Assembly (NCBI GenBank): GCA_028277945.1 | Contig: JANQFH010000008.1 | Span: 195,442 to 259,441 of the forward strand | DNA length: 64,000 nucleotides | Reading direction: 5' to 3' | DNA from: Oligoflexia bacterium | Lineage (GTDB): Bacteria > Bdellovibrionota_G > JANQFH01 | Part shown: positions 1-64,000 of the stretch, piece by piece | Layout of the letters: each line of letters starts with the position of its first letter | How positions within the stretch are numbered: position 1 is the stretch's first letter | Translations under genes and position numbers: made by a program | Notes under the pieces: model-generated | What the model was told of the DNA's origin: nothing | What the model saw: the letters and a program-made list of their open reading frames with translations, nothing else | Databases searched by the model: none

Positions 1-83
1 GCTATAGTCTAAGCAATGAAAACTATGAGGACCTAGGGGGGCAGCTTCGCGACAAGATCGGCGATGCAAGCTGCCGACATTAG
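1..83 (+). CDS. 3' end of a secreted Cys-containing protein gene (5' part outside window); paralog of 8459..9051
   Basis: Frame 3 is open from the window edge to TAG 81-83: ..YSLSNENYEDLGGQLRDKIGDASCRH*. This aligns with LNDDNYDTLGDRIRTAIGDESCQKLEEIK* at 8962-9051. It occupies the same position, directly upstream of an MKRLW.. membrane-protein paralog. Confidence 0.45.
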   Translation, partial: YSLSNENYEDLGGQLRDKIGDASCRH

Positions 84-97
84 TAGAGAAGGTTGAT

Positions 98-481
98 ATG
101 AAAAGACTTTGGCGATACATAAAATTTGTTTTGAAGAGTCTCTTAATTCTTCTGGTCCTGGCAGGTCTGTTTGCTGGACTAGTGTTTTGGAGAACACCTA
201 TAGAGGATAGGCTTGTGGAAACTGTCGCACGTGAAAAGATAGCAGCCATTAAGCAATCCGTTGAGGAGAGAAGACAGGTCGGTTTACCGGAAGGCATTGT
301 TATTCAAGACGATGAGCCTGACGACACCAACGCCTTAGGTGGCTTTTGGGAATTTTGGTACGAGTGCGAACCGAGAGGGTCCCTGTTATTATACTTTGAG
401 GCGAGACGACGTATTCTTTTGTTTCCGTTGTTCAATAGGAAACAGGATATTAAGCTCATACGAGCGGCCTACGTTCCGTAA
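98..481 (+). CDS. small single-pass membrane protein, unknown function (paralog of 9048..9431)
   Basis: ORF track. N-terminal TM helix LLILLVLAGLFAGLVFW. Blocks shared with 9048-9431: MKRLW, VG(L/M)P(E/Q)G, FWY(E/D)C.P.G.LLL.F, LFNRK.D..LI. Confidence 0.6.
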   Translation: MKRLWRYIKFVLKSLLILLVLAGLFAGLVFWRTPIEDRLVETVAREKIAAIKQSVEERRQVGLPEGIVIQDDEPDDTNALGGFWEFWYECEPRGSLLLYFEARRRILLFPLFNRKQDIKLIRAAYVP

Positions 482-487
482 GTCCTG

Positions 488-2617
488 TCAAGAGCGCAGC
501 TGCGGGCCTGGTAGGCGGCTGTTGTCCTGGGTGCGCAGGGTGATCTTGTGCTGATCAAAGTACTCTAAAAAGGGTAGGGTGTACTTTCTTGAGGTGCGCG
601 TGAGCTGCTTAAACTCAGCCAGGCTCAGCATCTTGTTCTTATCAAAGTGATGTTGCAACTCAGTTCTGAGTTGGGCGATGGTTTCAGGGTGGGCATAGAA
701 CTCACCAGGTAGCCGCACCACCCGGTTTTCTCGCAGCAGCGACTTGATAAAACCAGCCGCCTTGGCCACAGGCACTTCCAACAGTTGTGCCAGCTCGCCA
801 ATATTGGGTGGGGTAAGCGCTGCCTTGGCAATAAGCGCTTCCATCTTTTCGGTGATCGAGGCGTTTGATGGCTGTGGCGCTGCTTGTTGGGCAAGTGGTG
901 GTGCCACTTTTTTGGAGGGCTCTTTGCCTTTGGTTTGATAGTCCTCGATCTCTTCGCCCACTAGCCTCAACCCACCATCGTCACTCTGTTGGATTTTTTT
1001 ATCCCTGTTGAGCTGCGTGAGCACACGTTTGAACACAGTTGTAGGCAGTGCCCGTCCCATCTTCACCCGCAGCGACTCTTGGTTCATGACTGGATCCTCA
1101 GGGTGGCTCTGTTGGTAGTGTTGCAACTCTGCAATGGCGCTGTCACACAGCTGCTGCAAACTGACCTCGCTTAGCAGTGGCGTTTGCCATTGTGCCGTCT
1201 CTGCCTGGTTGTCTTGCTGTTGCTTCTGCTTATGCTCCAGCGCTGCAACAATGCGCCCTTGCAGCAACTCCTCCTCCAGTGCCAAGGTAATGGTCTCCGG
1301 TGGGCGATCAAAGAAGCGCGCCAACTCTGCTATGGTACAACCGGCGCTGCCCGCACGTTGGATGAGCATCCCTGCAGCTACGGTTAGTTGCTCTTCATCA
1401 TCGATAAAATCTTGCAGTGTCTGCAGTTGTTGCCTCTGCCAACGACTACCGAGAAAACGTTTTTGCTCGTTGATCGGCACCAAGACTCTACCACCACCAA
1501 TGGTCGTCACCGGTGTTTGGCTACGCAGAATCACGGCATCGCCCAATTTCACAAAAACTGGCTCGTCTATTTTAATGAGCGCAAAGCTCTGCTCACCTGC
1601 CGGCAATTGTGGTTCAGCATAAAAACTCCGAAACAACAACCGCGCCCGGCTCTCAGCTGTGCCCCAGTGCAGTCGTACCCAGCTGTTGTGTTTGATGGCG
1701 TTGATATGGGGTAATGTCTTTATATGGACAAGCAATTGCGTGCTCGGTTGCACATTATCTGCAGTGGTAAGGCAGAACCCACGGTTGATTTCATGGGCAT
1801 CGGCGTGTTGCAGGTTGAGCGCCAAGCGCATGCCTGCCTCTCCCACCTGCAGCGGCTGCAGAAAAGACTCTATCTTACGTAGGGTAGTCTCCACCGCACC
1901 GGGAAAGAGTTGCAGCTTATCTCCCAGCCGCACTCTACCCCGGTAGCCGCTACCGGTGAGAACCGTACCAAAGCCTGGTTTAGAAAAGACCCGGTCCACA
2001 TAAAGGCGAAACGGCGCACTCAATCGGTGTGGCTTGGGTTTTGTTTTTGTGAGTTGTTGCAGTTGCTGCTTGAGTGCATCCACACCCTCACCGCTCACAG
2101 CACTGGTAGCAACAATCGGCGCCCCCTCCAGAGAGCTACCCTCTACCAACTTGGTAATCTCTTGGCGCCGCTGATCAATTAAGGTATGCCGTTCAGAGTC
2201 AGCCACACAGTCAATGCGGCTGATGGCAACCACCGCTTTATCAATGCCAAGCAGATTACAGATGTGCACATGCTCTACAGTCTGCGGCTGCACCCCTTGA
2301 TCTGCCGCCACCACCAACAGCAACAGATCCATGCCATAAGCACCGGCCACCATGTTCTTAATAAAGCGCTCATGTCCTGGCACATCGACAAATCCAAGCA
2401 GCCTGCCATCCTCCAGCGGCAGCGGCGCAAACCCCAGATCAATGCTAATACCGCGCTCCTTCTCCTGCGGCAGCTGATCGGTATCCGCACCCGTGAGCGC
2501 CTTAACCAGGGCACTCTTGCCATGATCAATGTGCCCCGCAGTACCGACAATCCACTGCTTCTTGAGCGTTGCTGCTTGCATAGCGGCAGTGATACTAATA
2601 ACCCATGCAATCGGCAA
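488..2617 (-). CDS. selB: selenocysteine-specific translation elongation factor SelB
   Basis: N-terminal GTPase region [48 protein letters not shown] is colinear with SelB. A long C-terminal extension is as expected for winged-helix SECIS-binding domains. The likely true start is M13 (MQAATLKK, about 2581), which removes the overlap with the divergent gene at 2605. Confidence 0.9.
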
Positions 2618-3144
2618 TGCTAAAGCTCCTCGTCCCCCTGCTATGGGCAGTCAGCCTCCTGCTGCCTACCTCAAAACTACTCGCCTACGAGGCCGATCCC
2701 TTTGATGAGTACAACATGGTCGAGTTTGCCAGTATGGGCCTGGGCACCATGCTCTTTGCCGGTGACTTTGCCGCCCCCTTCAAAGCGGGTGGCTCTGCCA
2801 ACATCAAGCTGGGTCTGCGTGTGGTTGGCCCCCTCCTCCTGGTGCCCACGGTAGGTGGGGCCATTGTTGGCCGTGAGGGGACCTCAGAGAAGGTCTACTC
2901 CTCCTATAGCCTGAGAGCTCGATTCCGCCTCACCCCCAAGCGCTTCCCCCTCAAACCCTACCTCGAGGCCGGCTTTGGCCTCATCACCATTATAGGTACG
3001 GACTTTCAGTGGCTCGCTGGCCTCGGCCTCGATATCCTCGTTTGGGGCTCTGGCAGCCTCGGCATTGAGACCTTCTTCCAACACGTCCCCGTTGAGGATG
3101 GCCTCATCGTCCCCATCCACTTAGCCTTCACCCGCTTTTTCTAG
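2605..3144 (+). CDS. small outer-membrane beta-barrel-like protein
   Basis: Signal peptide LLVPLLWAVSLLLPTSKLLA. Alternating Gly/aromatic-rich segments. C-terminal ..HLAFTRFF ends in Phe, as in OMP beta-signals. Confidence 0.5.
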   Translation: MQSAMLKLLVPLLWAVSLLLPTSKLLAYEADPFDEYNMVEFASMGLGTMLFAGDFAAPFKAGGSANIKLGLRVVGPLLLVPTVGGAIVGREGTSEKVYSSYSLRARFRLTPKRFPLKPYLEAGFGLITIIGTDFQWLAGLGLDILVWGSGSLGIETFFQHVPVEDGLIVPIHLAFTRFF

Positions 3145-3146
3145 CT

Positions 3147-3569
3147 CTAGTTCGCTAGCAGATCTCTCAAAATGGGTAGCGCTCTTTTTATTTGATCAAG
3201 TGTCGTCCAGGTTGGGTTGGCTGCTTTTGGAGATTCATAGCGTTGGTAGGCAGAGACATCTATACCTATTTTATCAGCAACCTTTTGTTGGGTGAGTTTG
3301 CTCTTAAGACGGCTCATCCGAACCAGCATTGCAATTTCCACCCTAGGATGAACCTTTATCCGCACAATATTTTTCCCTCGAACAGACTTCTTCGGCAGTG
3401 GAAAAATGTATTTGGAATCCTCTGGTTCACTTAGATAAAGATTGAGAACTTCTTCCATTCTTTCCTGCAGTTCCTTTTTGGTTTTAGCGTGTGTAAAACA
3501 GCCATCGAGCTCTAGTCCTTGAGCCCAATAGGCATTGCCTTCCTTATGAACTTTGAAATGATAGTGCAT
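3147..3569 (-). CDS. hicB: HicB-family antitoxin with C-terminal XRE-type HTH
   Basis: N-terminus MHYHFKVHKEGNAYWAQGLELDGCFTHAKTKKELQERMEEVL is HicB/UPF0150-like. C-terminal part LTQQKVADKIGIDVSAYQRYE is an HTH. It lies directly downstream of hicA. Confidence 0.8.
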   Translation of the reverse strand: MHYHFKVHKEGNAYWAQGLELDGCFTHAKTKKELQERMEEVLNLYLSEPEDSKYIFPLPKKSVRGKNIVRIKVHPRVEIAMLVRMSRLKSKLTQQKVADKIGIDVSAYQRYESPKAANPTWTTLDQIKRALPILRDLLAN

Positions 3570-3578
3570 GACGCTCTT

Positions 3579-3773
3579 CTATTTTCTCTTTAATCCTAGC
3601 TTTTTACGAATCGACATCTCAGTTCCCTTTGGCAAATCTTCGTTTGCATGTAATGGAATACTGACCGGTTTATGGCCTTCTTTTACAACAATGACATGAC
3701 TACCTGTCTGCCGATCCTTACGCCATCCCTCTTTTAGAGCCGCCCGCAATAGCTTCTTTCCACTTGTTGGCAT
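3579..3773 (-). CDS. hicA: HicA mRNA-interferase toxin
   Basis: 64 aa. GWRKDRQTGSHVIVVKEGHKPVSIPLHANEDLPKGTEMSIRKKLGL matches the HicA (YcfA-like) pattern GSH..(n)..P.H...L..GT...I. Confidence 0.85.
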   Translation of the reverse strand: MPTSGKKLLRAALKEGWRKDRQTGSHVIVVKEGHKPVSIPLHANEDLPKGTEMSIRKKLGLKRK

Positions 3774-3906
3774 TTATAGGCTATCCTCAATACTACAACT
3801 TCTATGCGGTAAAGTAAAGATACAATAATAAGTTATTGAAAATAATTTATAATATTTAACAACACAAACACAGTAAATAAGTGTACCAGCTGTTGATGTA
3901 AAGACA

Positions 3907-5727
3907 TCAAGTTTCTGTTATCGAAATCGGCACATAGCCAACGAGTTCTTTTGGGATGATGCCAACAGAGAGTTTGGCACATCGTTGCTGAAGAGGTTTT
4001 TCTTCATAACGATTGGTCACTAAGATACTCTTTTTGGCAATTCCGAGGCTTTCGATCAGGTCAAGACCGTTCTCTTGCTCTCCAGCAAGTTCATAGTCCA
4101 TGAGAAACAGCGACGACCCATTGTGTTCCAACTGTGAGCAGTCGACTTTAAAACTCTTGGCTGAGCGATAGTGCCGGATGTTCAAGTTCACTCCGTTCAA
4201 CTCCTGCTTAAAACGATAGTCCCATGTTTGGTGTACCGACTGGTCATCGTCAAGAACGATTGCATCCATCCCTTGACTCACCTGCAGGCTAGGTACGAAC
4301 CAGGAGGCCGGGGCGGTTCTCGGCAGCACAAGCGTCACGCAAGTACCCTGGCCAACCTCGGAGTCTATACTGAGATTGCCATTCCACGATTCAAGGGCCT
4401 TACGAGCCTGATAGAGACCAAGGCCCGAGCCTCCTTCTTTGTTATAGGTAAATCCGCGCTCACCGAGTTGGCTGAGCACATCTTTGGGAATGCCTTTACC
4501 ATTATCTCGAATAGTAATCCTGATCTTATCCTTGTCTGGAGGTTTATTATCGTTTTTACTAAGTCCAACTTCTATCAATCCTCCTTTGGGCATTGCCTCA
4601 ACGGCGTTGTTGACAAGGTTGGAGATGACTCGCTTAAAGGTCTTGGGGTCTATCTTGGAGAACAGTCCGTAACAGCTGGGTTCAAAGGTGTCCCGTATCT
4701 GCAAGTCTGTCCTCTCTTTAAACTGCATACGTTTTTCAGAGAGAACGCGACTGACAAGGCTGCTGAGTAGTACAGCCTCTCTTTGGCTGACCTCTGCTTT
4801 CTGGCTATCCATGGTGTCTTCTTTTCTTTTATTTAAATCATTGGCAACATCTCGAATTCTGTCGATAACACTGCGAATCAGCGTGCGTACCTGTTCAGGC
4901 AGATCAACGCAGATGTTGGTTACTGTGTCTAAGGCAGTCAAAGGAGATTGGATATCGTGTGCTACCTGTGTGGCGATCTCTCCCAAGGCCGCGTCCCGCT
5001 CCTTTTTCAAAAGCTCATGTTGCAGCTCGGTGATCTTTTCGCCTACCTCATTGATTGTCTTGTCTATCTCTTTTGATTCAGAGAAGAACAGTGGCGGCAC
5101 AGGTGGCGAGTCATGACGTCTGGCAAGGCCCTTGACGCGACTACGAATCGACAGGATTTCACTCCTAAAAATACGAAACTTTCTATGAGCAATGTAGGAG
5201 GATAGCAACAGTAGCACGGCAAGGGCGACTGTAGTGTAAAAAATAAACTTGTTTTGCAAAGAGCGTAGAAAACGGATGTCAGATACCAAAAATAGCCGCG
5301 CTTGAAGATGTTGTTTCCCGCCAACCATGGTGTGGAAGAAATCAGCCGTTTTATATATGAAGTCTTCGGAGTTTTGGTATTGATCTAGCCTGTTGCTTGA
5401 AAAGAAGCTGCATCCGGTATCGGTGCCGTTGCTGAATGCAAGGCACTGTTGCTCATTATCAAGCAAAAATGCCGCCTTGATATTGCTCAACCCTGAGAGC
5501 GTTTTGAAATACTCCTCTGCAGGCAGGTAGTCTGAATAACTCACCGATTTAGCGATAGCCCAGCGGGTCTGAGCAATAATGACGTCGAACTCCTTGAGGT
5601 AGTTGTCCTTTAGAATCTTCGGCACATAGTAAAAGGCAAGAAAGGCACCAAAGAGCAATAGCACAAGCTGACTACTTAAAATCCCAAGCAGGACTACCGT
5701 TGAAATCGATTGATGGTGCGGTTTCAT
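3907..5727 (-). CDS. hybrid sensor histidine kinase (cassette A)
   Basis: Two TM segments flank a periplasmic region of about 130 aa. H-box VAHDIQSPLTAL. N-box NLVNNAVEAM. G-boxes DNGKGIP and GGSGLGL. C-terminal receiver-like domain (IVLDDD .. LFLMDYEL .. ILVTNR .. IPK). Paralog of 22314-24110 and 35658-37532. Confidence 0.85.
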   Translation of the reverse strand: MKPHHQSISTVVLLGILSSQLVLLLFGAFLAFYYVPKILKDNYLKEFDVIIAQTRWAIAKSVSYSDYLPAEEYFKTLSGLSNIKAAFLLDNEQQCLAFSNGTDTGCSFFSSNRLDQYQNSEDFIYKTADFFHTMVGGKQHLQARLFLVSDIRFLRSLQNKFIFYTTVALAVLLLLSSYIAHRKFRIFRSEILSIRSRVKGLARRHDSPPVPPLFFSESKEIDKTINEVGEKITELQHELLKKERDAALGEIATQVAHDIQSPLTALDTVTNICVDLPEQVRTLIRSVIDRIRDVANDLNKRKEDTMDSQKAEVSQREAVLLSSLVSRVLSEKRMQFKERTDLQIRDTFEPSCYGLFSKIDPKTFKRVISNLVNNAVEAMPKGGLIEVGLSKNDNKPPDKDKIRITIRDNGKGIPKDVLSQLGERGFTYNKEGGSGLGLYQARKALESWNGNLSIDSEVGQGTCVTLVLPRTAPASWFVPSLQVSQGMDAIVLDDDQSVHQTWDYRFKQELNGVNLNIRHYRSAKSFKVDCSQLEHNGSSLFLMDYELAGEQENGLDLIESLGIAKKSILVTNRYEEKPLQQRCAKLSVGIIPKELVGYVPISITET

Positions 5728-5736
5728 TCTCCAAAC

Positions 5737-6675
5737 TCAAGAGATAGGGTGAAGCGCTGCATGTCGTGGTTGGCAAGCATAGCCCAGGCCCTGGGCACGC
5801 TTTTTGTTAATTTGAATCTCGTTCTCGGAAAAGAAGAGCTCTTGTAAACCATTGGAGAACGCCTGGCAGACAACTACGGAAAAAAATGGCAAGAGCTTTT
5901 GTTTGGTAAAGACAAATTCAACATGGATACGGCTTTTTCGCAGGCTATTCTCCAGCTCTCTAAGCGAGTGGTTTGGAAGGCTGGATTCATCAAGTTTCTT
6001 AATGTCATAGTCGGCTGGCGAAAAAGGCGGTATTTCTGTACTGCATACGGTCGGCACGACAAAGGGGAGAATATGCCAGAGGTTGCCACGGATATCTGTG
6101 GGTGGAGGGACATTGCGTGAGTCATAGAGGAGCAGAGCCTCTTTTAGTGCTTTATCCTTGGCTCTGGCCAGATCAAACGCCGCACCAAAACCGTAGCAAC
6201 GTTGTTTCTCAGCAGAAGCAATCTCAGTCATGACCACATGAATGGGAAGATCATGGGTGAGATAGAAGAGGCGAACGTTTTTGTCTTGGTTATGATCGAT
6301 TTCCCATAATACTTTGTTATAGAAGACGGATAGCAGAGCTTGATCGCGCTCAGCCAGTTCGATTAGCGCTGCTTGTCTTGCCTCATTACGGTTGAAGTGG
6401 CAACTCAGGCCGTTGGTGGTTGGCTTGACAGGTTTTGCGTAATAGTGATGTCGCTCCACACACTCCATCAGTGCCGTCAGTTGTGCCTGATAGGGATCTA
6501 AGGCGACACCCACGCCAGCTACCCGATCGTCTCGTCCCTGGGCGTAGACACGGTGCCAGGTGAGGTTGTTAAAGCGAATCTCTTTGTGGGCGAGCGTTTT
6601 GACGATTCCCTGCTGCTGTTTAAGAGTACCCGCAATAACGAGGTTAAGTCGAGCTCTCTGCAGCAGTTGTCCCAT
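5737..6675 (-). CDS. minimal YcaO-domain protein (cassette A)
   Basis: Two ExxER motifs in YcaO-like contexts: LTALMECVERH and TNGLSCHFNRNEARQAALIELAERDQALL. Paralog of 13582-14607. It is only 312 aa with no fused partner domain. Confidence 0.6.
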   Translation of the reverse strand: MGQLLQRARLNLVIAGTLKQQQGIVKTLAHKEIRFNNLTWHRVYAQGRDDRVAGVGVALDPYQAQLTALMECVERHHYYAKPVKPTTNGLSCHFNRNEARQAALIELAERDQALLSVFYNKVLWEIDHNQDKNVRLFYLTHDLPIHVVMTEIASAEKQRCYGFGAAFDLARAKDKALKEALLLYDSRNVPPPTDIRGNLWHILPFVVPTVCSTEIPPFSPADYDIKKLDESSLPNHSLRELENSLRKSRIHVEFVFTKQKLLPFFSVVVCQAFSNGLQELFFSENEIQINKKRAQGLGYACQPRHAALHPIS

Positions 6676-6688
6676 GGCCTACAGTGAG

Positions 6689-8248
6689 TCATGGAGTTGC
6701 CGGCAGAGCAGTTCTTGCCAGCCTCATATCCGCGAAATTGATGTTAAACTCCCACTCTGGCATGTGAGATAGATCGATTTTGGAGGAGGCATAAAAGGGT
6801 GTGGCCAGAAAATAGTAGGGAATAACAAAGCCCTCTTCTAGCATATAGCGGCTGATCTCTCTTGCCATTTGGATACGCTCTTTGGTGTTTCCTGTGGACC
6901 TGGTTGCTTCAATCATCTTATAGAGCCTGCCATCGTTAGGATCACGCACATAAAAGTCATCTGGACCAAAGTCTAGACGAAACACCAAACAAGGGTCTCC
7001 TGGTGGTATGGGTATAATACGGGACCCAAGATCAAAGCCTTGTCCCTGCAATCGGGCTTGTTTCATGGAACTACGAGATAGGGGGGTCATCTCAATTTGA
7101 AATCCATACGCTGAGAGATCATTGATTAATAATAGATCTCTCTTTGTTCTCTTATTCCAAACGTCTGGGTACATATATCTCAACGTCAAAGGCTCCTCTC
7201 TCAACCTGGCATAGATTGCTGTAAACTCTTTGGTCGCAGGTAGTGGGGCTTCAATGCGGCCACTAAAGCCGGGGGGAAAGAACTGATCAGAAGGAGCGTA
7301 AAGAAGTGAGTTACCGAATCTCTTGTGTTGGTGCTCTATGAGAGCTGCAGCAAAGGCAAGCCGTAGGGTTTTGTCCTTAAGGGGGCCTGTAATCGCATTG
7401 ACATAAACAATACGGCTCCAGTTACGTTTTGGTATAAACTGCTGAAAACGCTTTACCCTCTCTTGATCCTCTCGTTCTACTAGTCTATTGCGCTTATCTA
7501 AGAAGATGTCTGTTGTGCCTGCTAAAAGACGCTCCACAGCCTCCAAATCGTCACGCTCATAAACAATAACCGTCTGTGCTCTCTCGCCCCGTGGCTCAAA
7601 CCACTGCTCATGCCACTGCAACTTCACATAGTCCTTACGTTTCCACTCCACAAACTTGTAGGGTCCGCCTAACACAGGAAGCTTTTCTTTATGATAAGGC
7701 TCGTTCTCTGGATAGATCTTCCTCGGTACAACACCAGTACCTGGCATGGCTAGAATAAAGAGAAAGTACTCATAGGGGTTCGATAGGTTAAACTCCAAAG
7801 TGTGTTTGTCGATCATACGAATGGCTTTAGAATCTTTCTTTGGATCGACCCAATCAAAGAGCACGTACTCGGGCCAGTTAGTCTGTTTTCTCTTTAAGGA
7901 GAAGATAACATCTTCAACAGTGATAGGTGAGCCATCGTGAAAGAAGGCATCTTTTCTGATGGTGATCTCATAGCGTCTGCCACCATCATAAGAGCGCCAG
8001 CTCTGAGCTAACATGCCTATCAATGATTGGTCTTCGGCAATAGCAAAGAGGGTGATGGAGGTGCTGTTCAACATATACCAACCGCTGTTGGTCATATTTG
8101 CAGCTGGATCAAGAAAAGCTGGAAAATGATCCAGGTCCAACTTGATTGTGGAGCGGTCATCGCTTTGCAGCTGAGGCAGAGAACTGGCAAAACAGACAGC
8201 CGAAAGGAGTCCTAGGATGCCGACGGCTTTAAAAATCAATCTTTTCAA
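6689..8248 (-). CDS. periplasmic solute-binding protein, family 5 (OppA/DppA-like) (cassette A)
   Basis: Signal peptide GILGLLSAVCFASS. Family-5 signature region LAQSWRSYDGGRRYEITIRKDAFFHDGSPITVEDVIFSLKR. Length is about 520 aa. Confidence 0.85.
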   Translation of the reverse strand: MKRLIFKAVGILGLLSAVCFASSLPQLQSDDRSTIKLDLDHFPAFLDPAANMTNSGWYMLNSTSITLFAIAEDQSLIGMLAQSWRSYDGGRRYEITIRKDAFFHDGSPITVEDVIFSLKRKQTNWPEYVLFDWVDPKKDSKAIRMIDKHTLEFNLSNPYEYFLFILAMPGTGVVPRKIYPENEPYHKEKLPVLGGPYKFVEWKRKDYVKLQWHEQWFEPRGERAQTVIVYERDDLEAVERLLAGTTDIFLDKRNRLVEREDQERVKRFQQFIPKRNWSRIVYVNAITGPLKDKTLRLAFAAALIEHQHKRFGNSLLYAPSDQFFPPGFSGRIEAPLPATKEFTAIYARLREEPLTLRYMYPDVWNKRTKRDLLLINDLSAYGFQIEMTPLSRSSMKQARLQGQGFDLGSRIIPIPPGDPCLVFRLDFGPDDFYVRDPNDGRLYKMIEATRSTGNTKERIQMAREISRYMLEEGFVIPYYFLATPFYASSKIDLSHMPEWEFNINFADMRLARTALPATP

Positions 8249-8458
8249 GTTGTGTACTTCTAACTTAGGTTTTAGTGTTCTCTCTAATAATATGAAGAAC
8301 TTCTGTCAACGGGTACTTTTCATCAGCAACTCAACCAACACAAATGTGTTTCATTTTTAGACAAGTTGTTTCGTAAGACGACACTTAAATGATGGTTCAA
8401 TCTAGCTTCGAGAGCTTGACCCTGTCTATAAAATAAGCAATCATCCTGGGTTAAGAGT

Positions 8459-9051
8459 ATGAGGCGATGGTTTTATGAGCTAACCATATTCGGAACCATC
8501 CTTACCAGTTTGAATGCCTATGCAGTGAGTGAGGAGTGTGCGGCCTTTTTCCAGAACAACAACATTTATCCTGGTGCCGATTGTGAATTGTCGTGTGCAA
8601 CTTTGCCGACATCAATGGCTACGTTTGGTTGTCCCGCTCAGTGTCGCGAATACTGTCGTTCCCGGACATTAGCGACAGAACCCTCCAAATCGAATGAGCC
8701 TTTAGATAGCTTGCCAATGGATGAAGAAGAGCGTCGGCAGCGCCTTAAGGAGTTTGCTATAGAAGAGTTCAAGAGTGAAAACCGATGCAACGCCTTGGCC
8801 AATATTGTCGATGAAGCCTCCAGGCTCATTGGGAGTGAGGAGAACCCCTCAAAGACCATGCTTGAGGATCTTAAAGAGGTGCTAATTGGAGAAGGGCTTC
8901 ATGAAGGTCGAGGGAAGGGGCCATATTTTGCTGGTAATGTCTATGGCGCTTTGGTGACGTCCTGAATGATGACAACTATGACACATTAGGGGATAGGATC
9001 AGAACAGCGATTGGAGATGAGAGTTGTCAGAAACTAGAGGAAATCAAATGA
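8459..9051 (+). pseudogene. secreted Cys-rich protein, apparently frameshifted near its 3' end
   Basis: ORF 8459-8965 has a signal peptide and many Cys, and stops at TGA 8963-8965. Another frame is open from 8938 and encodes LNDDNYDTLGDRIRTAIGDESCQKLEEIK* (8962-9051). That sequence aligns with the C-terminus of the paralog at 1-83. Its stop overlaps the ATG of the next gene (ATGA at 9048-9051). Confidence 0.5.
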
Positions 9052-9431
9052 AAAGGCTTTGGAAGGTCGCCAAGGTATTACTCTTCATTTTCTTGTTCCT
9101 AGTCGTGGTGGGTTCAGGTTTTGTAGTCGCTCTGATTATGACTAAAGATCAGGAACTCAAGGTTGCTCAGGAGGCGGCCTATGAGGTAGTGACCTCCATT
9201 ATGTCCTCCAAAGATAGACAACGTGAAGTTGGAATGCCTCAAGGTGTGGAACTTATCGACACGGATCCGGAAGATATTGATATATTATTTAGAACTTGGC
9301 AGTTTTGGTACGATTGCAAGCCTGAGGGCGTGCTTTTGTTGGAGTTTTTTCCCAAACGGGGGATTTGGATTTTTCATTTGTTCAACAGGAAAAAAGACCT
9401 AGAACTGATTACAGCAAAATACATAAAGTGA
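9048..9431 (+). CDS. small single-pass membrane protein (paralog of 98..481)
   Basis: ATG at 9048 gives MKRLWKVAKVLLFIFLFLVVVG.., matching the start of the paralog. The track start at 9024 is a TTG extension. Confidence 0.6.
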   Translation: MKRLWKVAKVLLFIFLFLVVVGSGFVVALIMTKDQELKVAQEAAYEVVTSIMSSKDRQREVGMPQGVELIDTDPEDIDILFRTWQFWYDCKPEGVLLLEFFPKRGIWIFHLFNRKKDLELITAKYIK

Positions 9432-9716
9432 TGGCACTGAGCAAAAGAGACAAAAACAAGATTAAAAGCGTCTAGCTACCTATCTACCTCGTACAACCAT
9501 ATTCTTGGCAATTTTGGTGGAGAATTTCTGGCTTGATCACACCAACTTCAAATTTACTTAATAATTTTAGATGGTTATTATTAAATCTGTTATTCCGGCA
9601 AAAATATCGGCATATTTCTCTTAAAAAATAACTTCCCAAATTTATAACCATTTGTTATAAAATGTTATATATGAAAAATTCATCGGTAATAATACCGGCA
9701 TTTTCGACTTAAATCC

Positions 9717-10907
9717 ATGTCTCATCCAAAACCAGAGTCTCCAGCGCTTATGGAGCCGATGCTTCCGGCTGCAGGACAATCCTCGCAACTCGAGGATCTT
9801 GCTGTTGATCTCATTGCCAAGGGCAGTAGCTTTCACAGCCTTTTGCCCACGAACCTACAGACAGGCATTGCGGATCTGGTGCGCTCGATGAACTGCTATT
9901 ACAGCAATCTCATCGAAGATCATCACACCCACCCCCGCGACATTGATCGCGCTCTAGCAGATGATTTCTCTACTGAACCAAAAAAGAGAGCCTTACAATT
10001 GGAAGCCAAAGCGCACATTGAAGTACAACGCCTCATGGATCATGGAGGCATCCCCGCCAATCCAACGACGTCTACATTTATTACCTGGATCCACCGGAAG
10101 TTTTGTGAGCGTTTGCCCGACAATCTTCTATGGACTGAAAACCCTGACAGTGGAGAACGTCTTCGCATCCACGCAGGCAAGCTCAGACAAACTAATGTCA
10201 TAGTTGGTCGCCACCTTGCGCCTGAGGCAAAAAATCTCCACGCTTTTCTGGCTCGCTTTCAAGAGGCCTATGATCTACAGCGCCTTTCCAAAGTGCAACA
10301 GATCCTCGCAGTCGCTGCGTCACATCATCGGTTACTGTGGATCCACCCTTTTCTCGACGGCAACGGTAGGGTGGCACGTCTCTTCTCGCATGCGCTCTTG
10401 TTGCATCTGGGTATTGGCAGTTCCCTTTGGTCAGTATCACGCGGTCTAGCCCGTAGCGTCGACGACTATAAAAGCATGCTCATGCAGGCAGATCAGCTGC
10501 GCCGCAATGACCATGATGGTCGTGGTACGCTCTCCCAACAAGGGCTGATGGATTTTTGTGGCTTTTTCTTGGCCACATGTCTTGATCAAATTGAGTTCAT
10601 GCGCTCTCTGTTAGAACCTAAAGAGCTTCTAAATCGTGTTGCTGTTTATACCGAAGAAGAGATGCGTGCCAAGAGACTTCCAAAAGGGAGTCTGGCGCTA
10701 TTGCGACATGCCATACTGGTTGGCGAGATTGCGCGCCATGAGCTCTCTGGCATTACGGGTTACAAAGAACGTCAGGCTCGTAATGTATTAAAAGAACTAT
10801 TAGCTAAAAAACTCCTTTACTCAGCAACTCCACGTGGCCGCGTGCGTCTGGGTTTTCCTATTGAGGTGGTAGAGCGCTGGTTCCCAACCCTCTACCCTGG
10901 AGTCTAA
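9717..10907 (+). CDS. Fic family protein (AMPylase-type)
   Basis: Canonical Fic motif HPFLDGNGRVARLFSHALL. About 400 aa with a C-terminal wHTH-like tail. No adjacent small antitoxin gene seen. Confidence 0.9.
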   Translation: MSHPKPESPALMEPMLPAAGQSSQLEDLAVDLIAKGSSFHSLLPTNLQTGIADLVRSMNCYYSNLIEDHHTHPRDIDRALADDFSTEPKKRALQLEAKAHIEVQRLMDHGGIPANPTTSTFITWIHRKFCERLPDNLLWTENPDSGERLRIHAGKLRQTNVIVGRHLAPEAKNLHAFLARFQEAYDLQRLSKVQQILAVAASHHRLLWIHPFLDGNGRVARLFSHALLLHLGIGSSLWSVSRGLARSVDDYKSMLMQADQLRRNDHDGRGTLSQQGLMDFCGFFLATCLDQIEFMRSLLEPKELLNRVAVYTEEEMRAKRLPKGSLALLRHAILVGEIARHELSGITGYKERQARNVLKELLAKKLLYSATPRGRVRLGFPIEVVERWFPTLYPGV

Positions 10908-11045
10908 TAAGCGCTCTGTCACGATAACAAAAGGATAGACCACCCATAGTGTCCCCAGGGGCCGATTTGCAACTAGCCAGCGCATGCGATAGACTAGATC
11001 TAAGCTAAGACAACGAGATTTTTGAACATCTTCGCGGAGATACGC

Positions 11046-11987
11046 ATGCAACCAACCCCCCGTTTGTGGGTTTTGCCTCTCTTGATACTCTCTCTTCTAG
11101 CCAGTCCACTGATGGCCCAGGGGCCCGTAGAGGAGCTGGAGAAACAGCAAGAGGATACCCGTCTCTACCTTGAGACCATCGACATGCTCAAGGACAACTC
11201 CCTGGAAAATCAAATCAAAGGCTGGGAGAAGTTCCTCAAGGAGCATCCCGACAACTACTTTCGTGATGAGATCGAGGCCAACCTCGATAACATGAAGGCA
11301 CGCCAGGAGATCATTGCCAGAGAGCAGGAAGAGCAGGATTCTCGACGCTACTTTGCAACCGTGGAGCGGGCCGCAGACAAACCCGTAAGCGAGCAGATCC
11401 CTATCTGGGAGAAGTACCTCAAAGAGAACCCAGACTCACTCTTTGCCAACGAGGCACGCACCACCCTAAACCGCCTGCGTCTACAAGCAGGGCCTGCTGT
11501 GGCACCAGCCCAACAACCCCTGCCATCATCGCCACCCCCTCCAGCGCCCCTACCAACAGCTCCGCCAACCGTCGAGACCACCGCCAAAGATCTGACCCTG
11601 CAGGATGATGGGCTGCTCGATCCCAATCGCGCCCTCTTTCTCGCCTCCGTCCCAGGTCTCATTGTTCCAGGCCTTGGCCACTTTTATGCCGGCAACTATA
11701 CTATTGGCGGAGTCCTCGTCGGCCTACGCGTAGGTGGCTTAGCCCTCATGGGCTATGGTTTCTTTGATGAAAACCGCTTAGCGCTGATTATCCCCGGCAG
11801 CCTGGTGGCTGGCTTCTCCTACGTTCTCGATGTGGTCATGGCGCCCATCCAGGTACGCAACCGCAATCACAGCCTCGAGCCACTCCCACCCTTAGAGGGG
11901 AGCCAACTCAGACCTCTCGACCAAGATCACCCCTTCGCCAAGGCAGAGCAGGAGCTGCTCACCCTCACTGTGGGCTTCTCCTTTTAG
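11046..11987 (+). CDS. secreted repeat protein with Pro-rich linker and C-terminal membrane segments
   Basis: Start at MQPTPRLWVLPLLILSLLASPLMAQG (signal peptide). Duplicated W(E)K(F/Y)LKE(H/N)PD.. repeats. The linker PLPSSPPPPAPLPTAPP is followed by hydrophobic GLGHFYAGNYTIGGVLVGL. Confidence 0.55.
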   Translation: MQPTPRLWVLPLLILSLLASPLMAQGPVEELEKQQEDTRLYLETIDMLKDNSLENQIKGWEKFLKEHPDNYFRDEIEANLDNMKARQEIIAREQEEQDSRRYFATVERAADKPVSEQIPIWEKYLKENPDSLFANEARTTLNRLRLQAGPAVAPAQQPLPSSPPPPAPLPTAPPTVETTAKDLTLQDDGLLDPNRALFLASVPGLIVPGLGHFYAGNYTIGGVLVGLRVGGLALMGYGFFDENRLALIIPGSLVAGFSYVLDVVMAPIQVRNRNHSLEPLPPLEGSQLRPLDQDHPFAKAEQELLTLTVGFSF

Positions 11988-12329
11988 GCTGGATAAAACG
12001 GGACTTTGATCTAGTCTGACCTAAGGTTTCTGGCCCCATACTTGGAAGAGCCACGGCACACTCATAAGAGTGCGGGTATCCTGAGACAAAGTCTTTAAGG
12101 TTGTAACGATTGCAAGGATACTTCTTCATCGTGATATTTGTCGAACTCAAGCAAAGCCCTGCCTTCGCCCTGTAATCAAAACAAGTTGGTCGTATAGTGA
12201 CCATTTTGTTTCCATAAAAGACAATCAGCATTCTATCCAACGTTAGGATCAAGACAAAGTTAATCACTCCACTCCCTTCGTGAAGGCTAACAACTGATTA
12301 CTCTTCGGCTAATAATGGTCTGGCTTTCT

Positions 12330-12345
12330 TGGCACACAATTTGCT
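12330..12345 (+). promoter_or_regulatory. sigma-54 (-24/-12) type promoter upstream of short ORF 12393
   Basis: TGGCACacaatTTGCT. GG at 12331-12332 and GC at 12343-12344 are separated by 10 nt, matching TGGCAC-N5-TTGCW. It lies about 48 nt upstream of ATG 12393. Confidence 0.6.
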
Positions 12346-12392
12346 TTTTTTTAAGCCAGCCACGTCACCTTCAATTTGTTATGGGAGGAACT

Positions 12393-12515
12393 ATGAAGGA
12401 CGCAAAAAAGACAAAACGTCAACAGTCTAAGTCGTCAAAAAAAATCTTTTCCCCTATTAAGGACAAGCTGTTAGATACAGCTATGTCGACTATCACATAT
12501 GATGTAACTGGCTAA
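12393..12515 (+). CDS. candidate precursor/signal peptide, 40 aa (cassette D)
   Basis: MKDAKKTKRQQSKSSKKIFSPIKDKLLDTAMSTITYDVTG. RBS GGGAGG at 12383-12388, 4 nt before the ATG. A sigma-54-type promoter lies upstream. The HExxH gene starts 93 nt downstream on the same strand. Confidence 0.5.
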   Translation: MKDAKKTKRQQSKSSKKIFSPIKDKLLDTAMSTITYDVTG

Positions 12516-12608
12516 GTAGGCAACGAAAATAAGACAACGAAGCTAAGTATGGGAGTGGATGGTCTCTGCTCCCGTACCTTCAAGCCAGGCATATGAGAGA
12601 TCGATTTA

Positions 12609-13601
12609 ATGTGTTTAGAATATCATTCCGCCCCAGGAAAATTATCACCTTTTGTGCTTCGAAAAAATTTTCAAGGATATTTGGTTAAAAGCGCTATTTC
12701 CTACATTAATGAAGTTCAGTCGTCTTTAAAATTGGACCTCAACCACATAATATTAAAGTTATCCAGCCTAGATCAAAACCAGAAATTTTCCCCCTCTATC
12801 TATACAGGGTATCACATACTACAGTCAGCTTACGATAGTCAGAATAAAACCCTTGTGTTGGATGCCCTTCATTTCTTGGTTCAGTATTGCAATGATAAAG
12901 GTGGTAACAATAACATTGATTATTCAACTATACTTACAGAACCATATGAGAATCATTGTATAGACACTTTTCGAAAATCGAACCCTAAAGATGACTTCGG
13001 CGTGCCAGCTTTTGACGTTGTAGAAATGTTTCCAATACTGAATGTTAAAAAATATAAAATTCCTCCGTCTAGCCTTAAAAAGGCTGAAGAAATATTATCG
13101 CTGATTGATATGGATTTATGGAAAGAGTATCAAGCTTACGTTTCTATCTTAAAGATCTTCCAAGGAAAGAGTCTTCAAGGTGGAACAAGTCTCAACTGTT
13201 TTGGTACGGTATACCTGAGAATGCCTGAGGATTCCGAACATCCGGTACTCTACTTCCTGGAACATATTGTGCATGAAACCTCCCATTTGCATCTCTATGC
13301 ATTAGCCGGAGACAGAGACCTTGTTAGAAACGATTCAGCCTCTGTTTATGACTCGCCAATACGACACGACAAACGGCCCATTATTGGGGTATTTCACGCT
13401 ACGTTTGTTTTGGCTCGCTTAGTCCGTATATTTCAGCGCTACCTAAATCATTTTAGCAATGACTATCCAGAAGGAACTACCTTCTACAACAGAATAAGCA
13501 GAGACTTCAAAACCGGATACTCTATATTGAAAGAAAATTGTCTTTTTACAACGCTTGGGCGACAAATTTTTGATTCGTTAGATGATTGTACGAAAATTTG
13601 A
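12609..13601 (+). CDS. HExxH-motif protein (RiPP-associated HEXXH-domain type; possible peptide hydroxylase or peptidase) (cassette D)
   Basis: HIVHETSHLHLY is followed by KRPIIGVFHATFVLAR. The same two blocks occur in paralog 26946-27779 (HELGHHYL .. KRPLFGIYHAAFAEA). Confidence 0.6.
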   Translation: MCLEYHSAPGKLSPFVLRKNFQGYLVKSAISYINEVQSSLKLDLNHIILKLSSLDQNQKFSPSIYTGYHILQSAYDSQNKTLVLDALHFLVQYCNDKGGNNNIDYSTILTEPYENHCIDTFRKSNPKDDFGVPAFDVVEMFPILNVKKYKIPPSSLKKAEEILSLIDMDLWKEYQAYVSILKIFQGKSLQGGTSLNCFGTVYLRMPEDSEHPVLYFLEHIVHETSHLHLYALAGDRDLVRNDSASVYDSPIRHDKRPIIGVFHATFVLARLVRIFQRYLNHFSNDYPEGTTFYNRISRDFKTGYSILKENCLFTTLGRQIFDSLDDCTKI

Positions 13602-14607
13602 AAGGAACGACCCTCTTGGAAATACCGCGTTTGGCAAACTACCTATCAAAAAACTGGTACGTGCTGCAGTCTTCCCTGATCGCTTTTTTGTAGGCAAAGC
13701 AGGTATCAAGCTTGTCAATTGGCAAGGAAATAATCAGTACCTTTGTGGCTTCTCATGCAGCAGACAACCGGCTATTGCCGAAAATGTAGCTGTTTTCGAA
13801 CTCTGTGAACGCTTGACAGCAAAGTATGAATTTCAATCTTTTCTGGGCACGAATATGAATACTTTCAGAGCGTTTACCTGGCCCGATGGGAATCCAGCTA
13901 GAGTGACAAAATCTCAATTATTCCTTGGTCCAAATCCATTTTCCCAATTTGGACAAGAGGCAACTGGCCTAGGTTTTGGCCCTGATTATCATCAAGCATT
14001 AAATCACGCTATTCTTGAATTGTTGGAGAGGCACATCTGCGCAGGTCTTTGGTATGAAGCAAAATATAGGCTATGCAAGGCAATCGACAGAGTATCTTTA
14101 GACTCCTTTGACATTTTCTACTATACCCTCCACAGACCGAAGATACCATTTGTTCTAGCCATTATATACTCGAATGAACTTGAGGTGCTTTCAGTCGGCC
14201 ATGCAATAAGATCTACGTTTGAGGAGGCGAAGGAAAAATCCTACTCCGAAGCAGTGATGCTGTTAGATTGTGTTCTCCACAAGGATAACGGTATCTGTAC
14301 CAATTTAAGAACTAAAAATCGTTTGCTTTCTCAAAGAGGTCCCTTAGCAAAAGAACGATTCCAACAATTTAACGATCTGACAGTAAACGTGGCAGCAGCA
14401 AAAAATATCCTAAGCCGATATTTTTCAATATCTGAGATTACTGCGGCGGTGCTTGGCACTAATGACGATATCGAAATTATTCAACTTTTCCGGGATAGAA
14501 ACTTCTGGTCTCTACGAGCACTTTCGAAGAAGGTGGCTACCTTGGCAGAACGTCGACAATCGAATCGATATTCAGAAAAACAAAAGATTCTGGACCCTTA
14601 TTGCTAA
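13582..14607 (+). CDS. minimal YcaO-domain protein (cassette D)
   Basis: ExxER motifs VAVFELCERL and ATGLGFGPDYHQALNHAILELLERH. Overlaps the HExxH gene by 20 nt. Paralog of 5737-6675. Confidence 0.6.
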   Translation: MIVRKFERNDPLGNTAFGKLPIKKLVRAAVFPDRFFVGKAGIKLVNWQGNNQYLCGFSCSRQPAIAENVAVFELCERLTAKYEFQSFLGTNMNTFRAFTWPDGNPARVTKSQLFLGPNPFSQFGQEATGLGFGPDYHQALNHAILELLERHICAGLWYEAKYRLCKAIDRVSLDSFDIFYYTLHRPKIPFVLAIIYSNELEVLSVGHAIRSTFEEAKEKSYSEAVMLLDCVLHKDNGICTNLRTKNRLLSQRGPLAKERFQQFNDLTVNVAAAKNILSRYFSISEITAAVLGTNDDIEIIQLFRDRNFWSLRALSKKVATLAERRQSNRYSEKQKILDPYC

Positions 14608-14619
14608 GATCAGCATACA

Positions 14620-15888
14620 TTAGAGCTTGTCGGAAATAAGGCTATATCTTTTGGCCGTGCTCCACAACAACAGTGTTGAAGCAAGCCCCACAATGCCAGA
14701 AAGACCAATTAACTTGCCTATGGCTGGATCGGCTTTCATAAGTACAGTGAAGATTACCATGGACAGTATATACCCGACTCTGCCATAAGCCTGTCCTTTC
14801 GATATTGAGTAGGTAAACCGATCTTGGCTAAATTGTGACTGAATCTTGTTTGAAAACATTATAAGGGAAACACCGTACAGGATACCGATAATGATCATTA
14901 GGGCAATAAAGGAGTCTCGAGAAGTTCCTCCAGCAAGAATTAGTGTTAGACTTAGAGCTACAAGAAGAAGAATCAATTTATGAATACTACGGAAGTACAC
15001 TTGAAATGCATTTGGGAAGAGAGTAATTGCGGTTAATGCTAGGAGGAATCCAAAGTAGATAGACGATGGACCTGAAAGTATTCGTGTAATTCCAGAAAGA
15101 TGTTTTGATGCTGCTAGCGATTGCATAAGAATAAAGGCAACCGCTCCAAAAGCTAAATTTGTCAAAAATAGAAACTGATTGTTCCATTTTAGCCAATGGT
15201 CGTCTTTTAAATCTATGATACGTTGATTTGCATTGTTCTGAAAAACATCAACCGATACTTGTTGCATACTGGTTATCTTTTTCATAAAGGATAGTAAAAG
15301 GAAGAGTCCAAGTAGAGAAATAAGGTAGGTTATGGAGTTTACGATGCAGACGACAGACCATCCACTAGTTAGCAGCAACGCTGCGACTGAAGCACTTACC
15401 ATGTTTACTCCACGATTTGCAGCATTCGAGAACGCTAAAGCTCTAGGTAGAGGGAAAAAATTATTCCTATCCAGGAAGATAGGAATAATGGTGGTCAGTT
15501 GTCTTGTTATAAGTGATAATGTACGCATTACTATCATCAGAGCGAGAAATAAGCCGTAAAATAGGTGCCTTGGAAGATATGATATTAAGATAGGCAGAAT
15601 GGTCAGTCCCATTAGGATAAATTCGATACATAGGGCGTAAAAAATTCTATCCTTGATATTTATAATGCGATCAATGTATTTTCCAAGAAAGGGTGCTAAA
15701 CCAATTTGCAGTATGGCATCTGTAGAGAACAGAATCCCCGATAACAATATTCCCGAACTATCGTCAAGAAAGAGTGCAACTGCGAAGAAAAGTAAAAGGC
15801 TATCCCCAAGTTTGGAAATAATCGATAAAGAAAGATACCCCCAAATAGGCGCCTTTGTCATGTTGTGGATTGGCTTTTCTCTATCCAT
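14620..15888 (-). CDS. MFS-type transporter (cassette D)
   Basis: About 12 predicted hydrophobic helices. Loop LGKYIDRIINIKDRI is in the MFS motif-A position. The start is uncertain (15888 or M10 at 15861). Confidence 0.7.
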   Translation of the reverse strand: MDREKPIHNMTKAPIWGYLSLSIISKLGDSLLLFFAVALFLDDSSGILLSGILFSTDAILQIGLAPFLGKYIDRIINIKDRIFYALCIEFILMGLTILPILISYLPRHLFYGLFLALMIVMRTLSLITRQLTTIIPIFLDRNNFFPLPRALAFSNAANRGVNMVSASVAALLLTSGWSVVCIVNSITYLISLLGLFLLLSFMKKITSMQQVSVDVFQNNANQRIIDLKDDHWLKWNNQFLFLTNLAFGAVAFILMQSLAASKHLSGITRILSGPSSIYFGFLLALTAITLFPNAFQVYFRSIHKLILLLVALSLTLILAGGTSRDSFIALMIIIGILYGVSLIMFSNKIQSQFSQDRFTYSISKGQAYGRVGYILSMVIFTVLMKADPAIGKLIGLSGIVGLASTLLLWSTAKRYSLISDKL

Positions 15889-15902
15889 ATACTATCATCA
15901 AC

Positions 15903-16034
15903 AAGGCAAGAATTAGGCCAATAGGAATGTCCGGTATTCCAATGGGTTGTAGATAGGTAACGCTTAGGAACAGTATGTCTGATATAGGACGCTCTGTTCA
16001 CCCTGAAGACAGTTTGTTTGTATTGCGAACAATT
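15903..16034. repeat. about 130-nt conserved intergenic element, copy 1 (copy 2 at 28016..28146)
   Basis: Ungapped alignment by eye gives roughly 80% identity with 28016-28146. Best-conserved blocks are TTAGGCCAAT, GTCTGATATA and TGAAGACAGTTTGTTTGTATT.CGAACAAT. ORFs over the two copies lie on different strands, so the element is not coding. Confidence 0.7.
15905..15920 (-). promoter_or_regulatory. sigma-54-like -24/-12 motif inside repeat copy 1, facing MFS gene 14620..15888
   Basis: Minus strand TGGCCTaattcTTGCC. GG at 15919-15918 and GC at 15907-15906 are 10 nt apart. It is very close to ATG 15888, so the transcript would be nearly leaderless unless the start is M10. Confidence 0.35.
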
Positions 16035-16149
16035 GAGCCGTTGCCGGTCTGCCATCATGGAACCTCGCATCTGCCTTCAAGGTAAAGGTATACTCATCTC
16101 CTGCATCAGAGAGCAGCCCATTTTCTTGACCACAAACCAACGAACGCAT
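16033..16149 (-). pseudogene. 5' remnant of a family-5 solute-binding protein gene
   Basis: MRSLVCGQENGLLSDAGDEYTFTLKADARFHDGRPATAQ.. matches SSWKVSDAGDEYTFTLNSDARFHDGSPVTARD of 43334-44740. This includes a 31-nt identical run, gatgcaggagatgagtatacctttaccttga. Homology breaks at about 16034, where repeat copy 1 begins. Confidence 0.7.
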
Positions 16150-17643
16150 CTAGCGTACCCACAAGACAGATGTATCATGTCTCGTTAGATTGATACTTTC
16201 AGGAAGCATGCCCGCAGAAGCACGATCATCGTGTACCAGGGTCTCAATAGCTCGGCCATCCGCAGATTCACCATGAAAAGCAAAGTAGCCACACCAATAG
16301 CTTAGTGGATCTGCCATGGCATTCAAGTAGGAATAGACATCTATGAGTTCAGAACGTAGCTGAGCAATCTCCGTTTCTGTTTCTCCAAGACCAAAACTCA
16401 GTTCTTCGATAGTCTCTTCCAAGTCGTGAGATGACCGCAAGTCGCCGCTGAAGCAGGTCGCAATAGCAGAAAGTCTTTCCTTCTCTAACCGGCTCAGCTT
16501 TCCTTCGTCGTGAAGTACTTGAACTTTTTGTCTAAACTCCTGTGGATTTTTCTCGATTTCCTCTACAGTAAAACTAATCGACTCTCTCTTATTTTCCAAA
16601 ATTGACAGGCCTCTCAGCGCGTCGATCAGTGTATCTATGACTACTACATCCTCGCCTTTCAAATCCTTGCGAAATTTTTCGAGACTTTGGACAGCCAATT
16701 CGACTGTCGCAAGACTTTCTCTAAAGTAGCTCCCCAGGGCCCTTCGAACAGTCATAGCATCTCCTATTAAAGAGACGAGTTCTCTTGAAGAGTCAGCAAT
16801 AGCCTCTAATCTTCTCAACCTCTGGCCTATTTCCTGACAAGGTTCGAGCAAAATTTTTCTTCTAGCACCTACTCTCAATATCAAGAGAGGAACATGATAT
16901 GGCCGATAGAACATCACAACTTCTGATAGGTCTGTCCTCGACCGCTCATCATATGAGCCCGTAATCGGATGAGGGTAGTATCGCCCTCGAAAATAATTAT
17001 CCACCACTCTTCTAATCAGTTCCCCTTTGAGACGAATTTCCAAAATTCCAGGCTCATCGATTTCAAAAGCTAGTTGAACAAACTCTGGACCAAGTTCAAA
17101 TTGCCTACCCATATCTGCATTTCTGTACATACCCCTATCGGCAAACATAATAGGTTCGCTTAGGGCAAAGTGGGAAACCCCATAATAAGCTTCCCTTTTC
17201 CTATCCCATCTCTTCAAGCTCTTCCAGGTAGTTAGAATGGTCTTTGAGTTTAAACGAACATCAACGTTTACCTTTAATCCGTCTAAACTCCTTTCCAGAT
17301 CGGTTCTCTCACCTCGCCGTTCTTCAAAACTTGCTCCAACAAAATGTAGATCTAGCTCCAAGAGGTACGGCCCTGGGCGAATGATTTTCACTCCTGGGAA
17401 CCTTAGTTCTTTGTTGCCATCTATGATATCAGGATAGTCCGAAGATAGACTGGTAATAAATCTACCGTTTTCCATCCTCCCAAAGAGTCGAAAATTAGTA
17501 ATATCAGCGTAGCTTCCAATTCTAGGACCACGAACTCCATGATAAAAAGTATCTCCAGCCTCTGCAGCACGATCACATAGCGCTACTAGTGCAACCAGAG
17601 ACAATAGGAGCCAATGGTACTTTTGTGTCTTTAGAATTATCAT
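16150..17643 (-). CDS. secreted accessory protein 'Z' of toxin module 1 (paralog of 55970..57538)
   Basis: Signal peptide HWLLLSLVALVALCDRAAEA. The C-terminal helical half aligns with 55970-57538: EPCQEIGQRLRRLEAI vs EACTNLGDAENRLSWLETL, and EEIEKNPQEFRQKV vs AKIEKRPKAFRKTV. Confidence 0.7.
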   Translation of the reverse strand: MIILKTQKYHWLLLSLVALVALCDRAAEAGDTFYHGVRGPRIGSYADITNFRLFGRMENGRFITSLSSDYPDIIDGNKELRFPGVKIIRPGPYLLELDLHFVGASFEERRGERTDLERSLDGLKVNVDVRLNSKTILTTWKSLKRWDRKREAYYGVSHFALSEPIMFADRGMYRNADMGRQFELGPEFVQLAFEIDEPGILEIRLKGELIRRVVDNYFRGRYYPHPITGSYDERSRTDLSEVVMFYRPYHVPLLILRVGARRKILLEPCQEIGQRLRRLEAIADSSRELVSLIGDAMTVRRALGSYFRESLATVELAVQSLEKFRKDLKGEDVVVIDTLIDALRGLSILENKRESISFTVEEIEKNPQEFRQKVQVLHDEGKLSRLEKERLSAIATCFSGDLRSSHDLEETIEELSFGLGETETEIAQLRSELIDVYSYLNAMADPLSYWCGYFAFHGESADGRAIETLVHDDRASAGMLPESINLTRHDTSVLWVR

Positions 17644-17648
17644 GCTAT

Positions 17649-18392
17649 TCAGTCTTTTCGCGGTGAAAAAATTACGCCCCCAAGCGTTTCAAAAGGCCTT
17701 CCTATATCTACATCTACCTTCAATACATCGCGGGTCTTGATTCTTGCCCAAAGCGTAGTCGGATCCACACGCCTTTCCTCTTCCATCCAAAACTCGTACT
17801 CGCGAACGAAGAATGCTGGAGAGGTAATATCCGCATCAAAAGCGTTCGGATTAAGATAGTAAATTCTAGGTACCCTATGTTGATGGACCCAATCTATGTC
17901 AGGTTTCTCACTACGAGGCCACTTGTGTGTTTCATAGTTGACCTCATCCACACGTGTTCCGTCGTAGCGGCGACTGTGTTTGAATGTTGCCTTGAGCTTC
18001 CGATTCTCTAGTGCTGATTTTATAATTTTGACTTTCCCAACTCCTGCATAGTGAAAAAATAGAATTACAAGTGCCGTTCGGCCTGAATCGATGTCCTGTA
18101 GAAGTTTCTGAGGAAGAACGGAATCTCTAATTTTATCCGTACCTTCCCTACTTAGGAAGTCAAAAAACCAAATTAGGAAGTCTGATCGAACGAAAAAGAA
18201 AAGTCGATCACCAACGGGATCATGAAATACAAGCGGTTCTTTTATAATCTCCTCCGCCTCGTTCTCGGAAAGCTTCACTCGATGAAAATATTTTGATTCC
18301 TTAATCACTTTGTCCGATGGAAAGTAAGAATCAGCATACAACACTGGCGTCACCACTATAAGAACACTCAAACACAACGTAAAGCGATACAA
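17649..18392 (-). CDS. secreted protein, unknown function (toxin module 1)
   Basis: ORF track. Signal peptide FTLCLSVLIVVTPVLYA. I recognised no motif. Confidence 0.6.
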   Translation of the reverse strand: MYRFTLCLSVLIVVTPVLYADSYFPSDKVIKESKYFHRVKLSENEAEEIIKEPLVFHDPVGDRLFFFVRSDFLIWFFDFLSREGTDKIRDSVLPQKLLQDIDSGRTALVILFFHYAGVGKVKIIKSALENRKLKATFKHSRRYDGTRVDEVNYETHKWPRSEKPDIDWVHQHRVPRIYYLNPNAFDADITSPAFFVREYEFWMEEERRVDPTTLWARIKTRDVLKVDVDIGRPFETLGGVIFSPRKD

Positions 18393-18395
18393 CTT

Positions 18396-19142
18396 CTACT
18401 CTCCAAAACCCTTCACAAAAAACTTCTCATCGATCAACCGCAGACCCTCATAGACCTCATACTTGATCAAGGCACCCTTGGTATCGCGGTAGAGCCCTTT
18501 GCGCACTTGTCTTGGTTTTTTGTAAAGGCCCTCAACCTTGCTCAAAAAGGCTGCCAGTTCCTCTCTACTAAAAGGGCCATGCCGTTCCCAATCGAGCCAA
18601 TCAGGGCCAATGGAGACCACCACCGATAGCTCACGGCTGCCAGGTTTTACTCCACCAAAGAGCTTCTTTGCCATCCTCTGACTGCCAAGCGTCAGGAGGT
18701 GCCAGTTGCGGCTTTCAAAATGCTCTCGCTTGTTCTGCTGATCCATAAACATAAAATAGACGCCTTCGCTCCAGGAGCTACGATCCAGATTGACGCCTTT
18801 TTTGAAGCGCTCTAAAAATGTTTTTAAATCGGCAGGTTGATCATGCCAATGCCGTATGATCCTTTTGATAAAAGACCAGGTTGAGATGACAGACATGCCC
18901 TCCTCATCTTGCGACTGATCCAGAGAGTCGAGTTTTTCTAATTCATAACCTCTAAACAGTTCCGAACCTGTATCAGGCTCTGTTACCAGCAGCAGAGCAC
19001 CATCTTTAAGTTCCACAGTATCTCCAAACTCTATAGGTCTTTCGATATCCTCAGGAACTCCAGGGATATCAATCACTGTATCTCCCTGCTGTGCAAAGGG
19101 AGAGTCTGGATGGGGGGGTCGTTTTTCTCTCTCACGCATCAC
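18396..19142 (-). CDS. cytoplasmic protein, candidate immunity protein for the RES-domain toxin
   Basis: No signal peptide. Its start overlaps the toxin stop by 4 nt (19139-19142), the usual toxin-immunity coupling. No recognisable motif. Confidence 0.5.
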   Translation of the reverse strand: MMREREKRPPHPDSPFAQQGDTVIDIPGVPEDIERPIEFGDTVELKDGALLLVTEPDTGSELFRGYELEKLDSLDQSQDEEGMSVISTWSFIKRIIRHWHDQPADLKTFLERFKKGVNLDRSSWSEGVYFMFMDQQNKREHFESRNWHLLTLGSQRMAKKLFGGVKPGSRELSVVVSIGPDWLDWERHGPFSREELAAFLSKVEGLYKKPRQVRKGLYRDTKGALIKYEVYEGLRLIDEKFFVKGFGE

Positions 19143-20923
19143 TCTAGGGCCTCAAAAAGAACGACGTTAAAGCCATCTGGATTTCTTGCCGAGGGTACGA
19201 CAATACCACGATAGTGCAGCCGCGCCAATTCTCCTATTATTTGTGTTATTGAGTAATCCTCAGAGATCAAAGCTTCAGGAGCTATATTTAATAGCTCCCT
19301 GACACTTGGTTCATTAAGATCGAGCATGTTGTCGAGTGTGACATAGCGGCTTCTTGTTTCAATCACCCCCTTGACACCATGGGCTCGCATTTCCGCGGCG
19401 ATGGTCTGCCGATCGCCGCTCATGTAAAGCGCGCTTCTTCCCGGCGCTGAATAGCGATGGTTGGCGGCAATATTACCCTGCGGTATTTTCCACGAACCTG
19501 CTCGGTAAACATCACCTCTGTATTTACTTCCCTTGACAACACCTTGAACCAGCTTTTTGGTGGTATCAGGCCCCAAAGCTTGGCTCGCCCTTATCACCGC
19601 AGGCAGATGCTGCTGATCAAAGAGCTTTCTTGCCAAGCCACCACCACCGCGCCCTAGCAAACTGGTGGTCCCTCGGACCATGACCGTGCCTGACAGGACC
19701 ATAGGCACCATCATGGAGACAACTGTCTCTAAAGCCATCTCAAGCGGCAAGCTCGCCTCGACAACTCCAGTTGACGAATCCTCTTGTAGTGCCCACAAAT
19801 GGTAGTCTGCTGCCGCCATTTTGAGTGCTCCTGACAAGAACTCGCCGTCTCGGATATCTTGCACTCCCTCAATCATTAAATAGGCGGCATCTATAAGATG
19901 TGGCAGATCTGGCAGGGTTAAGGCATGATCGAGGGTAATCTCCACATGTTGCCAGATGTGTTGGGAGAGCCTCTCACCTAGATCGCGCTCTAACAGCGCC
20001 AACTCATCGAAGGTCTCAACACGGATGCGCGCCATGGAGCTGTCTGCTTCCAAATGGAGTCGACCTTTGGCCGTTGATTGAGCGCGTTCTGCTCGGTCAA
20101 TGAGTTCGTCTAATGTCTCCTGTATCCAGCGATGTCGTATGAGATCTCGCATGCTGCGAAGCTCGTGAACCCGCCGTGAGAATGCCGCGTAGCCATAGGC
20201 AACCACCTCCTTACTTGAAGCCCGTTCCACAGCCGCCAGGGCAACATCGGTGGAGGTGGCCGTGAGCCCCAGAAATAGTGGCAATCCATGTCTGTTTTCA
20301 GGAAGTGGCAACTGAGCTTGCTGTTGAAGTTGCACAAAAAGAGAGGAGTTGTGGATCATGTCACTAGCGGAACTGTGAGAAGCGAGATCGGAACCACCCC
20401 TTTCGTGGAGGGTGCGAATGTCGAGGCCGCTTGCAGATGATTCATCTCGAAGCTGATCATCTTGAGCTTGCTCTGCAGAGAGGCTTAGATGTTTGTTACT
20501 CTCTGCAACTGCAGTGTTGGCTTGAAGTAGGCTGAGGCCACGTTGCAACCCTGTAAGGTACTGAACTCTACGCCGAGCTTCCACATCACTGTGAGTCGGT
20601 GCTGAGCCTTCTTCATCCTCATCATCAAATCCACCGATCTCTCCTCTCGGGCTATCAAAGAAAGGGTCAAATCCTTCATCTTCTGTTTTGTCTTTGGGTT
20701 TTTGAGAGGAAACGATAACAATAGGCGTGTCAAAAACAATATGGACGTTGCCATCGGAGTCAACGGTCACATTTCCTGGCTCTGTGGTGTAGTCGTGCTC
20801 TCTTTCCTGAGCTGATTCAGTTTGTCCTGCATCATCTTGTGCAACAAGCTCTCTCTGCAACGGCGAAAAAAGACAAATCGTCGCGATCAATAAATAAAGC
20901 AGGCTTTTACATGAAATTTTCAT
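19139..20923 (-). CDS. Sec-signal polymorphic toxin with C-terminal RES domain
   Basis: Signal peptide LLYLLIATICLFSPL. The C-terminus NHRYSAPGRSALYMSGDRQTIAAEMRAH .. YRGIVVPSARNPDGFNVVLF fits the RES (Arg-Glu-Ser) pattern. Its overall build is similar to 52634-54766. Confidence 0.75.
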   Translation of the reverse strand: MKISCKSLLYLLIATICLFSPLQRELVAQDDAGQTESAQEREHDYTTEPGNVTVDSDGNVHIVFDTPIVIVSSQKPKDKTEDEGFDPFFDSPRGEIGGFDDEDEEGSAPTHSDVEARRRVQYLTGLQRGLSLLQANTAVAESNKHLSLSAEQAQDDQLRDESSASGLDIRTLHERGGSDLASHSSASDMIHNSSLFVQLQQQAQLPLPENRHGLPLFLGLTATSTDVALAAVERASSKEVVAYGYAAFSRRVHELRSMRDLIRHRWIQETLDELIDRAERAQSTAKGRLHLEADSSMARIRVETFDELALLERDLGERLSQHIWQHVEITLDHALTLPDLPHLIDAAYLMIEGVQDIRDGEFLSGALKMAAADYHLWALQEDSSTGVVEASLPLEMALETVVSMMVPMVLSGTVMVRGTTSLLGRGGGGLARKLFDQQHLPAVIRASQALGPDTTKKLVQGVVKGSKYRGDVYRAGSWKIPQGNIAANHRYSAPGRSALYMSGDRQTIAAEMRAHGVKGVIETRSRYVTLDNMLDLNEPSVRELLNIAPEALISEDYSITQIIGELARLHYRGIVVPSARNPDGFNVVLFEALE

Positions 20924-22077
20924 TTTGCCAGGCTCAGAATCAACTGTAATAGAAATGTGCCGTCCCCCTCCAAGGCTTTGGCGATCTCCAACAAGAGTTC
21001 AAGCTCTTTTGCCTTTTCAGTATCTCCTTGCGCCTTCAAAGCGCTGATTCTTTTCTCAGCCTCTGCAACTGGATTGAATCCCTTGACAATACCGGCAATT
21101 CTCTCGATATCCTCTTGACTATGAGCAACAAGTACTTCCAGGTCTCCTTTCAGCTCAGCATCGCTCAACTGTGGTAACACCTCCTCCCGGATCATGTGCG
21201 TTGCTGTAGACCACGTGAAAATGGCTTCTAATGCGGCAAAGAAATCTCGATTGACCAAAACCTCTTTTTGAACCTCAAGCTTCAACGAGGAGAAGAGATC
21301 GGAAATGTCGAAAAGAAAATCAATCCGTTGAAAATCAGCAAAGTATTGTTCCTTGAGCTCCTTATAAATCGCCGCTGACAGTTCAGCGGGTGCAGCGGCA
21401 AGATAGGAGGCAAGCTGATTGTCACTGCGATCGAGTTTTCGCAGCAGAACATCAACCGCCTGTACGAGCCTATCCCCAGTCTCCAAAGCTTCTTTAAAAC
21501 CAATAATGACCTTGCGGTCCTCTTCTCGAATCCGCCGTTCCACTTCCCGAAATCCTTCTAAGTAGAGAGGATCTAATCGGTTACCAGGCGGAGGTATCCG
21601 TTCATCGATGTCTTCTCGGGTTAGCTCTGGAATAACCGCTGATAGACCGGAAGTCGCCGACAGGGCGACCTGTCGAGAGCCTGCAAGCAGGTTTCTCGCT
21701 GCATCAATGTGCGAGCGGACTTGAAAGGCGAGCGACACAGCCTGACGTATCTCTTCTCTAGAGGATGCTGTTTTAACGGCGTTGACTTTGGCAAAGGGAG
21801 CCTCCAACCCTTCTTTGGTACGGCGAAATTCGTTAAGGGCAGCCGTTAGTCGACGCGTTGACCTCGAGGCCCTTGCATAAAGACCCCGATAGTGCTTATG
21901 CGCTGCGGTGCGTCCCTCACTCTTAACGGTAGCGCTCCTGGTCTGCTCGTATTTAAGCTGGAGACGCCGCAGCTCACCTTCCAGTTCCTCTACCGACTGC
22001 GCAAAGGCAGGTGAAAGAACAAAAAGCGAGATCAGCAACGATTTTAAGACCGACATGGGTAAGTATTTAAAGCACAT
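20920..22077 (-). CDS. secreted coiled-coil accessory protein 'X' of toxin module 1 (paralog of 54768..55964)
   Basis: Signal peptide ends ..SPAFAQSVEELEGE. The paralog has ..SLSQAQSVEEMARE. It is helical and charged throughout. Overlaps the toxin start by 4 nt. The likely start is MSVLKSLL (22056). Confidence 0.7.
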   Translation of the reverse strand: MCFKYLPMSVLKSLLISLFVLSPAFAQSVEELEGELRRLQLKYEQTRSATVKSEGRTAAHKHYRGLYARASRSTRRLTAALNEFRRTKEGLEAPFAKVNAVKTASSREEIRQAVSLAFQVRSHIDAARNLLAGSRQVALSATSGLSAVIPELTREDIDERIPPPGNRLDPLYLEGFREVERRIREEDRKVIIGFKEALETGDRLVQAVDVLLRKLDRSDNQLASYLAAAPAELSAAIYKELKEQYFADFQRIDFLFDISDLFSSLKLEVQKEVLVNRDFFAALEAIFTWSTATHMIREEVLPQLSDAELKGDLEVLVAHSQEDIERIAGIVKGFNPVAEAEKRISALKAQGDTEKAKELELLLEIAKALEGDGTFLLQLILSLAK

Positions 22078-22313
22078 TTAATGCCATCGAGCTGAGAGTT
22101 CAACTTTTTAAACAAAGTTCGTACCTTCTGAAACAAACTAGCCACCACAAGAACTGCTGCCACGCGTTTCAAGAACGACCACTTTGTCCATATAAGAAAC
22201 AAACCGTTCACGATCAAATCAGTCGTCGAAAAGCCTTCTTGTTCTTGGTGATGGCTACCGGGACGGTTCTGTGCACCAGCCCATCCGGTCCAGACTTCAC
22301 CGCTCTAAACTCT

Positions 22314-24110
22314 CTAACTCTGAGGCCGCAGGCCAATTGGAACGAGGCTAGCGAGACTTTTAGGAATACATTTCACACCAAGTCGAGCACAATTCATGAG
22401 GACAACCTCCTCTTCAAAATGGCTTGTCACAAGTATAGCCTGATCTTGAAGGTTGAGCTCTTCAATGAGATCGAGCCCGGTTTCCTTAAAGTTGAGAAGT
22501 TCATAGTCACACAGAAATAAAGCATTGTGTGTATCATTCTTCTCAACCCATGTTCTTATGGCGTCGGGTGTAGACAGATTGTCAAGTTTGATCCTATTTC
22601 CTCCTCCGTTGCGTAATGCATGAAATCGCTCTCGCCAAATCTGATGAATCGTAGGATCGTCGTCCAAGGTTACAATGCGGGAGTCTGGCGCAACTTCAAG
22701 TCTGGGTACAAACCAAGACGGAGGACTTTCTTTGGGTAAAAGCAGAGATATCTGAGTACCTTGTCCTTCCGTACTCTCAATTTTAAGCTCACCTCCCCAG
22801 CTTTCAGCGGCCACTTTTGCATGATAGACTCCAAGACCTAGACCACTATCCGTTCCCCCCTTTCCATAGGTCACTCCCTTTTGGCCCAGTTTTCCGAGAA
22901 TGTCCGGTGGTATTCCTGTCCCGTCGTCTTTTACATAGAGACACAATGTTGAATTATTATGTTGGAACAGGCCAATTTCGATGACACCCTCATCGGTCAT
23001 TGCTTCAACAGAGTTATTTACAAGATTTGAAATTACACGCTTAAGCTCAACAGCACTGACTTTGGCAAACAGTCCGTAGGATTTTTCATCCAATTTGGCC
23101 TCAATTCGGATTCCTGTTTTAGTTCGGAATTGACCCCGTTTTTCGCTGACGATACTTTCTATAATACTTGATATCAACCAAGTCCTTCTCATGGCTTGAT
23201 TGGGCCTCTCGTCATGTTGAGCCTGATGTATATTTCTGCCCAGCAAGTTGTTGGCGATATCTTTAATACGTTGGGACGCATTACGTATAAGAACGCGTTT
23301 CTCTTCCGGAATGTCTACAAGAGTGCCAGCCAAAAGATCCAATGCTGCTACAGGAGCTCGTATATCATGCGCGATTTGTTGAGCCACTTGGTAAACAGCT
23401 TCCGCCTTTTTTGTTTCGATCCTATATTGATTTGACTGAAGAGTTTGTTGCGCAAGTTTCCTAATGGAAGAGGTGAGAATAACAACTTCGGACAGATCAC
23501 CCTTGATATTTGGCTGATCAAGGAGTGAAAGATCTTCTAAGTTGCCACTTTCAGCTGTTTGACTAAGCGTGTGTAGCGGTGCTGAGATCCGATGTGCCAC
23601 TCTTTTTAGCATAAGGAAAGCTATAGCAGCGATAGTCATTAAGACAAATAGAGATACTCCCATAATCCGGTAGTATAGACCACGAATGATTCCGGTATTA
23701 AACCTCATACTAACCATAGCCGCTGGTTGTGTCTTTTCGTCGTCAAAATATACAGTGCGTTCAACGACAAATTTACTCGTCCTCGACACTTCTGCAGTTT
23801 CTGGTAAACTCTCGTAAATAACTTCTCCTCTTATGTTCGAAATAATAATGTTATCTATGGCCTCTTTTTTTATCAAGAGATTGCACTTTTCACGGATGCT
23901 GAGGTGAGAGCCGGTAAGAATTTCGTAGCGAATATTCTCGGAAAAGAGTTCTAAAATCATCTCATGTTTTGACGCAACTAAGTTATCGAAACTCTTGTTA
24001 ACCGCAAATAGAATTAGGATTCCCACAAGAATTAAACCCAATGATACTGTTATTGAAAAAGTTCTGAGTAAACTGGTGAATACAGTATGTTGACGTTTAG
24101 GCATTTCCAC
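22314..24110 (-). CDS. hybrid sensor histidine kinase (cassette B)
   Basis: Two TM segments. H-box IAHDIRAPVAAL. N-box NLVNNSVEAM. G-boxes DDGTGIP and GTDSGLGLG. C-terminal receiver-like domain (IVTLDDD .. LFLCDYEL .. ILVTSH .. IPK). Confidence 0.85.
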   Translation of the reverse strand: MEMPKRQHTVFTSLLRTFSITVSLGLILVGILILFAVNKSFDNLVASKHEMILELFSENIRYEILTGSHLSIREKCNLLIKKEAIDNIIISNIRGEVIYESLPETAEVSRTSKFVVERTVYFDDEKTQPAAMVSMRFNTGIIRGLYYRIMGVSLFVLMTIAAIAFLMLKRVAHRISAPLHTLSQTAESGNLEDLSLLDQPNIKGDLSEVVILTSSIRKLAQQTLQSNQYRIETKKAEAVYQVAQQIAHDIRAPVAALDLLAGTLVDIPEEKRVLIRNASQRIKDIANNLLGRNIHQAQHDERPNQAMRRTWLISSIIESIVSEKRGQFRTKTGIRIEAKLDEKSYGLFAKVSAVELKRVISNLVNNSVEAMTDEGVIEIGLFQHNNSTLCLYVKDDGTGIPPDILGKLGQKGVTYGKGGTDSGLGLGVYHAKVAAESWGGELKIESTEGQGTQISLLLPKESPPSWFVPRLEVAPDSRIVTLDDDPTIHQIWRERFHALRNGGGNRIKLDNLSTPDAIRTWVEKNDTHNALFLCDYELLNFKETGLDLIEELNLQDQAILVTSHFEEEVVLMNCARLGVKCIPKSLASLVPIGLRPQS

Positions 24111-25611
24111 CTAATCCTTTTCGGTGCAATTTCCATAATTCATGAAAAAATGTCTCTCCAAATTTTGGCATGTCTATTTGCTTTTTTAAGAGAATAGGAT
24201 AGTCAAAGGCCAGAATAGGGACAAAAAAATGTCTGCTTTCAAAATCTACCAGCTCTCTCTCGTACAGTTTTAGGCGTCGCAAGCGTTTTTTAGTAAACCG
24301 GATTGCCGAAATCCTATCCAAGAATTCTTTAACGGGAAATAATCTTTCAACGCCAAATAGCTTGCTCTGTAGAGGCCACAGGTAGCCATCTGGATCAGTT
24401 AGGCCTGCACCAAAAATAAAAGAGATCAGATCGAAATCCCCTGTCTTGTAGTAATTCAATAGCAGGGCCAAATCGACGATTCGAATATCCGGAACTAACC
24501 CTAGTCGTTCTAAAAGGGAGGAAACGCTATTGATGTGTTGCTGAGACATAAAACCTTTGTATACAACGACTCGAAATTTGTGGCCCTCAAGTTTCGGATA
24601 TTTTGTGACAAAGTTATCTTCAGTGATTTGGCTTTTTCTTGGTCCATAATAAGACATCGGAAGAGTACCCTCGGGAAGGAAGGTATGAAGAGATTTCTGG
24701 AAAGGCACTAGATTTTTCTTGATGGTGGATAGTGATGAAATAAGATAGCTTAAGTCGCGTCGTAGATTAGAGGACTTTAGATGGGCTCTATGTGTGTTAT
24801 ATAGGAAATGTAACACAAACACATTGTTGGGAAGAACCACATCAAAGCTGCTGCTATCAAGTTTGATTTTCGCAAGTTCATATGGGGCCACACCCAAAAA
24901 AACATCGAATTTGTTGGCCTCTATCAAGGTTCTTAAATCACTATAATCGTATCCTTCAACCACAAGTTTATAAATATTTTCGGAGGAAGTTCTTGGTTCA
25001 AAGCTCCAAGTTTTTCCTTTATTTGTTAGACTTGCAGTCATTAAACCGGAGCCGGTACAACAAAACGATTCTTTTTCGACAATGCCAAAAAGAGGATTGT
25101 TAAGAAGCTTTAGAAAAGGAGGATAGGGCCCCTTGAGATAAAATCTAATGTGTTGTTCGTCTATTGCCTCGACAGCATTGGTGCCTGCTTTGGTCTTGGG
25201 TTGCAGGGCAAGCTCCAAAATCGATCGTGAAGAAAAGTTTGATTCTAAAATTCTGAGAAATGAGTGCTCAACATCTTTGGCAGTGATTTTTCTTCCATTA
25301 TGAAAGCGTAGGTTAGGTTTTAGCTTAAAAGTGTATTCTCTGCCACTATCGTTTATGCTCCAACTTTCGGCTAGTTCAGACACAACAATACCTCTCTCAT
25401 TCAGGCGGACTAGACGCGAAAATACACAGGCGCTCATCATAAGGTGCGATACCGATACTATTTTCATTGGATCTAGAGTTTGTGGGAGAATGCTCACACC
25501 AATCTTTAGTTCATTGTAATTCGTCAGGTCTTTTGCCAGCAAATCAGTACTCAAAAAGCATATTAAGAATAGCACGGAGAAAATATTGAATTGTTTAGCA
25601 CTCTTTTTCAT
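24097..25611 (-). CDS. periplasmic solute-binding protein, family 5 (cassette B)
   Basis: Start taken at MKKSAKQFNIFSVLFLICFLSTDLLA (signal peptide), 6 nt after the MFS stop. Signature region LAESWSINDSGREYTFKLKPNLRFHNGRKITAKDVEHSF. The 3' end overlaps the HK start by 14 nt. Confidence 0.85.
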   Translation of the reverse strand: MKKSAKQFNIFSVLFLICFLSTDLLAKDLTNYNELKIGVSILPQTLDPMKIVSVSHLMMSACVFSRLVRLNERGIVVSELAESWSINDSGREYTFKLKPNLRFHNGRKITAKDVEHSFLRILESNFSSRSILELALQPKTKAGTNAVEAIDEQHIRFYLKGPYPPFLKLLNNPLFGIVEKESFCCTGSGLMTASLTNKGKTWSFEPRTSSENIYKLVVEGYDYSDLRTLIEANKFDVFLGVAPYELAKIKLDSSSFDVVLPNNVFVLHFLYNTHRAHLKSSNLRRDLSYLISSLSTIKKNLVPFQKSLHTFLPEGTLPMSYYGPRKSQITEDNFVTKYPKLEGHKFRVVVYKGFMSQQHINSVSSLLERLGLVPDIRIVDLALLLNYYKTGDFDLISFIFGAGLTDPDGYLWPLQSKLFGVERLFPVKEFLDRISAIRFTKKRLRRLKLYERELVDFESRHFFVPILAFDYPILLKKQIDMPKFGETFFHELWKLHRKGLGGNA

Positions 25612-25616
25612 TTGTG

Positions 25617-26933
25617 TTATGATCCTGACCGCACAGAGCTCTTTCGTTTTTGTTCGGATAATAAATAGACAGAAAAAATAGAAACAACACAGATGATACA
25701 CACTGTAATCATGGCCTCTTCAACAGAAGGAGCTCCATCTCTACATTTGCCTAGGTACCAGCTGTAGAAGCCGATACCTGCAAAAGCAGGCATATTCTGT
25801 AAACTTAGAGCTGTTGCCAATTCCTCATTGTCTACTACGGAGCATAGAAGGTTAGTTGCTAATGCGCCTGTGGCTCCGACCACAACATCAGCCATAACGG
25901 CGTATACTAAGATCATGAGGATTAGCATCGTAGGGTTTAGTGAGCTGAATGTACATAAAATATACAGACTGATTGTAGCAAGAAGAGTAAAGTGAATTAA
26001 GAGGTAATTATTTGTACTTAATCTTTTGCTCATCACTAGCCTTGGTAGTACATGTCCTCTTACAATCCATCCTATTCCACCATAAGCAAAGGTAAAGAGT
26101 CCCATGATAAACCACGAGAATAGGCCGTGGTCCGCATTTCCAAACTGTCTACCCAGAGTGATCGCAAAGTAGCCCGCGTTTACTGCAGCTAACATAAAGG
26201 CTGATAGCCGTAAATAAATCGCCTTTTTGGCGACCATACTTTGCCGTAACCTGCTGATTAGATTCGATGTGCTTGGTCTCCCCCCACTTATTGAAGTATC
26301 ACCATAAATACGAAAGTCCCTGAAAAGACGATAGAATCCTGCATACCATAGCAAAATACCGATGATCAGTGTGTGATGCACTCCAATGGTGTGATAGGTA
26401 ACAAAAAGTAAGACAAAAGCCAGCAGGATAACCAAGGCTGTGAGATATTTCCCGGCATGTTGGCTGAGAGTAAAACTTTGGCTGGCCATTTTCTCTGCTT
26501 CGTTATGTCCTTTTGATAACCTACGGATAGCATCCTGGTAGAAAGCCTCCACAGATCCTGAAATCAATGGCTTTGAAAATCCAACAATGACGCCATGTAT
26601 GATAAAAAGAAGCCGAGAAAAGGTGTTCGGCATGCTCGGGAAAAGGGCCACATAGATGCCACAGGTTCCAAGGAGAATAAGAAAACCGCCCAATAGTGCG
26701 CAAGGAATTCTACCAAAACGATCCGCAACGTATCCCATTGGAACTTCAAAAATCACATTCATCAGAAACTCAATGCCCGTAAGCAGAGCAACTGTATCAA
26801 GCGGTACGTTAGCCAGCACACCAGCAGTAATACGGAAAGTGATCGAAATGAAATGAGTTGATGCGAGGTTGAGAGCTCTAAATATACCTAAACTTTTAAC
26901 ACATGCTTGAGTTTGTGCGAGGGTTTGATCCAT
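25617..26933 (-). CDS. MFS transporter (cassette B)
   Basis: MFS motif A-like GYVADRFGRIPCALLGG. About 12 hydrophobic helices. Confidence 0.8.
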   Translation of the reverse strand: MDQTLAQTQACVKSLGIFRALNLASTHFISITFRITAGVLANVPLDTVALLTGIEFLMNVIFEVPMGYVADRFGRIPCALLGGFLILLGTCGIYVALFPSMPNTFSRLLFIIHGVIVGFSKPLISGSVEAFYQDAIRRLSKGHNEAEKMASQSFTLSQHAGKYLTALVILLAFVLLFVTYHTIGVHHTLIIGILLWYAGFYRLFRDFRIYGDTSISGGRPSTSNLISRLRQSMVAKKAIYLRLSAFMLAAVNAGYFAITLGRQFGNADHGLFSWFIMGLFTFAYGGIGWIVRGHVLPRLVMSKRLSTNNYLLIHFTLLATISLYILCTFSSLNPTMLILMILVYAVMADVVVGATGALATNLLCSVVDNEELATALSLQNMPAFAGIGFYSWYLGKCRDGAPSVEEAMITVCIICVVSIFSVYLLSEQKRKSSVRSGS

Positions 26934-26945
26934 TATGATCTCTAT

Positions 26946-27779
26946 TTACACTTCTATTCTCTCTCTGACACCTAGCATAAACAACTTAATGTCCTTATCG
27001 AATTCCAGAAGACCAGATTTTGTAATAGTAGTAAGATCCTTTATATACTTGTTCTTATAACAATCTAAAATACGACTGGAACTCTGCTTGATTAACTCTT
27101 CTATCGAGTGATTCGAATGTATCCGCAAACCAAGTTCCAGCATGGCCGCCTCAGCAAAGGCTGCATGATAGATACCGAACAGTGGCCTTTTCATGTTTCT
27201 CAAAGCTGATCGGTCTTCTTTTGCCCATGGATAGCGATTCACTGTGGCTTCACTTTTTGTTGCAAAGACAATAGTAAGGTAGTGATGGCCCAACTCGTGA
27301 GCTAGAATTTCTGCCCACTTCACAGGGTCATCACTATTCATTACATATTCAATAAGTCCAAAGACTTGGGGATCAGAGGCTGATTCGTGTTCAACACCTT
27401 GCCTGGGAAAACACATTCTTGGTTTGATAATTTGCTCAAATGCAAATAGTTTCTTCCATACTACTCCGATAATTGTTCTTGCTGCAGAGTATAGTGCTTC
27501 TTTTTCTGGATAGCGTTGCAGTGAAGAATCAAAAATAATGTTACTGCCAACTACGAACTTGCTACGTGCGATATCACGAGTTATTAGATTGCTAACTTGG
27601 TCAGTTGACAGACTAAACTTATCACGATTGAAATAGATCCAAGAGAGAGTTGATAAGCTCAATTCTCTATTAATGTCTATATTGCGGAATGCTGGTATGA
27701 GCTTAAGAGCTTGCATTCCCTGCTGTCTAAATTGACTAACGTATTTTTTTGTCAGATCAATTGAGAATATAGAAGGCAT
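26946..27779 (-). CDS. HExxH-motif protein (cassette B), paralog of 12609..13601
   Basis: ILAHELGHHYL, then KRPLFGIYHAAFAEAAM. Both blocks are shared with the cassette D protein. Confidence 0.6.
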   Translation of the reverse strand: MPSIFSIDLTKKYVSQFRQQGMQALKLIPAFRNIDINRELSLSTLSWIYFNRDKFSLSTDQVSNLITRDIARSKFVVGSNIIFDSSLQRYPEKEALYSAARTIIGVVWKKLFAFEQIIKPRMCFPRQGVEHESASDPQVFGLIEYVMNSDDPVKWAEILAHELGHHYLTIVFATKSEATVNRYPWAKEDRSALRNMKRPLFGIYHAAFAEAAMLELGLRIHSNHSIEELIKQSSSRILDCYKNKYIKDLTTITKSGLLEFDKDIKLFMLGVRERIEV

Positions 27780-27817
27780 TCATCATGCCAATTTTTTATT
27801 ACGTTTTAGTTGCCTCA

Positions 27818-27922
27818 CTACGACCCGGTAGGTATGCTAGCTAACTTAGCACCTAGCACACGGTGTGATTGAAAAGAGAAATTGAAGGAAACTGTCTTTT
27901 TACTTTCGTTGCTTTTTGCCAT
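27818..27922 (-). CDS. candidate precursor/signal peptide, 34 aa (cassette B); not in ORF track
   Basis: Minus-strand ATG at 27922-27920. Translation checked codon by codon: MAKSNESKKTVSFNFSFQSHRVLGAKLASIPTGS*. RBS AGGAG at 27934-27930, 7 nt before the ATG. The stop is 38 nt upstream of the HExxH start. Confidence 0.5.
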   Translation of the reverse strand: MAKSNESKKTVSFNFSFQSHRVLGAKLASIPTGS

Positions 27923-28015
27923 TTTCTAGCTCCTGGTTACAGATGGTTTGTAACTTGTTTGTAATTTTGTCAGTTACACATTATCTGGAATCGATAGCAA
28001 TTAATACCTTTTCAA

Positions 28016-28146
28016 AAGCAAGAGTTAGGCCAATGGGAATATCCAATATTTCAATACGTTGTAAATATATGATACTCGGAGACAGTGTGTCTGATATAAG
28101 ACATTCTGTTCACTATGAAGACAGTTTGTTTGTATTTCGAACAATA
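28016..28146. repeat. about 130-nt conserved intergenic element, copy 2
   Basis: See copy 1 (15903-16034). It lies upstream (minus-strand sense) of the cassette B operon. Confidence 0.7.
28017..28032 (-). promoter_or_regulatory. sigma-54-like -24/-12 motif inside repeat copy 2, facing cassette B operon
   Basis: Minus strand TGGCCTaactcTTGCT. GG at 28031-28030 and GC at 28019-18 are 10 nt apart. The -12 element is about 95 nt upstream of the short-ORF ATG at 27922. Confidence 0.5.
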
Positions 28147-28315
28147 GCCTCAGTAAGGATTGAGGTAGGTTAGGCTCCATTTTTTATTCCTAGGTAACCC
28201 ACTGAAAGTAAACAAAAGGTGCAGTTGACGCAACTTGGGTTGGCACCGATCTGATGCGGCGCGCCCTTATTTGATATATTCTTGTTATTTTCATATAGTT
28301 AGCGAACCTATCTTC

Positions 28316-28331
28316 TGGTACACTAGTTGCA
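28316..28331 (+). promoter_or_regulatory. sigma-54-type promoter upstream of pilin gene
   Basis: TGGTACactagTTGCA. GG at 28317-18 and GC at 28329-30 are 10 nt apart. It is immediately followed by a perfect 9-bp inverted repeat, AACTCCTAG(28331-39)..CTAGGAGTT(28351-59). About 170 nt upstream of ATG 28500. Confidence 0.5.
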
Positions 28332-28499
28332 ACTCCTAGAGAGTAGGGTACTAGGAGTTAATAGGGAACTAAAGTTACAAAAACCTCGGTATGAGGTTGC
28401 AATGTAACACGATAATGTATTAAAATTAAATTCTTAATTGAAAAAATAATACGTAACTTCTAGAGCTACGAACGTGTGTCATCAAAGGAGGGGGGCAAC

Positions 28500-29189
28500 A
28501 TGTTTCGCAACAAGGGTAGACGGTTTTCAAATAACGGCTTTTCTCTAACCGAGGTGATGATCTCGGTATCGATTGTTGGCATCCTCTCTGCTGTAGCCAT
28601 TCCTACGTATAAGAAACACTTCCGCCGCGCAAAAATCGCTGAGGCGCATCTGGGTTTGGCTGACCTACACAAATCCATGCAAGCGCACTTTCTCCAACAT
28701 CGTTGGTACAACGCCAATATAGATCAACTAACTAGTGACGCTAAGTTCACAGACTCAAAGTCACGGGCAATCTATGGGTTTAATGCAAACCAATATACTG
28801 GAGGTACATTCCCAACATGTAAAACCACCAACGAGGACTGCTTTACTACTCATGGGGAGGGTAATGATTTAAACGTAACTCCTGCGGATATCTTATTTGA
28901 ACGAGCCTGCCCCCAAGTGTCCTTCGGATCACTAGTAAAGTGTTCCTTTCCTATTCCGAGCTATGATCCTCGCAGCGGCGACCCTAAAGCCAGCGATTTT
29001 ACGTGGGGTCGACCAACCCGTTATGAAGCGCATGCAGTCATGGATATAGATAACGACGGCGAGTTGACAGTCTTTGGTGTTAATGAAACAGGTACGATTT
29101 TCCAGCTCTGTAATGATGGTGACAGTGTTGAAGTGGCTGGCAGTTATACTGGGGCACTTGCGGGAGATGTTATCTGTAGTAGACCCTAG
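28500..29189 (+). CDS. type IV pilin / pseudopilin-like protein
   Basis: Start at ATG 28500 behind AAGGAGGGGGG. Prepilin N-terminal motif ..NNGFSLTEVMISVSIVGILSAVAIPTY (G|FxLxE plus a hydrophobic helix). Confidence 0.8.
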   Translation: MFRNKGRRFSNNGFSLTEVMISVSIVGILSAVAIPTYKKHFRRAKIAEAHLGLADLHKSMQAHFLQHRWYNANIDQLTSDAKFTDSKSRAIYGFNANQYTGGTFPTCKTTNEDCFTTHGEGNDLNVTPADILFERACPQVSFGSLVKCSFPIPSYDPRSGDPKASDFTWGRPTRYEAHAVMDIDNDGELTVFGVNETGTIFQLCNDGDSVEVAGSYTGALAGDVICSRP

Positions 29190-29207
29190 TAGATCACCTT
29201 TAAGACT

Positions 29208-31196
29208 ATGCCCCGAAGATTTAACTATAACTTTTCTGGCTGGCTGAAGAAGTATTTCATTCCTCTTTTTATCTTCCTATTAAGCCTTACCACGGTCTTC
29301 AGCTTTTACCTTCTCAGTTCTCCCTCTGATCAAAAAACTGTCTTCAGCATTGTAGACCGCTCCCTCTACCACTCCTTTTTATTGCCAACAACTACCCAAG
29401 AGCTCTCTAGCAACGCCCCCATAACTATCGTCGCCATAGACGACGAAGATCTAGAGCGTTATGGCTCTTGGCCTTGGTCACGAGCGCTCTTAGCCAACGG
29501 TATCGAGGCGATTAATCGTTACGATCCAGCCCTGGTTGGGTTCTCTATCCTCATTGATCCTTTGCGCACGGTGGCCCCTTCAGAGAACGCAGCGCTATTC
29601 AAAGAACTCGCTGCCACTAAACACTTGGTTACTGCCTTTAACTTCAACTTCTCTCAACGCTTTCAAATAGGCACTGAAGAAGTCAGCTGGATCGCCAAGG
29701 CCGCTTTAGATGATCGACCAACTACAGAGGTCTCTGTCTTTCCCTATCAGCGTCCATTTAGCTTTCATGCTGCTGCACCTGAAGTCGTCAACGCCTCTGC
29801 CAACATGGGCTTTCTCAGCTACGCCAACTCTAAGGGACTTCTAGTCTACCCAACACTCTCTTACTTTGGCAGTCACTTCTACAAATCCTATCCGTTGGCA
29901 ATCGCGCAGAGTTTTAAACAGCAACAAACCCCAACAAAACTCTCCATCTTACGTAATAGAGAAGGTGTAGAGGGTTTGGAGTTTGGTAACCACACCCTGC
30001 CTACCCTTAACAACGGTACCATTCTATTGAGACCCTACAAGAAGCTCTCCCAAAGGAACGACCGTGCCTTTCCACAACTACGCTTTCGTGATCTTTTAGA
30101 AGGCAAAATACAACCGCACAAGTTGCGCGATAAGATCGTCCTGGTTGATCTAACTGCTTCAGGTTACTCACAGTCCTTCAACGTTCTCGATGGTGGTTTG
30201 GCCTCGAGACCAGTGATCCATGCCACTGCTGTGGCCAACCTGTTGCAAAACGACTTTATCCGTCGCGATGGGCGGGCCACGCTGCTAGAGACCCTATTGA
30301 TTCTCCTGGTAACCCTCTTGGTTTGGTGGTGCTCACGTAACCTCAAGGCAGTTACGGCAGTATTTGCCATCTGCCTTACGATTCCAGCTACCTTGCTCCT
30401 CATTGCATTAGCTGCGATCCACTTTGCCAACCTCTGGTTGCTGATCTCCTATCCATTAGCAGCACTGCTGATCTCCTTTCCCCTGCAGTTTGGCTACAAA
30501 CACTTTGTTGAAGATCGCCAGCGTCGCATAGTCGAGCGAGCACTCACAGGTTACACCTCAAAAACCGTGATGGACCGCTTGATTGAGAGAGGAGAGAGCT
30601 TTTTAACCTTAGGGGGTGAACGCCGTGATCTCACTATCTTGTTGTTCGATATCAAGGGTTTTACCCAACTATCCCACCGTCTGACCCCTGAAGAGACCTT
30701 TAAGCTGTTAAACCACATCTTTAAGCTTACGGATGAGATCATTATCGATCGCTTCAATGGAATGATTGATAAAAAGATGGGTGATGCTTGCATAGCTCTC
30801 TTTGGTCTTGATGGTGGCAAGGAGCATGCTCTGCATGCTGTGCAGGCAGCGCTGGCTATACAGGAGACTTTGTTTGAGCGCTTTGCTGAGCTCTCTCGCT
30901 TGGCTCACAAACAGGAGCTGGGTCCAGGTTGTATCCAGATCCGCGTTGGCATCACCACCGGTACCGTACTCCTTGGCAATGTCGGCTCTGAGCGACACAA
31001 GAACTTTACGGCCGTGGGTGAGATCGTCAACCAATGCCAACGCCTTGAGGCAGCTTGCAGTCTAGGTGAAGTGTTGATCAGTGAGGAGACCTACAGACGT
31101 TTAGGTGACCAAGTCAGGGTTGAGAAGAAGCAAGCACCCGGCAAACGAGAGGAAGAGTCTTATCTCGCTTACCGGGTACTGGGTTTAGCACATTAA
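29208..31196 (+). CDS. CHASE2 sensor domain-containing class III adenylate/guanylate cyclase
   Basis: N-terminal TM segment, then ITIVAIDDEDLERYGSWPWSRALLA (CHASE2-like). This is followed by three or more TM helices and a cyclase core RDLTILLFDIKGFTQLS .. KKMGDACIALFG .. RVGITTGTVLLGNVGS. Confidence 0.85.
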   Translation: MPRRFNYNFSGWLKKYFIPLFIFLLSLTTVFSFYLLSSPSDQKTVFSIVDRSLYHSFLLPTTTQELSSNAPITIVAIDDEDLERYGSWPWSRALLANGIEAINRYDPALVGFSILIDPLRTVAPSENAALFKELAATKHLVTAFNFNFSQRFQIGTEEVSWIAKAALDDRPTTEVSVFPYQRPFSFHAAAPEVVNASANMGFLSYANSKGLLVYPTLSYFGSHFYKSYPLAIAQSFKQQQTPTKLSILRNREGVEGLEFGNHTLPTLNNGTILLRPYKKLSQRNDRAFPQLRFRDLLEGKIQPHKLRDKIVLVDLTASGYSQSFNVLDGGLASRPVIHATAVANLLQNDFIRRDGRATLLETLLILLVTLLVWWCSRNLKAVTAVFAICLTIPATLLLIALAAIHFANLWLLISYPLAALLISFPLQFGYKHFVEDRQRRIVERALTGYTSKTVMDRLIERGESFLTLGGERRDLTILLFDIKGFTQLSHRLTPEETFKLLNHIFKLTDEIIIDRFNGMIDKKMGDACIALFGLDGGKEHALHAVQAALAIQETLFERFAELSRLAHKQELGPGCIQIRVGITTGTVLLGNVGSERHKNFTAVGEIVNQCQRLEAACSLGEVLISEETYRRLGDQVRVEKKQAPGKREEESYLAYRVLGLAH

Positions 31197-33940
31197 GGCA
31201 AATTGGGATCAATTGTAAACGTTCCCTGGGTGGTCTCCTCTAAGCCATTGTCATACAAGACCGTGGCGCTGACGTTAATTGGTTGGTCCTGCGCGGTGAT
31301 AGGTTGCGACACGTCACCAATAAGAGCACGGTTGTAGAGTTTAACGGTATGGGGTGAATTGGGCTGCAACATACCCTGGGTACCATCACCCCAATCAATG
31401 TTGACGCTGACAATATCAAGCGTTGGGTTAAGCAGTTCAGACATACTTGCATCCACAAAGAGCCACATTGGGTCTTTAAAAGGCACGGCTGAAGCGCGTA
31501 GGACAAAACCATTCTGAGGTGTTGATGGAGGAGGATCATCCGGTGGCTTGATCATTGCTTTGGTCACGAGGTAGCCAGGGCCACGTTTTCCATCGGCCAG
31601 GGAGTTTAATTCTAGGATGACCGTATCGCTGTCTGTGGCTGCATCCAGAGGTATAGTAACAGTGACTCCTTGTAGCTCGGTGTTTTTGTAGGTGTTGACA
31701 ACGGTTTCAATAGTACCGGTGGTGTCCAGCTTGATAATGGTGAGTGTGTCTTGATTGCCGGTATCGTCAAAGAAGAAGCGAGTTAGGTTATCAAAGGTGA
31801 GCATCATGCCCCCTGCAGCTGCAGCTCCAACCACGGTCTTTTTCTGTCTGAATTTATCCACCAAATCAGGGTAGGGACGTGGGGATTCAAGGTTGGACCC
31901 ATCATCTGCTGATTCAACAAAGCCTGGTGGGTTGGTAAAGCTGCCAACGCCTCGGGAAGCAAAGGCCTGTTGGATATCTTGGCTGTGCAGGCCACCAAAC
32001 ATCAGTTGATCAGTTGCTTGTAAGATGGTGGGAACATCGGGCAATCCATCCAATGAGGTGAAGCTAGCAACAGATTCTTGCATGATTAGGTAGGCTAAAT
32101 CGCCACGCATTTTGCTCCATTCCCAACCGGCAGAAGAACAAATCCGACTATCTTCGTGTTTTTCGCCAACAATGTCATCAGGAAAGGTAAGGGTGTTGTC
32201 GACGTTGCGGATGAACTGGAAACCAAAGTTCTTTGCATAGTACGGAGCAATTTCCGGGAATTTCAACATCAACGCAGAGTTTAGATCAGCAAAGCACTCG
32301 TCAATCAGCTCGTTGGCCGGGCCGCCAGTAAACGGGTAAATACCACCACCACGTACATGGTTAGCCCAGTGCTGCCACTCATGATATCCTACACTAGCGT
32401 CCCTCGATCCTTCAAACGAAGGACCGGCATCAAAGATTACCTTGCCAGTAATCGAATCATAAAAGTTTCCGAATGCACTCAAATTGATAGCCTCTGCTAG
32501 AGCGGCTCCTGGTAGGCCTGGGGGGTGGTCTAGAGGACCTGAGAATAAGTCGTCTAAGCTGAGGAGCTCAAAGGCATGTCCTTGGTCTGTGAGCCAACCG
32601 AGCACATTCACTTCAAGAGCGTGCAGTTTGTCAAGCGGAGAGCCAGCAGTCAAATAGCCGGTAAAATCGAGATCAGCTTCAAAAGCACGTTCAAACGGAG
32701 GCTCAACGATCGTTTTGACAAAATTGTTTTGTAGAAAACCCGTACCATCCACAAAGATCGGCTTGCCAAAATGAGTATGGTCTCCATCGGGATCTTGAAC
32801 ATCACCAATACCCACAGCCGCTATCAAAGGATTTTTCACTCCAAGAATGTCGCCATTTTCTGCATCAAAATATACTATCCGCTTGGTTTCTCTGTAGACT
32901 CGTTTACCATCATCGAGAGTTCTAGAATAGGCAAAGTCTGCATGTCTGCCGTTGTCTACGAAGTGTCCCTCTACCACAGCCTTGTCAACCACCTTGGGTG
33001 TAGTCTGAGCGGCATCTTTTTCTATTATGGCTCTGCCATCGTGAAGGATATTAGTATTAGCAACCTTGTCGGCATTGTAGGTAGTCTCTACGAGAATGCC
33101 CTTATCCATAATCTCGATGGATTCAATTTCCATCACGACGCCAACGGTTTTTGGAACACGTCTAGAGGTGTAATAGGTCTCTAACACATCGAGCTGTGCG
33201 CCTTGCCATCTGCTAATAATCTCTCGTTCACTCAACCACTCACTCGAGTCGACTGTTTCCTCAGGACGCGGGTTATCAAGCATTTGTATGGCTACTTGGG
33301 TAAGCGTGCCGGCGTTGGCTTGCCCGCTACCAACCAATTCAGTAGATCTCTGTCCACTAAAGAGATTTCCACCTGAGCTTTTTACCAAGGGTAGGGCCTT
33401 TTGCTCTCCTGGCTGTAGTGCCAATCGTTCAACGATCAACTTGGCGATCTCTTCAGGATCTTCTGGCTTCTCTATAGGAGGCTCATAGGCTGAGAAGAGC
33501 ACCTTCACCAGGCCACCAAAGACTGGCAGCTCTCCTAGCTTTTGTTTAAAGATAACCACGGTTGTGCGCTTTCCAGGCACGATTGTGGGGTCTTCTAGCT
33601 CATCGACACTTATTTCTAGCTCGGCGGCATTAGCCCGCAGAAACTCTAGGGCAAAGTCTTCGTAGTCTTCATTACTGTAGTGACTCTGACTACCCAATTG
33701 GTTGGCTAACGAGTGCCCTCGGATACCATAGACACGCTTAATACGGGTATAGTTAGGGTGGTTGGTATTTTCTTGCCAGGTCTCACCACTATATAATTGA
33801 TAGTAGCGAAGATCTTCAGAAGGCGCTGCAACCAGTTGTTGCTGGGTGACGACTCCCAAGAAAAGCAGTGGCAGGAGCAAACTCCCTGCCTTGACTAGAA
33901 AAGTTCTAGGACGACTGAGGCTCATGTCACTATCCTCCAT
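31193..33940 (-). CDS. large secreted metalloprotease-like protein (propeptide-like N-terminus, HExxH, C-terminal PKD-like domain)
   Basis: Signal peptide. FTP-propeptide-like ALEFLRANAAELEI..TTVVIFKQKLGELPVFGGLVKV. HExxH in GYHEWQHWANH. C-terminal IDWGDGTQG resembles a PKD repeat. Confidence 0.5.
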   Translation of the reverse strand: MEDSDMSLSRPRTFLVKAGSLLLPLLFLGVVTQQQLVAAPSEDLRYYQLYSGETWQENTNHPNYTRIKRVYGIRGHSLANQLGSQSHYSNEDYEDFALEFLRANAAELEISVDELEDPTIVPGKRTTVVIFKQKLGELPVFGGLVKVLFSAYEPPIEKPEDPEEIAKLIVERLALQPGEQKALPLVKSSGGNLFSGQRSTELVGSGQANAGTLTQVAIQMLDNPRPEETVDSSEWLSEREIISRWQGAQLDVLETYYTSRRVPKTVGVVMEIESIEIMDKGILVETTYNADKVANTNILHDGRAIIEKDAAQTTPKVVDKAVVEGHFVDNGRHADFAYSRTLDDGKRVYRETKRIVYFDAENGDILGVKNPLIAAVGIGDVQDPDGDHTHFGKPIFVDGTGFLQNNFVKTIVEPPFERAFEADLDFTGYLTAGSPLDKLHALEVNVLGWLTDQGHAFELLSLDDLFSGPLDHPPGLPGAALAEAINLSAFGNFYDSITGKVIFDAGPSFEGSRDASVGYHEWQHWANHVRGGGIYPFTGGPANELIDECFADLNSALMLKFPEIAPYYAKNFGFQFIRNVDNTLTFPDDIVGEKHEDSRICSSAGWEWSKMRGDLAYLIMQESVASFTSLDGLPDVPTILQATDQLMFGGLHSQDIQQAFASRGVGSFTNPPGFVESADDGSNLESPRPYPDLVDKFRQKKTVVGAAAAGGMMLTFDNLTRFFFDDTGNQDTLTIIKLDTTGTIETVVNTYKNTELQGVTVTIPLDAATDSDTVILELNSLADGKRGPGYLVTKAMIKPPDDPPPSTPQNGFVLRASAVPFKDPMWLFVDASMSELLNPTLDIVSVNIDWGDGTQGMLQPNSPHTVKLYNRALIGDVSQPITAQDQPINVSATVLYDNGLEETTQGTFTIDPNLP

Positions 33941-34453
33941 GCAGATTCACATTCTGTTCGCGCTATTGGGTTGCTCCCCACAACCATCACCACAACTTTG
34001 CGAACCTTACACCCGGTCGTGACTCTATTTAGTCTAGGTTGGCTATTGCTCTACAAGCCACACGACTGTCATCCCTCCTAAGTTGATGTCGAACAAACGA
34101 TGCGTTGTTGACAGCTTCGTGTCCACACCGGGATGAGTGCCCGTCTTTGGTACCCCCCAAAATGACGCACACTCGCCAGGGTGCTTAGCCCGCTTACTTA
34201 GTACACTTTGACCCACTTTGTCAATCCTGAAGACCTAACCCACTGTTTTTAAACAAAAATATTCAGAAAGCCACTATTGTTATCATCACGGTGACAAAGC
34301 TTATACCACACGGTATCAAAGTCTTAATTGATAGAGTGCCAGTAGAGTAGAGTAAGGAATAAAGCGTCTCTCGATCTCTTATCATCACGAGAGAAGAAAG
34401 AGGGCCTCCACTAATATAGATTTCGGAAATTGGTCTATTAAAAAGTGTGACTT

Positions 34454-35638
34454 ATGAATAAAGAAAAGACGATTAAGAGCTCTCTTTTCAATGGATTTTC
34501 TCTCCAGGCCTTTATCTCCTCCACTCCAAGCATTGTGACGGTTGCGATTATTCCATTTATCGTTAAACACCTCGGTTTAGCATATATATGGATCGGAGTT
34601 ATTTTTTTTCTATTACGAGTGGGTCTAATAAGCGGTCGGTTTATCGGTCCGTTCTTTCTAAAATGGCTAAAACCACATTACCTCTGTGCTATTTTTGAGC
34701 TAAAGAATTTTTTCTTGATTACCATTATCTGGTTTTATTTCGACAGGATACCTTCTTCCCTCTTTGCTATTCTTTGGCTGCTAAAAGGAATCATCATTGG
34801 AGCCATATCAACCCTGGTATTTTCTTGGCTGCGTCATCTATCCGACGTCAGTAAGACCAAGCGAACGTTAATTACGGTTATGGCTATTATACAGTCTAGC
34901 TATGGTGTAGCAGGAGTTATCATTCTTACTACAACTCCTGATATAAATCTTATCAAGAATATCTTGTTAATTGATGCGCTGTCATCCTGTGTAGGACTAG
35001 TTACATTTTTGAATCTTAGGCGTTTTCGGGCTAAGGACACAGGTCGTGGAAACGCATTCTCCATATTTAAATTTCCATTTCTCAATAGAGAACGCGTCAT
35101 TCTTCTTATTGTGGATATTTTGGTAGCGGCAGGTCTTGGCGGTGCAAATATTCTACTAGTGAAGTATGGTGAAATGTACTTTTCTACCATAGGCGGATAT
35201 GGCACGACGCTTGTCGTATATGCGATAGCTTTTCTAATCGTTGGCTTTCTATTTAATATAGAACAGTCAGATACAGATCTCATTATTCGTAGACTGACGA
35301 TGCTTTGCGTGCCTCTAATGTGGGCAGGGTTGGTTGTTTTGGCTATCGCATCAGATAAGTCTTTGTTAGGTATTGCTGGATTTTCACTAGTCTATTTAAA
35401 CTTACCTATTTTCTTTTTAAGAATACAGGCGAAATGGTTCACGTTAAGTACCCCTGAAGAAGCGGCTAAGATATTCGCTTACAGAAGTTTACTTGTAGAT
35501 GTTGTTAGTGCTGTCGGTGAAGTGGTCTACGGTAGTATTAAAGAAGATATTCTGATAAGAATTACTCTCTTAACTCTTGCTATTATTCTTGGAATTGCTT
35601 TCCGAAATATGATCTTTCCTCACACACAACAATCATGA
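34454..35638 (+). CDS. polytopic membrane protein, MFS-like transporter (convergent with cassette C)
   Basis: 10-12 hydrophobic helices over 394 aa. MFS motifs are weak, so the family assignment is tentative. Confidence 0.5.
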   Translation: MNKEKTIKSSLFNGFSLQAFISSTPSIVTVAIIPFIVKHLGLAYIWIGVIFFLLRVGLISGRFIGPFFLKWLKPHYLCAIFELKNFFLITIIWFYFDRIPSSLFAILWLLKGIIIGAISTLVFSWLRHLSDVSKTKRTLITVMAIIQSSYGVAGVIILTTTPDINLIKNILLIDALSSCVGLVTFLNLRRFRAKDTGRGNAFSIFKFPFLNRERVILLIVDILVAAGLGGANILLVKYGEMYFSTIGGYGTTLVVYAIAFLIVGFLFNIEQSDTDLIIRRLTMLCVPLMWAGLVVLAIASDKSLLGIAGFSLVYLNLPIFFLRIQAKWFTLSTPEEAAKIFAYRSLLVDVVSAVGEVVYGSIKEDILIRITLLTLAIILGIAFRNMIFPHTQQS

Positions 35639-35657
35639 AGAATGAGCTTTGTATAGC

Positions 35658-37532
35658 CTAGGCACTATATCTCGCCAGTGATGATTGATTGTTCAATTCG
35701 GGCATTACTAGTAGCGGCACAGTATTCGCCAGCATTTTAGGTAGTAATTTCACTTTCCACTTAGTACATAATTCTTGAATTTCCATTTCTTCAAAGCGAG
35801 AAGTTACAAGTATTGATTGTTGCTCCAGCCTGTATTCCTTGATCAAATCCAATCCGGTTTTTTTACTTCCTAGCAATTCATAGTCAAAAAGATAAATTGA
35901 TGGTCCCTGTTCTTTATGTTGTGCTAGATAGCTTGATGCATCGGTATAATTAGACAAATCAACTTGATTAATGGAATGTAGATATTTCAGCGGGCCAAGC
36001 CGGTTTGTCCACACGTGGTGGATAAATATATCGTCGTCAAGTACTACAAAGTCACTATTTGGCTTTATATGAATTTTTGGAACATACCAATTTGGTGGAG
36101 GAGCCTTGGGAACTATCATCTTCACATTCGTTCCCATGTTTTGCCGTGAGTCTATTGTTAGTTCTCCATGCCAACGTCCTAAGGAGCTCTTCGCATAGTA
36201 TAAGCCTAGTCCTAATCCATGTTTCTTGTTAGCAGTCACACCTCTCTCTGTCGCTTTTTTAAGCAGTTCCTCTGACATGCCGCATCCATTATCCGAGACT
36301 TCAATACAAAAATTGTCTCCGGAACAATTGCATAGTCGTATACTAACTTCACCATTATTTGGAATAGCTTCCACGGCGTTATTAATAAGGTTCGAGAGAA
36401 TTCTTTTGAACTCGACAATCTCGACCTTCGCAAAGATACTATAGGCTTCTTCCGTAAAAACTGTATTAATCTTTATATCCTTACGTCCTGAAAACTGAAT
36501 CCTCTTTTCGGACACAAGAGTTTCTATAAGCACGGCGATCTGCTGAGTACTTACACGTTCGAAGTGAGTGTTGTCTAAATGGCGGGCATCCTGATCTGAG
36601 TAATAGGTATTGTCATTCCAAAGTAGCTGACGATGCTTTTCTACTAAGCTATTAGCAATATCCTGAATACGTGTGGCCGCTTGTCGCAAAAGAACACGTT
36701 GTTCTTCAGGGATATCACTAGAAGACTTGCCCAACATCTGCAAAGCAGTCAACGGTGATCTGATATCATGGGCCACTCTTGAGGCAATCTCGCCCATTGC
36801 GGCCTTCTTTGTTGCTCGTACTAGAACAGCTTGGGCTGTTTCTAATTCTTTTACCAATTTTCGAGTATTTTTGTATAATTCATTAATCTCCTTTATGTTT
36901 GAAAATCGTACTTCTTGAGAATTCTCAAATAGAGACCTTAGTCCATGTTGCGAAAGTCGTCTAGATAGATGCACTATCGGCCAAGTAATTTTTTTTCCTA
37001 TAACCCCTCCTATCCAGACGAATATAATAAATAGGGAAACAAGGGCTATTACGAGCACTACTAACGCTCGATAAACAGATCGTGATAATAGTTGTTGTGA
37101 AAAAACAATCTGGATCGTTGCTGCCATTTCTTTGCTAGTTTGATCAAAGTAGACATGAGAGGTAATAACTTCAGTTGAGGAGATTCCCTCACGTTTGGTG
37201 GTACTGCAGATTGAAAAATTTTGACTGTCAACAACACTTATACCCAAAATTGACCGGTCACGTAAAAGTATTTTACATTTTCTGTAGACTTCCGCATGGG
37301 CTCCTATAAGAAGACTGTGGCTTATGTCCTCGGTAAAGATGTTTACGATAGATTGGAACTTTGCTTGAAGCTCCTCCTCTGCACTCTTCTTTATCAAGTA
37401 GAGTGCCAATGCCCCACTAAGTACGACAGTTGCCGCCGTTATGACGGCTGAGGGAACGAACATAGCCCTGCCTAATGTCCACCTAAATCTCATTGTCTTT
37501 AGCCCACTGTAGTCGGTAGAGAGGAAAGTCAA
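35658..37532 (-). CDS. hybrid sensor histidine kinase (cassette C)
   Basis: Two TM segments. H-box VAHDIRSPLTAL. N-box NLINNAVEAI. G-boxes DNGCGM and HGLGLGL. Receiver-like C-terminus (FVVLDDD .. IYLFDYEL .. ILVTSR .. LPK). The start could be MRFRW (37493). Confidence 0.85.
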   Translation of the reverse strand: MTFLSTDYSGLKTMRFRWTLGRAMFVPSAVITAATVVLSGALALYLIKKSAEEELQAKFQSIVNIFTEDISHSLLIGAHAEVYRKCKILLRDRSILGISVVDSQNFSICSTTKREGISSTEVITSHVYFDQTSKEMAATIQIVFSQQLLSRSVYRALVVLVIALVSLFIIFVWIGGVIGKKITWPIVHLSRRLSQHGLRSLFENSQEVRFSNIKEINELYKNTRKLVKELETAQAVLVRATKKAAMGEIASRVAHDIRSPLTALQMLGKSSSDIPEEQRVLLRQAATRIQDIANSLVEKHRQLLWNDNTYYSDQDARHLDNTHFERVSTQQIAVLIETLVSEKRIQFSGRKDIKINTVFTEEAYSIFAKVEIVEFKRILSNLINNAVEAIPNNGEVSIRLCNCSGDNFCIEVSDNGCGMSEELLKKATERGVTANKKHGLGLGLYYAKSSLGRWHGELTIDSRQNMGTNVKMIVPKAPPPNWYVPKIHIKPNSDFVVLDDDIFIHHVWTNRLGPLKYLHSINQVDLSNYTDASSYLAQHKEQGPSIYLFDYELLGSKKTGLDLIKEYRLEQQSILVTSRFEEMEIQELCTKWKVKLLPKMLANTVPLLVMPELNNQSSLARYSA

Positions 37533-39042
37533 ATTGGTAGCGTTTTTCCGGGACTTTAATATGTTTGTGGTAAATTACCGGAGTATAAAGATGAAATAAT
37601 GGAACGATAAATGACTTTTCCTCAAACTCAATCATTAGATCAGTGTATTTTTCTAATCTCCGTATACGGTCAGATATGAAACTGATTTCATCAGCACCCT
37701 TTAAAAGCTTCGTTGTGGGGAAATTGCCAAATTGGATTGGATTTTTGGCTCGAAACAAGTCTAGGAAGCCATCTGGGTCTGGTATGACTCCAAAATAACC
37801 TACCATAATCAAATCGTAATCTTTGCTTTTTAGAAGAGGTATAACCTCTTCAATATTTTTGAACTCTATAATCGGGATCATACCTACGTTGGTCAACACT
37901 TCACTGATAGCCTTACCTACAGGTATGTTTAAATATTCTTTCCTCAAAACTATTCTAAGCTTTTTATGTTTTACTTTATTTTTCCAGAGCTTTTTGAAAC
38001 TGATCGGACTCATACGGCGAAAGTCACGTTCGTAGTATCTTCTTAGAAGAACGCCATGTGGTAAAAAATGCTTCTGATGGTCTATAAAGAAACCGGGTTT
38101 CTCTATCTGGGAAACTCGAGTTTTTATTAGCGCCGCAATATCTCTTCTAAAACTTTCATTACTTAGTGCTGGATTGTCAGTGTTTGTATATAGATGTAGG
38201 ATGCCCAGTCCTCCTAGACGGAGTAACTGATAATTATTTGGTAGTGTTCCCGGTTGTAATCCTGGATCAGCAAAGCCTAATGCGAAGTCAATCGAGTCAT
38301 TCCGTAATTGTGATAGTAGTTGATTTGCGCTTTCTACCCGTCGAAACGAAAGCCTGGATATATGGCTATCATTGGGAACGAACGGAACCATCTGCAGACG
38401 ATTTGGCAGTTGTACTGAGTCCAGAGAAAAAGAGCCAGACCCCACTACCTGAGAAGAACTACCAGAGGACTTTTTAGTTACACCGTAACCAGGTACTGCT
38501 AACAATTCTAACAGATACGGATACGGACGCTTGAGGCTTAGAATAATCGTGTGCTGATTCGGAGTGATAATTCCCGATGGTATTTGTCCATCTTTCAGGT
38601 TTTCGGCACCTACCACGATACGACCTAGATAGCTGGATATTTGCGTCATACTACCTTGCCATAAATGGCGTGACAGACTAAAGGCGATATCTTTACTCGT
38701 AATGAGCGCACCATCATGGAACCGAGCATGACGATCCAGATGAAAGCTATAACGTCTTCCATCTGAAGATATCTTCCAGCGCCTTGCAAGATCAGCTGTA
38801 ATACGATTTTCTTTGTCTAACTTTACTAGAGTGCGTAAGTATGGTCTAAGAAGGTCAGAATGTACGTAATGCCACGCATCTATTGGATCCAGAGAGCTGG
38901 GCAAAATAGGCAACGCTATCTCAAAGCTGTTGGTTGTCTTACGGTACTTCTGTTTAGATGATGCTGCATAAGTATGAAAGACAAATGAAAATAAAAGAAA
39001 GTGCAACAGGCACGCCTTCATCAAAATGTGAATGAGTTTCAC
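37483..39042 (-). CDS. periplasmic solute-binding protein, family 5 (cassette C)
   Basis: Signal peptide LLHFLLFSFVFHTYA. Signature region LARRWKISSDGRRYSFHLDRHARFHDGALITSKDIAFSLSR. The 3' end overlaps the HK ORF. Confidence 0.85.
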   Translation of the reverse strand: MKLIHILMKACLLHFLLFSFVFHTYAASSKQKYRKTTNSFEIALPILPSSLDPIDAWHYVHSDLLRPYLRTLVKLDKENRITADLARRWKISSDGRRYSFHLDRHARFHDGALITSKDIAFSLSRHLWQGSMTQISSYLGRIVVGAENLKDGQIPSGIITPNQHTIILSLKRPYPYLLELLAVPGYGVTKKSSGSSSQVVGSGSFSLDSVQLPNRLQMVPFVPNDSHISRLSFRRVESANQLLSQLRNDSIDFALGFADPGLQPGTLPNNYQLLRLGGLGILHLYTNTDNPALSNESFRRDIAALIKTRVSQIEKPGFFIDHQKHFLPHGVLLRRYYERDFRRMSPISFKKLWKNKVKHKKLRIVLRKEYLNIPVGKAISEVLTNVGMIPIIEFKNIEEVIPLLKSKDYDLIMVGYFGVIPDPDGFLDLFRAKNPIQFGNFPTTKLLKGADEISFISDRIRRLEKYTDLMIEFEEKSFIVPLFHLYTPVIYHKHIKVPEKRYQFDFPLYRLQWAKDNEI

Positions 39043-40130
39043 TGCGTACTCCGGTCACAGTAGATCTCAATATCATTCTGTTTTATCAGTATATGTTTTT
39101 GTGTATACGTTACTTCTACGCCTTTATGGTGTGCTTTGTAATCATATCTATAATGACCATCGAAATATCGGCATATTTGTAACGGCCCTGATTTTTTTAG
39201 TAGGTCTGTCACCCCCAATTGTAGAGGATTTTTATTTCCCGAACGTGATGACGAGGCCATCTCCTGAAACGGATGCAATTTTGAATCAATTCGCTTAGGT
39301 ACATTAGGATGAGCGTAATAAAATATTTCTCTGTCACCGCACTTCCTAAAGTAATAGGGAATGTCACCTCGTTCTAATTGTTCTAGCTCACTAGGTAGAA
39401 ATTCGTTCCCGTTTAAATTATTCGCCTTCTTTGTCAAGAAGGAATGATAATCTCTTGTAGACCGAGGAATGACCCGAATCGGATTTTGCATGAATCCATC
39501 AATGGAAGCAAAAAGATTCGCTGTGAGTTCTGTTACTGATGAGAGAAAGTTCAATGCGTCAAAAAAACCAAAGCAAATTGCAGCAACGCCACTGTGGGAT
39601 CTATCCAACTCTCGAAAGTTATTTAATAGGTGGGAGAGTCCTGAATCTTCAAATGTCAATGCAGGGGAAGGTATGAGTGCTGTTTCAGAGAGAAGTGTGT
39701 GATCTTCAAAGATACATTCTATATCGATAGGGCTGAATATGATACTGCCAGCAGAAGTCTTGCCAAGCAATACATTGGCACGGTGCAGATCTCCAATTCC
39801 GAACCAAGTAATAAGTGCGATGGTACGGCCAATATCTTCTAATACTTCTAAATCTAGATCTTTGGAAATGAGAGGTTTAAGTAGGAGTTCCTCTACTCTG
39901 CCAAAACATTTTTCACCAGGAGATGACATTTCGACATATAGTTTTGGTAAAGATCTTCCTGGGTATACAAATCCCCTTTTCTTAGCTTCAGATTCTAATA
40001 AAGATGTTAAGGGACTTAATCGAGATAAGAAGAGGTATTCCCAAAATACAGTTCTAGGCTTGCAAATCCTTTGGGTACCATCACGACAAACTCGCTGTCC
40101 AAAATTGTGAGGGTCGCCTAACGGTTGCAT
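39039..40130 (-). CDS. stand-alone kinase-like protein resembling the LanM N-terminal (DUF4135-type) domain
   Basis: WFGIGDLHRANVLLGKTSAGSIIFSPIDIECIF contains a D-x-H-x-x-N catalytic-loop pattern followed by (I)D.E. As I recall, this is how class II lanthipeptide synthetase kinase domains read. No LanC-like cyclase domain is attached. Overlaps the SBP start by 4 nt. Confidence 0.45.
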   Translation of the reverse strand: MQPLGDPHNFGQRVCRDGTQRICKPRTVFWEYLFLSRLSPLTSLLESEAKKRGFVYPGRSLPKLYVEMSSPGEKCFGRVEELLLKPLISKDLDLEVLEDIGRTIALITWFGIGDLHRANVLLGKTSAGSIIFSPIDIECIFEDHTLLSETALIPSPALTFEDSGLSHLLNNFRELDRSHSGVAAICFGFFDALNFLSSVTELTANLFASIDGFMQNPIRVIPRSTRDYHSFLTKKANNLNGNEFLPSELEQLERGDIPYYFRKCGDREIFYYAHPNVPKRIDSKLHPFQEMASSSRSGNKNPLQLGVTDLLKKSGPLQICRYFDGHYRYDYKAHHKGVEVTYTQKHILIKQNDIEIYCDRSTQ

Positions 40131-40174
40131 ATGCCTCCCATCAGTCTATGCGGGTAGAGAAAGGGGAGGCTTAC

Positions 40175-40258
40175 CTAGATCCCTACAGTCACGCCACGTA
40201 TTACGACAATCTTCTCCAATTTATCTAAATCTATGTATTCTCGTCTTCTTTTTTTCAT
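40175..40258 (-). CDS. candidate precursor/signal peptide, 27 aa (cassette C); not in ORF track
   Basis: Minus-strand ATG at 40258-40256. Translation checked codon by codon: MKKRRREYIDLDKLEKIVVIRGVTVGI*. RBS AGGAG at 40269-40265, 6 nt before the ATG. The stop is 44 nt upstream of the kinase-like gene. Confidence 0.45.
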   Translation of the reverse strand: MKKRRREYIDLDKLEKIVVIRGVTVGI

Positions 40259-40350
40259 GATTTACTCCTATTTAGGTTATATCCACCAATTTTTCAAGCT
40301 CTTATTTGATATCCTTAAAGCTTAGGATGCACCCTATCCTAATTTATTTC

Positions 40351-40367
40351 TGCAAGGAACGTGCTAA
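40351..40367 (-). promoter_or_regulatory. near-consensus sigma-54-like motif (AG instead of GG at -24) upstream of short ORF 40258
   Basis: Minus strand TAGCACgttccTTGCA versus consensus TGGCAC-N5-TTGCA. About 93 nt upstream of the ATG, similar to the cassette B spacing. The G-to-A change in the normally invariant GG lowers confidence. Confidence 0.3.
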
Positions 40368-40413
40368 CAAAAAAGTTAATGATTTTAAAAGATTGGGTTC
40401 TTCAGGAAAGAGT

Positions 40414-40434
40414 ATTGTTGGTTTTTGCAACAAT
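40414..40434. promoter_or_regulatory. 7-bp-arm palindrome, candidate activator/repressor site upstream of cassette C
   Basis: ATTGTTGgtttttgCAACAAT. It lies about 50-60 nt upstream (minus sense) of the sigma-54-like motif. A second palindrome, TTAGGATgcaccctATCCTAA, is at 40322-40342. Confidence 0.3.
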
Positions 40435-40904
40435 CTAGTGCATAAAACGACAAATTGTATCTCTTACGACCAAGGTTAATAAAAGTTAATAGTGATTGAA
40501 GGGGAGGATTAGTTGTGGAGTGTTAACCCTTGGATGATATTAGACGAATTTTGAAAATCGGTCTTAATCTATTGATAAAAAAGAAACTTTTTGGGAAATT
40601 GGGGTTGATTGCCGACTGACCCAACAAAATACTACAGAAGTCTTAATGTGACAGACGTAACACATGATTCATTTCAGATGCTTATGTTGTAGTGCAGAGT
40701 GTATAGAATTTTCTCAACAAGAAGGCATATATCCTGGGAAAGGCTGCTGGTTATGGGATGTGGCCTTGCCTACTGGTATGGCGACTTACAACACTTACTC
40801 TTTTGTTAATTTCCGTAGGACTAAGAGTGGTTGCGAGGCTGGTGTACAGCATTCTCCCTATTTCAGTGGAGGGCTTGTTTTCAGAGTTTAAACACCTAGT
40901 TCGC

Positions 40905-41050
40905 TATGAGGCTTTCCATAAACTGGTAGCCTTCGGCAATTGCAGCATCGGTAATTTGGTCCTTCAAACTGTCAACACTTCTCCGTCCCCAAGCACATGA
41001 AGTGTGTTGAACTTGAAATAGGTCTGCTACCTAAGCGAATGCTTTCCTAC
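40905..41050 (-). pseudogene. 3' remnant of a paralog of gene 44960..46414
   Basis: Minus-strand translation ..LFQVQHTSCAWGRRSVDSLKDQITDAAIAEGYQFMESLIAN* aligns with ..FLFSKSPECWAKNATGLKDQITDAAITEGRQFMESLIVN* of the 484-aa protein. An in-frame stop lies further upstream. Confidence 0.65.
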
Positions 41051-41116
41051 ATTCCTATTGAAGTAGTTGGGCATAAATTACGTTAGTGGTTTTAACAAAT
41101 ACTAGTTAAGGTCTTG

Positions 41117-42331
41117 ATGTTTAGATTCTATTTCAACTCTTTTCGAGGTTTACCCAGGGCGGGAGTGTTGCTTTCATTGGCTGCATTGATAAACCGTCTT
41201 GGAAGTGTGGTGTTGTTTTTCTTTGCGATCTATTTAACGAAAAATAATTGGAGCGTATTTGATATTGGGAAGGTTCTATCAGCCTATAGTTTTGGCTATG
41301 CAGGTGGGGCTTATCTTGGTGGTCGTCTTAGTGATCGTTATGATAGCCGTTTTATACTTATAATTACACTAATGGGTTCTGGCTTATGTTTCTTCGGACT
41401 TTCTATAGCGGATTCTTTTACACCTGTTATTCTTTTACTTTCTATGGCTGGCATTTTGGAAGGTGCCTTTAAACCAGCATACAATGTTACAATGACCCGA
41501 TGTTGTACCCAGGACGAGTGGTCACGTGCTTATGCACTGTATATGACCACGACTTATTTAGGAGGAGCTATAGCTTCAATGGCAGGTGGATTTTTGTCCA
41601 AATGGAACTTTAGCTACATTTTTTATTTTGATGGTGTAACGTGTATCATTGCAGCGGTTTTTGTGTGTATTGTTTTCGATCGGCTAACCCGTTCAGTGGA
41701 AGCAGAGAAAGAGCAAATCACCGATGAGTTCAGTCTATCTAAAAATACACCTCCATCTTCTCTAGTTATTTGGATAATTTTTGTATCCATGTTTTTTGTC
41801 TATCTTGTTGATCAACAGGAGTCTGGAAGCTATATGATTCATATTACAAAACAGTATGGTATTGATACTCACCAGGTAGGTATGTTGATTGCTTTTGGCT
41901 GTGTACTTATGGCACTGACCACTGTACCTTTGACTCAGTTTTTCAAACGCATTCCGGATTTTATCGCGATGACTTTAGGATCTTTGATTCTTTGCCTGTC
42001 CTTTGGTCTTTTGAATCAGGGTGATAGTTTTGCCTTTCTTTTCTTGTTGATGGCTATGTGGTCCTTGGGCAGCATCATATCATTTCCGACCGTAGTGAGC
42101 CTCATTGGTAAGTACTCAACAAAGGAAAGGGTTGGACATAACATGGGAATTTACCATTTCATCTCTGGCTTAAGCAGAATCGTCGCGCCCTCTCTTGGTA
42201 CCTATGTCTATCAAAACTTGGGTCCGAATATCTTGTGGAGTGCTTGCACTGCTATTGGTGTTTTCAGTGGTGTATCCTTCCTTCTCATTTATCGTTTTAG
42301 TTTAAGGTCAATTCACTCCAGAGAAGCATGA
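41117..42331 (+). CDS. MFS transporter (cassette E)
   Basis: ATG at 41117. MFS motif-A-like LGGRLSDRYDSRFILII. 12 hydrophobic helices. Its stop overlaps the next start (ATGA). Confidence 0.8.
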   Translation: MFRFYFNSFRGLPRAGVLLSLAALINRLGSVVLFFFAIYLTKNNWSVFDIGKVLSAYSFGYAGGAYLGGRLSDRYDSRFILIITLMGSGLCFFGLSIADSFTPVILLLSMAGILEGAFKPAYNVTMTRCCTQDEWSRAYALYMTTTYLGGAIASMAGGFLSKWNFSYIFYFDGVTCIIAAVFVCIVFDRLTRSVEAEKEQITDEFSLSKNTPPSSLVIWIIFVSMFFVYLVDQQESGSYMIHITKQYGIDTHQVGMLIAFGCVLMALTTVPLTQFFKRIPDFIAMTLGSLILCLSFGLLNQGDSFAFLFLLMAMWSLGSIISFPTVVSLIGKYSTKERVGHNMGIYHFISGLSRIVAPSLGTYVYQNLGPNILWSACTAIGVFSGVSFLLIYRFSLRSIHSREA

Positions 42332-43131
42332 AACTGATCGAAAGAGATGTAGCTTTAATCAACCATGAATATTACATCGATGGAATTGCTGGCAGTCAGT
42401 ATACATCGAGACAGGTGTTTACGTGCCGAGGTAAACTATTTGTTGTGATTGATGAATTGTGTGTCGATAAGTTACATGATATAGCGGTTAACTACGTTGG
42501 CCAATATAGTACTAAGAGTATAGTGTGTCTTTGCTCACATTTACGTGTTAGACAAATTAGTGAAATGTGGGAAAAGACAAGTTCAAAATTCTATTCGTGG
42601 TTTGGTTTTACGTTTGATCCGGCATTGTCCCGGTTCGACTTTGCTTACTCGAAAAGTGCACTAGAGGGATTCGACGTATCGGTCGGTATGCCAATTAGTA
42701 AGGTTGAAAAGGAAACACTGTTAAAATTGTGGCAAAAACACTATATTGAAAAGGTTCTCCTAGGTTATCCGGAGAAAATAAGGCATCGTTATCTTGAAGA
42801 ATTTCAACAAAGATTGGGTTCTGATAATGAAAATCGGCATACCATAGTTCGGCAGGATAGTGAGATTGTGGCCCATCAGATGCTACGAAGACTTTTTACG
42901 GAGCAAAGAAACTGTTGGGATAAAGAGTTGCACTTTTGGGTCGATGGACAGCTGAATAAGTCGATTCGACGAGAAATTCATCGACGGTTTTGGTATGAAG
43001 TACATGAGGCATCGAGAAAACATATGGTGCTTGGTGGTGTTGCGAGTAATAATATATCGAGTATCAAACATCTCATTAAAAATGGTGGCCGATTACTTTT
43101 TATTCAATACATAGGGTTATCGTCTTACTAG
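42328..43131 (+). CDS. cytoplasmic protein of unknown function, translationally coupled to the MFS gene (cassette E)
   Basis: ORF track. No signal peptide and no motif I can name with confidence. The C-terminal half is vaguely acyltransferase-like (..LGGVASNNISSIKHLIKNGGRL..). Confidence 0.55.
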   Translation: MKLIERDVALINHEYYIDGIAGSQYTSRQVFTCRGKLFVVIDELCVDKLHDIAVNYVGQYSTKSIVCLCSHLRVRQISEMWEKTSSKFYSWFGFTFDPALSRFDFAYSKSALEGFDVSVGMPISKVEKETLLKLWQKHYIEKVLLGYPEKIRHRYLEEFQQRLGSDNENRHTIVRQDSEIVAHQMLRRLFTEQRNCWDKELHFWVDGQLNKSIRREIHRRFWYEVHEASRKHMVLGGVASNNISSIKHLIKNGGRLLFIQYIGLSSY

Positions 43132-43254
43132 TGGTCTGACATATCTTGGTTGTCACCCTACAAACTACACATAGATTGTGTCAAAATTGAACAGTTTGTT
43201 TGAAATGGAGACAGTAACAAACCAAGTAAAAACTAACTGATTTTATGCCTGTGT

Positions 43255-43343
43255 AACCTTGACGGATTTAAGCGATCAGGGTAAGCATTTATAATTAGAC
43301 GAGATTATAAATGAGCTTAGAAAGGGAAGCGCAATGCGGAGTT
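43255..43343 (+). repeat. about 90-nt repeat, copy 1 (copy 2 at 47261..47352)
   Basis: The shared ends AACCTTGACGGATTTAA and GATTATAAAT.AGCTT.GAAAGG.AA..GCAATGCGGAGTT flank a diverged middle. The repeat includes the ATG (MRS..) of the SBP ORF. Confidence 0.6.
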
Positions 43344-44740
43344 CAAAAATTGGTATGACAAACGTTCCAAGTGACCTTGATCCATTGAAGGCACGATATG
43401 CTTACGACCTGATGATGAACGCATGCGTTTTTTCGCGACTTGTACAGCTTGATGGTAATGGTCAGGTGGTGTCAGAGCTTGCGTCCAGTTGGAAGGTTAG
43501 TGATGCAGGAGATGAGTATACCTTTACCTTGAATTCGGACGCGAGATTTCATGATGGGTCACCAGTAACAGCTCGAGATGTTGTCTATACCTTCGAAAGG
43601 ATCTTGAAGTCAGATCGGCCACCTGCTTCGATTCTTCGTCTAGCATTAGATCCTTCCTTTCGTTCGGATGAGGATTGTCCGGTAAAGGCAGTGAACGATC
43701 GTCAGGTCAAATTTCATTTACCTGGTGCGTACCCGCCATTTCTGTCTCTGCTTTGTAATCCTGTTTTTGGAATAGTTGCTCAGGATAGTGATGGTAAGAT
43801 TGGCTCTGGTCCAATGGTGCTGGAGGCTGACGAGCATAGTAAGACATTGAAGTTTAAACCCTTCCAGGAAGGCGCCGGTCTCGGCGAGTTTTATGTAAAG
43901 CAGATCTCCCGTGACAGCTTACCGGAAGTTATTGCCGAAGATGAACTAGATCTGATTTTTGGGCTCAATTCAATAGATTTTCAGAACGTAATCCGCATAG
44001 ACCCATACAAGGTCGTCAGAGGCCATGATTCGTTTGTCGCTCACTTTTTATGCAATACCAAAAGTCCAGTACTAGATTCTTTAGAGAGGCGACGTAATCT
44101 AAGCTATTTGATCAATTCGCTTTCAGATGAAGTGAGCAATTTAGCAGAATATCAAAAACCGCTGAAAAGTTTTCTACCAAGTGGGTTGTTGTCGCCATCT
44201 TATTACCAGAGAGCAACATCGCCTGTATCCGAGGATGCCTTTAGTGCAAAAAACAGCCAATTCAAAGCCCAACCGCTGCGTATCGTGGTTCAGAAAGGTA
44301 TTTTTTCTCAGAGTTATATGAGTGCGCTAGGTTCTCTAATAGAAAGGCTAGGTATGGTACCTGATATTCAACTAGTGGATTCAGACGCATTATGGAACCG
44401 CTATGCAAAGGATGATTATGATCTTATATCTTTTAGTTACAGTTTGGCGATTCCCGACGATCCAGATGGCTACCTATGGCCCTTCGACAATAAGGAGCTC
44501 GGCATTGATAATCGGTTTCCTATGAGCTCTTTTCTTCAGAAGATTGAAAAGGTCCGTTTTACGTCGAACCAGAAAGAGAGACTCGAGCTCTATGAACGTG
44601 AGTTCAAGCAGTTTGAACAGGAACATTACTTTATTCCAGTGCTTCAACATGACCATCTTATTGCTTTTAAAAACCGGAGCGAAATACCGACTTTAAAGCC
44701 TACATTCCTTTATCGATTGTCTGATTTTATCAGACCTTAG
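43334..44740 (+). CDS. family-5 solute-binding protein lacking a signal peptide (possibly truncated/inactive) (cassette E)
   Basis: It aligns with the cassette B SBP from ..LKIGVSILPQTLDPMK (here MRSSKIGMTNVPSDLDPLK) onward, so the leader peptide is missing. The new 5' end is supplied by the 90-nt repeat. The rest is intact (..ASSWKVSDAGDEYTFTLNSDARFHDGSPVTARDVVYTFER..). Confidence 0.75.
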   Translation: MRSSKIGMTNVPSDLDPLKARYAYDLMMNACVFSRLVQLDGNGQVVSELASSWKVSDAGDEYTFTLNSDARFHDGSPVTARDVVYTFERILKSDRPPASILRLALDPSFRSDEDCPVKAVNDRQVKFHLPGAYPPFLSLLCNPVFGIVAQDSDGKIGSGPMVLEADEHSKTLKFKPFQEGAGLGEFYVKQISRDSLPEVIAEDELDLIFGLNSIDFQNVIRIDPYKVVRGHDSFVAHFLCNTKSPVLDSLERRRNLSYLINSLSDEVSNLAEYQKPLKSFLPSGLLSPSYYQRATSPVSEDAFSAKNSQFKAQPLRIVVQKGIFSQSYMSALGSLIERLGMVPDIQLVDSDALWNRYAKDDYDLISFSYSLAIPDDPDGYLWPFDNKELGIDNRFPMSSFLQKIEKVRFTSNQKERLELYEREFKQFEQEHYFIPVLQHDHLIAFKNRSEIPTLKPTFLYRLSDFIRP

Positions 44741-44824
44741 CCTAGATCCGGACACAGACATATTTTTTAACGAATTTATTATGGTTCATTTCGTGTAATA
44801 GTGTGTTCGATCCGAGTGTGTACC

Positions 44825-44959
44825 CTAGGCTTTTTCAAGAATGAGTTTGGTTTTGAGCCGAAAGGGCTCTAGCAGTATATCCAGGGTACCCCGTTTCAGG
44901 CGGCGACGTCCTTTAAGAAAGGCGGAGATGTTTGCTGGCGTTGCATGGGCAAGTAAAGC
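44825..44959 (-). pseudogene. possible C-terminal remnant of an XRE-type HTH gene
   Basis: ALLAHATPANISAFLKGRRRLKRGTLDILLEPFRLKTKLILEKA* resembles the recognition-helix end of XRE antitoxins (..NIS.FL.G.R.L....L..LL..L.L). It has no start codon and begins right after the stop of 44960-46414. Confidence 0.3.
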
Positions 44960-46414
44960 CTAATTCACTATTAGGCTCTCCATAAACTGGCGGCCTTCGG
45001 TAATTGCCGCATCGGTAATTTGATCCTTTAAACCTGTGGCATTCTTTGCCCAACACTCAGGGCTTTTTGAGAATAGGAATCGCTGCTGGTTGGCCTTGAA
45101 CCCATATTGGTGTCCGCCACCTCTGCCGCGCTGGGCGTGACCGTTGTAAGAGGTACAATAAGACATCTCTGCCCATTCTAAATCCTCTCGTCTCGCTTTC
45201 AAAACCAATGCCGGACAATCATCAAACCATTTCAACACGGCATCTGCCTGTTCACTACATTTAAGCAAAAGACCAGAGATAACATCCATAAAAGCCATTC
45301 CTGCCATACACTGACCTACACTCAACTTTTGCGGCCTATGAATATGCCGATGCATCCAATGCCAAACAGGCATTAAAGAAGAGTGTAATCCATTTACCAG
45401 TTCATGCATATAGGCTCGTTCGTATTGTACTACCGGATCTTCAGAATTGATTGATCCGATCAAAAATTCTTCTTTAATCTTTATCTTCATCTCTCCATTG
45501 TTTTCAAAAACCCATTTTTCAAACATCTCGTCTATAGCCGAACGGATCATCAGCATTACAAAATCCCATGCTGAACCACTAAGATAATGCCTTACAAAAT
45601 CGTGCCCCGTACCTGTCGCCTCCTCATCACTCCAGTTTGGCGGTAGTTTTTTTGGCACTGCTCTGATAATTCGATCTTGCTTCAGCGTAATATGCAATGG
45701 CTTGATATAAGGGGTGTCTCCAGGACCTTTTGCTCTAGATAAATCACCCAACTTAGTTCGCTCAAACCGAGTATCAGACACCTTACTTGCTGGCGTTGCC
45801 ACTGAAATCAGCATCATGATACCTTTAAAGCCTCCGTTATCACCCTCGAACATCACCTTTTCATAAGCCTCATTTGAAAAGAAATTCCCTTGTGAGTGAC
45901 TGACTGTTAATGTATTGTAACCTTCCTCCAGTGATTTTCGATAAGCCGCTACTTGTTCAGCAATGTCAGCTCTTCTTTGTCTGTTCACAAATTCGTCAAA
46001 TAACCCCCTAATCGACTTAGAGATGTTCACCAAAAAATCCGGCGCTAGGTGCTGCTGGGAGAACAGACGAAACATGCTCCCTGAATCTAAGACAACGTTT
46101 TTTCTACGCAGATCGTCCCGCTTTTGATCCATTGCCTCGGCAATCTGCAGCAAAACTGTTTGATCGGTGTTGAACGCGATGTTCGGCTCAGCGTCTCGTA
46201 CTAGCCCTTCCACACCTCTCAAAACACGCATTTTCTCCCAAAGCTGAGTCCAAGATTTTTGTGCCTCCTCAAAAGAGGTAAACATTCCATTTGCGAAATA
46301 TAATCTCGATTTCCTCCAACACTCACCTGCACCATAACCTACCTCAGCCACAGTCAGCAGAACGACAAGGATCCCTAGAGCAATGTTCAAATTTCTACTT
46401 GTGTTCAAATTCAC
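44960..46414 (-). CDS. membrane-anchored/secreted protein with SHSQG nucleophile-elbow-like motif (putative alpha/beta-hydrolase or lipase-type effector)
   Basis: N-terminal anchor LNIALGILVVLLTVAEV. The motif LTVSHSQGNFF resembles GxSxG hydrolase elbows. The function is a weak guess. Confidence 0.55.
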   Translation of the reverse strand: MNLNTSRNLNIALGILVVLLTVAEVGYGAGECWRKSRLYFANGMFTSFEEAQKSWTQLWEKMRVLRGVEGLVRDAEPNIAFNTDQTVLLQIAEAMDQKRDDLRRKNVVLDSGSMFRLFSQQHLAPDFLVNISKSIRGLFDEFVNRQRRADIAEQVAAYRKSLEEGYNTLTVSHSQGNFFSNEAYEKVMFEGDNGGFKGIMMLISVATPASKVSDTRFERTKLGDLSRAKGPGDTPYIKPLHITLKQDRIIRAVPKKLPPNWSDEEATGTGHDFVRHYLSGSAWDFVMLMIRSAIDEMFEKWVFENNGEMKIKIKEEFLIGSINSEDPVVQYERAYMHELVNGLHSSLMPVWHWMHRHIHRPQKLSVGQCMAGMAFMDVISGLLLKCSEQADAVLKWFDDCPALVLKARREDLEWAEMSYCTSYNGHAQRGRGGGHQYGFKANQQRFLFSKSPECWAKNATGLKDQITDAAITEGRQFMESLIVN

Positions 46415-46898
46415 AAGGATCTACCTTTGGATCATGCCCGCCAAGCATCTTCCCTGAAAGCTTACCGTTGAACTCTATATAACGCCTCGCTCTTGCTCGT
46501 GTGTTCACTACGAGATCTTCGATTACCTCACCAGCCTCCCCAGCATAAGCCTCCAAATCTACCTTGGCAAAACAAAGCGATGCTCTCGTAATCTGTCCTG
46601 CCACTACCTCAGCGTCTAAGTCGTTTTTAAGGGCATTCTGTAGGGCCTTTGCCTGTTGTCGCATCGCCATCTGTACCATTCTATCTCCGGCATACTCCCT
46701 CTCAATGAGGGCTTCCACGTCATCTCGCACGCCGTCTTGGTTTTTATCTACCCCCTCAATTGTCTCGTCTTCTGCTTTCTTACTACAGGGCCCACATCCA
46801 GCTCCCACCAGGCTTCCTAAGGTAAGACTAAGCAGCAGGACAAAAGAGGCACCGGTCATACGGATTGTCTTCAGAATCAACAACCATAAATTCATCAT
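46395..46898 (-). CDS. small lipoprotein-like protein upstream of and overlapping 44960..46414
   Basis: Signal sequence with SLVGAGC (lipobox-like) followed by an acidic helical region. A 20-nt overlap with the next gene suggests a functional pair. Confidence 0.5.
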   Translation of the reverse strand: MMNLWLLILKTIRMTGASFVLLLSLTLGSLVGAGCGPCSKKAEDETIEGVDKNQDGVRDDVEALIEREYAGDRMVQMAMRQQAKALQNALKNDLDAEVVAGQITRASLCFAKVDLEAYAGEAGEVIEDLVVNTRARARRYIEFNGKLSGKMLGGHDPKVDPCEFEHK

Positions 46899-47260
46899 CT
46901 CTATTCTCCTTCTTTAGTTACTACGATTGCGGAAAGTTGTTCTGTTTCCTTAATAACGCAAGAATCGTGCCTATACAGGGTCATATAGGCAATCTCATGA
47001 TTCGGGTTTCTGATGTATCTGATAAAACAAAGATGGATGAAGGAAAATGAAACAACCTGACGTTAATCCAAGCAATATGTATGAAAAGAAAACAACAGCG
47101 TGTATGTCATGCTTGGAGTCTTTTCACTCGGTATAAGTAAAAGAGCCTCGACAGAAACGACGTGGATATGTTTGTGCTGAGTCAATTGTTATTTGCGCAT
47201 CTCCGGATCTGATGAAACAGCGACAAACTGAAAGAAGAACTGACCAACTTTACCATTTAT

Positions 47261-47352
47261 AACCTTGACGGATTTAATCAGTCAAGGTAGTCAATGAACT
47301 AGGATTAGTAGGATTATAAATAAGCTTGGAAAGGAAATTGCAATGCGGAGTT
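47261..47352 (+). repeat. about 90-nt repeat, copy 2
   Basis: See 43255-43343. Here the shared ATG (47343) opens only a 16-codon ORF, MRSLMLQFIGRKYVSR*. Confidence 0.6.
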
Positions 47353-47379
47353 TAATGTTGCAGTTTATAGGAAGAAAGT

Positions 47380-47748
47380 ATGTCAGCCGTTAAAATTACA
47401 GCAAATTTATTTTCGCTGTACTTTGTAATAGTGCCTTTCAGCAATGCAGCAAACTGGTCACTCGTAGAGAAGATTGACCCAAGCACAACGGCTCAGACCA
47501 AACGTGAATTAACCGACAGCGAGTATTCGTATATTTCTGGTAAATTCAAATGCACTGTTTTAGCACCAGAGAAAGACTCAAATAAAAAACGTGGGTGGTT
47601 TAGAACTATTAAGTGTAAAAATGGCGATCTAGTATTTGAAGATACTGCTTCTTGTGGCGGTATACATGGAGAATTCGGTATTGTCGGGGTTAAAGTTACC
47701 TATAAAGGTGAAACTTTTCAGCCATTGCTAGTTTGTCAGGCAAAATAG
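47380..47748 (+). CDS. small secreted Cys-containing protein, unknown function
   Basis: Signal peptide LFSLYFVIVPFSNA. Five Cys in the mature part. Confidence 0.55.
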   Translation: MSAVKITANLFSLYFVIVPFSNAANWSLVEKIDPSTTAQTKRELTDSEYSYISGKFKCTVLAPEKDSNKKRGWFRTIKCKNGDLVFEDTASCGGIHGEFGIVGVKVTYKGETFQPLLVCQAK

Positions 47749-47975
47749 TTTCATCGCCTAAAATGGCCTAGTCAAGAAAAGCGTTTACAGGTTGTGAAAA
47801 GAGAAGGCCCTCTTATTTCAATGAGGCCGAATTTATCCGCGATATAAATTAGTTGTACAATGGAAACGCATAAGGAACCAGGGCATTCTAGATTTCTCCG
47901 CCCGTCTAAAACCGTGTATATCTGGTATGTAACATCAATAATGCATGATATTGGTCGAAGAAAAGGTTAACATGC

Positions 47976-49151
47976 GTGGATAGGTTAATGAGCGGAAGCT
48001 TGGTCCGTGTCTATGTTGTCCGATTTTGTGCTTCAAGCATTGAAGGGATCGTAGCCGTAATCACGATTACAGCCTTCATCAGAGCGACGGGATCAGTTAG
48101 TGCGGCAAACCTTCTCAATTCCATATTTTGGCTGACGTTATTTTTTGCAGAGCTGCCAACTGGCTATCTAACAGATAAGTGGGGTGGTAAAAGAGCGCTA
48201 GGTATTAGCTTAACTCTACGGGCTATTGGGTTTTTAATTTTCTACCTTGCTGGAGGCTCTTGGATTCTGCTTATAGTAGGCTGTATATTAACAGGCGTCG
48301 CTGTAACTTTCCTAAGTGGAACCTTTGAGCTACAAGTAAAGCAAATTCAAAAAGAGGCACAGACACAAGAGCTAGCCGGAGATTCCTCAAAGACCGTCAT
48401 TTCTTATCTACATTTTTCTCACTATCTGGGCCTATGTACCGGGTCACTTCTCGTAACACTTTGGCTGCTTAAAATGGAGATACAGACAGCATGGCTATTG
48501 TCGGCTTGTCTATCATTTATTGCGCTCGGTATCTTATCCTTTACCTGGGATTCTCTTAAGCCTGCTTATGATAAGGGTCCTTTTATTCATTTCAAAGAAG
48601 CTGTCTCGAAAGTTATTAATGAGCAGAAAGTTCGGAGCCTATTTGTATATCAATTTATCTTTGTACTTTTTTCGATATCGTTTCTAACGAACTGGGTAGT
48701 GATTTTTGTCCCAAGACTAGACAATACGCCGATTCAGCTCGGCGTATTAACGGTGGTTTTTTCTATGCTGATTAGTTTTTTTGTATGGACGTGGAAGTAC
48801 CTAGAGATACTTAAAAGATTAACTATACCTTATGTTTTCATTGGATTTTCTATATCGCAAGTGCTCGCATGCAGCGATGTTATGGTGTTTAGATTTCTTG
48901 GCGGATTAGGTGCCTTATTTTTCTTTGCTGGCTGCCAGATAGGCATCCGGCATGCAATATTTTCATCTATTTCGTCCTCGAAAGCGGGAGCTATCTTGTC
49001 GCTATTTAGTTTGCAGGAAAATTTTTCTGGTTGGGTTGGTTTACTTTCATTGGCATTCTTTCTGAAGCTCTATTCAGTTGAGGTATCCTGGATAGCCTCA
49101 GGAGCCTGCATGGTTGCTGCAGTTGGCTTTTATTCATTCCATCGACGTTGA
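47976..49151 (+). CDS. MFS transporter
   Basis: Motif-A-like GYLTDKWGGKRALGISL. About 11-12 hydrophobic helices. The start is either GTG 47976 or ATG 47988. Confidence 0.75.
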   Translation: MDRLMSGSLVRVYVVRFCASSIEGIVAVITITAFIRATGSVSAANLLNSIFWLTLFFAELPTGYLTDKWGGKRALGISLTLRAIGFLIFYLAGGSWILLIVGCILTGVAVTFLSGTFELQVKQIQKEAQTQELAGDSSKTVISYLHFSHYLGLCTGSLLVTLWLLKMEIQTAWLLSACLSFIALGILSFTWDSLKPAYDKGPFIHFKEAVSKVINEQKVRSLFVYQFIFVLFSISFLTNWVVIFVPRLDNTPIQLGVLTVVFSMLISFFVWTWKYLEILKRLTIPYVFIGFSISQVLACSDVMVFRFLGGLGALFFFAGCQIGIRHAIFSSISSSKAGAILSLFSLQENFSGWVGLLSLAFFLKLYSVEVSWIASGACMVAAVGFYSFHRR

Positions 49152-49213
49152 AAGGACCGGTTAATAGCTACGGTCATATTGCACTTTCAGCTTCTATGAT
49201 CTATTAAGTCGAA

Positions 49214-50011
49214 ATGGCAAGAAAGTCGGTCTACACAAAGGAGTGGTGGAACGCCGCATTTCAAGGAGGTGTCTATCCTCTTACGCAACTGGCGGCCTTA
49301 AAGGATCAAGTGGGGTTAACGCGAAGAGAGGTTCAGGGTATTAAAAAACTGTTGAATCTTCCAAAAGGGTCAAAGATCTTGGATTTAGGATGCGGAGTCG
49401 GACGACACTCGCTAGGTCTTGCAAGACATTCATATGATGTAACCGGAGTTGACATCTCGAATACGTTCCTTAGATATGCACGAGCGAGAGCTAGAAAAAT
49501 GAAACTGCAAGTCAATTTTATACGAAAAGATATGCGACTCCTATCTTTCAAGGGTCAATTTGATGCAGCTATAAATATTTTTACCAGCTTCGGATACTTT
49601 CCGCAAAAGTCTGATGATCTCCGCGTTGCTAGAAAAGTCTGTAAATGCCTTAAGCCAGGCGGTAAATTTCTTCTAGAGATCTTCAACGGTACAAAAATTC
49701 AAAAACTCCTGGTTAATGCCAATAGCAATAGAGAACCCGTCCGCCGCTGGTATGAATTTGCAGATAGGAGTCTGCTGTTAGAGCATCCAAGCTACTCCAA
49801 GCGTCTCGGGGGGACAGTCACGAGGTGGATTTATATCACTAAGGGAAAACGAAAAGAAGTGACTTCGTTCACCAGAGCGTATTCTAAGAGCAGTTTAGTC
49901 CATTTGCTGAAAAATGCAGGATTCAGACAGGTGACAGTTTATGGAGACCTGGAATGTTCACGTTACTATCCGCATAAATCTAACCGCCTAGTAGCAGTAG
50001 CAACGAAGTAG
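49214..50011 (+). CDS. class I SAM-dependent methyltransferase
   Basis: Motif I ILDLGCGVGRHS. Post-I acidic residue in VTGVDIS. Motif II-like FDAAINIFTSFGYF. Confidence 0.85.
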   Translation: MARKSVYTKEWWNAAFQGGVYPLTQLAALKDQVGLTRREVQGIKKLLNLPKGSKILDLGCGVGRHSLGLARHSYDVTGVDISNTFLRYARARARKMKLQVNFIRKDMRLLSFKGQFDAAINIFTSFGYFPQKSDDLRVARKVCKCLKPGGKFLLEIFNGTKIQKLLVNANSNREPVRRWYEFADRSLLLEHPSYSKRLGGTVTRWIYITKGKRKEVTSFTRAYSKSSLVHLLKNAGFRQVTVYGDLECSRYYPHKSNRLVAVATK

Positions 50012-50306
50012 AGGATGACGGGGGAAAACTAGCAGTCGATCGACAATTTGGAAACCCTATTCCGGATTTTGAGGATATACTAAATGGAAGATTTTGAGAC
50101 ATTGACTCCGCAAATAAATCCTATGGGCGCTATTCGTCCTGTATCCTACGACCAACGGTTGAGGAGGCTGTACGCCGCTATCCTGAGAGTGTCACAATGC
50201 AAAAACTCGTTCAGGCGTTAAAAGCTGCTACTCCGTTCCCCACGCCAGTTCCTAAAAATTAAATCGCTATTCACTGCTTCGGTTGGTGGCAACGCATTAG
50301 GGAAAA

Positions 50307-50425
50307 AATTCCCGATCGGTAATAAATAGGCCTCAAATCTGTCTTATTTGATATAAAATTCCCGATCAGGAATAATTTTCTTGATTTCAGTCTAGGTGTA
50401 GATTAATATTCCCGTACGGGAATAT
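50307..50425. promoter_or_regulatory. three palindromic operator-like sites upstream of hipBA
   Basis: ATTCCCGATCGGTAAT (50308-23), ATTCCCGATCAGGAAT (50358-73) and the perfect 20-mer ATATTCCCGTACGGGAATAT (50406-25), which overlaps the hipB ATG. The site centres are exactly 50 bp apart. Confidence 0.6.
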
Positions 50426-50654
50426 GAAACAGGCAGCAGCACAGATTGGTCATTTAGTGAAAAAGACCCGTAAAAGTCTAGGTGTCACCCAGAAGGAGTT
50501 GGCGCTGACCTCGGGTACAGGTCTGCGCTTCATCATTGAGCTGGAGAAGGGCAAACCGACCTGTCAACTAGCCAAGGTGCTGACGGTTCTACATACGCTG
50601 GGCATCAAGCTTGAGCTAACGGCGCCAGCCACTGCAAGAGATGACGGCAAATGA
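50424..50654 (+). CDS. hipB: HipB-like XRE-family antitoxin/repressor
   Basis: HTH LGVTQKELALTSGTGLRFIIELEKGKPTCQLAKVLTVLHTLGIKLEL. Overlaps hipA by 4 nt. Confidence 0.8.
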   Translation: MKQAAAQIGHLVKKTRKSLGVTQKELALTSGTGLRFIIELEKGKPTCQLAKVLTVLHTLGIKLELTAPATARDDGK

Positions 50655-51907
50655 GCAAGACTCTTGATGTTTATTTGTACCGCCACCTGGTTGGCTGCCT
50701 CATACAGGATGAGCATGGTCTGATGGTATTTGATTATGCAGAGAACTGGCTAGAGAATCCCAACGCAATTCCTCTATCGTGTTCGCTACCGCTAAGAAAA
50801 GAGCGCTTCTCGTTTAAGGAATGCCGAGGATTTTTTACCGGCGTCCTACCAGAAGAAAGTAAACGAGAGGTGATTGCGCGCATTTTTGGAATTAGTGCAC
50901 GCAATGACTTTGCCATGCTTGAGCAAATTGGCGGTGAGTGCGCTGGAGCAGTTACTTTCATTCCCACTGGTCAATTGTTGCCGGAGCGTGACGAGCACTA
51001 CCGTGAGGTTTCCAACCAAGAGTTGGCGGAAGTTCTTCGAACACTACCAACTCGGCCCCTTTTGGCGGGAGAAGAGGGCGTCCGTCTATCGCTAGCAGGT
51101 GCACAGGACAAAATTGCTGTTCGTATGGATGGCGATAGAATCTCCATTCCGCTTGGAGACTCTCCCAGCACACACATCCTGAAGCCCGACATCGAGCGTT
51201 TCCAAGGGGTGGTTTTCAACGAGGCGCTCTGTATGCAATTGGCGGCCTCTATCGGCCTACCAACGGCGAATGTACAAACCCGCAGCGTTGAAGGCATCGA
51301 TTATCTTTTGATTGAACGCTATGACCGAGTGGTTCATATGACGTCCGATGGTCAGGCAAAGCTTCAACGTCTGCATCAGGAGGATTTTTGTCAGGCACTC
51401 GGTATTCCATCCGAGATGAAGTACCAGAGCGAGGGAGGGCCATCTCTCAAACAGTGCTTTAGCTTACTGCGAGAAGTTTCCAGCGCACCGGTGATCGACC
51501 TACAGCATCTTCTAGATGCCGTTATTTTTAATCTGCTGATTGGCAATCACGATGCGCATGCAAAGAACTTTTCATTTTTGTATGGAGATGGGACATCAGT
51601 AGAGCGGGGGACAAGACTTGCACCTCTGTATGATCTGATCAGCACCGTCTATTACCCAGAACTATCCAAGAAGATGGCCATGAAAATTGGTGGTGAGTAT
51701 GCTGCAGACAAAATCTTCCCAAGACATTTTGAGAGACTTGCCGAAGAGGCTGCCTTAGCCAAGCCGATGGTCAAGAAACGTATACCGGAGGTAGCTGAAT
51801 CCCTGATACACAGTCTAAGCAGCTTAACTACTGAAGAGTCGGTAGCAAAGGGTGTCACTCAAACTATACAAAAGCAGGCTGAATTGGTTCTGGAACGATT
51901 CAGATAA
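50651..51907 (+). CDS. hipA: HipA-family serine/threonine kinase toxin
   Basis: LSLAGAQDKIAV and LIGNHDAHAKNFSF are HipA catalytic motifs. 418 aa. Confidence 0.9.
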   Translation: MSKTLDVYLYRHLVGCLIQDEHGLMVFDYAENWLENPNAIPLSCSLPLRKERFSFKECRGFFTGVLPEESKREVIARIFGISARNDFAMLEQIGGECAGAVTFIPTGQLLPERDEHYREVSNQELAEVLRTLPTRPLLAGEEGVRLSLAGAQDKIAVRMDGDRISIPLGDSPSTHILKPDIERFQGVVFNEALCMQLAASIGLPTANVQTRSVEGIDYLLIERYDRVVHMTSDGQAKLQRLHQEDFCQALGIPSEMKYQSEGGPSLKQCFSLLREVSSAPVIDLQHLLDAVIFNLLIGNHDAHAKNFSFLYGDGTSVERGTRLAPLYDLISTVYYPELSKKMAMKIGGEYAADKIFPRHFERLAEEAALAKPMVKKRIPEVAESLIHSLSSLTTEESVAKGVTQTIQKQAELVLERFR

Positions 51908-51913
51908 GGTTAG

Positions 51914-52268
51914 TTATTTCCCCCATCCGATATATTTCTTGTAACCTTTTTCTAAATTTATAATTTCAAAGACATCACCATCAAATGTTGAGCACTGCAA
52001 TTTTTTTCCATTACATCCAAGATTGGCGTAGTTAATTTCTGGCTGGTGTCTGGATGGCGGTGCTAGGGTCCACATTTCTTTACCGTTTAGATCGAACGCT
52101 CGGATGTTTTGTGGGTCTCTGGATTCAAAGAGAAAGACGATGAGTTTATCAGCTAGGTAGGCTGTTTGATACATTCCCACAATGCTTTGGGATTGGTACA
52201 GGCTTGAGGTTATCAGTTTTTATCTCTATGTTATCGCCGTTAGTAATAAAATATATTGAATTGAGCAT
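51914..52268 (-). pseudogene. second, frameshifted copy of the TNT-toxin immunity candidate
   Basis: The 3' part (51914-52180, ..LIVFLFESRDPQNIRAFDLNGKEMW..FEIINLEKGYKKYIGWGK) and a 5' part in another frame (ATG 52268: MLNSIYFITNGDNIEIKTDNLKPVPIPKHCGN..) together align along the intact 121-aa paralog. The frames switch near 52172-52185. Confidence 0.5.
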
Positions 52269-52292
52269 TCTGAGTTTGCCAAACAACGTTGA

Positions 52293-52658
52293 TTACTTAC
52301 CCCATCTTTTTTTAAAACCTTTTTCTAGGTTTATGATCTCGAATACATCGCACTCCACTGTAGCGCATAGCAGACTGTTTTCATATTCCCATAGATTGAC
52401 GTAGTAGACCTCCGGTCTATATCTAGATGCCTTTGTTAGTGCCCATAATTCATTGCCATGGAGATCAAAAGCACGGATATTCTGTGGGTCTTTGGATCTA
52501 AAAAGTACAATAATGATGTTATCGATCAGATATCCTACTGTAATCTTCCCATATGTTTTAGGAAGGAGTATGGATTTGTGATTGTCTACTTTTATTTCTA
52601 TTCTATTGTCTCTTTCTAGAAGTTTTTGTAATTTCACCATATTATTGGTTCGCTCCAT
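52293..52658 (-). CDS. cytoplasmic protein, candidate immunity protein for the TNT-like toxin
   Basis: No signal peptide. It overlaps the toxin 3' end. A tandem paralog lies downstream. Confidence 0.55.
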   Translation of the reverse strand: MERTNNMVKLQKLLERDNRIEIKVDNHKSILLPKTYGKITVGYLIDNIIIVLFRSKDPQNIRAFDLHGNELWALTKASRYRPEVYYVNLWEYENSLLCATVECDVFEIINLEKGFKKRWGK

Positions 52659-54766
52659 GCTTCAACCGATGATTCTAGAGGTTCATCAATCAATTCCCAT
52701 TGAATGCCTCCACCCGGAGTACCGAATTCATCAACTTTGTCGACGATTCCCTTTCTTAGAACAGTACTCGTAGGGACACGAACTTCGACCATGAAGGTCA
52801 TACTATTATTTGGAGGAAGAGAATATAAATCCCTTACAACACTTTTACTCAGAGTTCGAGGATCAACTTCCATTAACCATGGCCCCATTTTGTCAGAATT
52901 ATCTCCAAACACTCGATAGAAGATTTTTGTTTCTTTTAGTTCTATTGTTTCAACAATCTGATTTGGGGCATAGGGCCTGATACCTTTGGCATATTTCCAA
53001 TAGCTGTCAACCGCACCGGCGGTCTGTTTGCCAGGAAGAGCAGCTTTTGCCAGTTTGGTCCAGGTCGAGGCTTGTGTGAGCTCTTCTGGGGTTATCTGGT
53101 CCTTTTGTACGGCGCGGAAGCCGCGAAGGGAGAGGAGGACAGGACGTTTTTTGACGAAGGCTTCTACGGTCTCTGGGCCCAGCTCTGCGACCACCGTGGC
53201 GAATCCGGCGCTGGCCTGCTTTTCTCCGGAAATGGCCATCTTTAGGGCGATGGCTTGGGTATAGGGGCCGAGACGGGGCAGGGTATCGACAAGAACGCCA
53301 GACTGTAATGCCTTTGCCATCCTGGCGTGGTGGATTTTGGCGAGGGGGATGCCAACTTTACTCAAGACAACGCGTAATGATTGGACGCCGATGGCTCTGG
53401 CAAGACCGCCGATGGTATTAACGCCGAGGCTGCCGAGTGCCAGGACCGTTTCCCCAGCTATCCCTGGGGCAGTGATGGCGTCACGATCCACAAAGCCATC
53501 GGTGAGATACTTGGCGATGGCTGCTGCGGTTGCTGCTCGCAGGTAGTCGCCTTGGGAGAGGGCCTCTTGGCTACTGCGGATCTGCTCCTGCAGTAGGGCA
53601 GGTGAGTACGGTTGGTTGTAAGGGGTGATCTTACCGGCAACCACCTGCTGGTTGTAAAGGGCAGCACGGATCAGGGTGTTGAACACGGCACTTTCGGCTG
53701 CTGCATCGATCTCCGCCAGTCCTTCGTGCAGAGTGCGTTCAAAATCGTAACTGCGGAGAATTCCCGCCAGTCCTGAACGGAGTGTGGCGAGTTTCGTGCG
53801 CATGCTTTCAAAAAGCTCACGGGTTGCCAGCATCGAGGCATGCAAGTTGGGATCTTCAATCAGATCGGCAACAGCCTCGATGGTAAGCAGATGCAGATCA
53901 ACAGCTTCGGTGAGCTCTAAGACAAGATACTCGTCGTTGACACGAATGGCCTCCTCGACTTTGGCTCCTAGAGGCGCGTACGCAGCTGCCAGGGACTGTT
54001 TGAGTGGGTCTCTGAGAAGAGAGAGAGGATTTTGAAAGACATCATGGAAGATCTGTTCAGGGTTCCAGAGATTTTCTAGATCCACCTCCTGCATGGCTTC
54101 TTCAATGAGCTCTCTGTGGGTGGCACGGGCCATGTTTGCTACTGCCTTGTCCCCCTCTAAGGTATCGAGGCCGACGACAATGGTGTTTTCACTCAAGTGG
54201 CTCCATTTGAGATTTGCCTGTTGATGAAAGCGCTGGTAAAGCGCTTGCATCCGGGGGATTAAGGATTGTTGTTCGTAACCTTTCCACTGTTGGTGTTTGA
54301 TGCGGATCACTTCTGAATTGGGACGAACAGTGTGCAATGGCTCAGGTCTTTTAGGTGGCTCTCTAGGATCGACCTCACCAGGATGAGGTCTGTCCCAGTG
54401 AAAGGGATCGAAGTCATTAAAATGATCATGACCGTTGCTGTTGGGAAGGTCGTCTTCAGCATACTGTTCATCGACCGGATGAGGTCGTTCTGTCGGGTTT
54501 TTTGGGGATTCGTTCTTTACGGGAAATTCAACATCACGCTCCATCGTGACGGTGATTTTTCCTGTTTTAGGATCTATATAAACTCCAGGATAACCTCCAG
54601 GCATGATGTCTTTAGGCGCGTGGTTATTTCCTGGTTTTTCGACCTCGCTCCCATTGCCATCACCGCCGCCTGTTTCCTGAGCGCTAGCTGATAAATCAAC
54701 AGCTGATGTGGCCATGATATAGAGAGTCAACAAGAAGGTGATAAATCTCTTCAGAGAGTCCTTCAT
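52634..54766 (-). CDS. Sec-signal polymorphic toxin with C-terminal TNT-like (NAD+ glycohydrolase family) domain
   Basis: Signal peptide FLLTLYIMATSAVDLSASA. The C-terminus FYRVFGDNSDKMGPWLM..RDLYSLPPNNS..FMVEVRVPTSTVLRKGIVDKVDEFGTPGGGIQWEL resembles the TNT-domain pattern as I recall it (R.G...G.f .. LP .. y.V.. .. fg.pGGG.Q). Confidence 0.6.
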   Translation of the reverse strand: MKDSLKRFITFLLTLYIMATSAVDLSASAQETGGGDGNGSEVEKPGNNHAPKDIMPGGYPGVYIDPKTGKITVTMERDVEFPVKNESPKNPTERPHPVDEQYAEDDLPNSNGHDHFNDFDPFHWDRPHPGEVDPREPPKRPEPLHTVRPNSEVIRIKHQQWKGYEQQSLIPRMQALYQRFHQQANLKWSHLSENTIVVGLDTLEGDKAVANMARATHRELIEEAMQEVDLENLWNPEQIFHDVFQNPLSLLRDPLKQSLAAAYAPLGAKVEEAIRVNDEYLVLELTEAVDLHLLTIEAVADLIEDPNLHASMLATRELFESMRTKLATLRSGLAGILRSYDFERTLHEGLAEIDAAAESAVFNTLIRAALYNQQVVAGKITPYNQPYSPALLQEQIRSSQEALSQGDYLRAATAAAIAKYLTDGFVDRDAITAPGIAGETVLALGSLGVNTIGGLARAIGVQSLRVVLSKVGIPLAKIHHARMAKALQSGVLVDTLPRLGPYTQAIALKMAISGEKQASAGFATVVAELGPETVEAFVKKRPVLLSLRGFRAVQKDQITPEELTQASTWTKLAKAALPGKQTAGAVDSYWKYAKGIRPYAPNQIVETIELKETKIFYRVFGDNSDKMGPWLMEVDPRTLSKSVVRDLYSLPPNNSMTFMVEVRVPTSTVLRKGIVDKVDEFGTPGGGIQWELIDEPLESSVEAWSEPIIW

Positions 54767-54767
54767 G

Positions 54768-55964
54768 TTAATCTTCTTCTAGTTTGTTGAGAGCTAGTTC
54801 CGCGAACGCGGCATATGTGCCATGGCTGTCTTCGTTAGCGATTTCTGCGTAGAGTAGAAGTGCCTTTGCCTGTTCAAGCTCTGCTGGCAGGACTCTGCCG
54901 CTCTTTTCTAGCTTGCGGATACGCTTTTGGATCCAATAGGAAGGTGGATTCTTTGTGACCAGGCGTCGGTATTTTTTGACCTTTGCTGTCCATTCAACGG
55001 CCAGCTCTTTTGCCTTTTTCGCCTCTTTTTCGCGCAAATCAAGCGACAGTAGGGCATTAAGGAGGATGAGAGAACCTGTTTGCAGGACTTCTAACCTTCG
55101 TAGGGCCTCAAAGTAACGGTAGTGCAGGAGTAAAGCATCTTGAAACTGTTGCTCCAGCTCCACCAATACATTCTCGGCATCGTAGTAGGCGTCAAGACTG
55201 ACTTCTGCATGAGCCAGCCTCTCCTGAAAATCCTTGTACATACCATGGGCTAAAACTTCGGAGGTGTGGTCGAGGTATTTCTCCAAAGTTTCGCCATACT
55301 GCTCGAAAATGCGCCCATAAGCTTGCTCGACTTGTGGCAATGGTTGCCTGAGCTTTTCGCAGTAATCCACCAGAGGGGAGAAACCATGTGATTTGAGCCA
55401 AGAGATTGCACCTGCAAGGGATGGCTTGTAGCCGTATTGCAGATCTTGTGAATATTCGGGAGGAATGGCATCTACAAGTCGGTCGGCGTTGGTTTCGAGG
55501 ACGATGCGACACTGTGCTTCCATGGACGATAACGACCTACGGTATCGTTCCAAGGCCGTGGTGGCTTTATGTTCTTCCTCGGCAAACCCAAAAGCCGCCG
55601 TATGGAGCTTTTGTGTCCACTGCTTTGCCTCTTCAGCCCCTAGACTCTCAACCTCCGGAGGTTGTATTACTTGGACATTCTCAGCAGCTACAGCAATGGT
55701 CCTGAATGCAGACTTCATCACCTCACGATGTTTGACCCCTTGTAGATATGCCCCATTCAAGAAATCGTAGGCTTGCAGGCGGGCCTTTTCATGGACTATC
55801 TTGCGTTTTAGCTCATCTTTTTGCGTCTCAATTTCTCTCCTCTCACGTGCCATTTCTTCGACAGATTGTGCCTGACTAAGAGAAGGAAGTGAGACAAACA
55901 ACAAAAGTAAAAGAGGAAGATTGAACAGGTTTGTCATAACAACGTTACTTTTAATCGCCCTCAA
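54768..55964 (-). CDS. secreted coiled-coil accessory protein 'X' of toxin module 2
   Basis: The signal peptide ends SLSQAQSVEEM. It is helical and charged. Paralog of 20920-22077. It lies immediately upstream of the toxin with a 1-nt gap. Confidence 0.7.
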   Translation of the reverse strand: MRAIKSNVVMTNLFNLPLLLLLFVSLPSLSQAQSVEEMARERREIETQKDELKRKIVHEKARLQAYDFLNGAYLQGVKHREVMKSAFRTIAVAAENVQVIQPPEVESLGAEEAKQWTQKLHTAAFGFAEEEHKATTALERYRRSLSSMEAQCRIVLETNADRLVDAIPPEYSQDLQYGYKPSLAGAISWLKSHGFSPLVDYCEKLRQPLPQVEQAYGRIFEQYGETLEKYLDHTSEVLAHGMYKDFQERLAHAEVSLDAYYDAENVLVELEQQFQDALLLHYRYFEALRRLEVLQTGSLILLNALLSLDLREKEAKKAKELAVEWTAKVKKYRRLVTKNPPSYWIQKRIRKLEKSGRVLPAELEQAKALLLYAEIANEDSHGTYAAFAELALNKLEED

Positions 55965-55969
55965 TAGTG

Positions 55970-57538
55970 CTAATAGCGGCGTCCTACTTGGTCTCCATAT
56001 CTATCTAGTATAGGAGTTTGCGTCCTGTACTTTTTATCGCCTTCGATAGCCCCAATAGCGGCGTCCTCCTTGGCCTCCATACACTTTGTATAGAGCAGAT
56101 CGCGTCCTGTATCTTTTAAGGCGCGAATAAACTTTTGCAGGTGTTTGGTTTCATCTTGCACTTCAAAACTCTTGGAAATCAGCATGGCATGCAGCTCTGT
56201 TAAGCGAGTGAATGCTCTGCCTATCTCGTCTTCCGGGCCGACTGTATCTGTAGGTTCCTGCATAAGGCTGTAAACGGCGATCAGGCGCTCATAGTCGCTT
56301 AGCGACAATTCTTCGTCTTCATAGAGCTCTTCTACTGTCTTCCGAAACGCTTTCGGGCGCTTCTCGATCTTAGCTAGCGTCCATTCCTGCAGATTCCCTA
56401 CTTTTTTGAGTAACAACAGCCCTTCGAGTGTTGCGGCTGTAAGTTCTAACTCTTGGAAGGTATCGTCGTACTCCTCATCGTTTATAGCGCGGAGACGATC
56501 GATGATTCTTTTTAGCGAGGATTCGGATTTCTTGAAATAGGCTTTGAATATCCTGCGTGCCTCAAAATTGACCATTAACGCTCTTTCAAGATCTTCTTTG
56601 TCTGATTTAATTAGCGTTTCGAGCCAACTCAGGCGATTTTCTGCATCACCAAGGTTTGTGCAAGCTTCGAGCACAGAGTCTTCATAAACAAGGAGATCGT
56701 AACCAACGAGGTTAAGGGAGTAACTACGAAGCATCCCAACAGGCATTTTTATCTTTATTGTTGTGTTTCCCAGCAGGTCTAACTGCTGTCTCATGCTGGA
56801 CCTTGCTGTGTAGGTCCATCGCTGTGGTCCTCTTTCTTGACACCAAAATCCGTCTTTAGGATTATGATGGTGTGCGTGACGCCCATTTAAATTGCAGTAA
56901 CACCAGCCACTGTCACCCGTGTAGGTGGGTTTTCCATAGCGCCAATGATCCTCGGGAAAGACGATTTCAACACGGTGCATACGGTATAGAGAGTTTAACT
57001 TGCTTAAAGGGGTGTCACCGAGAAATGCATTGGTCGTCTGTTCGGTGCGAAATTTATTCCAGTCTATGACTGCGAGTGGAAGAGGAAAGTTTTCAATATC
57101 ATACCTCTTATAAGATGCTGGAGGATCTAACGCAGACGAGAAAGGTCGATAGCTGACGGTTGTTTGGGGAAATGGATATTTGTATTTAAACAGTGTTTCG
57201 TCATTTTGTTTATAATAGAGCTTAAAATAGACGTTGCTTCCTAAGAGCTGCTGCTCCAGCTCTCTATGTACTTCGGAATCATCAATTCCTTCGCCTTTCG
57301 CACCCATCTTGCCAAATAGCCGAACTTTGTAGGTGGCGGGATAGAGATATGATTCTCTTTCGTCAATATCCTCAAAATCTGAAAGGAATAATCCCAAGGA
57401 AGGAAGGCCTTGCTTCATCGCATAGCTGTTAACGTAGTAAATTTCACTCTTAGCCCAGGAGATTGGTGGAAAAATAATTAGGACCATGGTTAGAAGCAGA
57501 AAATATAGCCAGGGGATATGTGTTACTCGGTTTGACAT
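55970..57538 (-). CDS. secreted accessory protein 'Z' of toxin module 2
   Basis: Signal or anchor sequence WLYFLLLTMVLIIFPPISWA. The C-terminal helical half is homologous to 16150-17643. Confidence 0.7.
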   Translation of the reverse strand: MSNRVTHIPWLYFLLLTMVLIIFPPISWAKSEIYYVNSYAMKQGLPSLGLFLSDFEDIDERESYLYPATYKVRLFGKMGAKGEGIDDSEVHRELEQQLLGSNVYFKLYYKQNDETLFKYKYPFPQTTVSYRPFSSALDPPASYKRYDIENFPLPLAVIDWNKFRTEQTTNAFLGDTPLSKLNSLYRMHRVEIVFPEDHWRYGKPTYTGDSGWCYCNLNGRHAHHHNPKDGFWCQERGPQRWTYTARSSMRQQLDLLGNTTIKIKMPVGMLRSYSLNLVGYDLLVYEDSVLEACTNLGDAENRLSWLETLIKSDKEDLERALMVNFEARRIFKAYFKKSESSLKRIIDRLRAINDEEYDDTFQELELTAATLEGLLLLKKVGNLQEWTLAKIEKRPKAFRKTVEELYEDEELSLSDYERLIAVYSLMQEPTDTVGPEDEIGRAFTRLTELHAMLISKSFEVQDETKHLQKFIRALKDTGRDLLYTKCMEAKEDAAIGAIEGDKKYRTQTPILDRYGDQVGRRY

Positions 57539-57840
57539 GTGGCACTTTCCATGTGCAAAGAAAATGCCACTGTCATTTCGAAACGCCGATCTCTGCTAAA
57601 TTACAACAGAGATGTTCATTGAAAATTGAAGCTTAAGATCTATGCATATTTTTTTCAGTTGTTGGTTCCTCGTACAGGCTATTGCATATCTGGGCAACTT
57701 GTCTCTTCAGCAGGCAATGACAGATGGGAGAATCACTGAAAGGTGGACGGGATCGGCTGTTCATGTCTAACCTTATGATATAACAGGGATAAACGACTAA
57801 ACTGCAAGGCACAGGAGTTGCAAAAGTTAGATCAAAGAAC

Positions 57841-57886
57841 TTGACGGAGCCCCAAAAAGTATATACTATTAAATATATACTATAAT
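57841..57886 (+). promoter_or_regulatory. putative vapBC promoter with direct-repeat operator
   Basis: TTGACG (57841-46), 17 nt, TACTAT (57864-69). The 12-nt direct repeat TATATACTAT(T/A)A occurs at 57860-71 and 57874-85. The first copy lies within the palindrome AGTATATACT. Confidence 0.35.
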
Positions 57887-57904
57887 CTCGTCCTGAGTAA
57901 GGTG

Positions 57905-58138
57905 ATGAAACAAGCGAAGCTATTTAAGAACGGTCAGAGTCAGGCGGTGAGACTGCCGAAGGAATTTCGTTTTAAGGGGAATCGGGTATTTATTCGTCGG
58001 ATTGGGAATGCTGTGGTACTTCTTCCTGAAGATCAGCCATGGCAACCACTGTTAGAAAGCCTGGAACACTTTTCAGATGATTTTATGCAGCAACGTCGTC
58101 AGCCTTCCTCGCAAGAGAGAGATCTCTCTTTTGACTGA
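57905..58138 (+). CDS. vapB: VapB-type (AbrB/SpoVT fold) antitoxin
   Basis: MKQAKLFKNGQSQAVRLPKEFRFKGNRVFIRRIGNAVVLLP is the typical AbrB-like antitoxin N-terminus. Its stop overlaps the vapC start. Confidence 0.8.
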   Translation: MKQAKLFKNGQSQAVRLPKEFRFKGNRVFIRRIGNAVVLLPEDQPWQPLLESLEHFSDDFMQQRRQPSSQERDLSFD

Positions 58139-58536
58139 TGTATCTTCTTGATACCAACATTTGTATTTATATTATCCGAAAAAAACCGAAGAAAGTATTA
58201 AACCAACTGCAGTCTATATCTCCTACTGAGATTGGCATCTCTGCTGTGACCCTTGGCGAGTTGCAGTATGGTGTTGAAAATAGTAAACAGCCGACAAAAA
58301 ATCAAGAGGCGCTGAATTATTTTTTGGCACCATTAGAAATCTATCTGTTCGGTGTGGAAGCAGCTCAGATGTATGGTAAGGTACGTGCTGATCTCGAGAC
58401 CAGAGGCAAGACCATTGGGCCGTTTGATACGATGATTGGGGCACACGCTTTGGCATTAGGGGCGATTTTGGTTACAAATAATACTAGGGAGTTTTCGCGG
58501 ATTAAGAGTCTATCTGTCGAAAACTGGACTCGGTAG
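58138..58536 (+). CDS. vapC: PIN-domain ribonuclease toxin VapC
   Basis: MYLLDTNICIYII.. (first acidic residue), then ..SAVTLGELQYG.. and ..VTNNTREFSRI. 132 aa. Confidence 0.85.
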   Translation: MYLLDTNICIYIIRKKPKKVLNQLQSISPTEIGISAVTLGELQYGVENSKQPTKNQEALNYFLAPLEIYLFGVEAAQMYGKVRADLETRGKTIGPFDTMIGAHALALGAILVTNNTREFSRIKSLSVENWTR

Positions 58537-58591
58537 ACTCTTCAACCCTTGTGATGCACCGCATCTAGAGTCTGGGAATCTGCTGCAACGC

Positions 58592-60259
58592 CTACCGTAA
58601 CATATCTTCGACCTGGGCATAGAGGTCATCGCCGCGCAGGTCCTTAGCTGCTATGGTGCCCTCTTTATCAATCACGAAAACCCGGGGGTAGGAGCGTACG
58701 CAGTAAAGGGTGCGGATATTATGTGTTGCATCGTGGAGCTGTGTCCAGTCCATAGTGAACCTGCCGGAGTCAAGAAAACGTTTAAGATCGGCCAAACTAT
58801 TGTCAGTAGAAACTGAAACCAATGCAAACTCGTTTGAGTCGCCAAAAGCTTGGTGCAGTTTAATAAGGTTTGGTAACTCGTTGATGCAGGGAGGGCAGGT
58901 GGTGTACCAAAAATCAAGTACCACGACCTTGCCTTTGAGGTGTTCTAATTCAATTGGATTGTTGTCCAAATCTTTTATGTTGCCGCCAAAACCAAAGTCT
59001 GGCGCTGGTTTGCCTACTACCAAGTGGTCTAATTCCGTGAGCATTCTCTCACAGTAAGACAGGTCTCTACTGTTTGGAAAGTGCTCGATCATGAGGTTGC
59101 AGTATTCTCTTGCTGTATCGAGATGGCCGGTTTTCTCGGCATGGTATGCAAACGCGTAGAGGAGGAATGGACCGGTATAGGAGTTGGTGCGCACATCCAT
59201 ATTGTTGGTGGCTAGGGTTTGCTCGATGCTTGTACTCAGGGCGATGTCGATGGCCTCCAACCAGGTTTTATCGTCGTCTCGCTTAGAGATCTCTTCTTCA
59301 CTATCGTCCATAATGCGGGCGAGGGATAGTGCTCGCCTTGCATCCATGCCAACCTCTGGTGCTGTGGGGTGGTTGGTGGCGAGATCTTCGAAGTGCTGTA
59401 ACCATTTTAGGGTGGCCACCTCTGGGTCGATCCATTCTACGTCTGTTTCCGGGCCTCGATACGGTCTCCGTAATTTGAAAAGAATAGTGAGAAGATCGAA
59501 GTAAATCTGGGATTGAATGCGTGGTGCTCTGTGGGTCTCTAGCATTGCTTCAAAGTACGGTAGCCACTCTTCTTGCGCCTTCTGTCGATCCCGCTGGCTA
59601 CGAAGATAGTCGCGTCTTTGGAGTGCATAGTGGATTGCTGAAGCACTCGACGTTGTCGGATGCCCATCTAGGCTAGCCCTTAATGCATCTACGAGTTTTT
59701 GCGACCTACCGCTGACTGCAGCCCACTTTAGTGCTGTTACAGCAAGGTTGCCGACCGCTTCGTCTTCGGGTCTTTGCTCGAGCATGGTGAGGTAGAGCTC
59801 TACTGCCTTGGCTAAATAGGCAGCAGGTTCTTGGGCTTGATGGGCTGCACGTTGGTAGGCAGCTAGCAGATCGTGCTGCATCTCAGGTATGCGTGCCTGG
59901 TTTTCTTCTGCTGCGAGGGCTTTTTCCAAGCGGCCGAGCCAGTCGGGATAAAAATCTGCGGGCTCTTCGGGCACATCCTTAACCGAACCTGTTTTGATGG
60001 CCGCTTCAAAGCGTTGCATGGCGATGGCATCGTCGCTGAGATCGATGGTTGCTGCTAGGCCATGGCGTTGGCGTTGTTCTAAGCGCCAGCGGATAAAAGC
60101 TTTTTGACGGTCCTTTTTTATCCTATGCCAAGTTGCTTCAGTAACGGTAAAAGTAGCGGAAAAATCTTGTTCGAACCTCTCATACCCCTGCTGAGCGTAA
60201 CTATTAGAGATTATTAGGCTAGAGACAATGATGGCAAGGATGGTGCGGTGTAGAGACAT
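58592..60259 (-). CDS. secreted TlpA-like thiol-disulfide oxidoreductase with long helical-repeat N-terminal region
   Basis: Signal peptide. C-terminal redoxin GKVVVLDFWYTTCPPCINELPNL (CxxC). Confidence 0.75.
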   Translation of the reverse strand: MSLHRTILAIIVSSLIISNSYAQQGYERFEQDFSATFTVTEATWHRIKKDRQKAFIRWRLEQRQRHGLAATIDLSDDAIAMQRFEAAIKTGSVKDVPEEPADFYPDWLGRLEKALAAEENQARIPEMQHDLLAAYQRAAHQAQEPAAYLAKAVELYLTMLEQRPEDEAVGNLAVTALKWAAVSGRSQKLVDALRASLDGHPTTSSASAIHYALQRRDYLRSQRDRQKAQEEWLPYFEAMLETHRAPRIQSQIYFDLLTILFKLRRPYRGPETDVEWIDPEVATLKWLQHFEDLATNHPTAPEVGMDARRALSLARIMDDSEEEISKRDDDKTWLEAIDIALSTSIEQTLATNNMDVRTNSYTGPFLLYAFAYHAEKTGHLDTAREYCNLMIEHFPNSRDLSYCERMLTELDHLVVGKPAPDFGFGGNIKDLDNNPIELEHLKGKVVVLDFWYTTCPPCINELPNLIKLHQAFGDSNEFALVSVSTDNSLADLKRFLDSGRFTMDWTQLHDATHNIRTLYCVRSYPRVFVIDKEGTIAAKDLRGDDLYAQVEDMLR

Positions 60260-60390
60260 GGGCTCTCCTTTTTCGATGCATTACTGAGCCCATAACTGAT
60301 TTCTGCCAATTTAGCAATGGCGTCAAATGGCTTTGCGAGAGCTCTGATATTGTTCATACAAACACTCACTTATAGTATATTTCAGAGACT

Positions 60391-61332
60391 ATGGTCTGCC
60401 GTTGGGTCTTGTTGGGAGTACTGTTTGCTAGCGTTTCTGGCTATGGCAACTCCTTAGAGTACCATCCGGTGACGCCGGGTAAGGTGTGGTGGATTGTGGC
60501 GCCGGATGAGAAGATACCCCGGTTTGATCCTTCGGGCTTGGTGAAATACCAAGGCCAGTGGCTGGTGGTGAGCGATCGGACGGCTTACAACGATATCTAC
60601 AAACTTACTGAAGTGGGACGGTCTAAGCTGCAAGCAGAGACATTTTTACAACTACAGTTGCCAGCAAGCCAATCCAAAGGCCAACCCAAGCATCGTCAAG
60701 ACTTTGAAGGCATTACCTATTGTCATGGGCGTTTCTATATCGTCGAAGAGATAACCAACTCACTGTTGACGGTGGAGCTGTCTGGAAAGACTACAGTACA
60801 ACCCTTGGATCTGGTTTCTATCCATAAGGAGAGATCCCAGGCTCCAGCTACGGGTACTAGCCGTGGTGGCTTGGAAGGTGTTAGCTGCGATGCCCACAAG
60901 CAGCAACTCTATGTGGCCAACGAGCGGCAGTTCCGTATGATCTACGTGTTAAAACTTGGTATGGCTAAACCCTTTGACTTTTTTGATGTGCCAGCTGGTT
61001 GGGATTCACCAAGATGGGAGGGGCGGTTTGATGTCTTTCCTGACTATACGGGTCTGCACTTTGCGGATGGCTTTCTCTATGCGCTACAACGTAGCGACCA
61101 TCAGATCTTAAAGATTGATCCAAAGAAGAAACGTCTGGTCGCTGTACTCAAGTACGATTTGGATGAGAGGACGATCTACCGCTGGAAAAAGCCCTTTGGC
61201 ATGGCGGAAGGACTCTATGTGGATAAAGAGAAGATCTATCTGTTGCTGGATAACAATGGTGTCGGGCGAAGAAAGAAGCGCAGAGATATCTCAGCGAGCT
61301 TGGTCGAACTCGCACGTCCACAGGGATTTTAG
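60391..61332 (+). CDS. secreted beta-propeller-like protein (possibly SdiA-regulated/YjiK-type)
   Basis: Signal peptide. Repeated ..GLEG(V/I).. and FEGITY.. blocks. The family assignment is tentative. Confidence 0.5.
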   Translation: MVCRWVLLGVLFASVSGYGNSLEYHPVTPGKVWWIVAPDEKIPRFDPSGLVKYQGQWLVVSDRTAYNDIYKLTEVGRSKLQAETFLQLQLPASQSKGQPKHRQDFEGITYCHGRFYIVEEITNSLLTVELSGKTTVQPLDLVSIHKERSQAPATGTSRGGLEGVSCDAHKQQLYVANERQFRMIYVLKLGMAKPFDFFDVPAGWDSPRWEGRFDVFPDYTGLHFADGFLYALQRSDHQILKIDPKKKRLVAVLKYDLDERTIYRWKKPFGMAEGLYVDKEKIYLLLDNNGVGRRKKRRDISASLVELARPQGF

Positions 61333-61337
61333 CGATT

Positions 61338-61832
61338 TTAGTTTGCCAGCTGTTCTAGGGAAGCCTTAAGCTTTTTGTTGAGGCGATCGCCACGATACTG
61401 AATTCTGCCATGCTGATCAACCAGAATGATGGTTGGGGTGGCGTTTACTTTAAAGAGTTCTGCAAGCTCTATATTGGAGTCGATGAGGTTGGGGTAGGGG
61501 AGTGAGGTCTTATTAATAAATGCCTGTGCCTTGGCAACTTTAATGTCAACGCTGATGCCAACGATATCGACCTTGGTGTGGAGTTGCTCATAGAGCTTTA
61601 GAAGCTCAGCGATTTCATAGTGGCAGGACTGGCACCAACTGGCCCAAAAGAGCAACAGTGTTGGTTTTTGGCGGCTGGCTGGATCAAACTGCCACGGCTG
61701 ACCACCCAGCGTTTGCGCGGTGAAGCTTGGGGCTAACGCTGTAGCAGGAGTAGGATTGGTTTTACCGAGAGCAAACGTGGCGACGACGCTGCTTAAGACA
61801 ACCAACAACAGAATGGGCTTTGCTGTGTGCAT
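61338..61832 (-). CDS. periplasmic TlpA/ResA-like thioredoxin-fold protein
   Basis: Signal peptide. PTLLLFWASWCQSCHYEIAEL (WCxxC). Confidence 0.8.
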   Translation of the reverse strand: MHTAKPILLLVVLSSVVATFALGKTNPTPATALAPSFTAQTLGGQPWQFDPASRQKPTLLLFWASWCQSCHYEIAELLKLYEQLHTKVDIVGISVDIKVAKAQAFINKTSLPYPNLIDSNIELAELFKVNATPTIILVDQHGRIQYRGDRLNKKLKASLEQLAN

Positions 61833-61895
61833 GAGGAAAATGTAACCTACCGAGTTTGAGTTGACAAATGACCTTTATATAGTCATAGTATAGTC

Positions 61896-62183
61896 ATGAA
61901 AAGGTCATCAGCACTACCCAAAAAATCTATTAATATCGCAAGCTTAAAGGCAGAGTTGGCGAAGTATCTGCGCTTGGTTAAAGCTGGAGAGGAGGTTGTG
62001 GTGTTGGAGCATAGGATGCCGATTGCCAAGATTATCCCGTTTGCGACCGATAGCACGCTCGAGTCTATTCAGCCTAAAGGGAACTTTGCCGCCAAGGTGG
62101 CTAAATTAAAGATTCCGCCGCTAAAGAGGAGAACTGGTGTTGATTCCCTCAAGCTTCTTTTGGCCGAACGTGGTCAGCGCTGA
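61896..62183 (+). CDS. Phd/YefM-like antitoxin
   Basis: INIASLKAELAKYLRLVKAGEEVVVLEHRMPIAKIIP is the typical antitoxin N-terminus. Its stop overlaps the PIN gene start. Confidence 0.7.
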   Translation: MKRSSALPKKSINIASLKAELAKYLRLVKAGEEVVVLEHRMPIAKIIPFATDSTLESIQPKGNFAAKVAKLKIPPLKRRTGVDSLKLLLAERGQR

Positions 62184-62596
62184 TGTTAGCCTACGTGGAT
62201 TCGTCTGTACTACTGCGCATTGTTCTTGCGGAACCTCACGCCCTAAAAGAGTTCAGAGAGATCAACTTTGCGGTCTCTAGTGAGTTGATTCGGGTTGAGT
62301 GTTTAAGAACGATGGATCGTTATAGAGTGCAAGCGTCTCTGTCGGAGGAGGAGTACCTATCTCGTGTTGGTCTTGTGCACGACCTTCTTGCTGAGTTTGA
62401 ATTGATTAAAATTTCATCCATGGTTTTGAACCGAGCCTGTCATCCCTTTCCCGTCAGGCTAGGAACCTTGGATGCTATCCATCTTTCAAGCTGCCTATTG
62501 TATGGAGAGAGGGCCGAACAAGAGATCACCCTCTGCTCCCATGACGAAAGCTTAAAAAGAGCAGCGCGATCTCTTGGACTAGCTGTGCTTGGTTAG
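62183..62596 (+). CDS. vapC: PIN-domain toxin (VapC-like)
   Basis: MLAYVDSSVLLRIVL.. then ..LGTLDAIHLSS.. and ..LCSHDESL (PIN acidic residues). Confidence 0.8.
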   Translation: MLAYVDSSVLLRIVLAEPHALKEFREINFAVSSELIRVECLRTMDRYRVQASLSEEEYLSRVGLVHDLLAEFELIKISSMVLNRACHPFPVRLGTLDAIHLSSCLLYGERAEQEITLCSHDESLKRAARSLGLAVLG

Positions 62597-62768
62597 ACCA
62601 CATACCTTCAGGCCAAAAAACAAATAATTTCAAATAGTTATTTTATATTCTGGTTTAAACAGAGGTCAGCTTTCCATATTTGTATAAATTTAGAAACTAT
62701 ACTTGCCAAATTTGTACAAATACAGCGCACTGATGTGGTCACACTGTTGGAGTTTCTGACCTGATGGG

Positions 62769-63206
62769 TTAGCGCTCGAGCCAGGCGGCAACGATGCCCA
62801 TGCAGGTGACGGCAATGGTGTCGAAAATGATCTGTTTGAAAACAAGCATGCCTGGTGTGGGCTGAACGGCGTAGTAGATGAGATAGACCGGAATGATGGC
62901 GATCAAGGCGACGGCGATGCCGTAGCGCAGACCCTGACCGAGCCACGGTTTGTTTGCTTTACCCTGACGGTAAATCCAGACAAAGCCAAAGCTGAAGAGG
63001 ATGTGCGCGAGCAGCATAAAGTGGAAGTAGTTTTGTGAGTCTTCGGGAGTGCGAAAGAGCTCTGGCAGGGTGGCGTAGGTGCCTCCTAAGAGAGCGCCGT
63101 GGACGACAAAACCAAACACCATGGAGAGAACAAAAACAGCCAGTGCAGCTAGGAAGAACTTCTTATCCATGTCCATGATGGTAATGTGATTGAGGGGCTT
63201 AATCAA
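62769..63206 (-). CDS. four-helix integral membrane protein, unknown function
   Basis: ORF track. It is hydrophobic throughout. The likely start is MDMDKKFF (about 63176). Confidence 0.6.
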   Translation of the reverse strand: MIKPLNHITIMDMDKKFFLAALAVFVLSMVFGFVVHGALLGGTYATLPELFRTPEDSQNYFHFMLLAHILFSFGFVWIYRQGKANKPWLGQGLRYGIAVALIAIIPVYLIYYAVQPTPGMLVFKQIIFDTIAVTCMGIVAAWLER

Positions 63207-63367
63207 TGCTTTTCAGCTGGGACATCGATGCCCCTGATATCCAAGCCTTGAAGCAGATTTATCGAGAGTGCCGGTTTGCTTTCGTGAAATAACCACTTGA
63301 AATCTATGAAATATCTGGCAGGATGCAGACAGAGCGGGTGGCATATTCGTTGCTTCACTAGGTCCTG

Positions 63368-64000
63368 ATGAGAAGCCAAAGCCAAAGAGCTCAGCTAGGT
63401 ATTGGTTCACAGACACTGCGGTCATGGTCGTTGCTTGTGGCCTGGATTTTTTTGGTGGCCATGGCTGTCTGCGAGCCACTCTTTGCCCAGATCCCAAGAG
63501 AAAAAGCTCCTCTAACGACACCGCAGCTGCACGGACAAGTCGATGAGGAAGACGCAGAGGCACTCTATGATCTGCTTGTCTTTCTGCATCATGGCGACAT
63601 GGATGCTATTCTAAACTACCTCAAAGAAGAAAAGAACATTAAGACCAAGGAAGATGATGAGCCCCTTAGTAAGAAGCTCATCGTCTATCTCTACTTTTAC
63701 TTTGGCCTGATGGATCCAGATTATGAAGGAACGATTTATTTACGTCCAGTGGAAGGGAGGAGTGGCGCTGAAAGACCAGACTTGGTTTTCAGAAGAGACC
63801 GTGCTGATGGGGCGCACCTGTTTTTCAGGCCTAATGCGGACGATCGGCTTTTTCTGACAGAGCTCGATGAGGCTTATGCTGAACAGAAGACAAACCCGCA
63901 GGTCTCTTTGGATTCACCTGCGCCGTCCTCTTCTCTAACAACCGAGAGCGCTCACCTGACTCGCCTAATTGTTAATTTTAATAACACCCTGTTCGAACAG
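63368..64000 (+). CDS. secreted protein, unknown function (3' end outside window); not in ORF track
   Basis: ATG at 63368 opens a frame that stays open to the window edge: MRSQSQRAQLGIGSQTLRSWSLLVAWIFLVAMAVCEPLFAQIPREKAP.. (signal peptide). It was probably omitted from the track because it has no stop. Confidence 0.5.
   Translation, partial: MRSQSQRAQLGIGSQTLRSWSLLVAWIFLVAMAVCEPLFAQIPREKAPLTTPQLHGQVDEEDAEALYDLLVFLHHGDMDAILNYLKEEKNIKTKEDDEPLSKKLIVYLYFYFGLMDPDYEGTIYLRPVEGRSGAERPDLVFRRDRADGAHLFFRPNADDRLFLTELDEAYAEQKTNPQVSLDSPAPSSSLTTESAHLTRLIVNFNNTLFEQ

Follow-up and report, generated by a model that had tools for sequence, protein, structure and literature searches.

The stretch of DNA analysed here (64 kb; 'the window') comes from an uncultured, predator-like Oligoflexia bacterium and carries several copies of a portable cassette built from a family-5 binding protein (SBP5), a hybrid histidine kinase (HK) and a RiPP-type enzyme. 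The binding and sensing genes comprise three full SBP5–HK pairs, a leaderless fourth SBP and a decayed fifth; with them lie two HExxH hydroxylases, two YcaO proteins of ~320 aa, one LanM-type dehydratase of ~360 aa, five MFS or MFS-like genes and three short ORFs bearing Shine–Dalgarno sites (Table 1). All of the features that an earlier note on this DNA had listed are present, at the same positions or close to them. That note had described three SBP5–HK gene pairs; all three exist, and the gene overlaps within the second and third are as described, but SBP1 and HK1 are not adjacent, being separated by the YcaO1 gene.

Table 1. Features of the window in order of position. Profile cut-offs are 32.4 bits (Pfam SBP_bac_5), 25.7 bits (Pfam YcaO), 29 bits (Pfam DUF4135) and 40 bits (NCBIfam TIGR04267).
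Feature	Coordinates	Strand	Description and evidence
HK1	3907..5727	-	Hybrid histidine kinase; HisKA + HATPase_c; TM, ~115-aa periplasmic loop, TM, DHp, CA, receiver
YcaO1	5737..6675	-	Short (312 aa) YcaO-like protein between SBP1 and HK1; Pfam YcaO 58.3 bits
SBP1	6689..8248	-	Family-5 periplasmic binding protein, cassette 1 (YcaO type); Pfam SBP_bac_5 123 bits; N-terminal hydrophobic signal
Sigma-54 promoter	12330..12345	+	Perfect consensus TGGCACacaatTTGCT; sole zero-mismatch match in window; 47 nt upstream of ORF A
Short ORF A	12393..12515	+	40 aa, basic, MKDAKKTKRQQSKSSKKIFSPIKDKLLDTAMSTITYDVTG; GGGAGGA ribosome-binding site 5 nt 5' of ATG
HExxH1	12609..13601	+	aKG-HExxH-type peptide beta-hydroxylase family; NCBIfam TIGR04267 66.4 bits
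YcaO2	13582..14607	+	Short (341 aa) divergent YcaO-like protein; Pfam YcaO 37.2 bits; overlaps HExxH1 by 20 nt
MFS1	14620..15888	-	Weak MFS_1 transporter; Pfam MFS_1 E 2e-5, below gathering score; multiple TM segments; convergent with YcaO2
Decayed SBP fragment	16033..16146	-	Relic of SBP4-like gene; tblastn against SBP4 residues 55-81
HK2	22314..24110	-	Hybrid histidine kinase; HisKA + HATPase_c; overlaps SBP2 by 14 nt
SBP2	24097..25611 (or 25701)	-	Family-5 binding protein, cassette 2; Pfam SBP_bac_5 110 bits; signal peptide begins at ATG 25611
MFS2	25617..26933	-	Candidate exporter of cassette 2; Pfam MFS_1 E 6e-7
HExxH2	26946..27779	-	aKG-HExxH-type peptide hydroxylase family, cassette 2; TIGR04267 43.6 bits
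Short ORF B	27818..27922	-	34 aa, basic, MAKSNESKKTVSFNFSFQSHRVLGAKLASIPTGS; GGAG ribosome-binding site; putative cassette 2 precursor peptide
MFS-like protein	34454..35638	+	Multi-TM membrane protein, candidate exporter of cassette 3; no Pfam match; multiple hydrophobic TM-like segments; convergent with HK3
HK3	35658..37532	-	Hybrid histidine kinase; HisKA + HATPase_c; overlaps SBP3
SBP3	37483..39042	-	Family-5 binding protein with signal peptide, cassette 3; Pfam SBP_bac_5 109 bits
Mini-LanM	39039..40130	-	Stand-alone 363-aa LanM-type kinase/dehydratase domain, no cyclase domain; Pfam DUF4135 39.7 bits
Short ORF C	40175..40258	-	27 aa, basic, MKKRRREYIDLDKLEKIVVIRGVTVGI; GGAG ribosome-binding site; putative cassette 3 precursor peptide
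MFS3	41114..42331	+	Cassette 4; Pfam MFS_1 192 bits
267-aa protein	42328..43131	+	Between MFS3 and SBP4; no Pfam or NCBIfam match
SBP4	43334..44740	+	Leaderless family-5 binding protein, without kinase partner; Pfam SBP_bac_5 124 bits
Fourth MFS gene	47976..49151		

The cassette SBPs and kinases are paralogous far beyond chance: HK1, HK2 and HK3 share 34–37% identity (E values of 1e-88 to 1e-112), SBP2 and SBP4 are 42% identical (E = 1e-125), SBP3 has 26–27% identity to SBP2 and SBP4 (1e-39 to 1e-47) and SBP1 resembles the other SBPs of the window over its N-terminal third (27–28%; 1e-14). The absence of a leader on SBP4 is borne out by the lack of a signal peptide and by a stop codon that lies in frame 14 codons 5' of the start, and the supposed remnant of a fifth SBP is 78% identical to SBP4 over 27 aa (E = 9e-9) and 45% identical to SBP2 over 40 aa (tblastn). 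No ABC permease or ATPase genes were found in the 64-kb window, leaving the SBPs as orphans; across the cassettes collected from all genomes, signal peptides are present on at least 24 of 32 SBPs, again with no ABC partners. The SBPs differ so much from every characterised family-5 protein that no ligand class can be assigned to them, and their weak best matches mix Ni, opine and peptide binders.

Pfam Response_reg gave no match to the kinases of the window. The description of these kinases as hybrid is nevertheless correct, as a profile of their C-terminal 135 aa aligns in hhalign with CheY/PhoB/Spo0F-type receivers (probability 95.8%, E = 7.6e-9), with the DD pair, phospho-Asp, Thr and Lys in register. 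The arrangement of two TM segments around a ~100-aa loop is found in 21 of 22 SBP-linked kinases, and the kinase family also partners Peripla_BP_6 and SBP_bac_3 proteins, so that its binding partners span three folds. The 64-kb window itself contains no gene for a response regulator, an Hpt protein or a sigma-54 activator. At five related loci (L004, L046, L089, L091 and L094) the cassette is preceded by a regulator with REC and Sigma54_activat domains and by a ~70-aa protein with an invariant His, so that in relatives the LuxPQ-like design recognised in the earlier note reaches further, to a sigma-54 response regulator. The ~70-aa protein has no significant profile similarity to the phosphotransfer (DHp) region of the kinase family, the sole region with which it was compared.

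Among the tailoring enzymes, YcaO1 retains the ExxER, NGxxxH and ELxERD motifs, and HExxH2 belongs to a family of about 35 clusters (E ≤ 1e-10) in which H161, E162 and H165 are invariant. The profile of mini-LanM matches LicM2 (PDB entry 6ST5; E = 4.9e-7), and its AF2 model (pLDDT 88.8) has CylM (PDB entry 5DZT) and LicM2 as the top folds. Counterparts of all of the phosphorylation and phosphate-elimination catalytic residues of CylM are conserved (D252/H254, K274, D347/H349/N352, D364 and R506/T512), and sequence and model together indicate an intact active site and fold. Mini-LanM shares the LanM lipid-kinase-like fold with the class II LanM enzymes (CylM and LicM2) and with the LanMbC dehydratases of dehydrazoles, but it is about 40% shorter than the LanM dehydration domain and has no LanC-type cyclase domain. 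The peptides encoded next to mini-LanM genes have a conserved Thr and zero Cys, and lanthionine therefore cannot form. Published mining of DUF4135 left out proteins of under 500 aa (PMC10676384).

Two of the three short ORFs proved to be members of conserved families of peptides. ORF B homologues lie directly upstream of HExxH genes in L089, L090, L091, L093 and L094, and all six matches to the ORF B motif occupy this position. The ORF C family, marked by its IDLDxIE motif and by a C-terminus rich in Thr, lies upstream of mini-LanM in L008, L062, L086, L087, L088 and L099, and seven of the ten motif matches in 210 kb fall upstream of mini-LanM genes. Both families span genomes of 35–66% GC, and the residues conserved in the precursor cores are Thr, and Gly, Ala and Ser. 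Since the motifs occur almost solely directly upstream of the enzyme gene, these sequence patterns lead us to regard the ORF B and ORF C families as real precursors. No homologues were retrieved for ORF A, which is a candidate precursor for HExxH1/YcaO2. A sigma-54-like promoter with two mismatches is found upstream of ORF B and a sigma-54-like site with the GG broken upstream of ORF C; such promoters are absent upstream of most of the relatives' precursors.

The same unit recurs in Bdellovibrionota, Elusimicrobiota, Oligoflexia and other metagenomic lineages: SBP5, hybrid kinase, short ORF and one RiPP-type enzyme, often with an MFS gene, are kept together in relatives, which makes the observation more than a local coincidence. 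A scan of 185,579 species genomes with an HK profile gave 80 loci, in 16 of which an SBP5 gene adjoins the kinase gene. Among 18 SBP5–HK loci reached via the kinase, the operons of ten encode a recognised RiPP-type enzyme: a short YcaO, lying between the SBP5 and kinase genes or next to them, in five other genomes (L006, L045, L074, L038 and L065, the first three with the SBP–YcaO–HK order of cassette 1), a B12-rSAM enzyme in L002, L007 and L021, and mini-LanM in L008 and L062. Approached from the enzymes, all seven public mini-LanM homologues examined have SBP5 and HK genes downstream, and all HExxH2 relatives on long enough contigs lie in SBP5–peptide–HExxH–MFS–HK operons. At nearly all loci the SBP gene overlaps the kinase gene or directly adjoins it. 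SBP3 groups with the SBPs from all other mini-LanM cassettes, and SBP clades in general follow the enzyme and precursor type of the cassette across phyla, a pattern that simple co-inheritance would also predict.

Orthologues of MFS2 (E values of 1e-42 to 1e-81) come after HExxH in L089–L092, L094 and L095, and a homologue of the MFS-like protein beside HK3 (E = 5e-51) is present in the orthologous Elusimicrobia cassette L062. An MFS gene accompanies five of six precursors without a leader and none of four precursors with a Sec signal peptide (p = 0.024), and this complementarity argues that the cassette peptide is exported, as the earlier note had supposed. In L099 the MFS and SBP5 are fused as one protein, which could equally mean SBP-assisted import. 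Peptides beyond a few residues are rarely carried by MFS pumps, and no processing protease was found within the window.

The region is best read as a set of copies, complete or decayed, of a modular cassette that moves horizontally. Two of the cassettes in the window are decayed: the HExxH1/YcaO2 cluster has its SBP only as the relic and no kinase, and cassette 4 is incomplete, with its leaderless SBP and no kinase. For cassette 1 neither a precursor nor an exporter, MFS or otherwise, could be identified within the window. The claim that each cassette forms a full peptide circuit was therefore overstated for several of the copies here, and the earlier interpretation as a whole is partly supported.

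We consider it on balance probable that the cassettes are modular circuits in which an exported RiPP is sensed by an SBP and a hybrid-kinase phosphorelay. A complete cassette would encode a very short precursor, to be modified in the cytoplasm by one minimal RiPP-type enzyme (an aKG-HExxH hydroxylase, a cyclase-less mini-LanM Ser/Thr dehydratase or a short YcaO). The product would leave via the MFS pump, or via the Sec pathway in relatives whose precursors have signal peptides, and the orphan SBP may capture it, or a small fragment of it, in the periplasm. The loaded SBP would then dock on the kinase encoded beside it, at the periplasmic loop of ~100 aa, and the receiver of the kinase would feed a phosphorelay, in relatives presumably the neighbouring ~70-aa His protein and NtrC-type sigma-54 activator; in this genome the relay would have to be encoded elsewhere and may be common to the three kinases. 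The output would probably be sigma-54-dependent transcription that includes the precursor operon, and if each SBP binds the product of its own cassette this would amount to autoinduction. We found no prior description of an SBP5/hybrid-kinase/RiPP-enzyme peptide circuit, in line with the earlier note, and the cassettes would represent apparently undescribed peptide signalling in double-membraned bacteria.

Among the closest known systems is the LuxP–LuxQ/LuxU/LuxO relay of Vibrio, with its parallel inputs LuxN and CqsS. In both systems a binding-protein gene lies beside that of a membrane hybrid kinase with a C-terminal receiver, relatives of the cassettes add a sigma-54 response regulator of the NtrC type together with a small His protein, and several paralogous kinases per genome could converge on one relay. 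LuxP, however, is a Peripla_BP_4 protein that binds AI-2 (sugar-like and made by LuxS), whereas the cassette SBP is of family 5 and encoded within an operon for peptide biosynthesis; the sensor part of the kinase is the ~100-aa loop rather than a double-PAS domain as in LuxQ; and the small His protein, compared with the DHp region only, is not detectably Hpt-like. ChiS of V. cholerae is a hybrid kinase, and its pairing with the family-5 chitin-oligosaccharide-binding protein CBP is a precedent for the cassettes. CBP–ChiS is the sole family-5 SBP and sensor kinase pair in a 2021 review (PMC8050422). CBP binds (GlcNAc)n, also serves an ABC transporter and has no linked biosynthetic genes, whereas the cassette SBPs are orphans that are only distantly related to it. 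In ComQXPA (Bacillus), agrBDCA (Staphylococcus) and the autoinduction of nisin and subtilin via NisK and SpaK, a single operon likewise combines a short precursor with its own modifying enzyme, a means of export and a histidine kinase, and the modified ribosomal peptide is the autoinducer. Those systems are monoderm, their kinases bind the peptide directly, with no binding protein, hybrid kinase or sigma-54 output, and the chemistry is different (isoprenylation, thiolactone and lanthionine). YejA is the family-5 SBP of the importer of the RiPP phazolicin (PMC10128002). Together with MbnE (methanobactin) and PrgZ/OppA (pheromones), YejA, which also handles microcin C, shows that family-5 SBPs can recognise ribosomal, often modified, peptides, although all of these feed ABC importers. 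We know of no kinase signalling by any of them. YejA and PrgZ are among the solved structures that SBP1 matches, and sequence similarity to these SBPs is low (E = 1e-7 to 4e-5).

Several other readings must be weighed against peptide sensing. The cassettes may be regulated antimicrobial RiPP clusters in which the SBP and kinase sense an external cue (for example peptides from prey or competitors, nutrients or pieces of cell wall) and switch on a peptide weapon and its MFS export, with no self-sensing. The relatives belong to predatory or competitive lineages, environmental oligopeptides are common ligands of family-5 SBPs, and the pairing of the kinase family with Peripla_BP_6 (amino-acid-type) and SBP_bac_3 proteins, in loci unsearched for RiPP precursors, suggests that the sensor module is generic. 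We nevertheless think this unlikely, as the sensor genes lie within the biosynthetic operon, 3' of the precursor and translationally coupled, which is the usual layout of an autoinduction loop; the SBP clade follows enzyme and precursor type across phyla; and the export-route complementarity would place the peptide in the compartment of the SBP. It is more doubtful still that a RiPP-derived metallophore or small metabolite is exported by the MFS and its loaded form recognised by the SBP5 for uptake and/or sensing. Methanobactin with MbnE, and staphylopine with CntA and the MFS exporter CntE, offer comparisons, and beta-hydroxylation, the chemistry of HExxH enzymes, is common in metal ligands. 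In being only 23–40 aa long the precursors resemble those of RiPP-derived cofactors, and the L099 fusion suits a transport role. The weak best matches of the window SBPs include NikA, NikZ and CntA (Ni/metallophore binders) as well as peptide binders; for SBP4 and SBP1 the best NCBIfam matches include NikA, Opp5A_nikA and the opine/metallophore binder CntA, and among PDB entries SBP1 best matches 4OET, which is named a 'putative peptide ... binding protein' and which we take to be Campylobacter NikZ. These NCBIfam matches are far under the family cut-offs (e.g. 74 versus 393 bits), and peptide binders score equally. Furthermore, a TonB receptor, an ABC importer and a metal regulator are absent from every cassette, and no residue conserved in the precursor cores is an obvious metal ligand.

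The remaining readings seem to us to be improbable. The SBP might sequester a toxic product, or the leaderless SBP4 might bind the precursor in the cytoplasm, with the kinase a mere neighbour or an envelope-stress sensor. Lantibiotic immunity lipoproteins are a precedent for such self-protection, and leaderless SBP5 paralogues do recur (SBP4 here; in L087, the second SBP, encoded after the kinase); the near-universal overlap or abutment of SBP and kinase genes, the dedicated small periplasmic loop common to the SBP-linked kinases and the partnership of the family with three binding-protein folds point instead to signalling. The least credible reading is that no peptide is made, the short ORFs being unexpressed and the YcaO, HExxH and mini-LanM enzymes modifying another protein or metabolite, or the SBP or kinase itself. 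This would fit the undetected precursor of cassette 1, the lack of known relatives of ORF A and the role of Escherichia coli YcaO in a ribosomal protein pathway. It fits poorly with the ORF B and ORF C families, in which sequence, location and ribosome-binding site are all preserved between distant genomes, with motifs that are essentially confined to that position.

The cassette of precursor peptide, tailoring enzyme, exporter (in some loci), orphan family-5 binding protein (SBP5) and hybrid histidine kinase is real, conserved and modular, and apparently it has not been described so far. A literature search of incomplete coverage found no description of RiPP-type enzymes (RiPP, ribosomally made, modified peptide) linked to an SBP5 and a kinase, which amounts to no more than an absence of evidence. 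ORF listing and profile scans confirmed the inventory of cassette genes in the earlier note (see the table). The three paralogous SBP-kinase pairs it described are present, but SBP1 and HK1 are not adjacent, the YcaO1 gene lying between them; the SBP3 and HK3 genes overlap, as do those of SBP2 and HK2. Pairwise identity is 34-37% among the kinases (E 1e-88 to 1e-112), 42% between SBP2 and SBP4 and 26-28% for the remaining SBP pairs. The leaderless fourth SBP and the decayed fifth were likewise borne out. Two of the window's five SBP loci, cassettes 2 and 3, are complete with identified precursors and could thereby fit the proposed scheme in which a cassette makes, exports and senses a peptide; cassette 1 (SBP1, YcaO1, HK1) is complete but for precursor and exporter, and two loci are decayed or partial, namely that of SBP4 (cassette 4, with the transporter MFS3) and the relic at 16033, beside a cluster of ORF A, HExxH1, YcaO2 and MFS1. 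The genes of cassette 2 (ORF B, HExxH2, MFS2, SBP2 and HK2) form a compact operon of five, with gaps of 38, 12 and 5 nt and then a 14-nt overlap.

Features of the window and of loci from other genomes and metagenomes (L numbers); positions are those of the window unless a locus is named
Feature	Position	Strand	Remarks
HK1	3907-5727	-	kinase; ORF listing and profile scans
HK2	22314-24110	-	kinase; ORF listing and profile scans
HK3	35658-37532	-	kinase; ORF listing and profile scans
SBP1	6689-8248	-	SBP5 5' of HK1; TTG start
SBP2	24097-25611	-	SBP5 5' of HK2
SBP3	37483-39042	-	SBP5 5' of HK3
SBP4	43334-44740	+	fourth SBP5; in-frame stop 14 codons upstream, no signal peptide
SBP relic	16033-16146	-	114 nt; 78% identity over 27 aa to SBP4, E 9e-9
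YcaO1	5737-6675	-	312 aa, between SBP1 and HK1
YcaO2	13582-14607	+	second short YcaO
HExxH1	12609-13601	+	aKG-HExxH hydroxylase family, TIGR04267, 66.4 bits (cut-off 40)
HExxH2	26946-27779	-	aKG-HExxH hydroxylase family, TIGR04267, 43.6 bits (cut-off 40)
Mini-LanM	39039-40130	-	363 aa, DUF4135/LanM-type
MFS-like multi-TM membrane protein	34454-35638	+	in addition to four MFS_1 genes
ORF A	12393-12515	+	MKDAKKTKRQQSKSSKKIFSPIKDKLLDTAMSTITYDVTG
ORF B	27818-27922	-	MAKSNESKKTVSFNFSFQSHRVLGAKLASIPTGS
ORF C	40175-40258	-	MKKRRREYIDLDKLEKIVVIRGVTVGI
ORF B relative	L089		MKTNKKLGIKRRSFNLALLKNKLIGEVRASYP
ORF B relative	L090		MSTVTFNLEIHEDQILGEARASM
ORF B relatives	L091/93/94		MTD(T/S)(K/E)QIECEVLVSLEIFDDEIISESRASM
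ORF C relative	L008		MENVEIIDLDGIETQAETLGMTFTA
ORF C relative	L062		MSDFQWIDLSDVEAGSDVLFTTDTM
ORF C relative	L087		MENVKIIDLDSIENNAAQLLSTRTPITRPINDQSE
ORF C relative	L088		MIIDLDKIENESAPAICTRTAPEN
ORF C relative	L099		MKIVEVISLEAIETQAEASTSETKTH
Regulator and small His protein	L089:4677-6394, L091:4868-6446, L094:4836-6447, L046:2137-3932, L004:4147-5716		
HicA and HTH antitoxin	3147-3773	-	
Fic	9717-10907	+	
RES-domain protein	19139-20923	-	594 aa, C-terminal RES; sub-threshold MbnB/TglH (MNIO) match, E 0.005
HipA	50651-51907	+	
PIN proteins (two)	58138-58536, 62183-62596	+	

SBP1, SBP2, SBP3 and SBP4 match SBP_bac_5 with 123, 110, 109 and 124 bits, respectively (Pfam cut-off 32.4), and are very distant from every characterised family-5 protein; their best NCBIfam and PDB matches are mixed (SapA, NikA, NikZ, CntA, DppE, AppA, AccA, OppA, YejA and PrgZ) and all far below the family cut-offs. 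Binders of Ni and of opines, which the earlier note had named as refuting, are thus represented in this mix alongside peptide binders. Hydrophobic N-terminal signals are found on SBP1-3 and on at least 24 of 32 relatives, and SBP4 has none. Neither BPD_transp nor ABC_tran matched in the scanned window proteins (most ORFs of at least 100 aa) or in the annotated relatives; we call the SBPs orphan because no ABC permease or ATPase gene was found in the locus. According to a rough neighbour-joining tree the SBPs group by cassette type, with all mini-LanM-linked SBPs, including SBP3, in one clade and SBP2 and SBP4 as its sister. This grouping fits a matching of SBP to ligand; co-inheritance predicts the same grouping. 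Leaderless SBP5 paralogues recur: SBP4, preceded by an MFS gene and a 267-aa protein without a family, has a counterpart in L087, where the kinase gene precedes a second SBP gene without a signal (L087:11429-12829, + strand) and, after it, the gene of a 307-aa protein that matches YcaO weakly (E 0.002). Such proteins may bind peptides in the cytoplasm or may be mere decay.

The kinases share a layout of TM1 (residues ~10-40), a periplasmic loop of ~110 aa, TM2 (~150-180), DHp, HATPase_c and a C-terminal domain of ~135 aa. HATPase_c is matched with 69-92 bits and HisKA weakly; the H-box VAHDI(R/Q)(S/A)P of the DHp is invariant. Pfam Response_reg had no match at E<=0.01 in the C-terminal domain, and a PDB sequence-profile search with this domain also gave no match. 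Profile-profile comparison by hhalign with canonical receivers (CheY, PhoB, Spo0F, OmpR and NarL, plus two receivers encoded in the loci) assigned the domain a probability of 95.8% (E 7.6e-9) and put the acidic pair (DDD), the phospho-Asp (D(YEL)), Thr and Lys in register; on this match and its aligned catalytic residues the term 'hybrid', as used in the earlier note, is retained. The SBP gene adjoins or overlaps a co-oriented kinase gene and the kinase has a periplasmic segment, as in the LuxPQ, TorTS and ChiS-CBP designs, and a TM, ~100-aa loop, TM arrangement is present in 21 of 22 SBP-linked kinases. Homologues of HK1 are mostly from Bdellovibrionota, Oligoflexia (among them Silvanigrella) and Elusimicrobiota; YcaO1 and HK1 themselves are on record in just one NCBI contig of 514 kb and the Logan assembly SRR20820740. 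Where a kinase of this family and layout has no SBP5 beside it, some other binding protein is often encoded upstream (Peripla_BP_6 in six, a divergent SBP5 in three and SBP_bac_3 in one; 28 neighbouring proteins scanned), and the family thus appears to be a general type of sensor coupled to binding proteins.

Linkage in relatives, the check on which the claim had been made to depend beforehand, was present in searches based on the kinase, on mini-LanM and on HExxH2. A kinase-profile scan of one genome per GTDB species gave 80 loci, with an SBP5 directly 5' of the kinase in 16; two exact look-ups bring the SBP5-kinase loci to 18, and in ten of these the operon also contains a recognised RiPP-type enzyme. 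The enzymes are a short YcaO (310-340 aa) in the cassette 1 order SBP-YcaO-HK (L006, L045 and L074) or in the order YcaO-SBP-HK (L038 and L065), a B12-radical-SAM enzyme (L002, together with an M19 peptidase and a 40-aa ORF; L007, together with a methyltransferase; L021) and mini-LanM (L008 and L062). Conversely, all seven mini-LanM homologues looked up have an SBP5 and a kinase 3' of them. A metagenome scan for the HExxH2 family yielded three long loci with a sigma-54 regulator, a ~70-aa protein, an SBP5, a short ORF, HExxH, an MFS2 orthologue and a kinase, and four short HExxH contigs are consistent with this gene order.

Three short ORFs with good ribosome-binding sites, ORFs A, B and C, each lie directly 5' of a tailoring gene. 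The expectation that they would be conserved holds for ORFs B and C, which have families kept 5' of their enzymes, but no relatives of ORF A were found. Short ORFs 5' of HExxH relatives align with ORF B (L089, L090 and L091/93/94), and in six-frame translations of all HExxH loci a loose C-terminal motif of this family had six matches, every one directly 5' of HExxH. The short ORFs linked to mini-LanM share IDLDxIE followed by a Thr-rich tail; of ten matches to this motif in all six frames of 210 kb, seven are located no more than 160 nt 5' of the enzyme gene, and the precursor loci span 35-66% GC. On this sequence evidence, the ORF B and ORF C precursors are taken to be real gene families. No plausible or comparable short ORF is present 5' of SBP1. 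Small secreted ORFs of 61-92 aa with a signal peptide lie directly 5' of the SBP in L006:6706-6891, L041:7669-7881 and L074:6648-6926; they share a C-terminal G-x-I-C-(P/E) motif, the Ile-Cys site of which is a plausible YcaO target, and their SBPs form one clade. Neither the motif G.IC[PE] nor such an ORF was found in the window. An apparently conserved DNA element 5' of the HExxH precursors was rejected, as it is really the coding C-terminus of the SBP, (K/R)(F/Y)W(D/N/E)F. Between the ORF B stop and the HExxH2 start, and reaching into the start codon, is a short GC hairpin at 27775-27789 (GGCATgatgaATGCC), with a stem of only 5 bp; it might adjust the ratio in which precursor and enzyme are expressed, as is the case in other RiPP operons. 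Rfam and tRNA scans showed no known RNAs.

The mini-LanM family, of cyclase-less LanM-type proteins, numbers just 24 clusters among 5.8 billion proteins. Across 23 aligned homologues, GDPHN, KPR, GDLHxxN, D(I)E and R219...T225 are conserved; the CylM equivalents, D252/H254, K274, D347/H349/N352, D364 and R506/T512, are required for phosphorylation and phosphate elimination (PMC4550811). The family profile matches LicM2 (6ST5; E 4.9e-7) with the motifs aligned. The AlphaFold model (pLDDT 88.8, pTM 0.91) matches CylM in Foldseek (E 1.5e-6, probability 1.00), with CylM and LicM2 as the only significant PDB fold matches and PI3K-like kinases next. Mini-LanM ends at 363 aa with no LanC match, i.e. 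no C-terminal cyclase domain, and its precursors lack Cys except for one residue in L088. It is therefore not considered a lanthipeptide synthetase, and the expected chemistry is Thr phosphorylation or dehydration, not lanthionine formation. Mini-LanM is at most a stand-alone dehydratase or kinase, and a Thr dehydratase is plausible. Published DUF4135 mining used a minimum of 500 aa (PMC10676384), which the family would escape.

A word-indexed search with HExxH2 returned the query alone; relatives were recovered by a full HMMER scan and a metagenome pattern scan, giving a family of ~35 clusters at E<=1e-10. The motif H161-E162-x-x-H165 is invariant in 21 family members. YcaO1 and YcaO2 score 58.3 and 37.2 bits against PF02624 (cut-off 25.7), the match covering just the central ~120 of 325 model positions; ExxER is invariant in the YcaOs and ELxERD is present in YcaO1. 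No E1-like/Ocin-ThiF, TfuA or dehydrogenase gene adjoins the YcaO gene in the window, L006, L038, L045, L065 or L074. Apart from the hydroxylase-family HExxH proteins there is no protease in the window; M19, M10 or CAAX peptidases are found in the relatives' loci.

Ten mini-LanM cassettes were compared for precursor type versus transporter. The precursor is short and leaderless in six of them (the window, L008, L062, L087, L099 and L088, which is disrupted by an IS), and five of these six have an MFS or MFS-like gene. In L085, L086, L097 and L098 the precursors are 97-126 aa long, begin with a Sec-type signal peptide and end in a related tail rich in Thr and Ser; of these four, only L086 has the IDL..E leader motif. 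None of the four cassettes has an MFS or MFS-like transporter (hypergeometric p = 0.024). This complementarity is as expected if the product must reach the compartment of the SBP. The HExxH cassettes have an MFS2 orthologue among their core genes (E 1e-42 to 1e-81). An unusual MFS-SBP fusion occurs in the mini-LanM cassette of L099, where a single 865-aa ORF (L099:9045-11642, + strand) joins MFS_1 and SBP_bac_5 with an extra hydrophobic segment between; it bears on whether the MFS proteins export or import.

Among the scanned window proteins (most larger ORFs of the 64 kb) there is no response regulator, Hpt protein or sigma-54 activator, and for this genome the relay partners of the kinases must lie outside the window. 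Five other loci have, 5' of the SBP5-kinase cassette, an NtrC-type regulator (REC + Sigma54_activat) followed by a protein of 65-74 aa with one invariant His, one invariant Glu and no Pfam family. A relay from the cassette to a sigma-54 activator is a reasonable inference. The small His protein is a candidate new phosphotransfer protein; homology to DHp/Hpt was not supported, its one comparison, by hhalign with the DHp region of the kinases, giving 0.4% probability. A perfect sigma-54 consensus (TGGCACacaatTTGCT) at 12330-12345 lies 47 nt 5' of ORF A, a site with two mismatches lies 94 nt 5' of ORF B, and the sigma-54-like site 5' of ORF C lacks the GG. As a defining trait of the cassette the promoter was rejected, since beyond ORFs A and B only L008 and L085 have a site (two mismatches each) and most relatives have none; the window-wide count of 48 against 33 +/- 6.5 was judged not above chance. 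Sites with one mismatch are found at 28316-28331 (+ strand), 5' of a type IV pilin-like gene (28476-29189) that itself precedes the gene of a CHASE2 adenylate/guanylate cyclase (29208-31196), and at 57554-57569 (- strand), 5' of the gene at 55970-57538.

The peptide-signalling interpretation of the earlier note gains from the conservation of the peptide, enzyme, SBP5 and kinase cassette and is qualified by the fact that not every SBP locus is complete. The most economical reading, and one we consider somewhat probable, is that the SBP reads the cell's own product; what supports this autoinducer reading is genomic logic, as the signal and receptor genes share an operon and an export route is present. 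Its main rival has the SBP sensing external peptides and so triggering production of an antimicrobial RiPP, which we consider unlikely. Extending the autoinducer reading, the cassettes may belong to a widespread, undescribed form of diderm peptide signalling with cassettes that each make a minimal modified ribosomal peptide by means of one tailoring enzyme, which differs between cassette types, MFS or Sec export, SBP5-kinase readback and parallel channels feeding a shared relay, a proposal that we make tentatively. The diderms concerned could perhaps be Bdellovibrionota, Oligoflexia, Elusimicrobiota and others, and the shared relay of the several parallel channels per genome is possibly the His-protein/NtrC/sigma-54 route.

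The family-5 SBPs MbnE and PrgZ serve importers and, to our knowledge, RiPP-binding family-5 SBPs are known only within importers. YejA, a family-5 SBP that binds the RiPP phazolicin, is part of an importer (PMC10128002). By design the nearest known system is LuxP-LuxQ-LuxU-LuxO, and the only pair of a family-5 SBP and a sensor kinase in a 2021 review is CBP-ChiS (PMC8050422). Nearest by logic are ComQXPA, agr and nisin autoinduction, which differ in that they belong to monoderms and lack a binding protein. In Gram-positive bacteria the sensing of modified-peptide pheromones by histidine kinases is textbook knowledge, and double-membraned bacteria are thought to use small non-peptide autoinducers. 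If the proposal is true, diderms use peptide signalling too, with a periplasmic binding protein solving the outer-compartment problem, in a peptide analogue of the multi-input quorum-sensing circuit known from Vibrio. It would also bring three unusually small RiPP enzyme families (a LanM-type dehydratase of ~350 aa, YcaOs of ~320 aa and HExxH proteins of ~280 aa), each matched to a very short substrate and for that reason attractive to enzymologists and engineers, as well as ready orthogonal ligand/receptor pairs for synthetic biology and a testable way into how predatory and candidate phyla that have been little studied communicate or sense prey. Under the conservative reading of sensor-regulated RiPP clusters too, the invariant enzyme-SBP5-kinase linkage is a useful new genome-mining rule.

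Between ~22 and 50 kb the GC content is 0.39-0.44, against 0.48-0.52 in the flanks, and the window is dense in toxin-antitoxin-type genes; cassettes of relatives are flanked by HipA (L085), PemK (L098) or IS66 (L088). This suggests that the cassette region is accessory or mobile, and the low-GC, toxin-antitoxin-rich setting, as in several relatives, fits mobile modules of fast turnover. Just 5' of MFS3, the stretch 40988-41068 (+ strand) weakly matches the 27 C-terminal residues of HK1 in tblastn (E 0.004, 33% over 27 aa) and may be a kinase-gene relic of the decayed cassette 4. The gene of a fifth transporter, MFS4, and 3' of it that of a class I SAM methyltransferase occupy 47976-50011 (+ strand); this pair could be another cassette remnant, and the SBP5-kinase operons of L031 and L007 carry methyltransferases. 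Five co-oriented genes 3' of HK2 (16150-22077, - strand) encode mostly secreted proteins without a family and include the RES protein. Divergent from SBP1, a Cys-rich secreted protein of 168 aa and a single-TM protein of 135 aa (8459-9431, + strand) have a paralogous copy across selB, just outside the window (L001:9435-10537; E 2e-48 and 3e-28).

Follow-up and report, generated by a model that had tools for sequence, protein, structure and literature searches.

A mini-YcaO gene inside an SBP-hybrid kinase operon: a possible modified-peptide signalling module

Described pheromone, sensor and YcaO systems

Peptide pheromone circuits such as ComQXPA, Agr and Rap/Phr encode in one locus a small precursor, an enzyme that tailors it and the matching receptor kinase, an arrangement that resembles the module considered here. 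Phr pro-peptides possess Sec signal peptides and are recognised by the family-5 SBP OppA. These circuits are Gram-positive and use a prenyltransferase or a membrane protease where the present module has a YcaO, and the SBP of Rap/Phr feeds a transporter and not a kinase. Among SBP-dependent sensors, ChiS and LuxQ are hybrid kinases, and CBP of V. cholerae is a family-5 SBP too. Kinases that are activated by an SBP and encoded beside its gene are known (PMC8050422, PMC11113362, PMC12704726). In LuxP-LuxQ, TorT-TorS and CBP-ChiS (reviewed in PMC8050422), the SBP gene adjoins a kinase that combines a two-TM periplasmic sensor with a C-terminal receiver, and transporter genes are absent. We examined a similar operon, cassette A, in a 64,000-nt stretch of an Oligoflexia bacterium contig (the window). 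Unlike in the three described pairs, whose ligands are small metabolites or sugars and not products of a co-encoded peptide-modifying enzyme, an enzyme gene is embedded between the SBP and the kinase (HK) of cassette A. Compared with the pheromone circuits, cassette A shows no feedback promoter, of the sigma-54 type or otherwise.

The embedded enzyme, here called mini-YcaO, was compared with the azoline-forming YcaOs of TOMM, LAP and cyanobactin systems (McbD, LynD/TruD, SagD/BalhD). It is approximately 80-100 residues shorter than these, lacks the insert that separates the first ATP helix from the TNG motif, scores 45 bits against a SagD-family cut-off of 219, and is encoded inside a sensor operon. 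The loci of its clade contain no E1-like/Ocin-ThiF/RRE partner, FMN dehydrogenase, leader protease or ABC exporter, and in contrast to azoline substrates their candidate peptides have Sec-type signal peptides and are not rich in Cys/Ser/Thr. YcaOs with protein targets and no peptide gene nearby are also documented, the E. coli enzyme acting on uL16 (PMC13063428) and the methanogen YcaO-TfuA on McrA (PMC5589413). Like them, the intact YcaO of the window has no adjacent peptide gene. However, those enzymes are full-length or TfuA-associated, thioamide-forming and directed at housekeeping targets, whereas the mini-YcaO clade is without TfuA, reaches 19 bits on the McrA-type model, whose cut-off is 365, and includes relatives that do have an adjacent short ORF. 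Other enzyme families act on RiPP precursors that bear Sec or lipoprotein signal peptides, for example those of the bufferins and DAG-RiPPs (PMC13056109), which are made by MNIO (DUF692) enzymes and not by YcaOs and are not coupled to SBP-HK receptors. The peptide proposed here would likewise be modified in the cytoplasm and leave by general secretion in place of a dedicated exporter; the lack of an exporter in cassette A would thereby be explained. A sequence-only reading of this DNA had called a YcaO in a sensor operon odd, and this impression was borne out: we found no description of such an arrangement in the literature, and no NCBIfam model fits the mini-YcaO. Cassette A belongs to a rare and apparently undescribed module.

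Layout and proteins of cassette A

The order SBP, YcaO, HK on the minus strand was recovered exactly as in the sequence-only reading, with gaps of 13 nt between SBP and YcaO and 9 nt between YcaO and HK (Table 1). The neighbouring genes encode HicA/HicB, SelB and a divergent 168-aa secreted Cys-rich protein.

Table 1. Features of cassette A and of cluster D in the window
Feature	Position	Strand	Details
Hybrid sensor HK	3907-5727	-	606 aa; Pfam and NCBIfam matches, hydropathy, motifs, AF2/Foldseek
Mini-YcaO	5737-6675	-	312 aa; cytoplasmic, no signal peptide or TM segment
Family-5 SBP (peptide/nickel/opine type), periplasmic	6689-8248	-	519 aa; TTG start, N-terminal signal peptide
First 18 codons of SBP gene (MKRLIFKAVGILGLLSAV)	8195-8248	-	tblastn and start-anchored comparison
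Upstream region of cassette A	8249-8458	-	210 nt; common to divergent gene 8459-8965
Cluster D, candidate peptide source	12330-15888		speculative; not demonstrated as module part
Sigma-54 promoter, perfect	12330-12345	+	in cluster D
Short ORF	12393-12515	+	40 aa; in cluster D
aKG-HExxH peptide hydroxylase	12609-13601	+	in cluster D
Second YcaO	13582-14607	+	in cluster D; unrelated to mini-YcaO
MFS exporter	14620-15888	-	in cluster D

Searches of the flanks and neighbours agreed with the earlier impression that cassette A lacks a short ORF, a GG-N10-GC motif, an HExxH enzyme and an exporter. Neither the upstream region nor 3774-3906 contained a short ORF that had an RBS or began like a signal peptide, GG-N10-GC was absent from both strands of the upstream region, and no HExxH enzyme, MFS or ABC gene was found inside or adjoining the cassette. 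A tblastn search of the whole window with the short-ORF peptides of six relatives (see below) returned no core remnant. The sigma-70-like TTGACA that had been pointed out is present (8304-8309, minus strand), but the promoter scan placed no properly spaced -10 behind it; the only minus-strand match of the scan in the upstream region was TAGACA-18-TAGATT at 8428-8399. Promoter-like sites were not enriched relative to shuffles, and no sigma-54-like site was found in this region.

The kinase matches HATPase_c in Pfam (3.4e-26), with a weak HisKA match. Its hydropathy indicates TM1 at ~7-40, a periplasmic domain at ~41-156 and TM2 at ~157-181, followed by the H-box His257, HATPase_c at 360-471 and a C-terminal receiver domain at 479-606 (D493-495, D544, T571, K593). 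The AF2 model of the receiver segment had a pLDDT of 88, and its best Foldseek matches were the receiver domains of RcsB, Sln1 and TorR (prob 1.00). Orthologues at related loci are 38-44% identical through the C-terminus. The SBP matches SBP_bac_5 (1.8e-35), has a hydrophobic N-terminus, and has no ABC permease or ATPase partner nearby. Its best NCBIfam matches (SapA, NikA, GsiB, CntA, OppA) are all far under the cut-offs.

The mini-YcaO matches Pfam YcaO at 1e-15 (58 bits, cut-off 25.7), covering only profile positions 112-228 of 325. The suggestion that it might be degenerate did not survive alignment: E71, E74, R75, T87, H93, E106, E109, R110, K175 and E179 are retained, including equivalents of McbD E57/E60, T148, H154, E167, E170/R171 and K257/E261, and the E167A substitution nearly abolishes McbD activity. 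E106, E109 and R110, the Mg/ATP glutamates and their neighbouring arginine, are invariant in 13 clade members that are 18-47% identical to the window protein. The fold is complete, and the protein ends in ...LHPIS, in keeping with an HP[IL]x tail conserved at the very end of the clade proteins; azoline-forming YcaOs require their own C-terminus. Other features deviate: Leu stands in place of McbD Q264, the adenine-stacking His varies among sister sequences, and the canonical 60-90-aa insert is absent, so activity should not be assumed. Within its sub-clade the window protein has diverged least, averaging 24.3% identity to outgroups vs 19.9-22.4% for its sisters, and there is no rate acceleration and no sign of relaxed constraint despite the absence of its presumed substrate gene. 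Recent loss would explain this, but no better than a different substrate or one whose gene lies elsewhere. Judged from these comparisons, the mini-YcaO is not degenerate; it is very small but intact.

Recurrence in relatives and the short ORF

The mini-YcaO clade is tiny, with only 14 proteins at E<1e-3 among 1.84 billion representatives. A survey of whether the triad recurs, as the sequence-only reading had proposed, found that it does: the mini-YcaO adjoins a same-family SBP in all ten other readable clade loci, and the kinase was seen in eight of these (L002, L005, L006, L007, L009, L010, L011, L013), the contigs of L003/L004 and L012 ending before the kinase position. No ABC permease or ATPase lies alongside the SBPs of the clade loci. 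YcaO and SBP divergence co-vary (Mantel r = 0.88; 1/5040 permutations reaches this value). From the recurrence and this co-variation, the arrangement is more than chance. The nearest canonical-length outgroups of the clade lie inside classical azoline or thiopeptide clusters.

A candidate precursor gene was found near the triad in relatives. All six with visible flanks carry, within the module, an ORF of 49-67 aa with a signal-peptide-like N-terminus, preceded by a strong Shine-Dalgarno in five of them. The core sequences cannot be aligned between clades and have no common motif; a single Cys occurs in four and no Cys in two. A canonical signal-peptidase site is present in just two of the six, and some of these peptides may therefore stay anchored in the membrane. 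When the L005 and L006 ORFs were compared by eye, common N-terminal and core motifs were noted (MKK..W...VAIL, TR.V, SI..VL); the YcaOs of these loci are only 30% identical. In two loci with different gene order, the short ORF lies directly beside the YcaO. This pattern suggests that a locally encoded short ORF was an ancestral feature of the module and that the window copy is derived, having lost its peptide gene. The earlier proposal that the YcaO acts on something other than a local precursor therefore does not hold as a property of the module, and describes at most the copy in cassette A.

A possible trace of the lost gene lies at the start of the SBP gene. When the L011 short ORF was searched against the entire window by tblastn, the first 18 codons of this gene gave the top match, and in a start-anchored comparison with that ORF the SBP ranked first among 4171 ORF starts (BLOSUM 46, next 32; signal-like N-termini averaged -1.9, sd 10.2, n=288). 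This best match between the two signal peptides suggests an in-frame deletion, whereby the 5' end of the SBP gene is possibly a remnant of the short ORF fused in frame to the SBP. The argument, which is based on 18 signal-peptide residues, is suggestive and not proven.

Proposed circuit and competing explanations

Our preferred reading, which we hold tentatively and at somewhat less than even odds, is that cassette A is a copy of a rare four-part module that forms a modified-peptide signalling circuit, and that its peptide gene was lost here. The ancestral module would have comprised a small exported peptide gene, a family-5 SBP, a minimal partner-less YcaO and a hybrid HK. In the cytoplasm the ATP-dependent mini-YcaO would presumably activate a backbone amide of the small pre-peptide, most likely yielding a cyclodehydrated, azoline-type product, since the nearest relatives of the clade are azoline-forming cyclodehydratases. 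The modified peptide would then cross the inner membrane via Sec by its own N-terminal signal sequence, making a dedicated exporter unnecessary. In the periplasm the SBP would bind the modified peptide, its presumed ligand, and dock on the periplasmic domain of the kinase, setting a His-Asp phosphorelay through the kinase's own receiver as in LuxP-LuxQ, TorT-TorS and CBP-ChiS. In the window, an in-frame deletion has probably taken out the peptide gene and left its signal-peptide codons attached to the SBP gene; with enzyme and receptor intact and conserved, the peptide may be encoded elsewhere in the genome, or the orphaning may be recent. A parallel within the window is in favour of this reading: its paralogous SBP-HK pairs lie downstream of sigma-54 promoters, together with a short ORF and genuine RiPP enzymes (aKG-HExxH hydroxylase, LanM-like), and cassette B also has an MFS exporter, so that a logic of peptide, tailoring enzyme and receptor is visible in cis. 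We infer the links from YcaO to peptide and from peptide to SBP, and a peptide of 25-40 residues in a Gram-negative periplasm would not obviously serve as an intercellular signal.

Several other explanations were weighed against this circuit. The mini-YcaO could instead modify a protein, such as the SBP before export or the kinase, with the relatives' short ORF being an unrelated small periplasmic or membrane sensor component. The precedents named above, an enzyme that is intact without any local short ORF, the lack of an RRE or E1-like partner and the short gaps favouring co-production with SBP and HK are in its favour, and an SBP now bearing the short-ORF signal peptide may have inherited a recognition element. 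We nevertheless consider a protein substrate unlikely: the linked SBPs show no YcaO-specific conserved Cys/Ser/Thr motif (PPGDPC is limited to the close clade), the short ORF recurs in every visible relative and adjoins the YcaO in differently ordered loci, and the clade's nearest relatives are peptide cyclodehydratases. That the YcaO is a non-catalytic relic, or a regulatory or scaffolding subunit that binds ATP or protein and tunes the kinase without amide chemistry, seems quite improbable. It is shorter than all characterised YcaOs, its Pfam match spans just one third of the profile, and the missing insert, the lost Q264 equivalent, the variable His and the absent substrate gene would agree with such a role, but the complete fold, the invariant Mg/ATP glutamates and R110, the conserved tail and the unaccelerated rate speak against it. 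An ordinary sensor of an environmental oligopeptide, nickel or an opine-metal complex, with the YcaO as a passenger of unrelated role, would suit the named SBP relatives and the commonness of nutrient SBP-HK pairs (PMC8050422). We regard it as very improbable, because a passenger would not persist between or next to the same SBP and HK in 11 loci with proteins down to ~17-18% identity, the YcaO co-diverges with the SBP, and the named matches fall so far under the cut-offs.

The sequence-only reading had also proposed an orphan receiver for a peptide made elsewhere, to be paired with cluster D by comparing the YcaOs and SBPs. Cassette A would then receive the cluster D product, and perhaps help to process it, the two half-sets forming one circuit. 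A peptide made elsewhere is possible for this genome, and the intact, conserved YcaO is compatible with it; the case for cluster D as the source consists of complementary gene content and a distance of 4 kb. The precursor, enzymes and exporter of cluster D come without an SBP or HK, whereas the SBP, HK and enzyme of cassette A come without a precursor or exporter, and cassette B of the window unites all these functions in one operon. The phylogenetic comparison gave no such pairing, however: the second YcaO reaches 39.9 bits on the mini-YcaO profile, under generic YcaOs at 50-110 bits, and the cassette A SBP shares just 18-19% identity with SBPs B, C and D of the window vs 50-51% with the SBP in the same triad of a Bdellovibrionota MAG. 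Furthermore, L011, the closest relative of the triad, carries a short ORF of its own and lacks an HExxH/MFS cluster nearby, four unrelated genes separate cassette A from cluster D, and an SBP-D-like fragment at 16035-16108 suggests that cluster D once had an SBP itself. Pairing with cluster D is thus not a likely explanation.

Gene order of cassette A and its conservation

Cassette A carries, on the minus strand, genes for a solute-binding protein (SBP-A), a YcaO and a histidine kinase (HK-A), with ORF positions and Pfam assignments agreeing with the sequence-only reading; the 13- and 9-nt gaps between the genes and the TTGACA upstream of SBP-A that it had claimed were both found. The same reading had claimed that a short ORF, a GG-N10-GC motif, an HExxH enzyme and an exporter are absent here, and our searches likewise came up empty. 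Neither 5' of SBP-A nor 3' of the kinase is there a short ORF preceded by an RBS or beginning like a signal peptide, GG-N10-GC does not occur on either strand of 8249-8458, and no HExxH enzyme or exporter is encoded within or adjoining the operon. Searching the window intergenic regions and the 133 nt 3' of the kinase gave no convincing signal-peptide short ORF. For the TTGACA, the promoter scan gave no well-spaced -10, and promoter-like sites were not enriched; no feedback promoter was found 5' of cassette A, and Rfam gave zero matches across 1-16000, hence none in the upstream gap. The neighbors of the cassette are HicA/HicB, SelB and a divergent secreted Cys-rich protein. The latter was considered as a precursor and rejected, as it has no family match and is not kept beside the triad in any relative. 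It was also noted that a small membrane-anchored protein is encoded on either side of the SelB/HicAB/cassette A stretch, the two being paralogues, and that toxin-antitoxin and toxin-type genes occur at three places in the window.

The YcaO of cassette A belongs to a clade of small enzymes (mini-YcaOs) that is very rare, as just 14 matches at E < 1e-3 came out of an exhaustive HMMER search through 1.84 billion protein representatives. A word-indexed homologue search with the window YcaO recovered only itself, and its profile form contributed few more. Among GTDB-species genomes, no relative turned up with either of two clade alignments, so that either the species representatives lack the clade or the search patterns were drawn too tightly. 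The taxonomy of the clade rests on one NCBI name, that of a Bdellovibrionota MAG.

Gene order was read in every other clade member with a readable locus (L002-L007 and L009-L013). SBP C-terminus, YcaO and kinase start follow each other in L002, L010 and L013. The order is short ORF, SBP, YcaO and HK in the closest relative (L011, Bdellovibrionota bacterium in NCBI), the same with a hybrid HK in L009, and short ORF, SBP, YcaO and the contig end in L003/L004. L007 has a divergent HK followed by short ORF, SBP, YcaO and GNAT, L012 has SBP and YcaO before the contig nearly ends, and L005 and L006 have YcaO, short ORF, a double-GNAT-like protein, SBP and hybrid HK. A same-family SBP thus adjoins the YcaO in 10/10 other readable loci, and eight of the ten also show an orthologue of the window kinase, the contig ending first in L003/L004 and L012. 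The kinase orthologues of L005, L006, L007 and L011 share 38-44% identity, and the match runs through the C-terminal extension. Across seven loci, pairwise YcaO identities co-vary with those of the SBPs (Mantel r = 0.88; only the identity permutation of 5040 reaches this value), which indicates that the two genes were inherited together. A plausible sigma-54 promoter lies upstream of the module in L005 and L006 only, and none was found in L003, L007, L009, L011 or the window. A GNAT-type acetyltransferase was noted at four loci out of the seven that are visible in full, those of L005 and L006 being tandem-GNAT-like and 32% identical to each other; none lies beside cassette A.

A small YcaO without partner proteins

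The window YcaO matches PF02624 at 58.3 bits (cut-off 25.7; E 1e-15), over profile positions 112-228 of 325 only, and has the three-subdomain alpha/beta fold of the family. Compared with solved YcaOs, the clade profile matched MJ1094 best (1.6e-20), followed by TruD, MusD, M. kandleri YcaO, McbD, LynD and E. coli YcaO. In the alignments, the clade lacks a segment of 60-90 residues that separates the first 'EaiER' helix from the 'TNGlA' motif in canonical enzymes.

Residues of the window YcaO were mapped through its alignment with the azoline-forming McbD, with roles taken from PMC6395948. E71/E74 correspond to McbD E57/E60, T87 to T148, H93 to H154, which stacks on adenine in McbD, E106 to E167, the Mg-coordinating Glu whose replacement in E167A almost abolishes activity, E109/R110 to E170/R171, and K175/E179 to K257/E261 (PMC6395948). 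The sole difference among the mapped residues is Q264, which is Leu182 in the window enzyme. The predicted Mg/ATP-coordinating acidic residues are thus retained on three long helices. Across 13 aligned clade members, 18-47% identical to the window YcaO, there is no variation at G89, E106, E109, R110, A176, L280 and P310 and almost none at E71. At its extreme C-terminus every member reads [HM]P[ILV]x, which resembles the PxPxP motif of azoline YcaOs without being one; in its sequence it recalls the Pro-containing C-terminus that matters for catalysis in McbD and BalhD (PMC6395948). The sequence-only reading had named a degenerate YcaO, with its ATP-binding residues lost, as evidence against its own interpretation; the enzyme is not degenerate, because the mapped catalytic residues other than Q264 are kept and the window YcaO is the least diverged of its sub-clade (24.3% identity to outgroups vs 19.9-22.4%).

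No NCBIfam model was found to cover the clade. The window YcaO reaches 45.2 bits against the SagD-type TIGR03604 (cut-off 219.25) and 19.2 bits against the McrA-type TIGR03266 (cut-off 365). ThiF/RRE was absent from the 312-aa YcaO, the window operon and the gene tables of L003-L013, and TfuA from every locus read. Unlike TOMM/LAP cyclodehydratases, the mini-YcaOs have no Cys/Ser/Thr-rich precursor nearby. The nearest canonical-length outgroup (P0011) lies in a C39-peptidase/nitroreductase/ThiF/YcaO cluster with an E1-like/Ocin-ThiF (RRE) partner, and a longer outgroup (P0016) in a thiopeptide-like cluster. From these contexts, the mini-YcaOs appear to derive from azoline-forming cyclodehydratases, shedding the partner protein and the insert, and the missing insert may have been the former partner interface. 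To our knowledge, work on YcaOs has dealt almost exclusively with their part in making antibiotics and toxins or in modifying housekeeping proteins. The clade would define a minimal, partner-independent YcaO scaffold of about 285-320 aa (one member has 364 aa), useful for enzymology and engineering.

The receptor half and the paralogous cassettes

SBP-A begins with a signal peptide, no transporter is encoded nearby, and the relatives also show an exported SBP and a kinase without ABC permease or ATPase. HK-A has transmembrane segments at ~7-40 and ~157-181 around a ~115-residue periplasmic domain, an H-box histidine (His257) and a complete ATPase domain. Its C-terminal 128 residues gave no Pfam Response_reg match at E <= 0.01, and a sequence search of the PDB gave no receiver match. 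An AF2 model of residues 479-606 (pLDDT 88) matched receiver domains in Foldseek (probability 1.00, TM 0.60-0.68), with RcsB, the Sln1 hybrid-kinase receiver and TorR on top, and on this model the C-terminus can confidently be assigned as a receiver domain. The window's three paralogous kinases all keep D493-495, D544, T571 and K593, and the L009 orthologue has a Pfam Response_reg match. Cassette A thereby matches the architecture of LuxPQ, TorTS and CBP-ChiS (PMC8050422, PMC12704726, PMC11113362), in which an SBP activates a hybrid kinase. No response regulator or Hpt gene was found nearby in the window. In L011, an NtrC-type sigma-54 response regulator is encoded 1.6 kb upstream of the short ORF. 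The SBP was also considered as a YcaO substrate through a conserved Cys/Ser/Thr motif peculiar to the YcaO-linked SBPs; PPGDPC is confined to the close clade and gives this no support.

The window encodes three paralogous kinases and four paralogous SBPs. In cassettes B and C and in cluster D alike, a sigma-54-like promoter stands with a RiPP-type enzyme and a short ORF that has an RBS but no signal peptide; cassette B and cluster D also have an MFS exporter. On its own, cassette B makes up a complete peptide-signal-like operon. These loci show in cis that the organism embeds SBP-HK pairs in modules of peptide, tailoring enzyme and receptor, and this layout is the main support for giving the YcaO the tailoring role in a module of this type.

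Coordinates of features in the window and in related loci
Feature	Coordinates	Strand	Description
Small membrane-anchored protein	98-481	+	39% identical to the paralogue at 9024-9431; no family
HicA/HicB	3147-3773	-	Toxin-antitoxin; directly 3' of kinase
HK-A	3907-5727	-	606 aa; Pfam HATPase_c 3.4e-26, weak HisKA match
YcaO	5737-6675	-	312 aa; Pfam YcaO 1e-15
SBP-A	6689-8248	-	519 aa; Pfam SBP_bac_5 1.8e-35
TTGACA	8304-8309	-	Upstream of SBP-A
Secreted Cys-rich protein	8459-8965	+	168 aa; divergent from cassette A
Small membrane-anchored protein	9024-9431	+	Paralogue of 98-481
Fic	9717-10907	+	Toxin-type
Cluster D	12330-15888		Perfect TGGCAC-N5-TTGC promoter; 40-aa short ORF (12393-12515); aKG-HExxH hydroxylase (3e-18); convergent MFS; no SBP or HK
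Cluster D, second YcaO (YcaO2)	13582-14607		341 aa; independent origin
Gap 5' of cluster-D MFS	15903-16108		Intergenic
Five-gene operon	16150-22077	-	Almost no family matches
Cassette B	22314-28032	-	
Cassette B, HK	22314-24110	-	Hybrid-type
Cassette B, SBP	24097-25701	-	
Cassette B, MFS	25617-26933		
Cassette B, aKG-HExxH peptide hydroxylase	26946-27779		TIGR04267, 3e-11
Cassette B, short ORF	27818-27922	-	34 aa
Cassette B, sigma-54-like site	28017-28032	-	
Cassette C	35658-40366	-	No adjacent MFS
Cassette C, HK	35658-37532		
Cassette C, SBP	37483-39042		
Cassette C, enzyme	39039-40130		363 aa; only C-terminal part of DUF4135/LanM matched
Cassette C, short ORF	40175-40258	-	27 aa; strong RBS
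Cassette C, sigma-54-like site	40351-40366	-	
MFS, 267-aa family-less protein and SBP	41114-44740	+	
SBP of the preceding row	43334-44740	+	
HipA kinase	50651-51907	+	Toxin-type
Three large ORFs	52634-57569	-	522, 398 and 710 aa; no Pfam match
Direct repeat pair	55946-56081		54 nt
Sigma-54-like site	57554-57569		TGGCATTTTCTTTGCA; before the three large ORFs
L005 GNAT	9161-10015		
L006 GNAT	9242-10156		
L007 GNAT	5764-6402		
L011 NtrC-type regulator	6920-8350		
L011 short ORF	9713-9862	+	49 aa; GAGGAGG five nt upstream
L011 GNAT	14680-15438		

A candidate peptide gene in relatives and its absence from the window

The sequence-only reading had named a conserved precursor gene near the triad in relatives as evidence against its own interpretation, and a candidate for such a gene was indeed encountered. 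All six relatives with a visible flank carry an ORF of 49-67 aa with a charged N-terminus followed by a hydrophobic stretch of 15-20 residues, placed directly 5' of the SBP in L003, L007, L009 and L011 and directly 3' of the YcaO in L005 and L006. A strong Shine-Dalgarno precedes it in five of the six. Compared by eye, the short ORFs of L005 and L006 have the N-terminal and core motifs MKK..W...VAIL, TR.V and SI..VL in common, and as these persist between loci whose YcaOs are only 30% identical, the short ORF is a real gene. The cores have no common motif and are not rich in heterocyclisable residues, with a single Cys in four and none in two, and a canonical signal-peptidase site is present in 2/6. 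It was noted that the gene annotation of the Bdellovibrionota MAG (GCA_035292885.1) omits the L011 short ORF.

The cassette A copy is a derived, precursor-less form of the module. As relatives carry the signal-peptide short ORF, the ancestral module may qualify as a one-locus peptide quorum-sensing circuit; the window copy has neither a precursor nor an export route and does not. The chief difficulty is that the window YcaO seems to be under full constraint yet lacks its presumed substrate gene, which keeps three explanations alive. The substrate could be encoded elsewhere, cluster D included: the two loci are complementary in content, cluster D lacking a receptor and cassette A a precursor and an exporter. 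For this A/D pairing, an idea of the sequence-only reading, phylogeny gives no specific link, as YcaO2 reaches 39.9 bits with the mini-YcaO profile, below the scores of generic YcaOs, the two window YcaOs align at E 0.008 over 24 residues, and SBP-A shares 18-19% identity with SBPs B, C and D. The enzyme could act on a protein, as E. coli YcaO does on uL16 (PMC13063428) and a YcaO does on McrA (PMC5589413).

The third explanation is a very recent loss of the peptide gene. With the short-ORF peptides of six relatives, tblastn found no core remnant in the 64 kb, and the best match of the L011 peptide placed its residues 1-18 on the SBP-A start (8248-8195). In a start-anchored comparison of 4171 possible ORF starts from the window and twelve loci, the SBP-A start ranked first for the L011 short ORF (BLOSUM62 score 46, next 32), with 288 signal-like N-termini averaging -1.9 (sd 10.2). 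The SBP of L011 itself bears a different signal peptide. The simplest reading, built on these 18 residues and with about even chances, is that an in-frame deletion took out the peptide core and left the short ORF's signal-peptide codons fused to the SBP gene, which would also account for the short 210-nt gap. Cassette debris elsewhere in the window, including an SBP-D-like fragment (16035-16108) and duplicated promoter and start regions, indicates that the cassette loci are in flux.

In the mechanism that we propose, the short-ORF peptide would be the substrate of the YcaO, the chemistry would be cyclodehydration-like, the modified peptide would be exported through Sec, and the SBP would bind the product and control the kinase. 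RiPP precursors with signal peptides have precedent (PMC13056109). The YcaO, the family-5 SBP, the hybrid HK and the signal-peptide small protein are of known kinds; what is new is that they recur as a conserved set, that the YcaO is minimal and has no partner, and that the candidate substrates are of Sec type, and no description of such a YcaO-SBP-HK module was found in the full-text literature. We tentatively put forward, as a possible rather than a probable reading, that the module is an undescribed signalling class in Bdellovibrionota-like bacteria, in which the smallest known YcaOs, free of partners, modify the backbone of a Sec-exported mini-protein as the dedicated ligand of the SBP, which drives a phosphorelay, with the window caught just after losing its signal gene. 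If true, a Gram-negative envelope would here use a peptide signal that depends on a YcaO. A YcaO clade with only an SBP, a kinase and a small exported peptide as conserved partners would tie amide-backbone chemistry to signal perception, and would add a second enzyme family to the RiPP precursors that use the general secretion pathway. The paralogous cassettes with different enzymes (aKG-HExxH, LanM-like), one with its own exporter, suggest a wider unexplored repertoire of modified-peptide sensing within this lineage, each pair being a testable ligand-receptor hypothesis.

Several additional features were noted around these cassettes. The gap 5' of the cluster-D MFS contains a copy of the cassette-B promoter region (28015-28145, 80% identical) and an inverted 74-nt fragment of the SBP-D coding sequence (43501-43574, 84% complementary), and looks like cassette rearrangement debris. 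The SBP at 43334-44740 is not accompanied by a kinase and appears to lack a signal peptide; a truncated copy of its start region (43254-43346) lies 4 kb downstream (47260-47355). In the five-gene operon, a 594-aa protein has a C-terminal RES domain and a weak match (E 0.005) to the MNIO RiPP enzymes MbnB/TglH/ChrH. The three large ORFs at 52634-57569 follow a sigma-54-like site, and a direct repeat pair lies in the same stretch.

Follow-up and report, generated by a model that had tools for sequence, protein, structure and literature searches.

The 64-kb stretch of DNA analysed here (the window) carries a group of four genes, cassette D (12330–15918), encoding a 40-aa peptide, an HExxH protein, a YcaO protein and an MFS transporter, all four of which are intact and full length (4/4; Table 1). 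A first-pass annotation of positions 12330–16149 had listed a σ54 promoter, a 40-aa ORF, HExxH, YcaO and MFS genes and an SBP fragment, and all of these features are present in the sequence. The region forms a low-GC island amid toxin-antitoxin genes (Fic, RES, HipA, PIN).

Table 1. Features of cassette D and related elements in the window.
Feature	Position	Strand	Remarks
Terminator-like hairpin TGGTCGTATAGTGACCA with T-run	12187–12203	+	closes upstream gene; left cassette edge
σ54-type promoter, -24/-12 element TGGCACacaatTTGCT	12330–12345	+	47 nt before precursor ATG
Shine-Dalgarno GGGAGG	12384–12389	+	upstream of ATG at 12393
Precursor peptide gene, 40 aa	12393–12515	+	annotated NCBI protein P0165
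13-bp stem-loop without U-tail	12547–12577	+	between precursor and enzyme genes; z = -2.2, weak evidence
Predicted αKG-HExxH peptide β-hydroxylase, 330 aa	12609–13601	+	TIGR04267; H222-E-T-S-H226
Minimal stand-alone YcaO, 341 aa	13582–14607	+	PF02624; 20-nt overlap with HExxH gene
MFS transporter	14620–15888	-	convergent with YcaO gene; inverted relative to orthologues
Putative σ54-like -24/-12 element TGGCCTAATTCTTGCC	15903–15918	-	15–30 nt before MFS start
131-nt promoter module	15903–16033	-	TGT-N11-ACA and other inverted repeats upstream of σ54-like element
SBP_bac_5 relic, ~38 codons	16033–16146	-	matches SBP residues ~43–81; SBP_bac_5 5.7e-6
Second promoter-module copy	28015–28145	-	upstream of cassette B
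Cassette B	candidate precursor 27818–27922	-	also HExxH no. 2, MFS, SBP, HK (all - strand)
SBP genes of the window	at 6689, 24097, 37483, 43334

The σ54-type element in front of the peptide gene is the one exact match to TGGCAC-N5-TTGCW in the 64 kb, compared with 0.09 expected, and at least one match occurred in 9 of 100 shuffled sequences. This promoter is not conserved in relatives of the cassette and is therefore specific to the Oligoflexia source genome. The 64-kb window lacks a gene for an enhancer-binding protein. The 40-mer has a basic N-terminus, with F-x-x-I-K-D-K-L-L as leader motif and T29-AMSTITYDVTG40 as core. The leader motif and the core TAMSTIT(Y/W) recur in peptides encoded directly upstream of homologous HExxH genes from unrelated metagenomes. 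Alignment of the precursor with these peptides showed leader and core to be common to them, with an identical core motif in the closest relatives, while the basic N-terminus of the leader differs from all relatives. The precursor genes of loci L006 and L007 differ by 12 synonymous and 6 non-synonymous codons, and their upstream DNA is not alignable; the gene is under purifying selection in relatives. The short ORF, for which the ribosome-binding site had been noted before, is a real precursor peptide gene. The stem-loop downstream of it may serve transcript stabilisation or attenuation.

The protein encoded next scored 66.4 bits with TIGR04267 (cut-off of 40; 3e-18), and its HExxH motif reads HETSH (residues 222–226). 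In a comparison of 24 HExxH homologues, H222, E223, H226, R252, D254, P257, G260 and H263 were invariant. The HExxH family comprises 1480 representatives, and its profile matched the ChlH structure 8s5f (2.9e-15). The protein is therefore predicted to be an αKG-HExxH peptide β-hydroxylase related to ChlH. Enzymes of this type introduce β-hydroxyls into His, Asp, Phe, Gln and Pro (PMC13060819, PMC12636437) and are also able to remove C-terminal residues oxidatively (PMC12636437).

The YcaO gene, which is predicted to be translationally coupled to the hydroxylase gene through the overlap, encodes a protein (YcaO-D) scoring 37.2 bits with PF02624 (cut-off of 25.7). Residues E73, E76, E146, E149 and E223 are invariant among 25 homologues, and the conserved acidic residues are taken as putative ligands of ATP and Mg2+. 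YcaO-D ends with ILDPYC, and the C-terminal DP(F/Y)C is conserved and subfamily-specific. All 37 significant PDB matches of the predicted structure were YcaO enzymes (37/37). The nearest were thioamide-forming YcaOs of methanogens, with a TM score of about 0.54 and 11–14% identity, and this fold match is therefore too distant for assigning the chemistry of YcaO-D; the peptidase-active MusD was also among the matches. With the TOMM cyclodehydratase model TIGR03604, YcaO-D reached 19.9 bits compared to a cut-off of 219. Azoline-forming YcaOs carry a C-terminal PxPxP motif, which YcaO-D lacks.

A YcaO gene directly 3' of an HExxH gene was found in about 35 fetched loci (about 30 distinct) from seven phyla, i.e., Chlamydiota, Bdellovibrionota, Actinomycetota, Pseudomonadota, Bacteroidota, Parcubacteria and Cyanobacteria. 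Peptide, HExxH, YcaO and MFS genes are syntenic with cassette D in L006, L007 and L095, which supports the earlier proposal that the 40-mer is the probable substrate of the adjacent HExxH and YcaO proteins. The order peptide-MFS-HExxH-YcaO occurs in L112/L169, L114 and L118. The HExxH-YcaO family is thus widespread and joins two known enzyme types, and a description of this pairing was found in none of the searchable papers. The MFS protein scored 24.1 bits with the Pfam model MFS_1, which is below the cut-off. It shares 29–32% identity with MFS genes flanking HExxH-YcaO in L006, L007, L009, L095 and L112–L119, shows no similarity to the remaining MFS genes in the window and is probably the cassette's own exporter. 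Gene content, synteny, conservation of catalytic residues, purifying selection on the precursor and the YcaO fold are the established part of this picture. Judged from its sequence, cassette D is quite probably a complete, self-contained RiPP cassette, consisting of precursor, αKG-HExxH hydroxylase, minimal YcaO and MFS exporter.

In relatives, the MFS gene lies on the same strand as the cassette, whereas it is inverted in cassette D. Its putative σ54-like element has the correct GG/GC spacing, with mismatches to TGGCAC-N5-TTGCW at 3 of 11 specified positions (8/12 when 12 positions are scored). The 131-nt module to which it belongs occurs twice in the window, the two copies being 80% identical without gaps, and the counterpart of the element in the other copy is TGGCCTAACTCTTGCT at 28015–28030. 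The module was probably duplicated from the region that precedes cassette B, or is common to both. This repeat, directly beside the SBP stump, had been missed by the first-pass annotation.

The SBP relic sits in a 61-aa ORF (15964–16149) whose start directly follows the stop codon of a 497-aa ORF. It had been described as a 5' fragment with a 31-nt identical run; the fragment is real, but it comes from the interior of the gene, near the N-terminus, and lacks both a true 5' end and a signal peptide, and the exact run is 33 nt long (16076–16108 = 43501–43533, opposite strand) within a 74-nt match of 84% identity. By amino acid identity, the SBP encoded at 43334 is closest (78%), followed by that of cassette B, while the SBPs of cassette A (34%) and, at the same level, cassette C (37483–39042) gave the two weakest matches. 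No other SBP remnant and, as stated before, no trace of an HK was found in 9000–22300. The relic proves recombination or deletion involving an SBP gene, but not that this SBP served cassette D. Together, relic and module are probably a scar left when paralogous cassettes of this genome recombined. Such recombination would have inverted the exporter gene and given it a new promoter; the exporter would therefore probably be under the same activator as cassette B.

The inverted exporter gene and the adjacent gene fragment could alternatively be signs that cassette D is a decaying remnant whose product is no longer made. The diverged N-terminus of the leader and the location among toxin-antitoxin genes would fit such decay. 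However, the four ORFs are of full length, the invariant catalytic residues are all kept in both enzymes, promoter, ribosome-binding site and predicted translational coupling are intact, the core motif is that of the closest relatives, and the MFS gene has gained a plausible promoter of its own. Decay is thus considered very improbable.

The first-pass annotation had regarded the locus as a producer-only half that had lost its receptor. Its gene set is indeed that of a producer, but this is normal for the HExxH-YcaO family: an SBP_bac_5 gene was adjacent in none of the approximately 30 distinct loci. The receptor-less state is therefore the ancestral, normal state of the cassette. With the relic reduced to about 38 codons fused to a cassette B-derived promoter module, loss of an own receptor by cassette D is weakly supported. 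Nevertheless, an own SBP-HK pair might have been deleted and the peptide be sensed in trans by one of three intact SBP-HK pairs. These SBP_bac_5-HK pairs, encoded by overlapping genes, lie beside peptide-modifying genes elsewhere in the window. A genuine SBP relic adjoins cassette D, the promoter module of cassette B is repeated in front of D's exporter gene, which fits co-regulation, and a σ54 promoter implies that an enhancer-binding protein responding to a signal is in control. Moreover, the D-type cassette of L169 follows directly 3' of three MFS-HK pairs, but these HKs share only about 25%, generic similarity with those of the window. The relic, being located upstream of the MFS promoter module, belonged to another transcription unit. 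Given this, the lack of a neighbouring SBP in all relatives and the missing HK trace, sensing in trans following receptor loss is deemed unlikely. Cassette A, which had been put forward as a possible partner, is not supported: the relic matches its SBP weakly, the module ties D to B, and YcaO-A, only 18% identical to YcaO-D, does not end in DP(F/Y)C. Thus, nothing points to cassette A, and regulatory cross-talk, if there is any, would involve cassette B or the 41–45 kb cassette.

Regarding σ54 dependence, modified residues, chemistry, export and biological role of the self-contained cassette, we infer the following scheme. The σ54-dependent promoter would drive the precursor gene and then the two translationally coupled enzyme genes. 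The leader motif F-x-x-I-K-D/E-x-L-L would dock the 40-mer on both enzymes. With Fe(II), α-ketoglutarate and O2, the αKG-HExxH enzyme would β-hydroxylate at least one residue in the core TAMSTITYD, with Tyr36 and Asp37 as candidates. The minimal YcaO would use ATP to activate a backbone amide of the same core, most likely yielding an oxazoline, for which either a Ser/Thr side chain or the freshly installed β-hydroxyl would be used. The finished peptide would be exported by the MFS protein; no protease for leader removal is encoded in cassette D. The phenyloxazole of curacozole-type pathways is proposed to arise from Phe, which is β-hydroxylated to phenylserine and cyclodehydrated (PMC11575548). 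Many family cores, such as MLRPMQED, AVNMQED and SSQLMQGD, are without conserved Ser, Thr or Cys and keep a hydrophobic residue followed by Q/E/D/T. This pattern favours a YcaO that is dependent on the hydroxylase or one whose chemistry is not azoline formation. In the clade to which cassette D belongs, Thr takes the place of the Q/E/D conserved in the family. Since Thr already bears a β-hydroxyl, hydroxylation followed by cyclisation fails to explain why the hydroxylase is retained in this clade.

It is possible, if not the expected outcome, that in the same cassette the YcaO forms a backbone thioamide with sulfur from a donor whose gene lies elsewhere, or cleaves off the leader or a C-terminal follower as an ATP-dependent peptidase, while the hydroxylase works independently. 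The structural matches to thioamide-forming methanogen YcaOs and to MusD, the missing PxPxP motif and the missing protease gene are in line with this, as is the ability of αKG-HExxH enzymes to remove C-terminal residues oxidatively (PMC12636437). In addition, E. coli YcaO has been implicated in the backbone thioamide of ribosomal protein uL16 (PMC13063428). However, neither TfuA nor another sulfur-transfer gene was present among the annotated neighbours in the loci checked, the fold match is too distant to indicate chemistry, and the close, frequently overlapping arrangement of HExxH and YcaO genes in different phyla suggests a common target motif of the two enzymes.

Several known systems resemble the proposed self-contained cassette in part. 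As in peptide quorum sensing by an extracellular binding protein and an HK, the window combines three SBP_bac_5-HK pairs with peptide-modifying genes, and σ54-type promoters precede its candidate precursor genes; in contrast to such circuits, cassette D and its relatives have neither an SBP nor an HK of their own. Like the minimal YcaOs, i.e., the McrA-thioamidating enzymes of methanogens (6cib/6peu) and the bottromycin-type stand-alone enzymes, YcaO-D consists of one YcaO domain (about 340 aa) that has conserved acidic residues and is fused to neither an E1-like nor a peptide-binding domain. It differs from the methanogen enzymes by its low sequence identity, its DP(F/Y)C C-terminus, the lack of a nearby TfuA and its substrate, presumably a small precursor peptide instead of McrA. 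The YcaO fold is shared with the azol(in)e cyclodehydratases of linear azole peptides and cyanobactins (McbD, LynD/TruD, SagD; TIGR03604), and the Ser/Thr-rich MSTIT of the core could yield oxazolines as in azol(in)e peptides. Unlike these systems, cassette D encodes no E1-like/Ocin-ThiF partner and no dehydrogenase, YcaO-D has no PxPxP, and many cores of the family do not conserve Ser, Thr or Cys.

The αKG-HExxH β-hydroxylases (ChlH/ChlB of triceptides, BpmH, PflC/PosC, PesO; TIGR04267 / IPR026337) share the HExxH motif and the R-x-D-x-R-P ... G-x-x-H-A block with the cassette D enzyme, the gene of which likewise lies beside that of a short precursor with a C-terminal core. The match at profile level implies at most about 30% identity to any characterised member. 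In contrast to the known enzymes, the cassette D protein is stand-alone, has neither a radical-SAM fusion nor an MNIO partner and is paired with a YcaO. In the curacozole/YM-216391 pathways, hydroxylation falls to a P450 and to a canonical Fe/2OG enzyme in place of an HExxH protein, the cyclodehydratase of the corresponding step is not proven to be a YcaO, and the products are macrocyclic polyazoles; however, hydroxylation followed by cyclodehydration is the order proposed there (PMC11575548) as well as for cassette D.

Cassette D is predicted to be an intact RiPP cassette with a gene set complete for production and export. All features that the first-pass annotation had listed for it, i.e., the promoter, the 40-aa ORF, the HExxH and YcaO genes, the facing MFS gene and the piece of an SBP_bac_5 binding protein (SBP) gene, were found. 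The cassette is probably under σ54 control. The elements upstream of the precursor gene (-24 GG and -12 GC) show canonical spacing, and TGGCAC-N5-TTGCW was matched exactly once in the 64-kb window, compared to 0.09 matches expected (at least one match in 9 of 100 shuffles). When one mismatch to the σ54 consensus was allowed, 8 sites were found in the window, compared to 2.5 expected. The precursor promoter region has no further copy in the window, and scans of the window ORFs (64 kb) yielded no enhancer-binding protein. Overlap with the promoter and absence of a ribosome-binding site led to the rejection of a 66-aa ORF starting at 12315 as the precursor. The GC content was 0.39–0.41 across 12–16 kb versus 0.51–0.56 just upstream; low GC is also a feature of the remaining peptide cassettes in the window (islands of 0.38–0.43, background of about 0.50).

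Features of cassette D and related elements elsewhere in the window (HK, histidine kinase).
Feature	Position	Strand	Remarks
Terminator-like hairpin	12187–12203	+	Precedes promoter
σ54-type promoter TGGCACacaatTTGCT	12330–12345	+	Exact TGGCAC-N5-TTGCT, 47 nt before precursor ATG
Ribosome-binding site GGGAGG	12384–12389	+	Ahead of precursor ATG
40-aa ORF	12393–12515	+	Precursor, ATG at 12393
13-bp stem-loop without U-tail	12547–12577	+	Between 40-aa and 330-aa ORFs; z = -2.2
330-aa ORF (HExxH)	12609–13601	+	20-nt overlap with 341-aa ORF
341-aa ORF (YcaO)	13582–14607	+	
422-aa ORF (MFS)	14620–15888	-	Converges on YcaO gene
131-nt module, copy 1	15903–16033	-	One base from SBP stump; precedes cassette D exporter gene
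61-aa ORF with SBP_bac_5 match	15964–16149	-	Upstream of MFS gene
Cassette B second HExxH gene	26946–27779	-	Motif HELGH; followed by MFS, SBP and HK
Cassette B candidate precursor MAKSNESKKTVSFNFSFQSHRVLGAKLASIPTGS	27818–27922	-	AGGAG ribosome-binding site; upstream of second HExxH gene
131-nt module, copy 2	28015–28145	-	Upstream of cassette B; 80% identical to copy 1, ungapped
Candidate precursor MKKRRREYIDLDKLEKIVVIRGVTVGI	40175–40258	-	AGGAG ribosome-binding site; upstream of DUF4135 gene (39039–40130)
σ54-like element TAGCACGTTCCTTGCA	40351–40366		Near candidate precursor 40175–40258

The 40-aa ORF is conserved beside the modifying enzymes and shares leader and core with its relatives; thus, its designation as a precursor was upheld. 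It is also called as a gene by the NCBI annotation (P0165). The closest YcaO homologues (40–44% identity) sit on metagenomic contigs. In the relative loci L006 and L007, a 41-aa ORF and the HExxH, YcaO and MFS genes follow each other in this order on a single strand. Their peptides end in ...FAEIKEEVLATAMSTITWSIMPEPSK, that of a third relative in ...LATAMSTITYSIITEPSE and that of the window in ...FSPIKDKLLDTAMSTITYDVTG. The frame of this C-terminus is retained in the more distant cassettes L009 (IKEKVLETAITTDSADKERHQD), L118 (INDEALLKTASAPIDYSPFGK), L114 (...KTASAPIDYSPW) and L112 (IDDEKILKTSSGAIDLSNRPTIA). Since the peptide genes of L006 and L007 differ by 12 synonymous codons and by 6 non-synonymous ones, the latter conservative, and the DNA upstream is not alignable, the peptide ORF is under purifying selection. 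At pI 10 and a charge of +5.5, the window peptide is basic, unlike the acidic peptides of its relatives (pI 4–4.9), all of which have acidic leaders. This divergence is limited to the first 18 residues (12393–12449), which are rich in Lys, Arg and Ser; the conserved leader motif begins at Phe19. With a short precursor gene beside the enzymes and a conserved leader and core, cassette D qualifies as a RiPP cluster.

The 330-aa protein matched no Pfam family. It scored 66.4 bits against the NCBIfam model TIGR04267, 'aKG-HExxH-type peptide beta-hydroxylase' (cut-off of 40, E = 3e-18), its HExxH motif being HETSH (residues 222–226). Residues H222, E223, H226, R252, D254, P257, G260 and H263 were invariant in an alignment of 24 HExxH homologues, and the family profile matched the ChlH structure 8s5f at 2.9e-15 (positions 156–329). 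The protein is predicted to be an αKG-HExxH peptide β-hydroxylase homologous to the solved ChlH fold. An exhaustive HMMER scan with it returned 1480 cluster representatives at E ≤ 0.001, 52 of them at E ≤ 1e-30. Among HExxH and YcaO homologues, the next best are 37–44% identical to the window proteins.

The 341-aa protein matched PF02624 with 37.2 bits (gathering threshold of 25.7), the match being partial (residues 122–241). A sequence-only search against the PDB returned noise alone, and a profile plus a predicted structure was required. The AlphaFold2 model, built on a 4-sequence alignment, was of moderate quality (pLDDT 71, pTM 0.76). All 37 PDB matches at E ≤ 0.001 were YcaO enzymes (TM of about 0.54), led by the minimal methanogen YcaOs 6cib and 6peu and followed by LynD, McbD, E. 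coli YcaO and MusD. Thus, the protein is a member of the YcaO superfamily with, as modelled, the YcaO fold. Five glutamates (E73, E76, E146, E149 and E223), invariant among 25 YcaO sequences, may by analogy be assigned to the ATP/Mg2+ nucleotide site. A conserved x-D-P-(F/Y)-C-COOH terminates the sequences of the subfamily (last five columns of alignment A2; 14590–14604 in the window, where it reads DPYC).

A PxPxP C-terminus is one of the criteria for azoline-forming YcaOs. The protein does not conform to an azoline-forming TOMM/LAP cyclodehydratase, since it scored 19.9 bits against TIGR03604 (SagD-type cyclodehydratase; cut-off of 219), has the C-terminus DPYC and is without a partner gene: family profile scans of the genes neighbouring YcaO revealed no E1-like, Ocin-ThiF, dehydrogenase or protease gene. 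Nor does cassette D conform to a YcaO-TfuA thioamidation system, since an adjacent TfuA gene is absent; scans of the window ORFs gave no TfuA match, and none of the genes annotated in L006, L007 and L169 is a TfuA gene.

Altogether, 160 loci were retrieved by an HExxH profile and their ORFs were classified with jackhmmer. About 35 of the 160 (about 30 distinct) carried a subfamily YcaO gene immediately after the HExxH gene, often with an overlap between the two. They derive from seven phyla: Chlamydiota, Bdellovibrionota, Actinomycetota (Nocardia, Pseudonocardiaceae and Streptomyces), Gamma-/Alphaproteobacteria (the former including Legionella and Motilimonas), Bacteroidota, Parcubacteria and one cyanobacterium. 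In each locus a short ORF lies upstream, its leader acidic and its C-terminal core short. Examples of the cores are ATMATMQGDAK, ATPATVQGYSKPQ, SSQLMQGD, RPTVQLYEQ, MLRPMQED, AVNMQED, AADTVQIS and AATCQTTNIQMA. Common to them is a hydrophobic residue ahead of Q/E/D/T, and every position of the window core can be aligned with them (TAMSTITYD versus ATMATMQGD). Since the window MFS is 29–32% identical to MFS proteins of the close clade and shows no relationship to any other MFS gene in the window, we regard it as the exporter of cassette D itself, in inverted orientation. No description of the HExxH and YcaO gene pair was found in the searchable literature, also when searched via IPR026337/TIGR04267 or hydroxylation plus oxazoline. 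The family is widespread and both enzyme types are already known, while the pairing with a minimal YcaO is seemingly undescribed. αKG-HExxH enzymes are currently under active characterisation. The pairing comes with its own precursor family and offers potential for new enzymology.

Variants of this organization were also seen. Some HExxH loci lack YcaO, e.g., the best genome match L009 (a Chlamydiales MAG with peptide, HExxH and MFS), L010, L013, L089 and L090 (Bacteroidota) and L027, L110 and L111 (Actinomycetota). The Bacteroidota and Actinomycetota cassettes without YcaO carry conserved cores of their own, F(I/V)TRSMET(Y/F)EGE(Y/V) and ARNVETWDGDN(G/A), which have a T-(Y/W)-(D/E) motif in common with the window core (T-Y-D). 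Four Streptomyces loci (L021, L022, L026 and L031; about 9900–13000) carry two tandem HExxH genes and then one YcaO gene, with precursors ending in SSQLMQ(G/S/A)D. A DUF6176 gene of about 110 aa (47–70% identity; named members from three phyla) lies beside five HExxH-YcaO cassettes (L006, 1839–2174; L007, 2–301; L011, 9130–9459; L017, 4697–5005; L029, 11881–12198), but the window has no copy. Possibly, it represents an accessory or immunity gene of the family that has gone unrecognised.

The SBP gene relic beside cassette D (the stump) is 84% identical over 74 nt, and 78% at the protein level, to the SBP gene at 43334–44740 on the opposite strand. The identical run reported between the two was recovered, with a length of 33 nt instead of 31 nt. 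The stump had also been taken for a 5' fragment; its approximately 38 codons (16033–16146, with gaps) lack a start and a signal peptide and represent the internal SBP residues 43–81 (approximately). In tblastn searches (E ≤ 5), no other SBP or HK trace was detected in 9000–22300, in agreement with the earlier remark that an HK is missing. With about 38 SBP codons left and no HK, cassette D was not assigned an SBP_bac_5-HK sensing module.

The 131-nt module occurs in the window in two copies only. Both end in a σ54-like element, TGGCCTAA(T/C)TCTTGC (-24/-12), which in cassette D lies 15 nt ahead of the first MFS ATG, and the module contains TGT-N11-ACA and GGAAT-N7-ATTCC inverted repeats. TGT-N11-ACA motifs are present upstream of both promoters, which could be due to chance. 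Three parts meet at the cassette D junction: the piece of an SBP gene, the duplicated promoter module and the exporter gene in inverted orientation. This arrangement records recombination between paralogous cassettes, and the stump shows the involvement of an SBP gene in this event. The duplication of the promoter module is an unusual and informative detail. Together with the SBP scar, it shows that the peptide cassettes of this genome exchange regulatory parts, which bears on the question of whether they form a peptide-signalling network.

Between cassette B and the stump (16150–22077, minus strand) lie five ORFs without family matches except for a RES-domain protein (19139–20923). The last of them (497 aa) is distantly related to a 522-aa ORF (55970–57538, minus strand), just upstream of which a near-consensus σ54 site, TGGCATTTTCTTTGCA, is located (57554–57569). 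The region is rich in toxin-type genes (Fic, RES, HipA and two PIN), located at 9717–10907, 19139–20923, 50651–51907, 58138–58536 and 62183–62596. The window also encodes SelB (488–2617) and a CHASE2-adenylate cyclase (29208–31196).

It had been proposed that cassette D is a producer-only half that has lost its receptor. None of the HExxH-YcaO relatives has an adjacent SBP gene, and the fragment lies outside the exporter transcription unit, upstream of the exporter promoter. Thus, the stump is no proof of a former receptor belonging to cassette D, and absence of a receptor is, as judged from these loci, normal for the family. The proposal reads too much into what is a genuine scar of recombination.

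Sensing of the cassette D peptide in trans by SBP-HK pairs of the genome is possible. The window holds three paralogous SBP_bac_5-HK pairs of overlapping or adjacent genes (3907–8248, 22314–25701 and 35658–39042), and in each of their kinases a periplasmic domain of about 120 aa lies between two transmembrane segments; no response regulator is encoded in the window. A signalling role is favored by L169 (31.7 kb), a contig that shares its cassette with L112 and in which three tandem MFS-HK pairs lie directly upstream of peptide-MFS-HExxH-YcaO. These pairs (286–13485, ENA ERZ27253378 k141_1843796; also in L112) are paralogous, with 32–51% identity between copies. Similarity of the L169 kinases to the window kinases is no more than generic: the L112/L169 kinases, about 25% identical over the generic kinase core but different in N-terminal architecture, were rejected as specific relatives. 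HK genes were also seen near the distant HExxH homologues L048, L059, L070 and L079, where the high-GC ORF maps are ambiguous. Cassette A had been named as an example of a possible sensing partner, with a complementary gene set that includes the only other YcaO. It is a poor candidate: the stump is 34% identical to its SBP, level with that of cassette C and among the two weakest matches, and YcaO-A is 18% identical to YcaO-D and lacks the DP(F/Y)C C-terminus. This second, divergent YcaO (5737–6675) lies between the SBP and HK of the 3907–8248 set. Since the promoter module is shared with cassette B, any cross-talk would rather point to cassette B.

YcaO enzymes use ATP for the activation of a backbone amide, which leads to azolines, thioamides, amidines or, in the case of MusD, peptide-bond cleavage. 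Given the tight gene coupling across phyla and the occurrence of Ser/Thr/Cys-free cores, both enzymes likely act on one short motif. Since several family cores are without conserved Ser, Thr or Cys, the family YcaO would either depend on the hydroxylase or perform unusual chemistry. Hydroxylation first, followed by cyclodehydration to an oxazoline, would be the most economical proposal. A serious rival is that YcaO-D performs thioamide or peptidase chemistry and forms no oxazoline. As to the hydroxylation-first proposal, the clade of the window itself has Thr at the conserved Q/E/D/T position, so that hydroxylation would be unneeded there; in this clade, the hydroxylase may act on Tyr/Trp36 or Asp37, and YcaO on Ser32, Thr33 or Thr35. 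We consider it improbable that the full reading holds jointly, i.e., that these loci form a new RiPP class in which a hydroxylase-made β-hydroxyl is cyclised by a minimal DP(F/Y)C-type YcaO, with oxazolines at residues other than Ser/Thr (Gln, Asp, Glu, Tyr), and that the cassette D product is a secreted, trans-sensed signal read by one SBP-HK pair and wired to the other cassettes via shared σ54 promoter modules.

Compared to known systems, the DP(F/Y)C of the YcaO-D subfamily stands where azoline-forming YcaOs have a proline-rich C-terminus. For αKG-HExxH enzymes, published work shows β-hydroxylation of His, Asp, Phe, Gln and Pro as well as an ability to remove a C-terminal tail by oxidative cleavage (PMC12636437, PMC13060819). 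The curacozole-type phenyloxazole has been proposed to arise from β-hydroxylated Phe, and provides a precedent for the order of hydroxylation and cyclisation proposed here for the HExxH-YcaO pair (PMC11575548).
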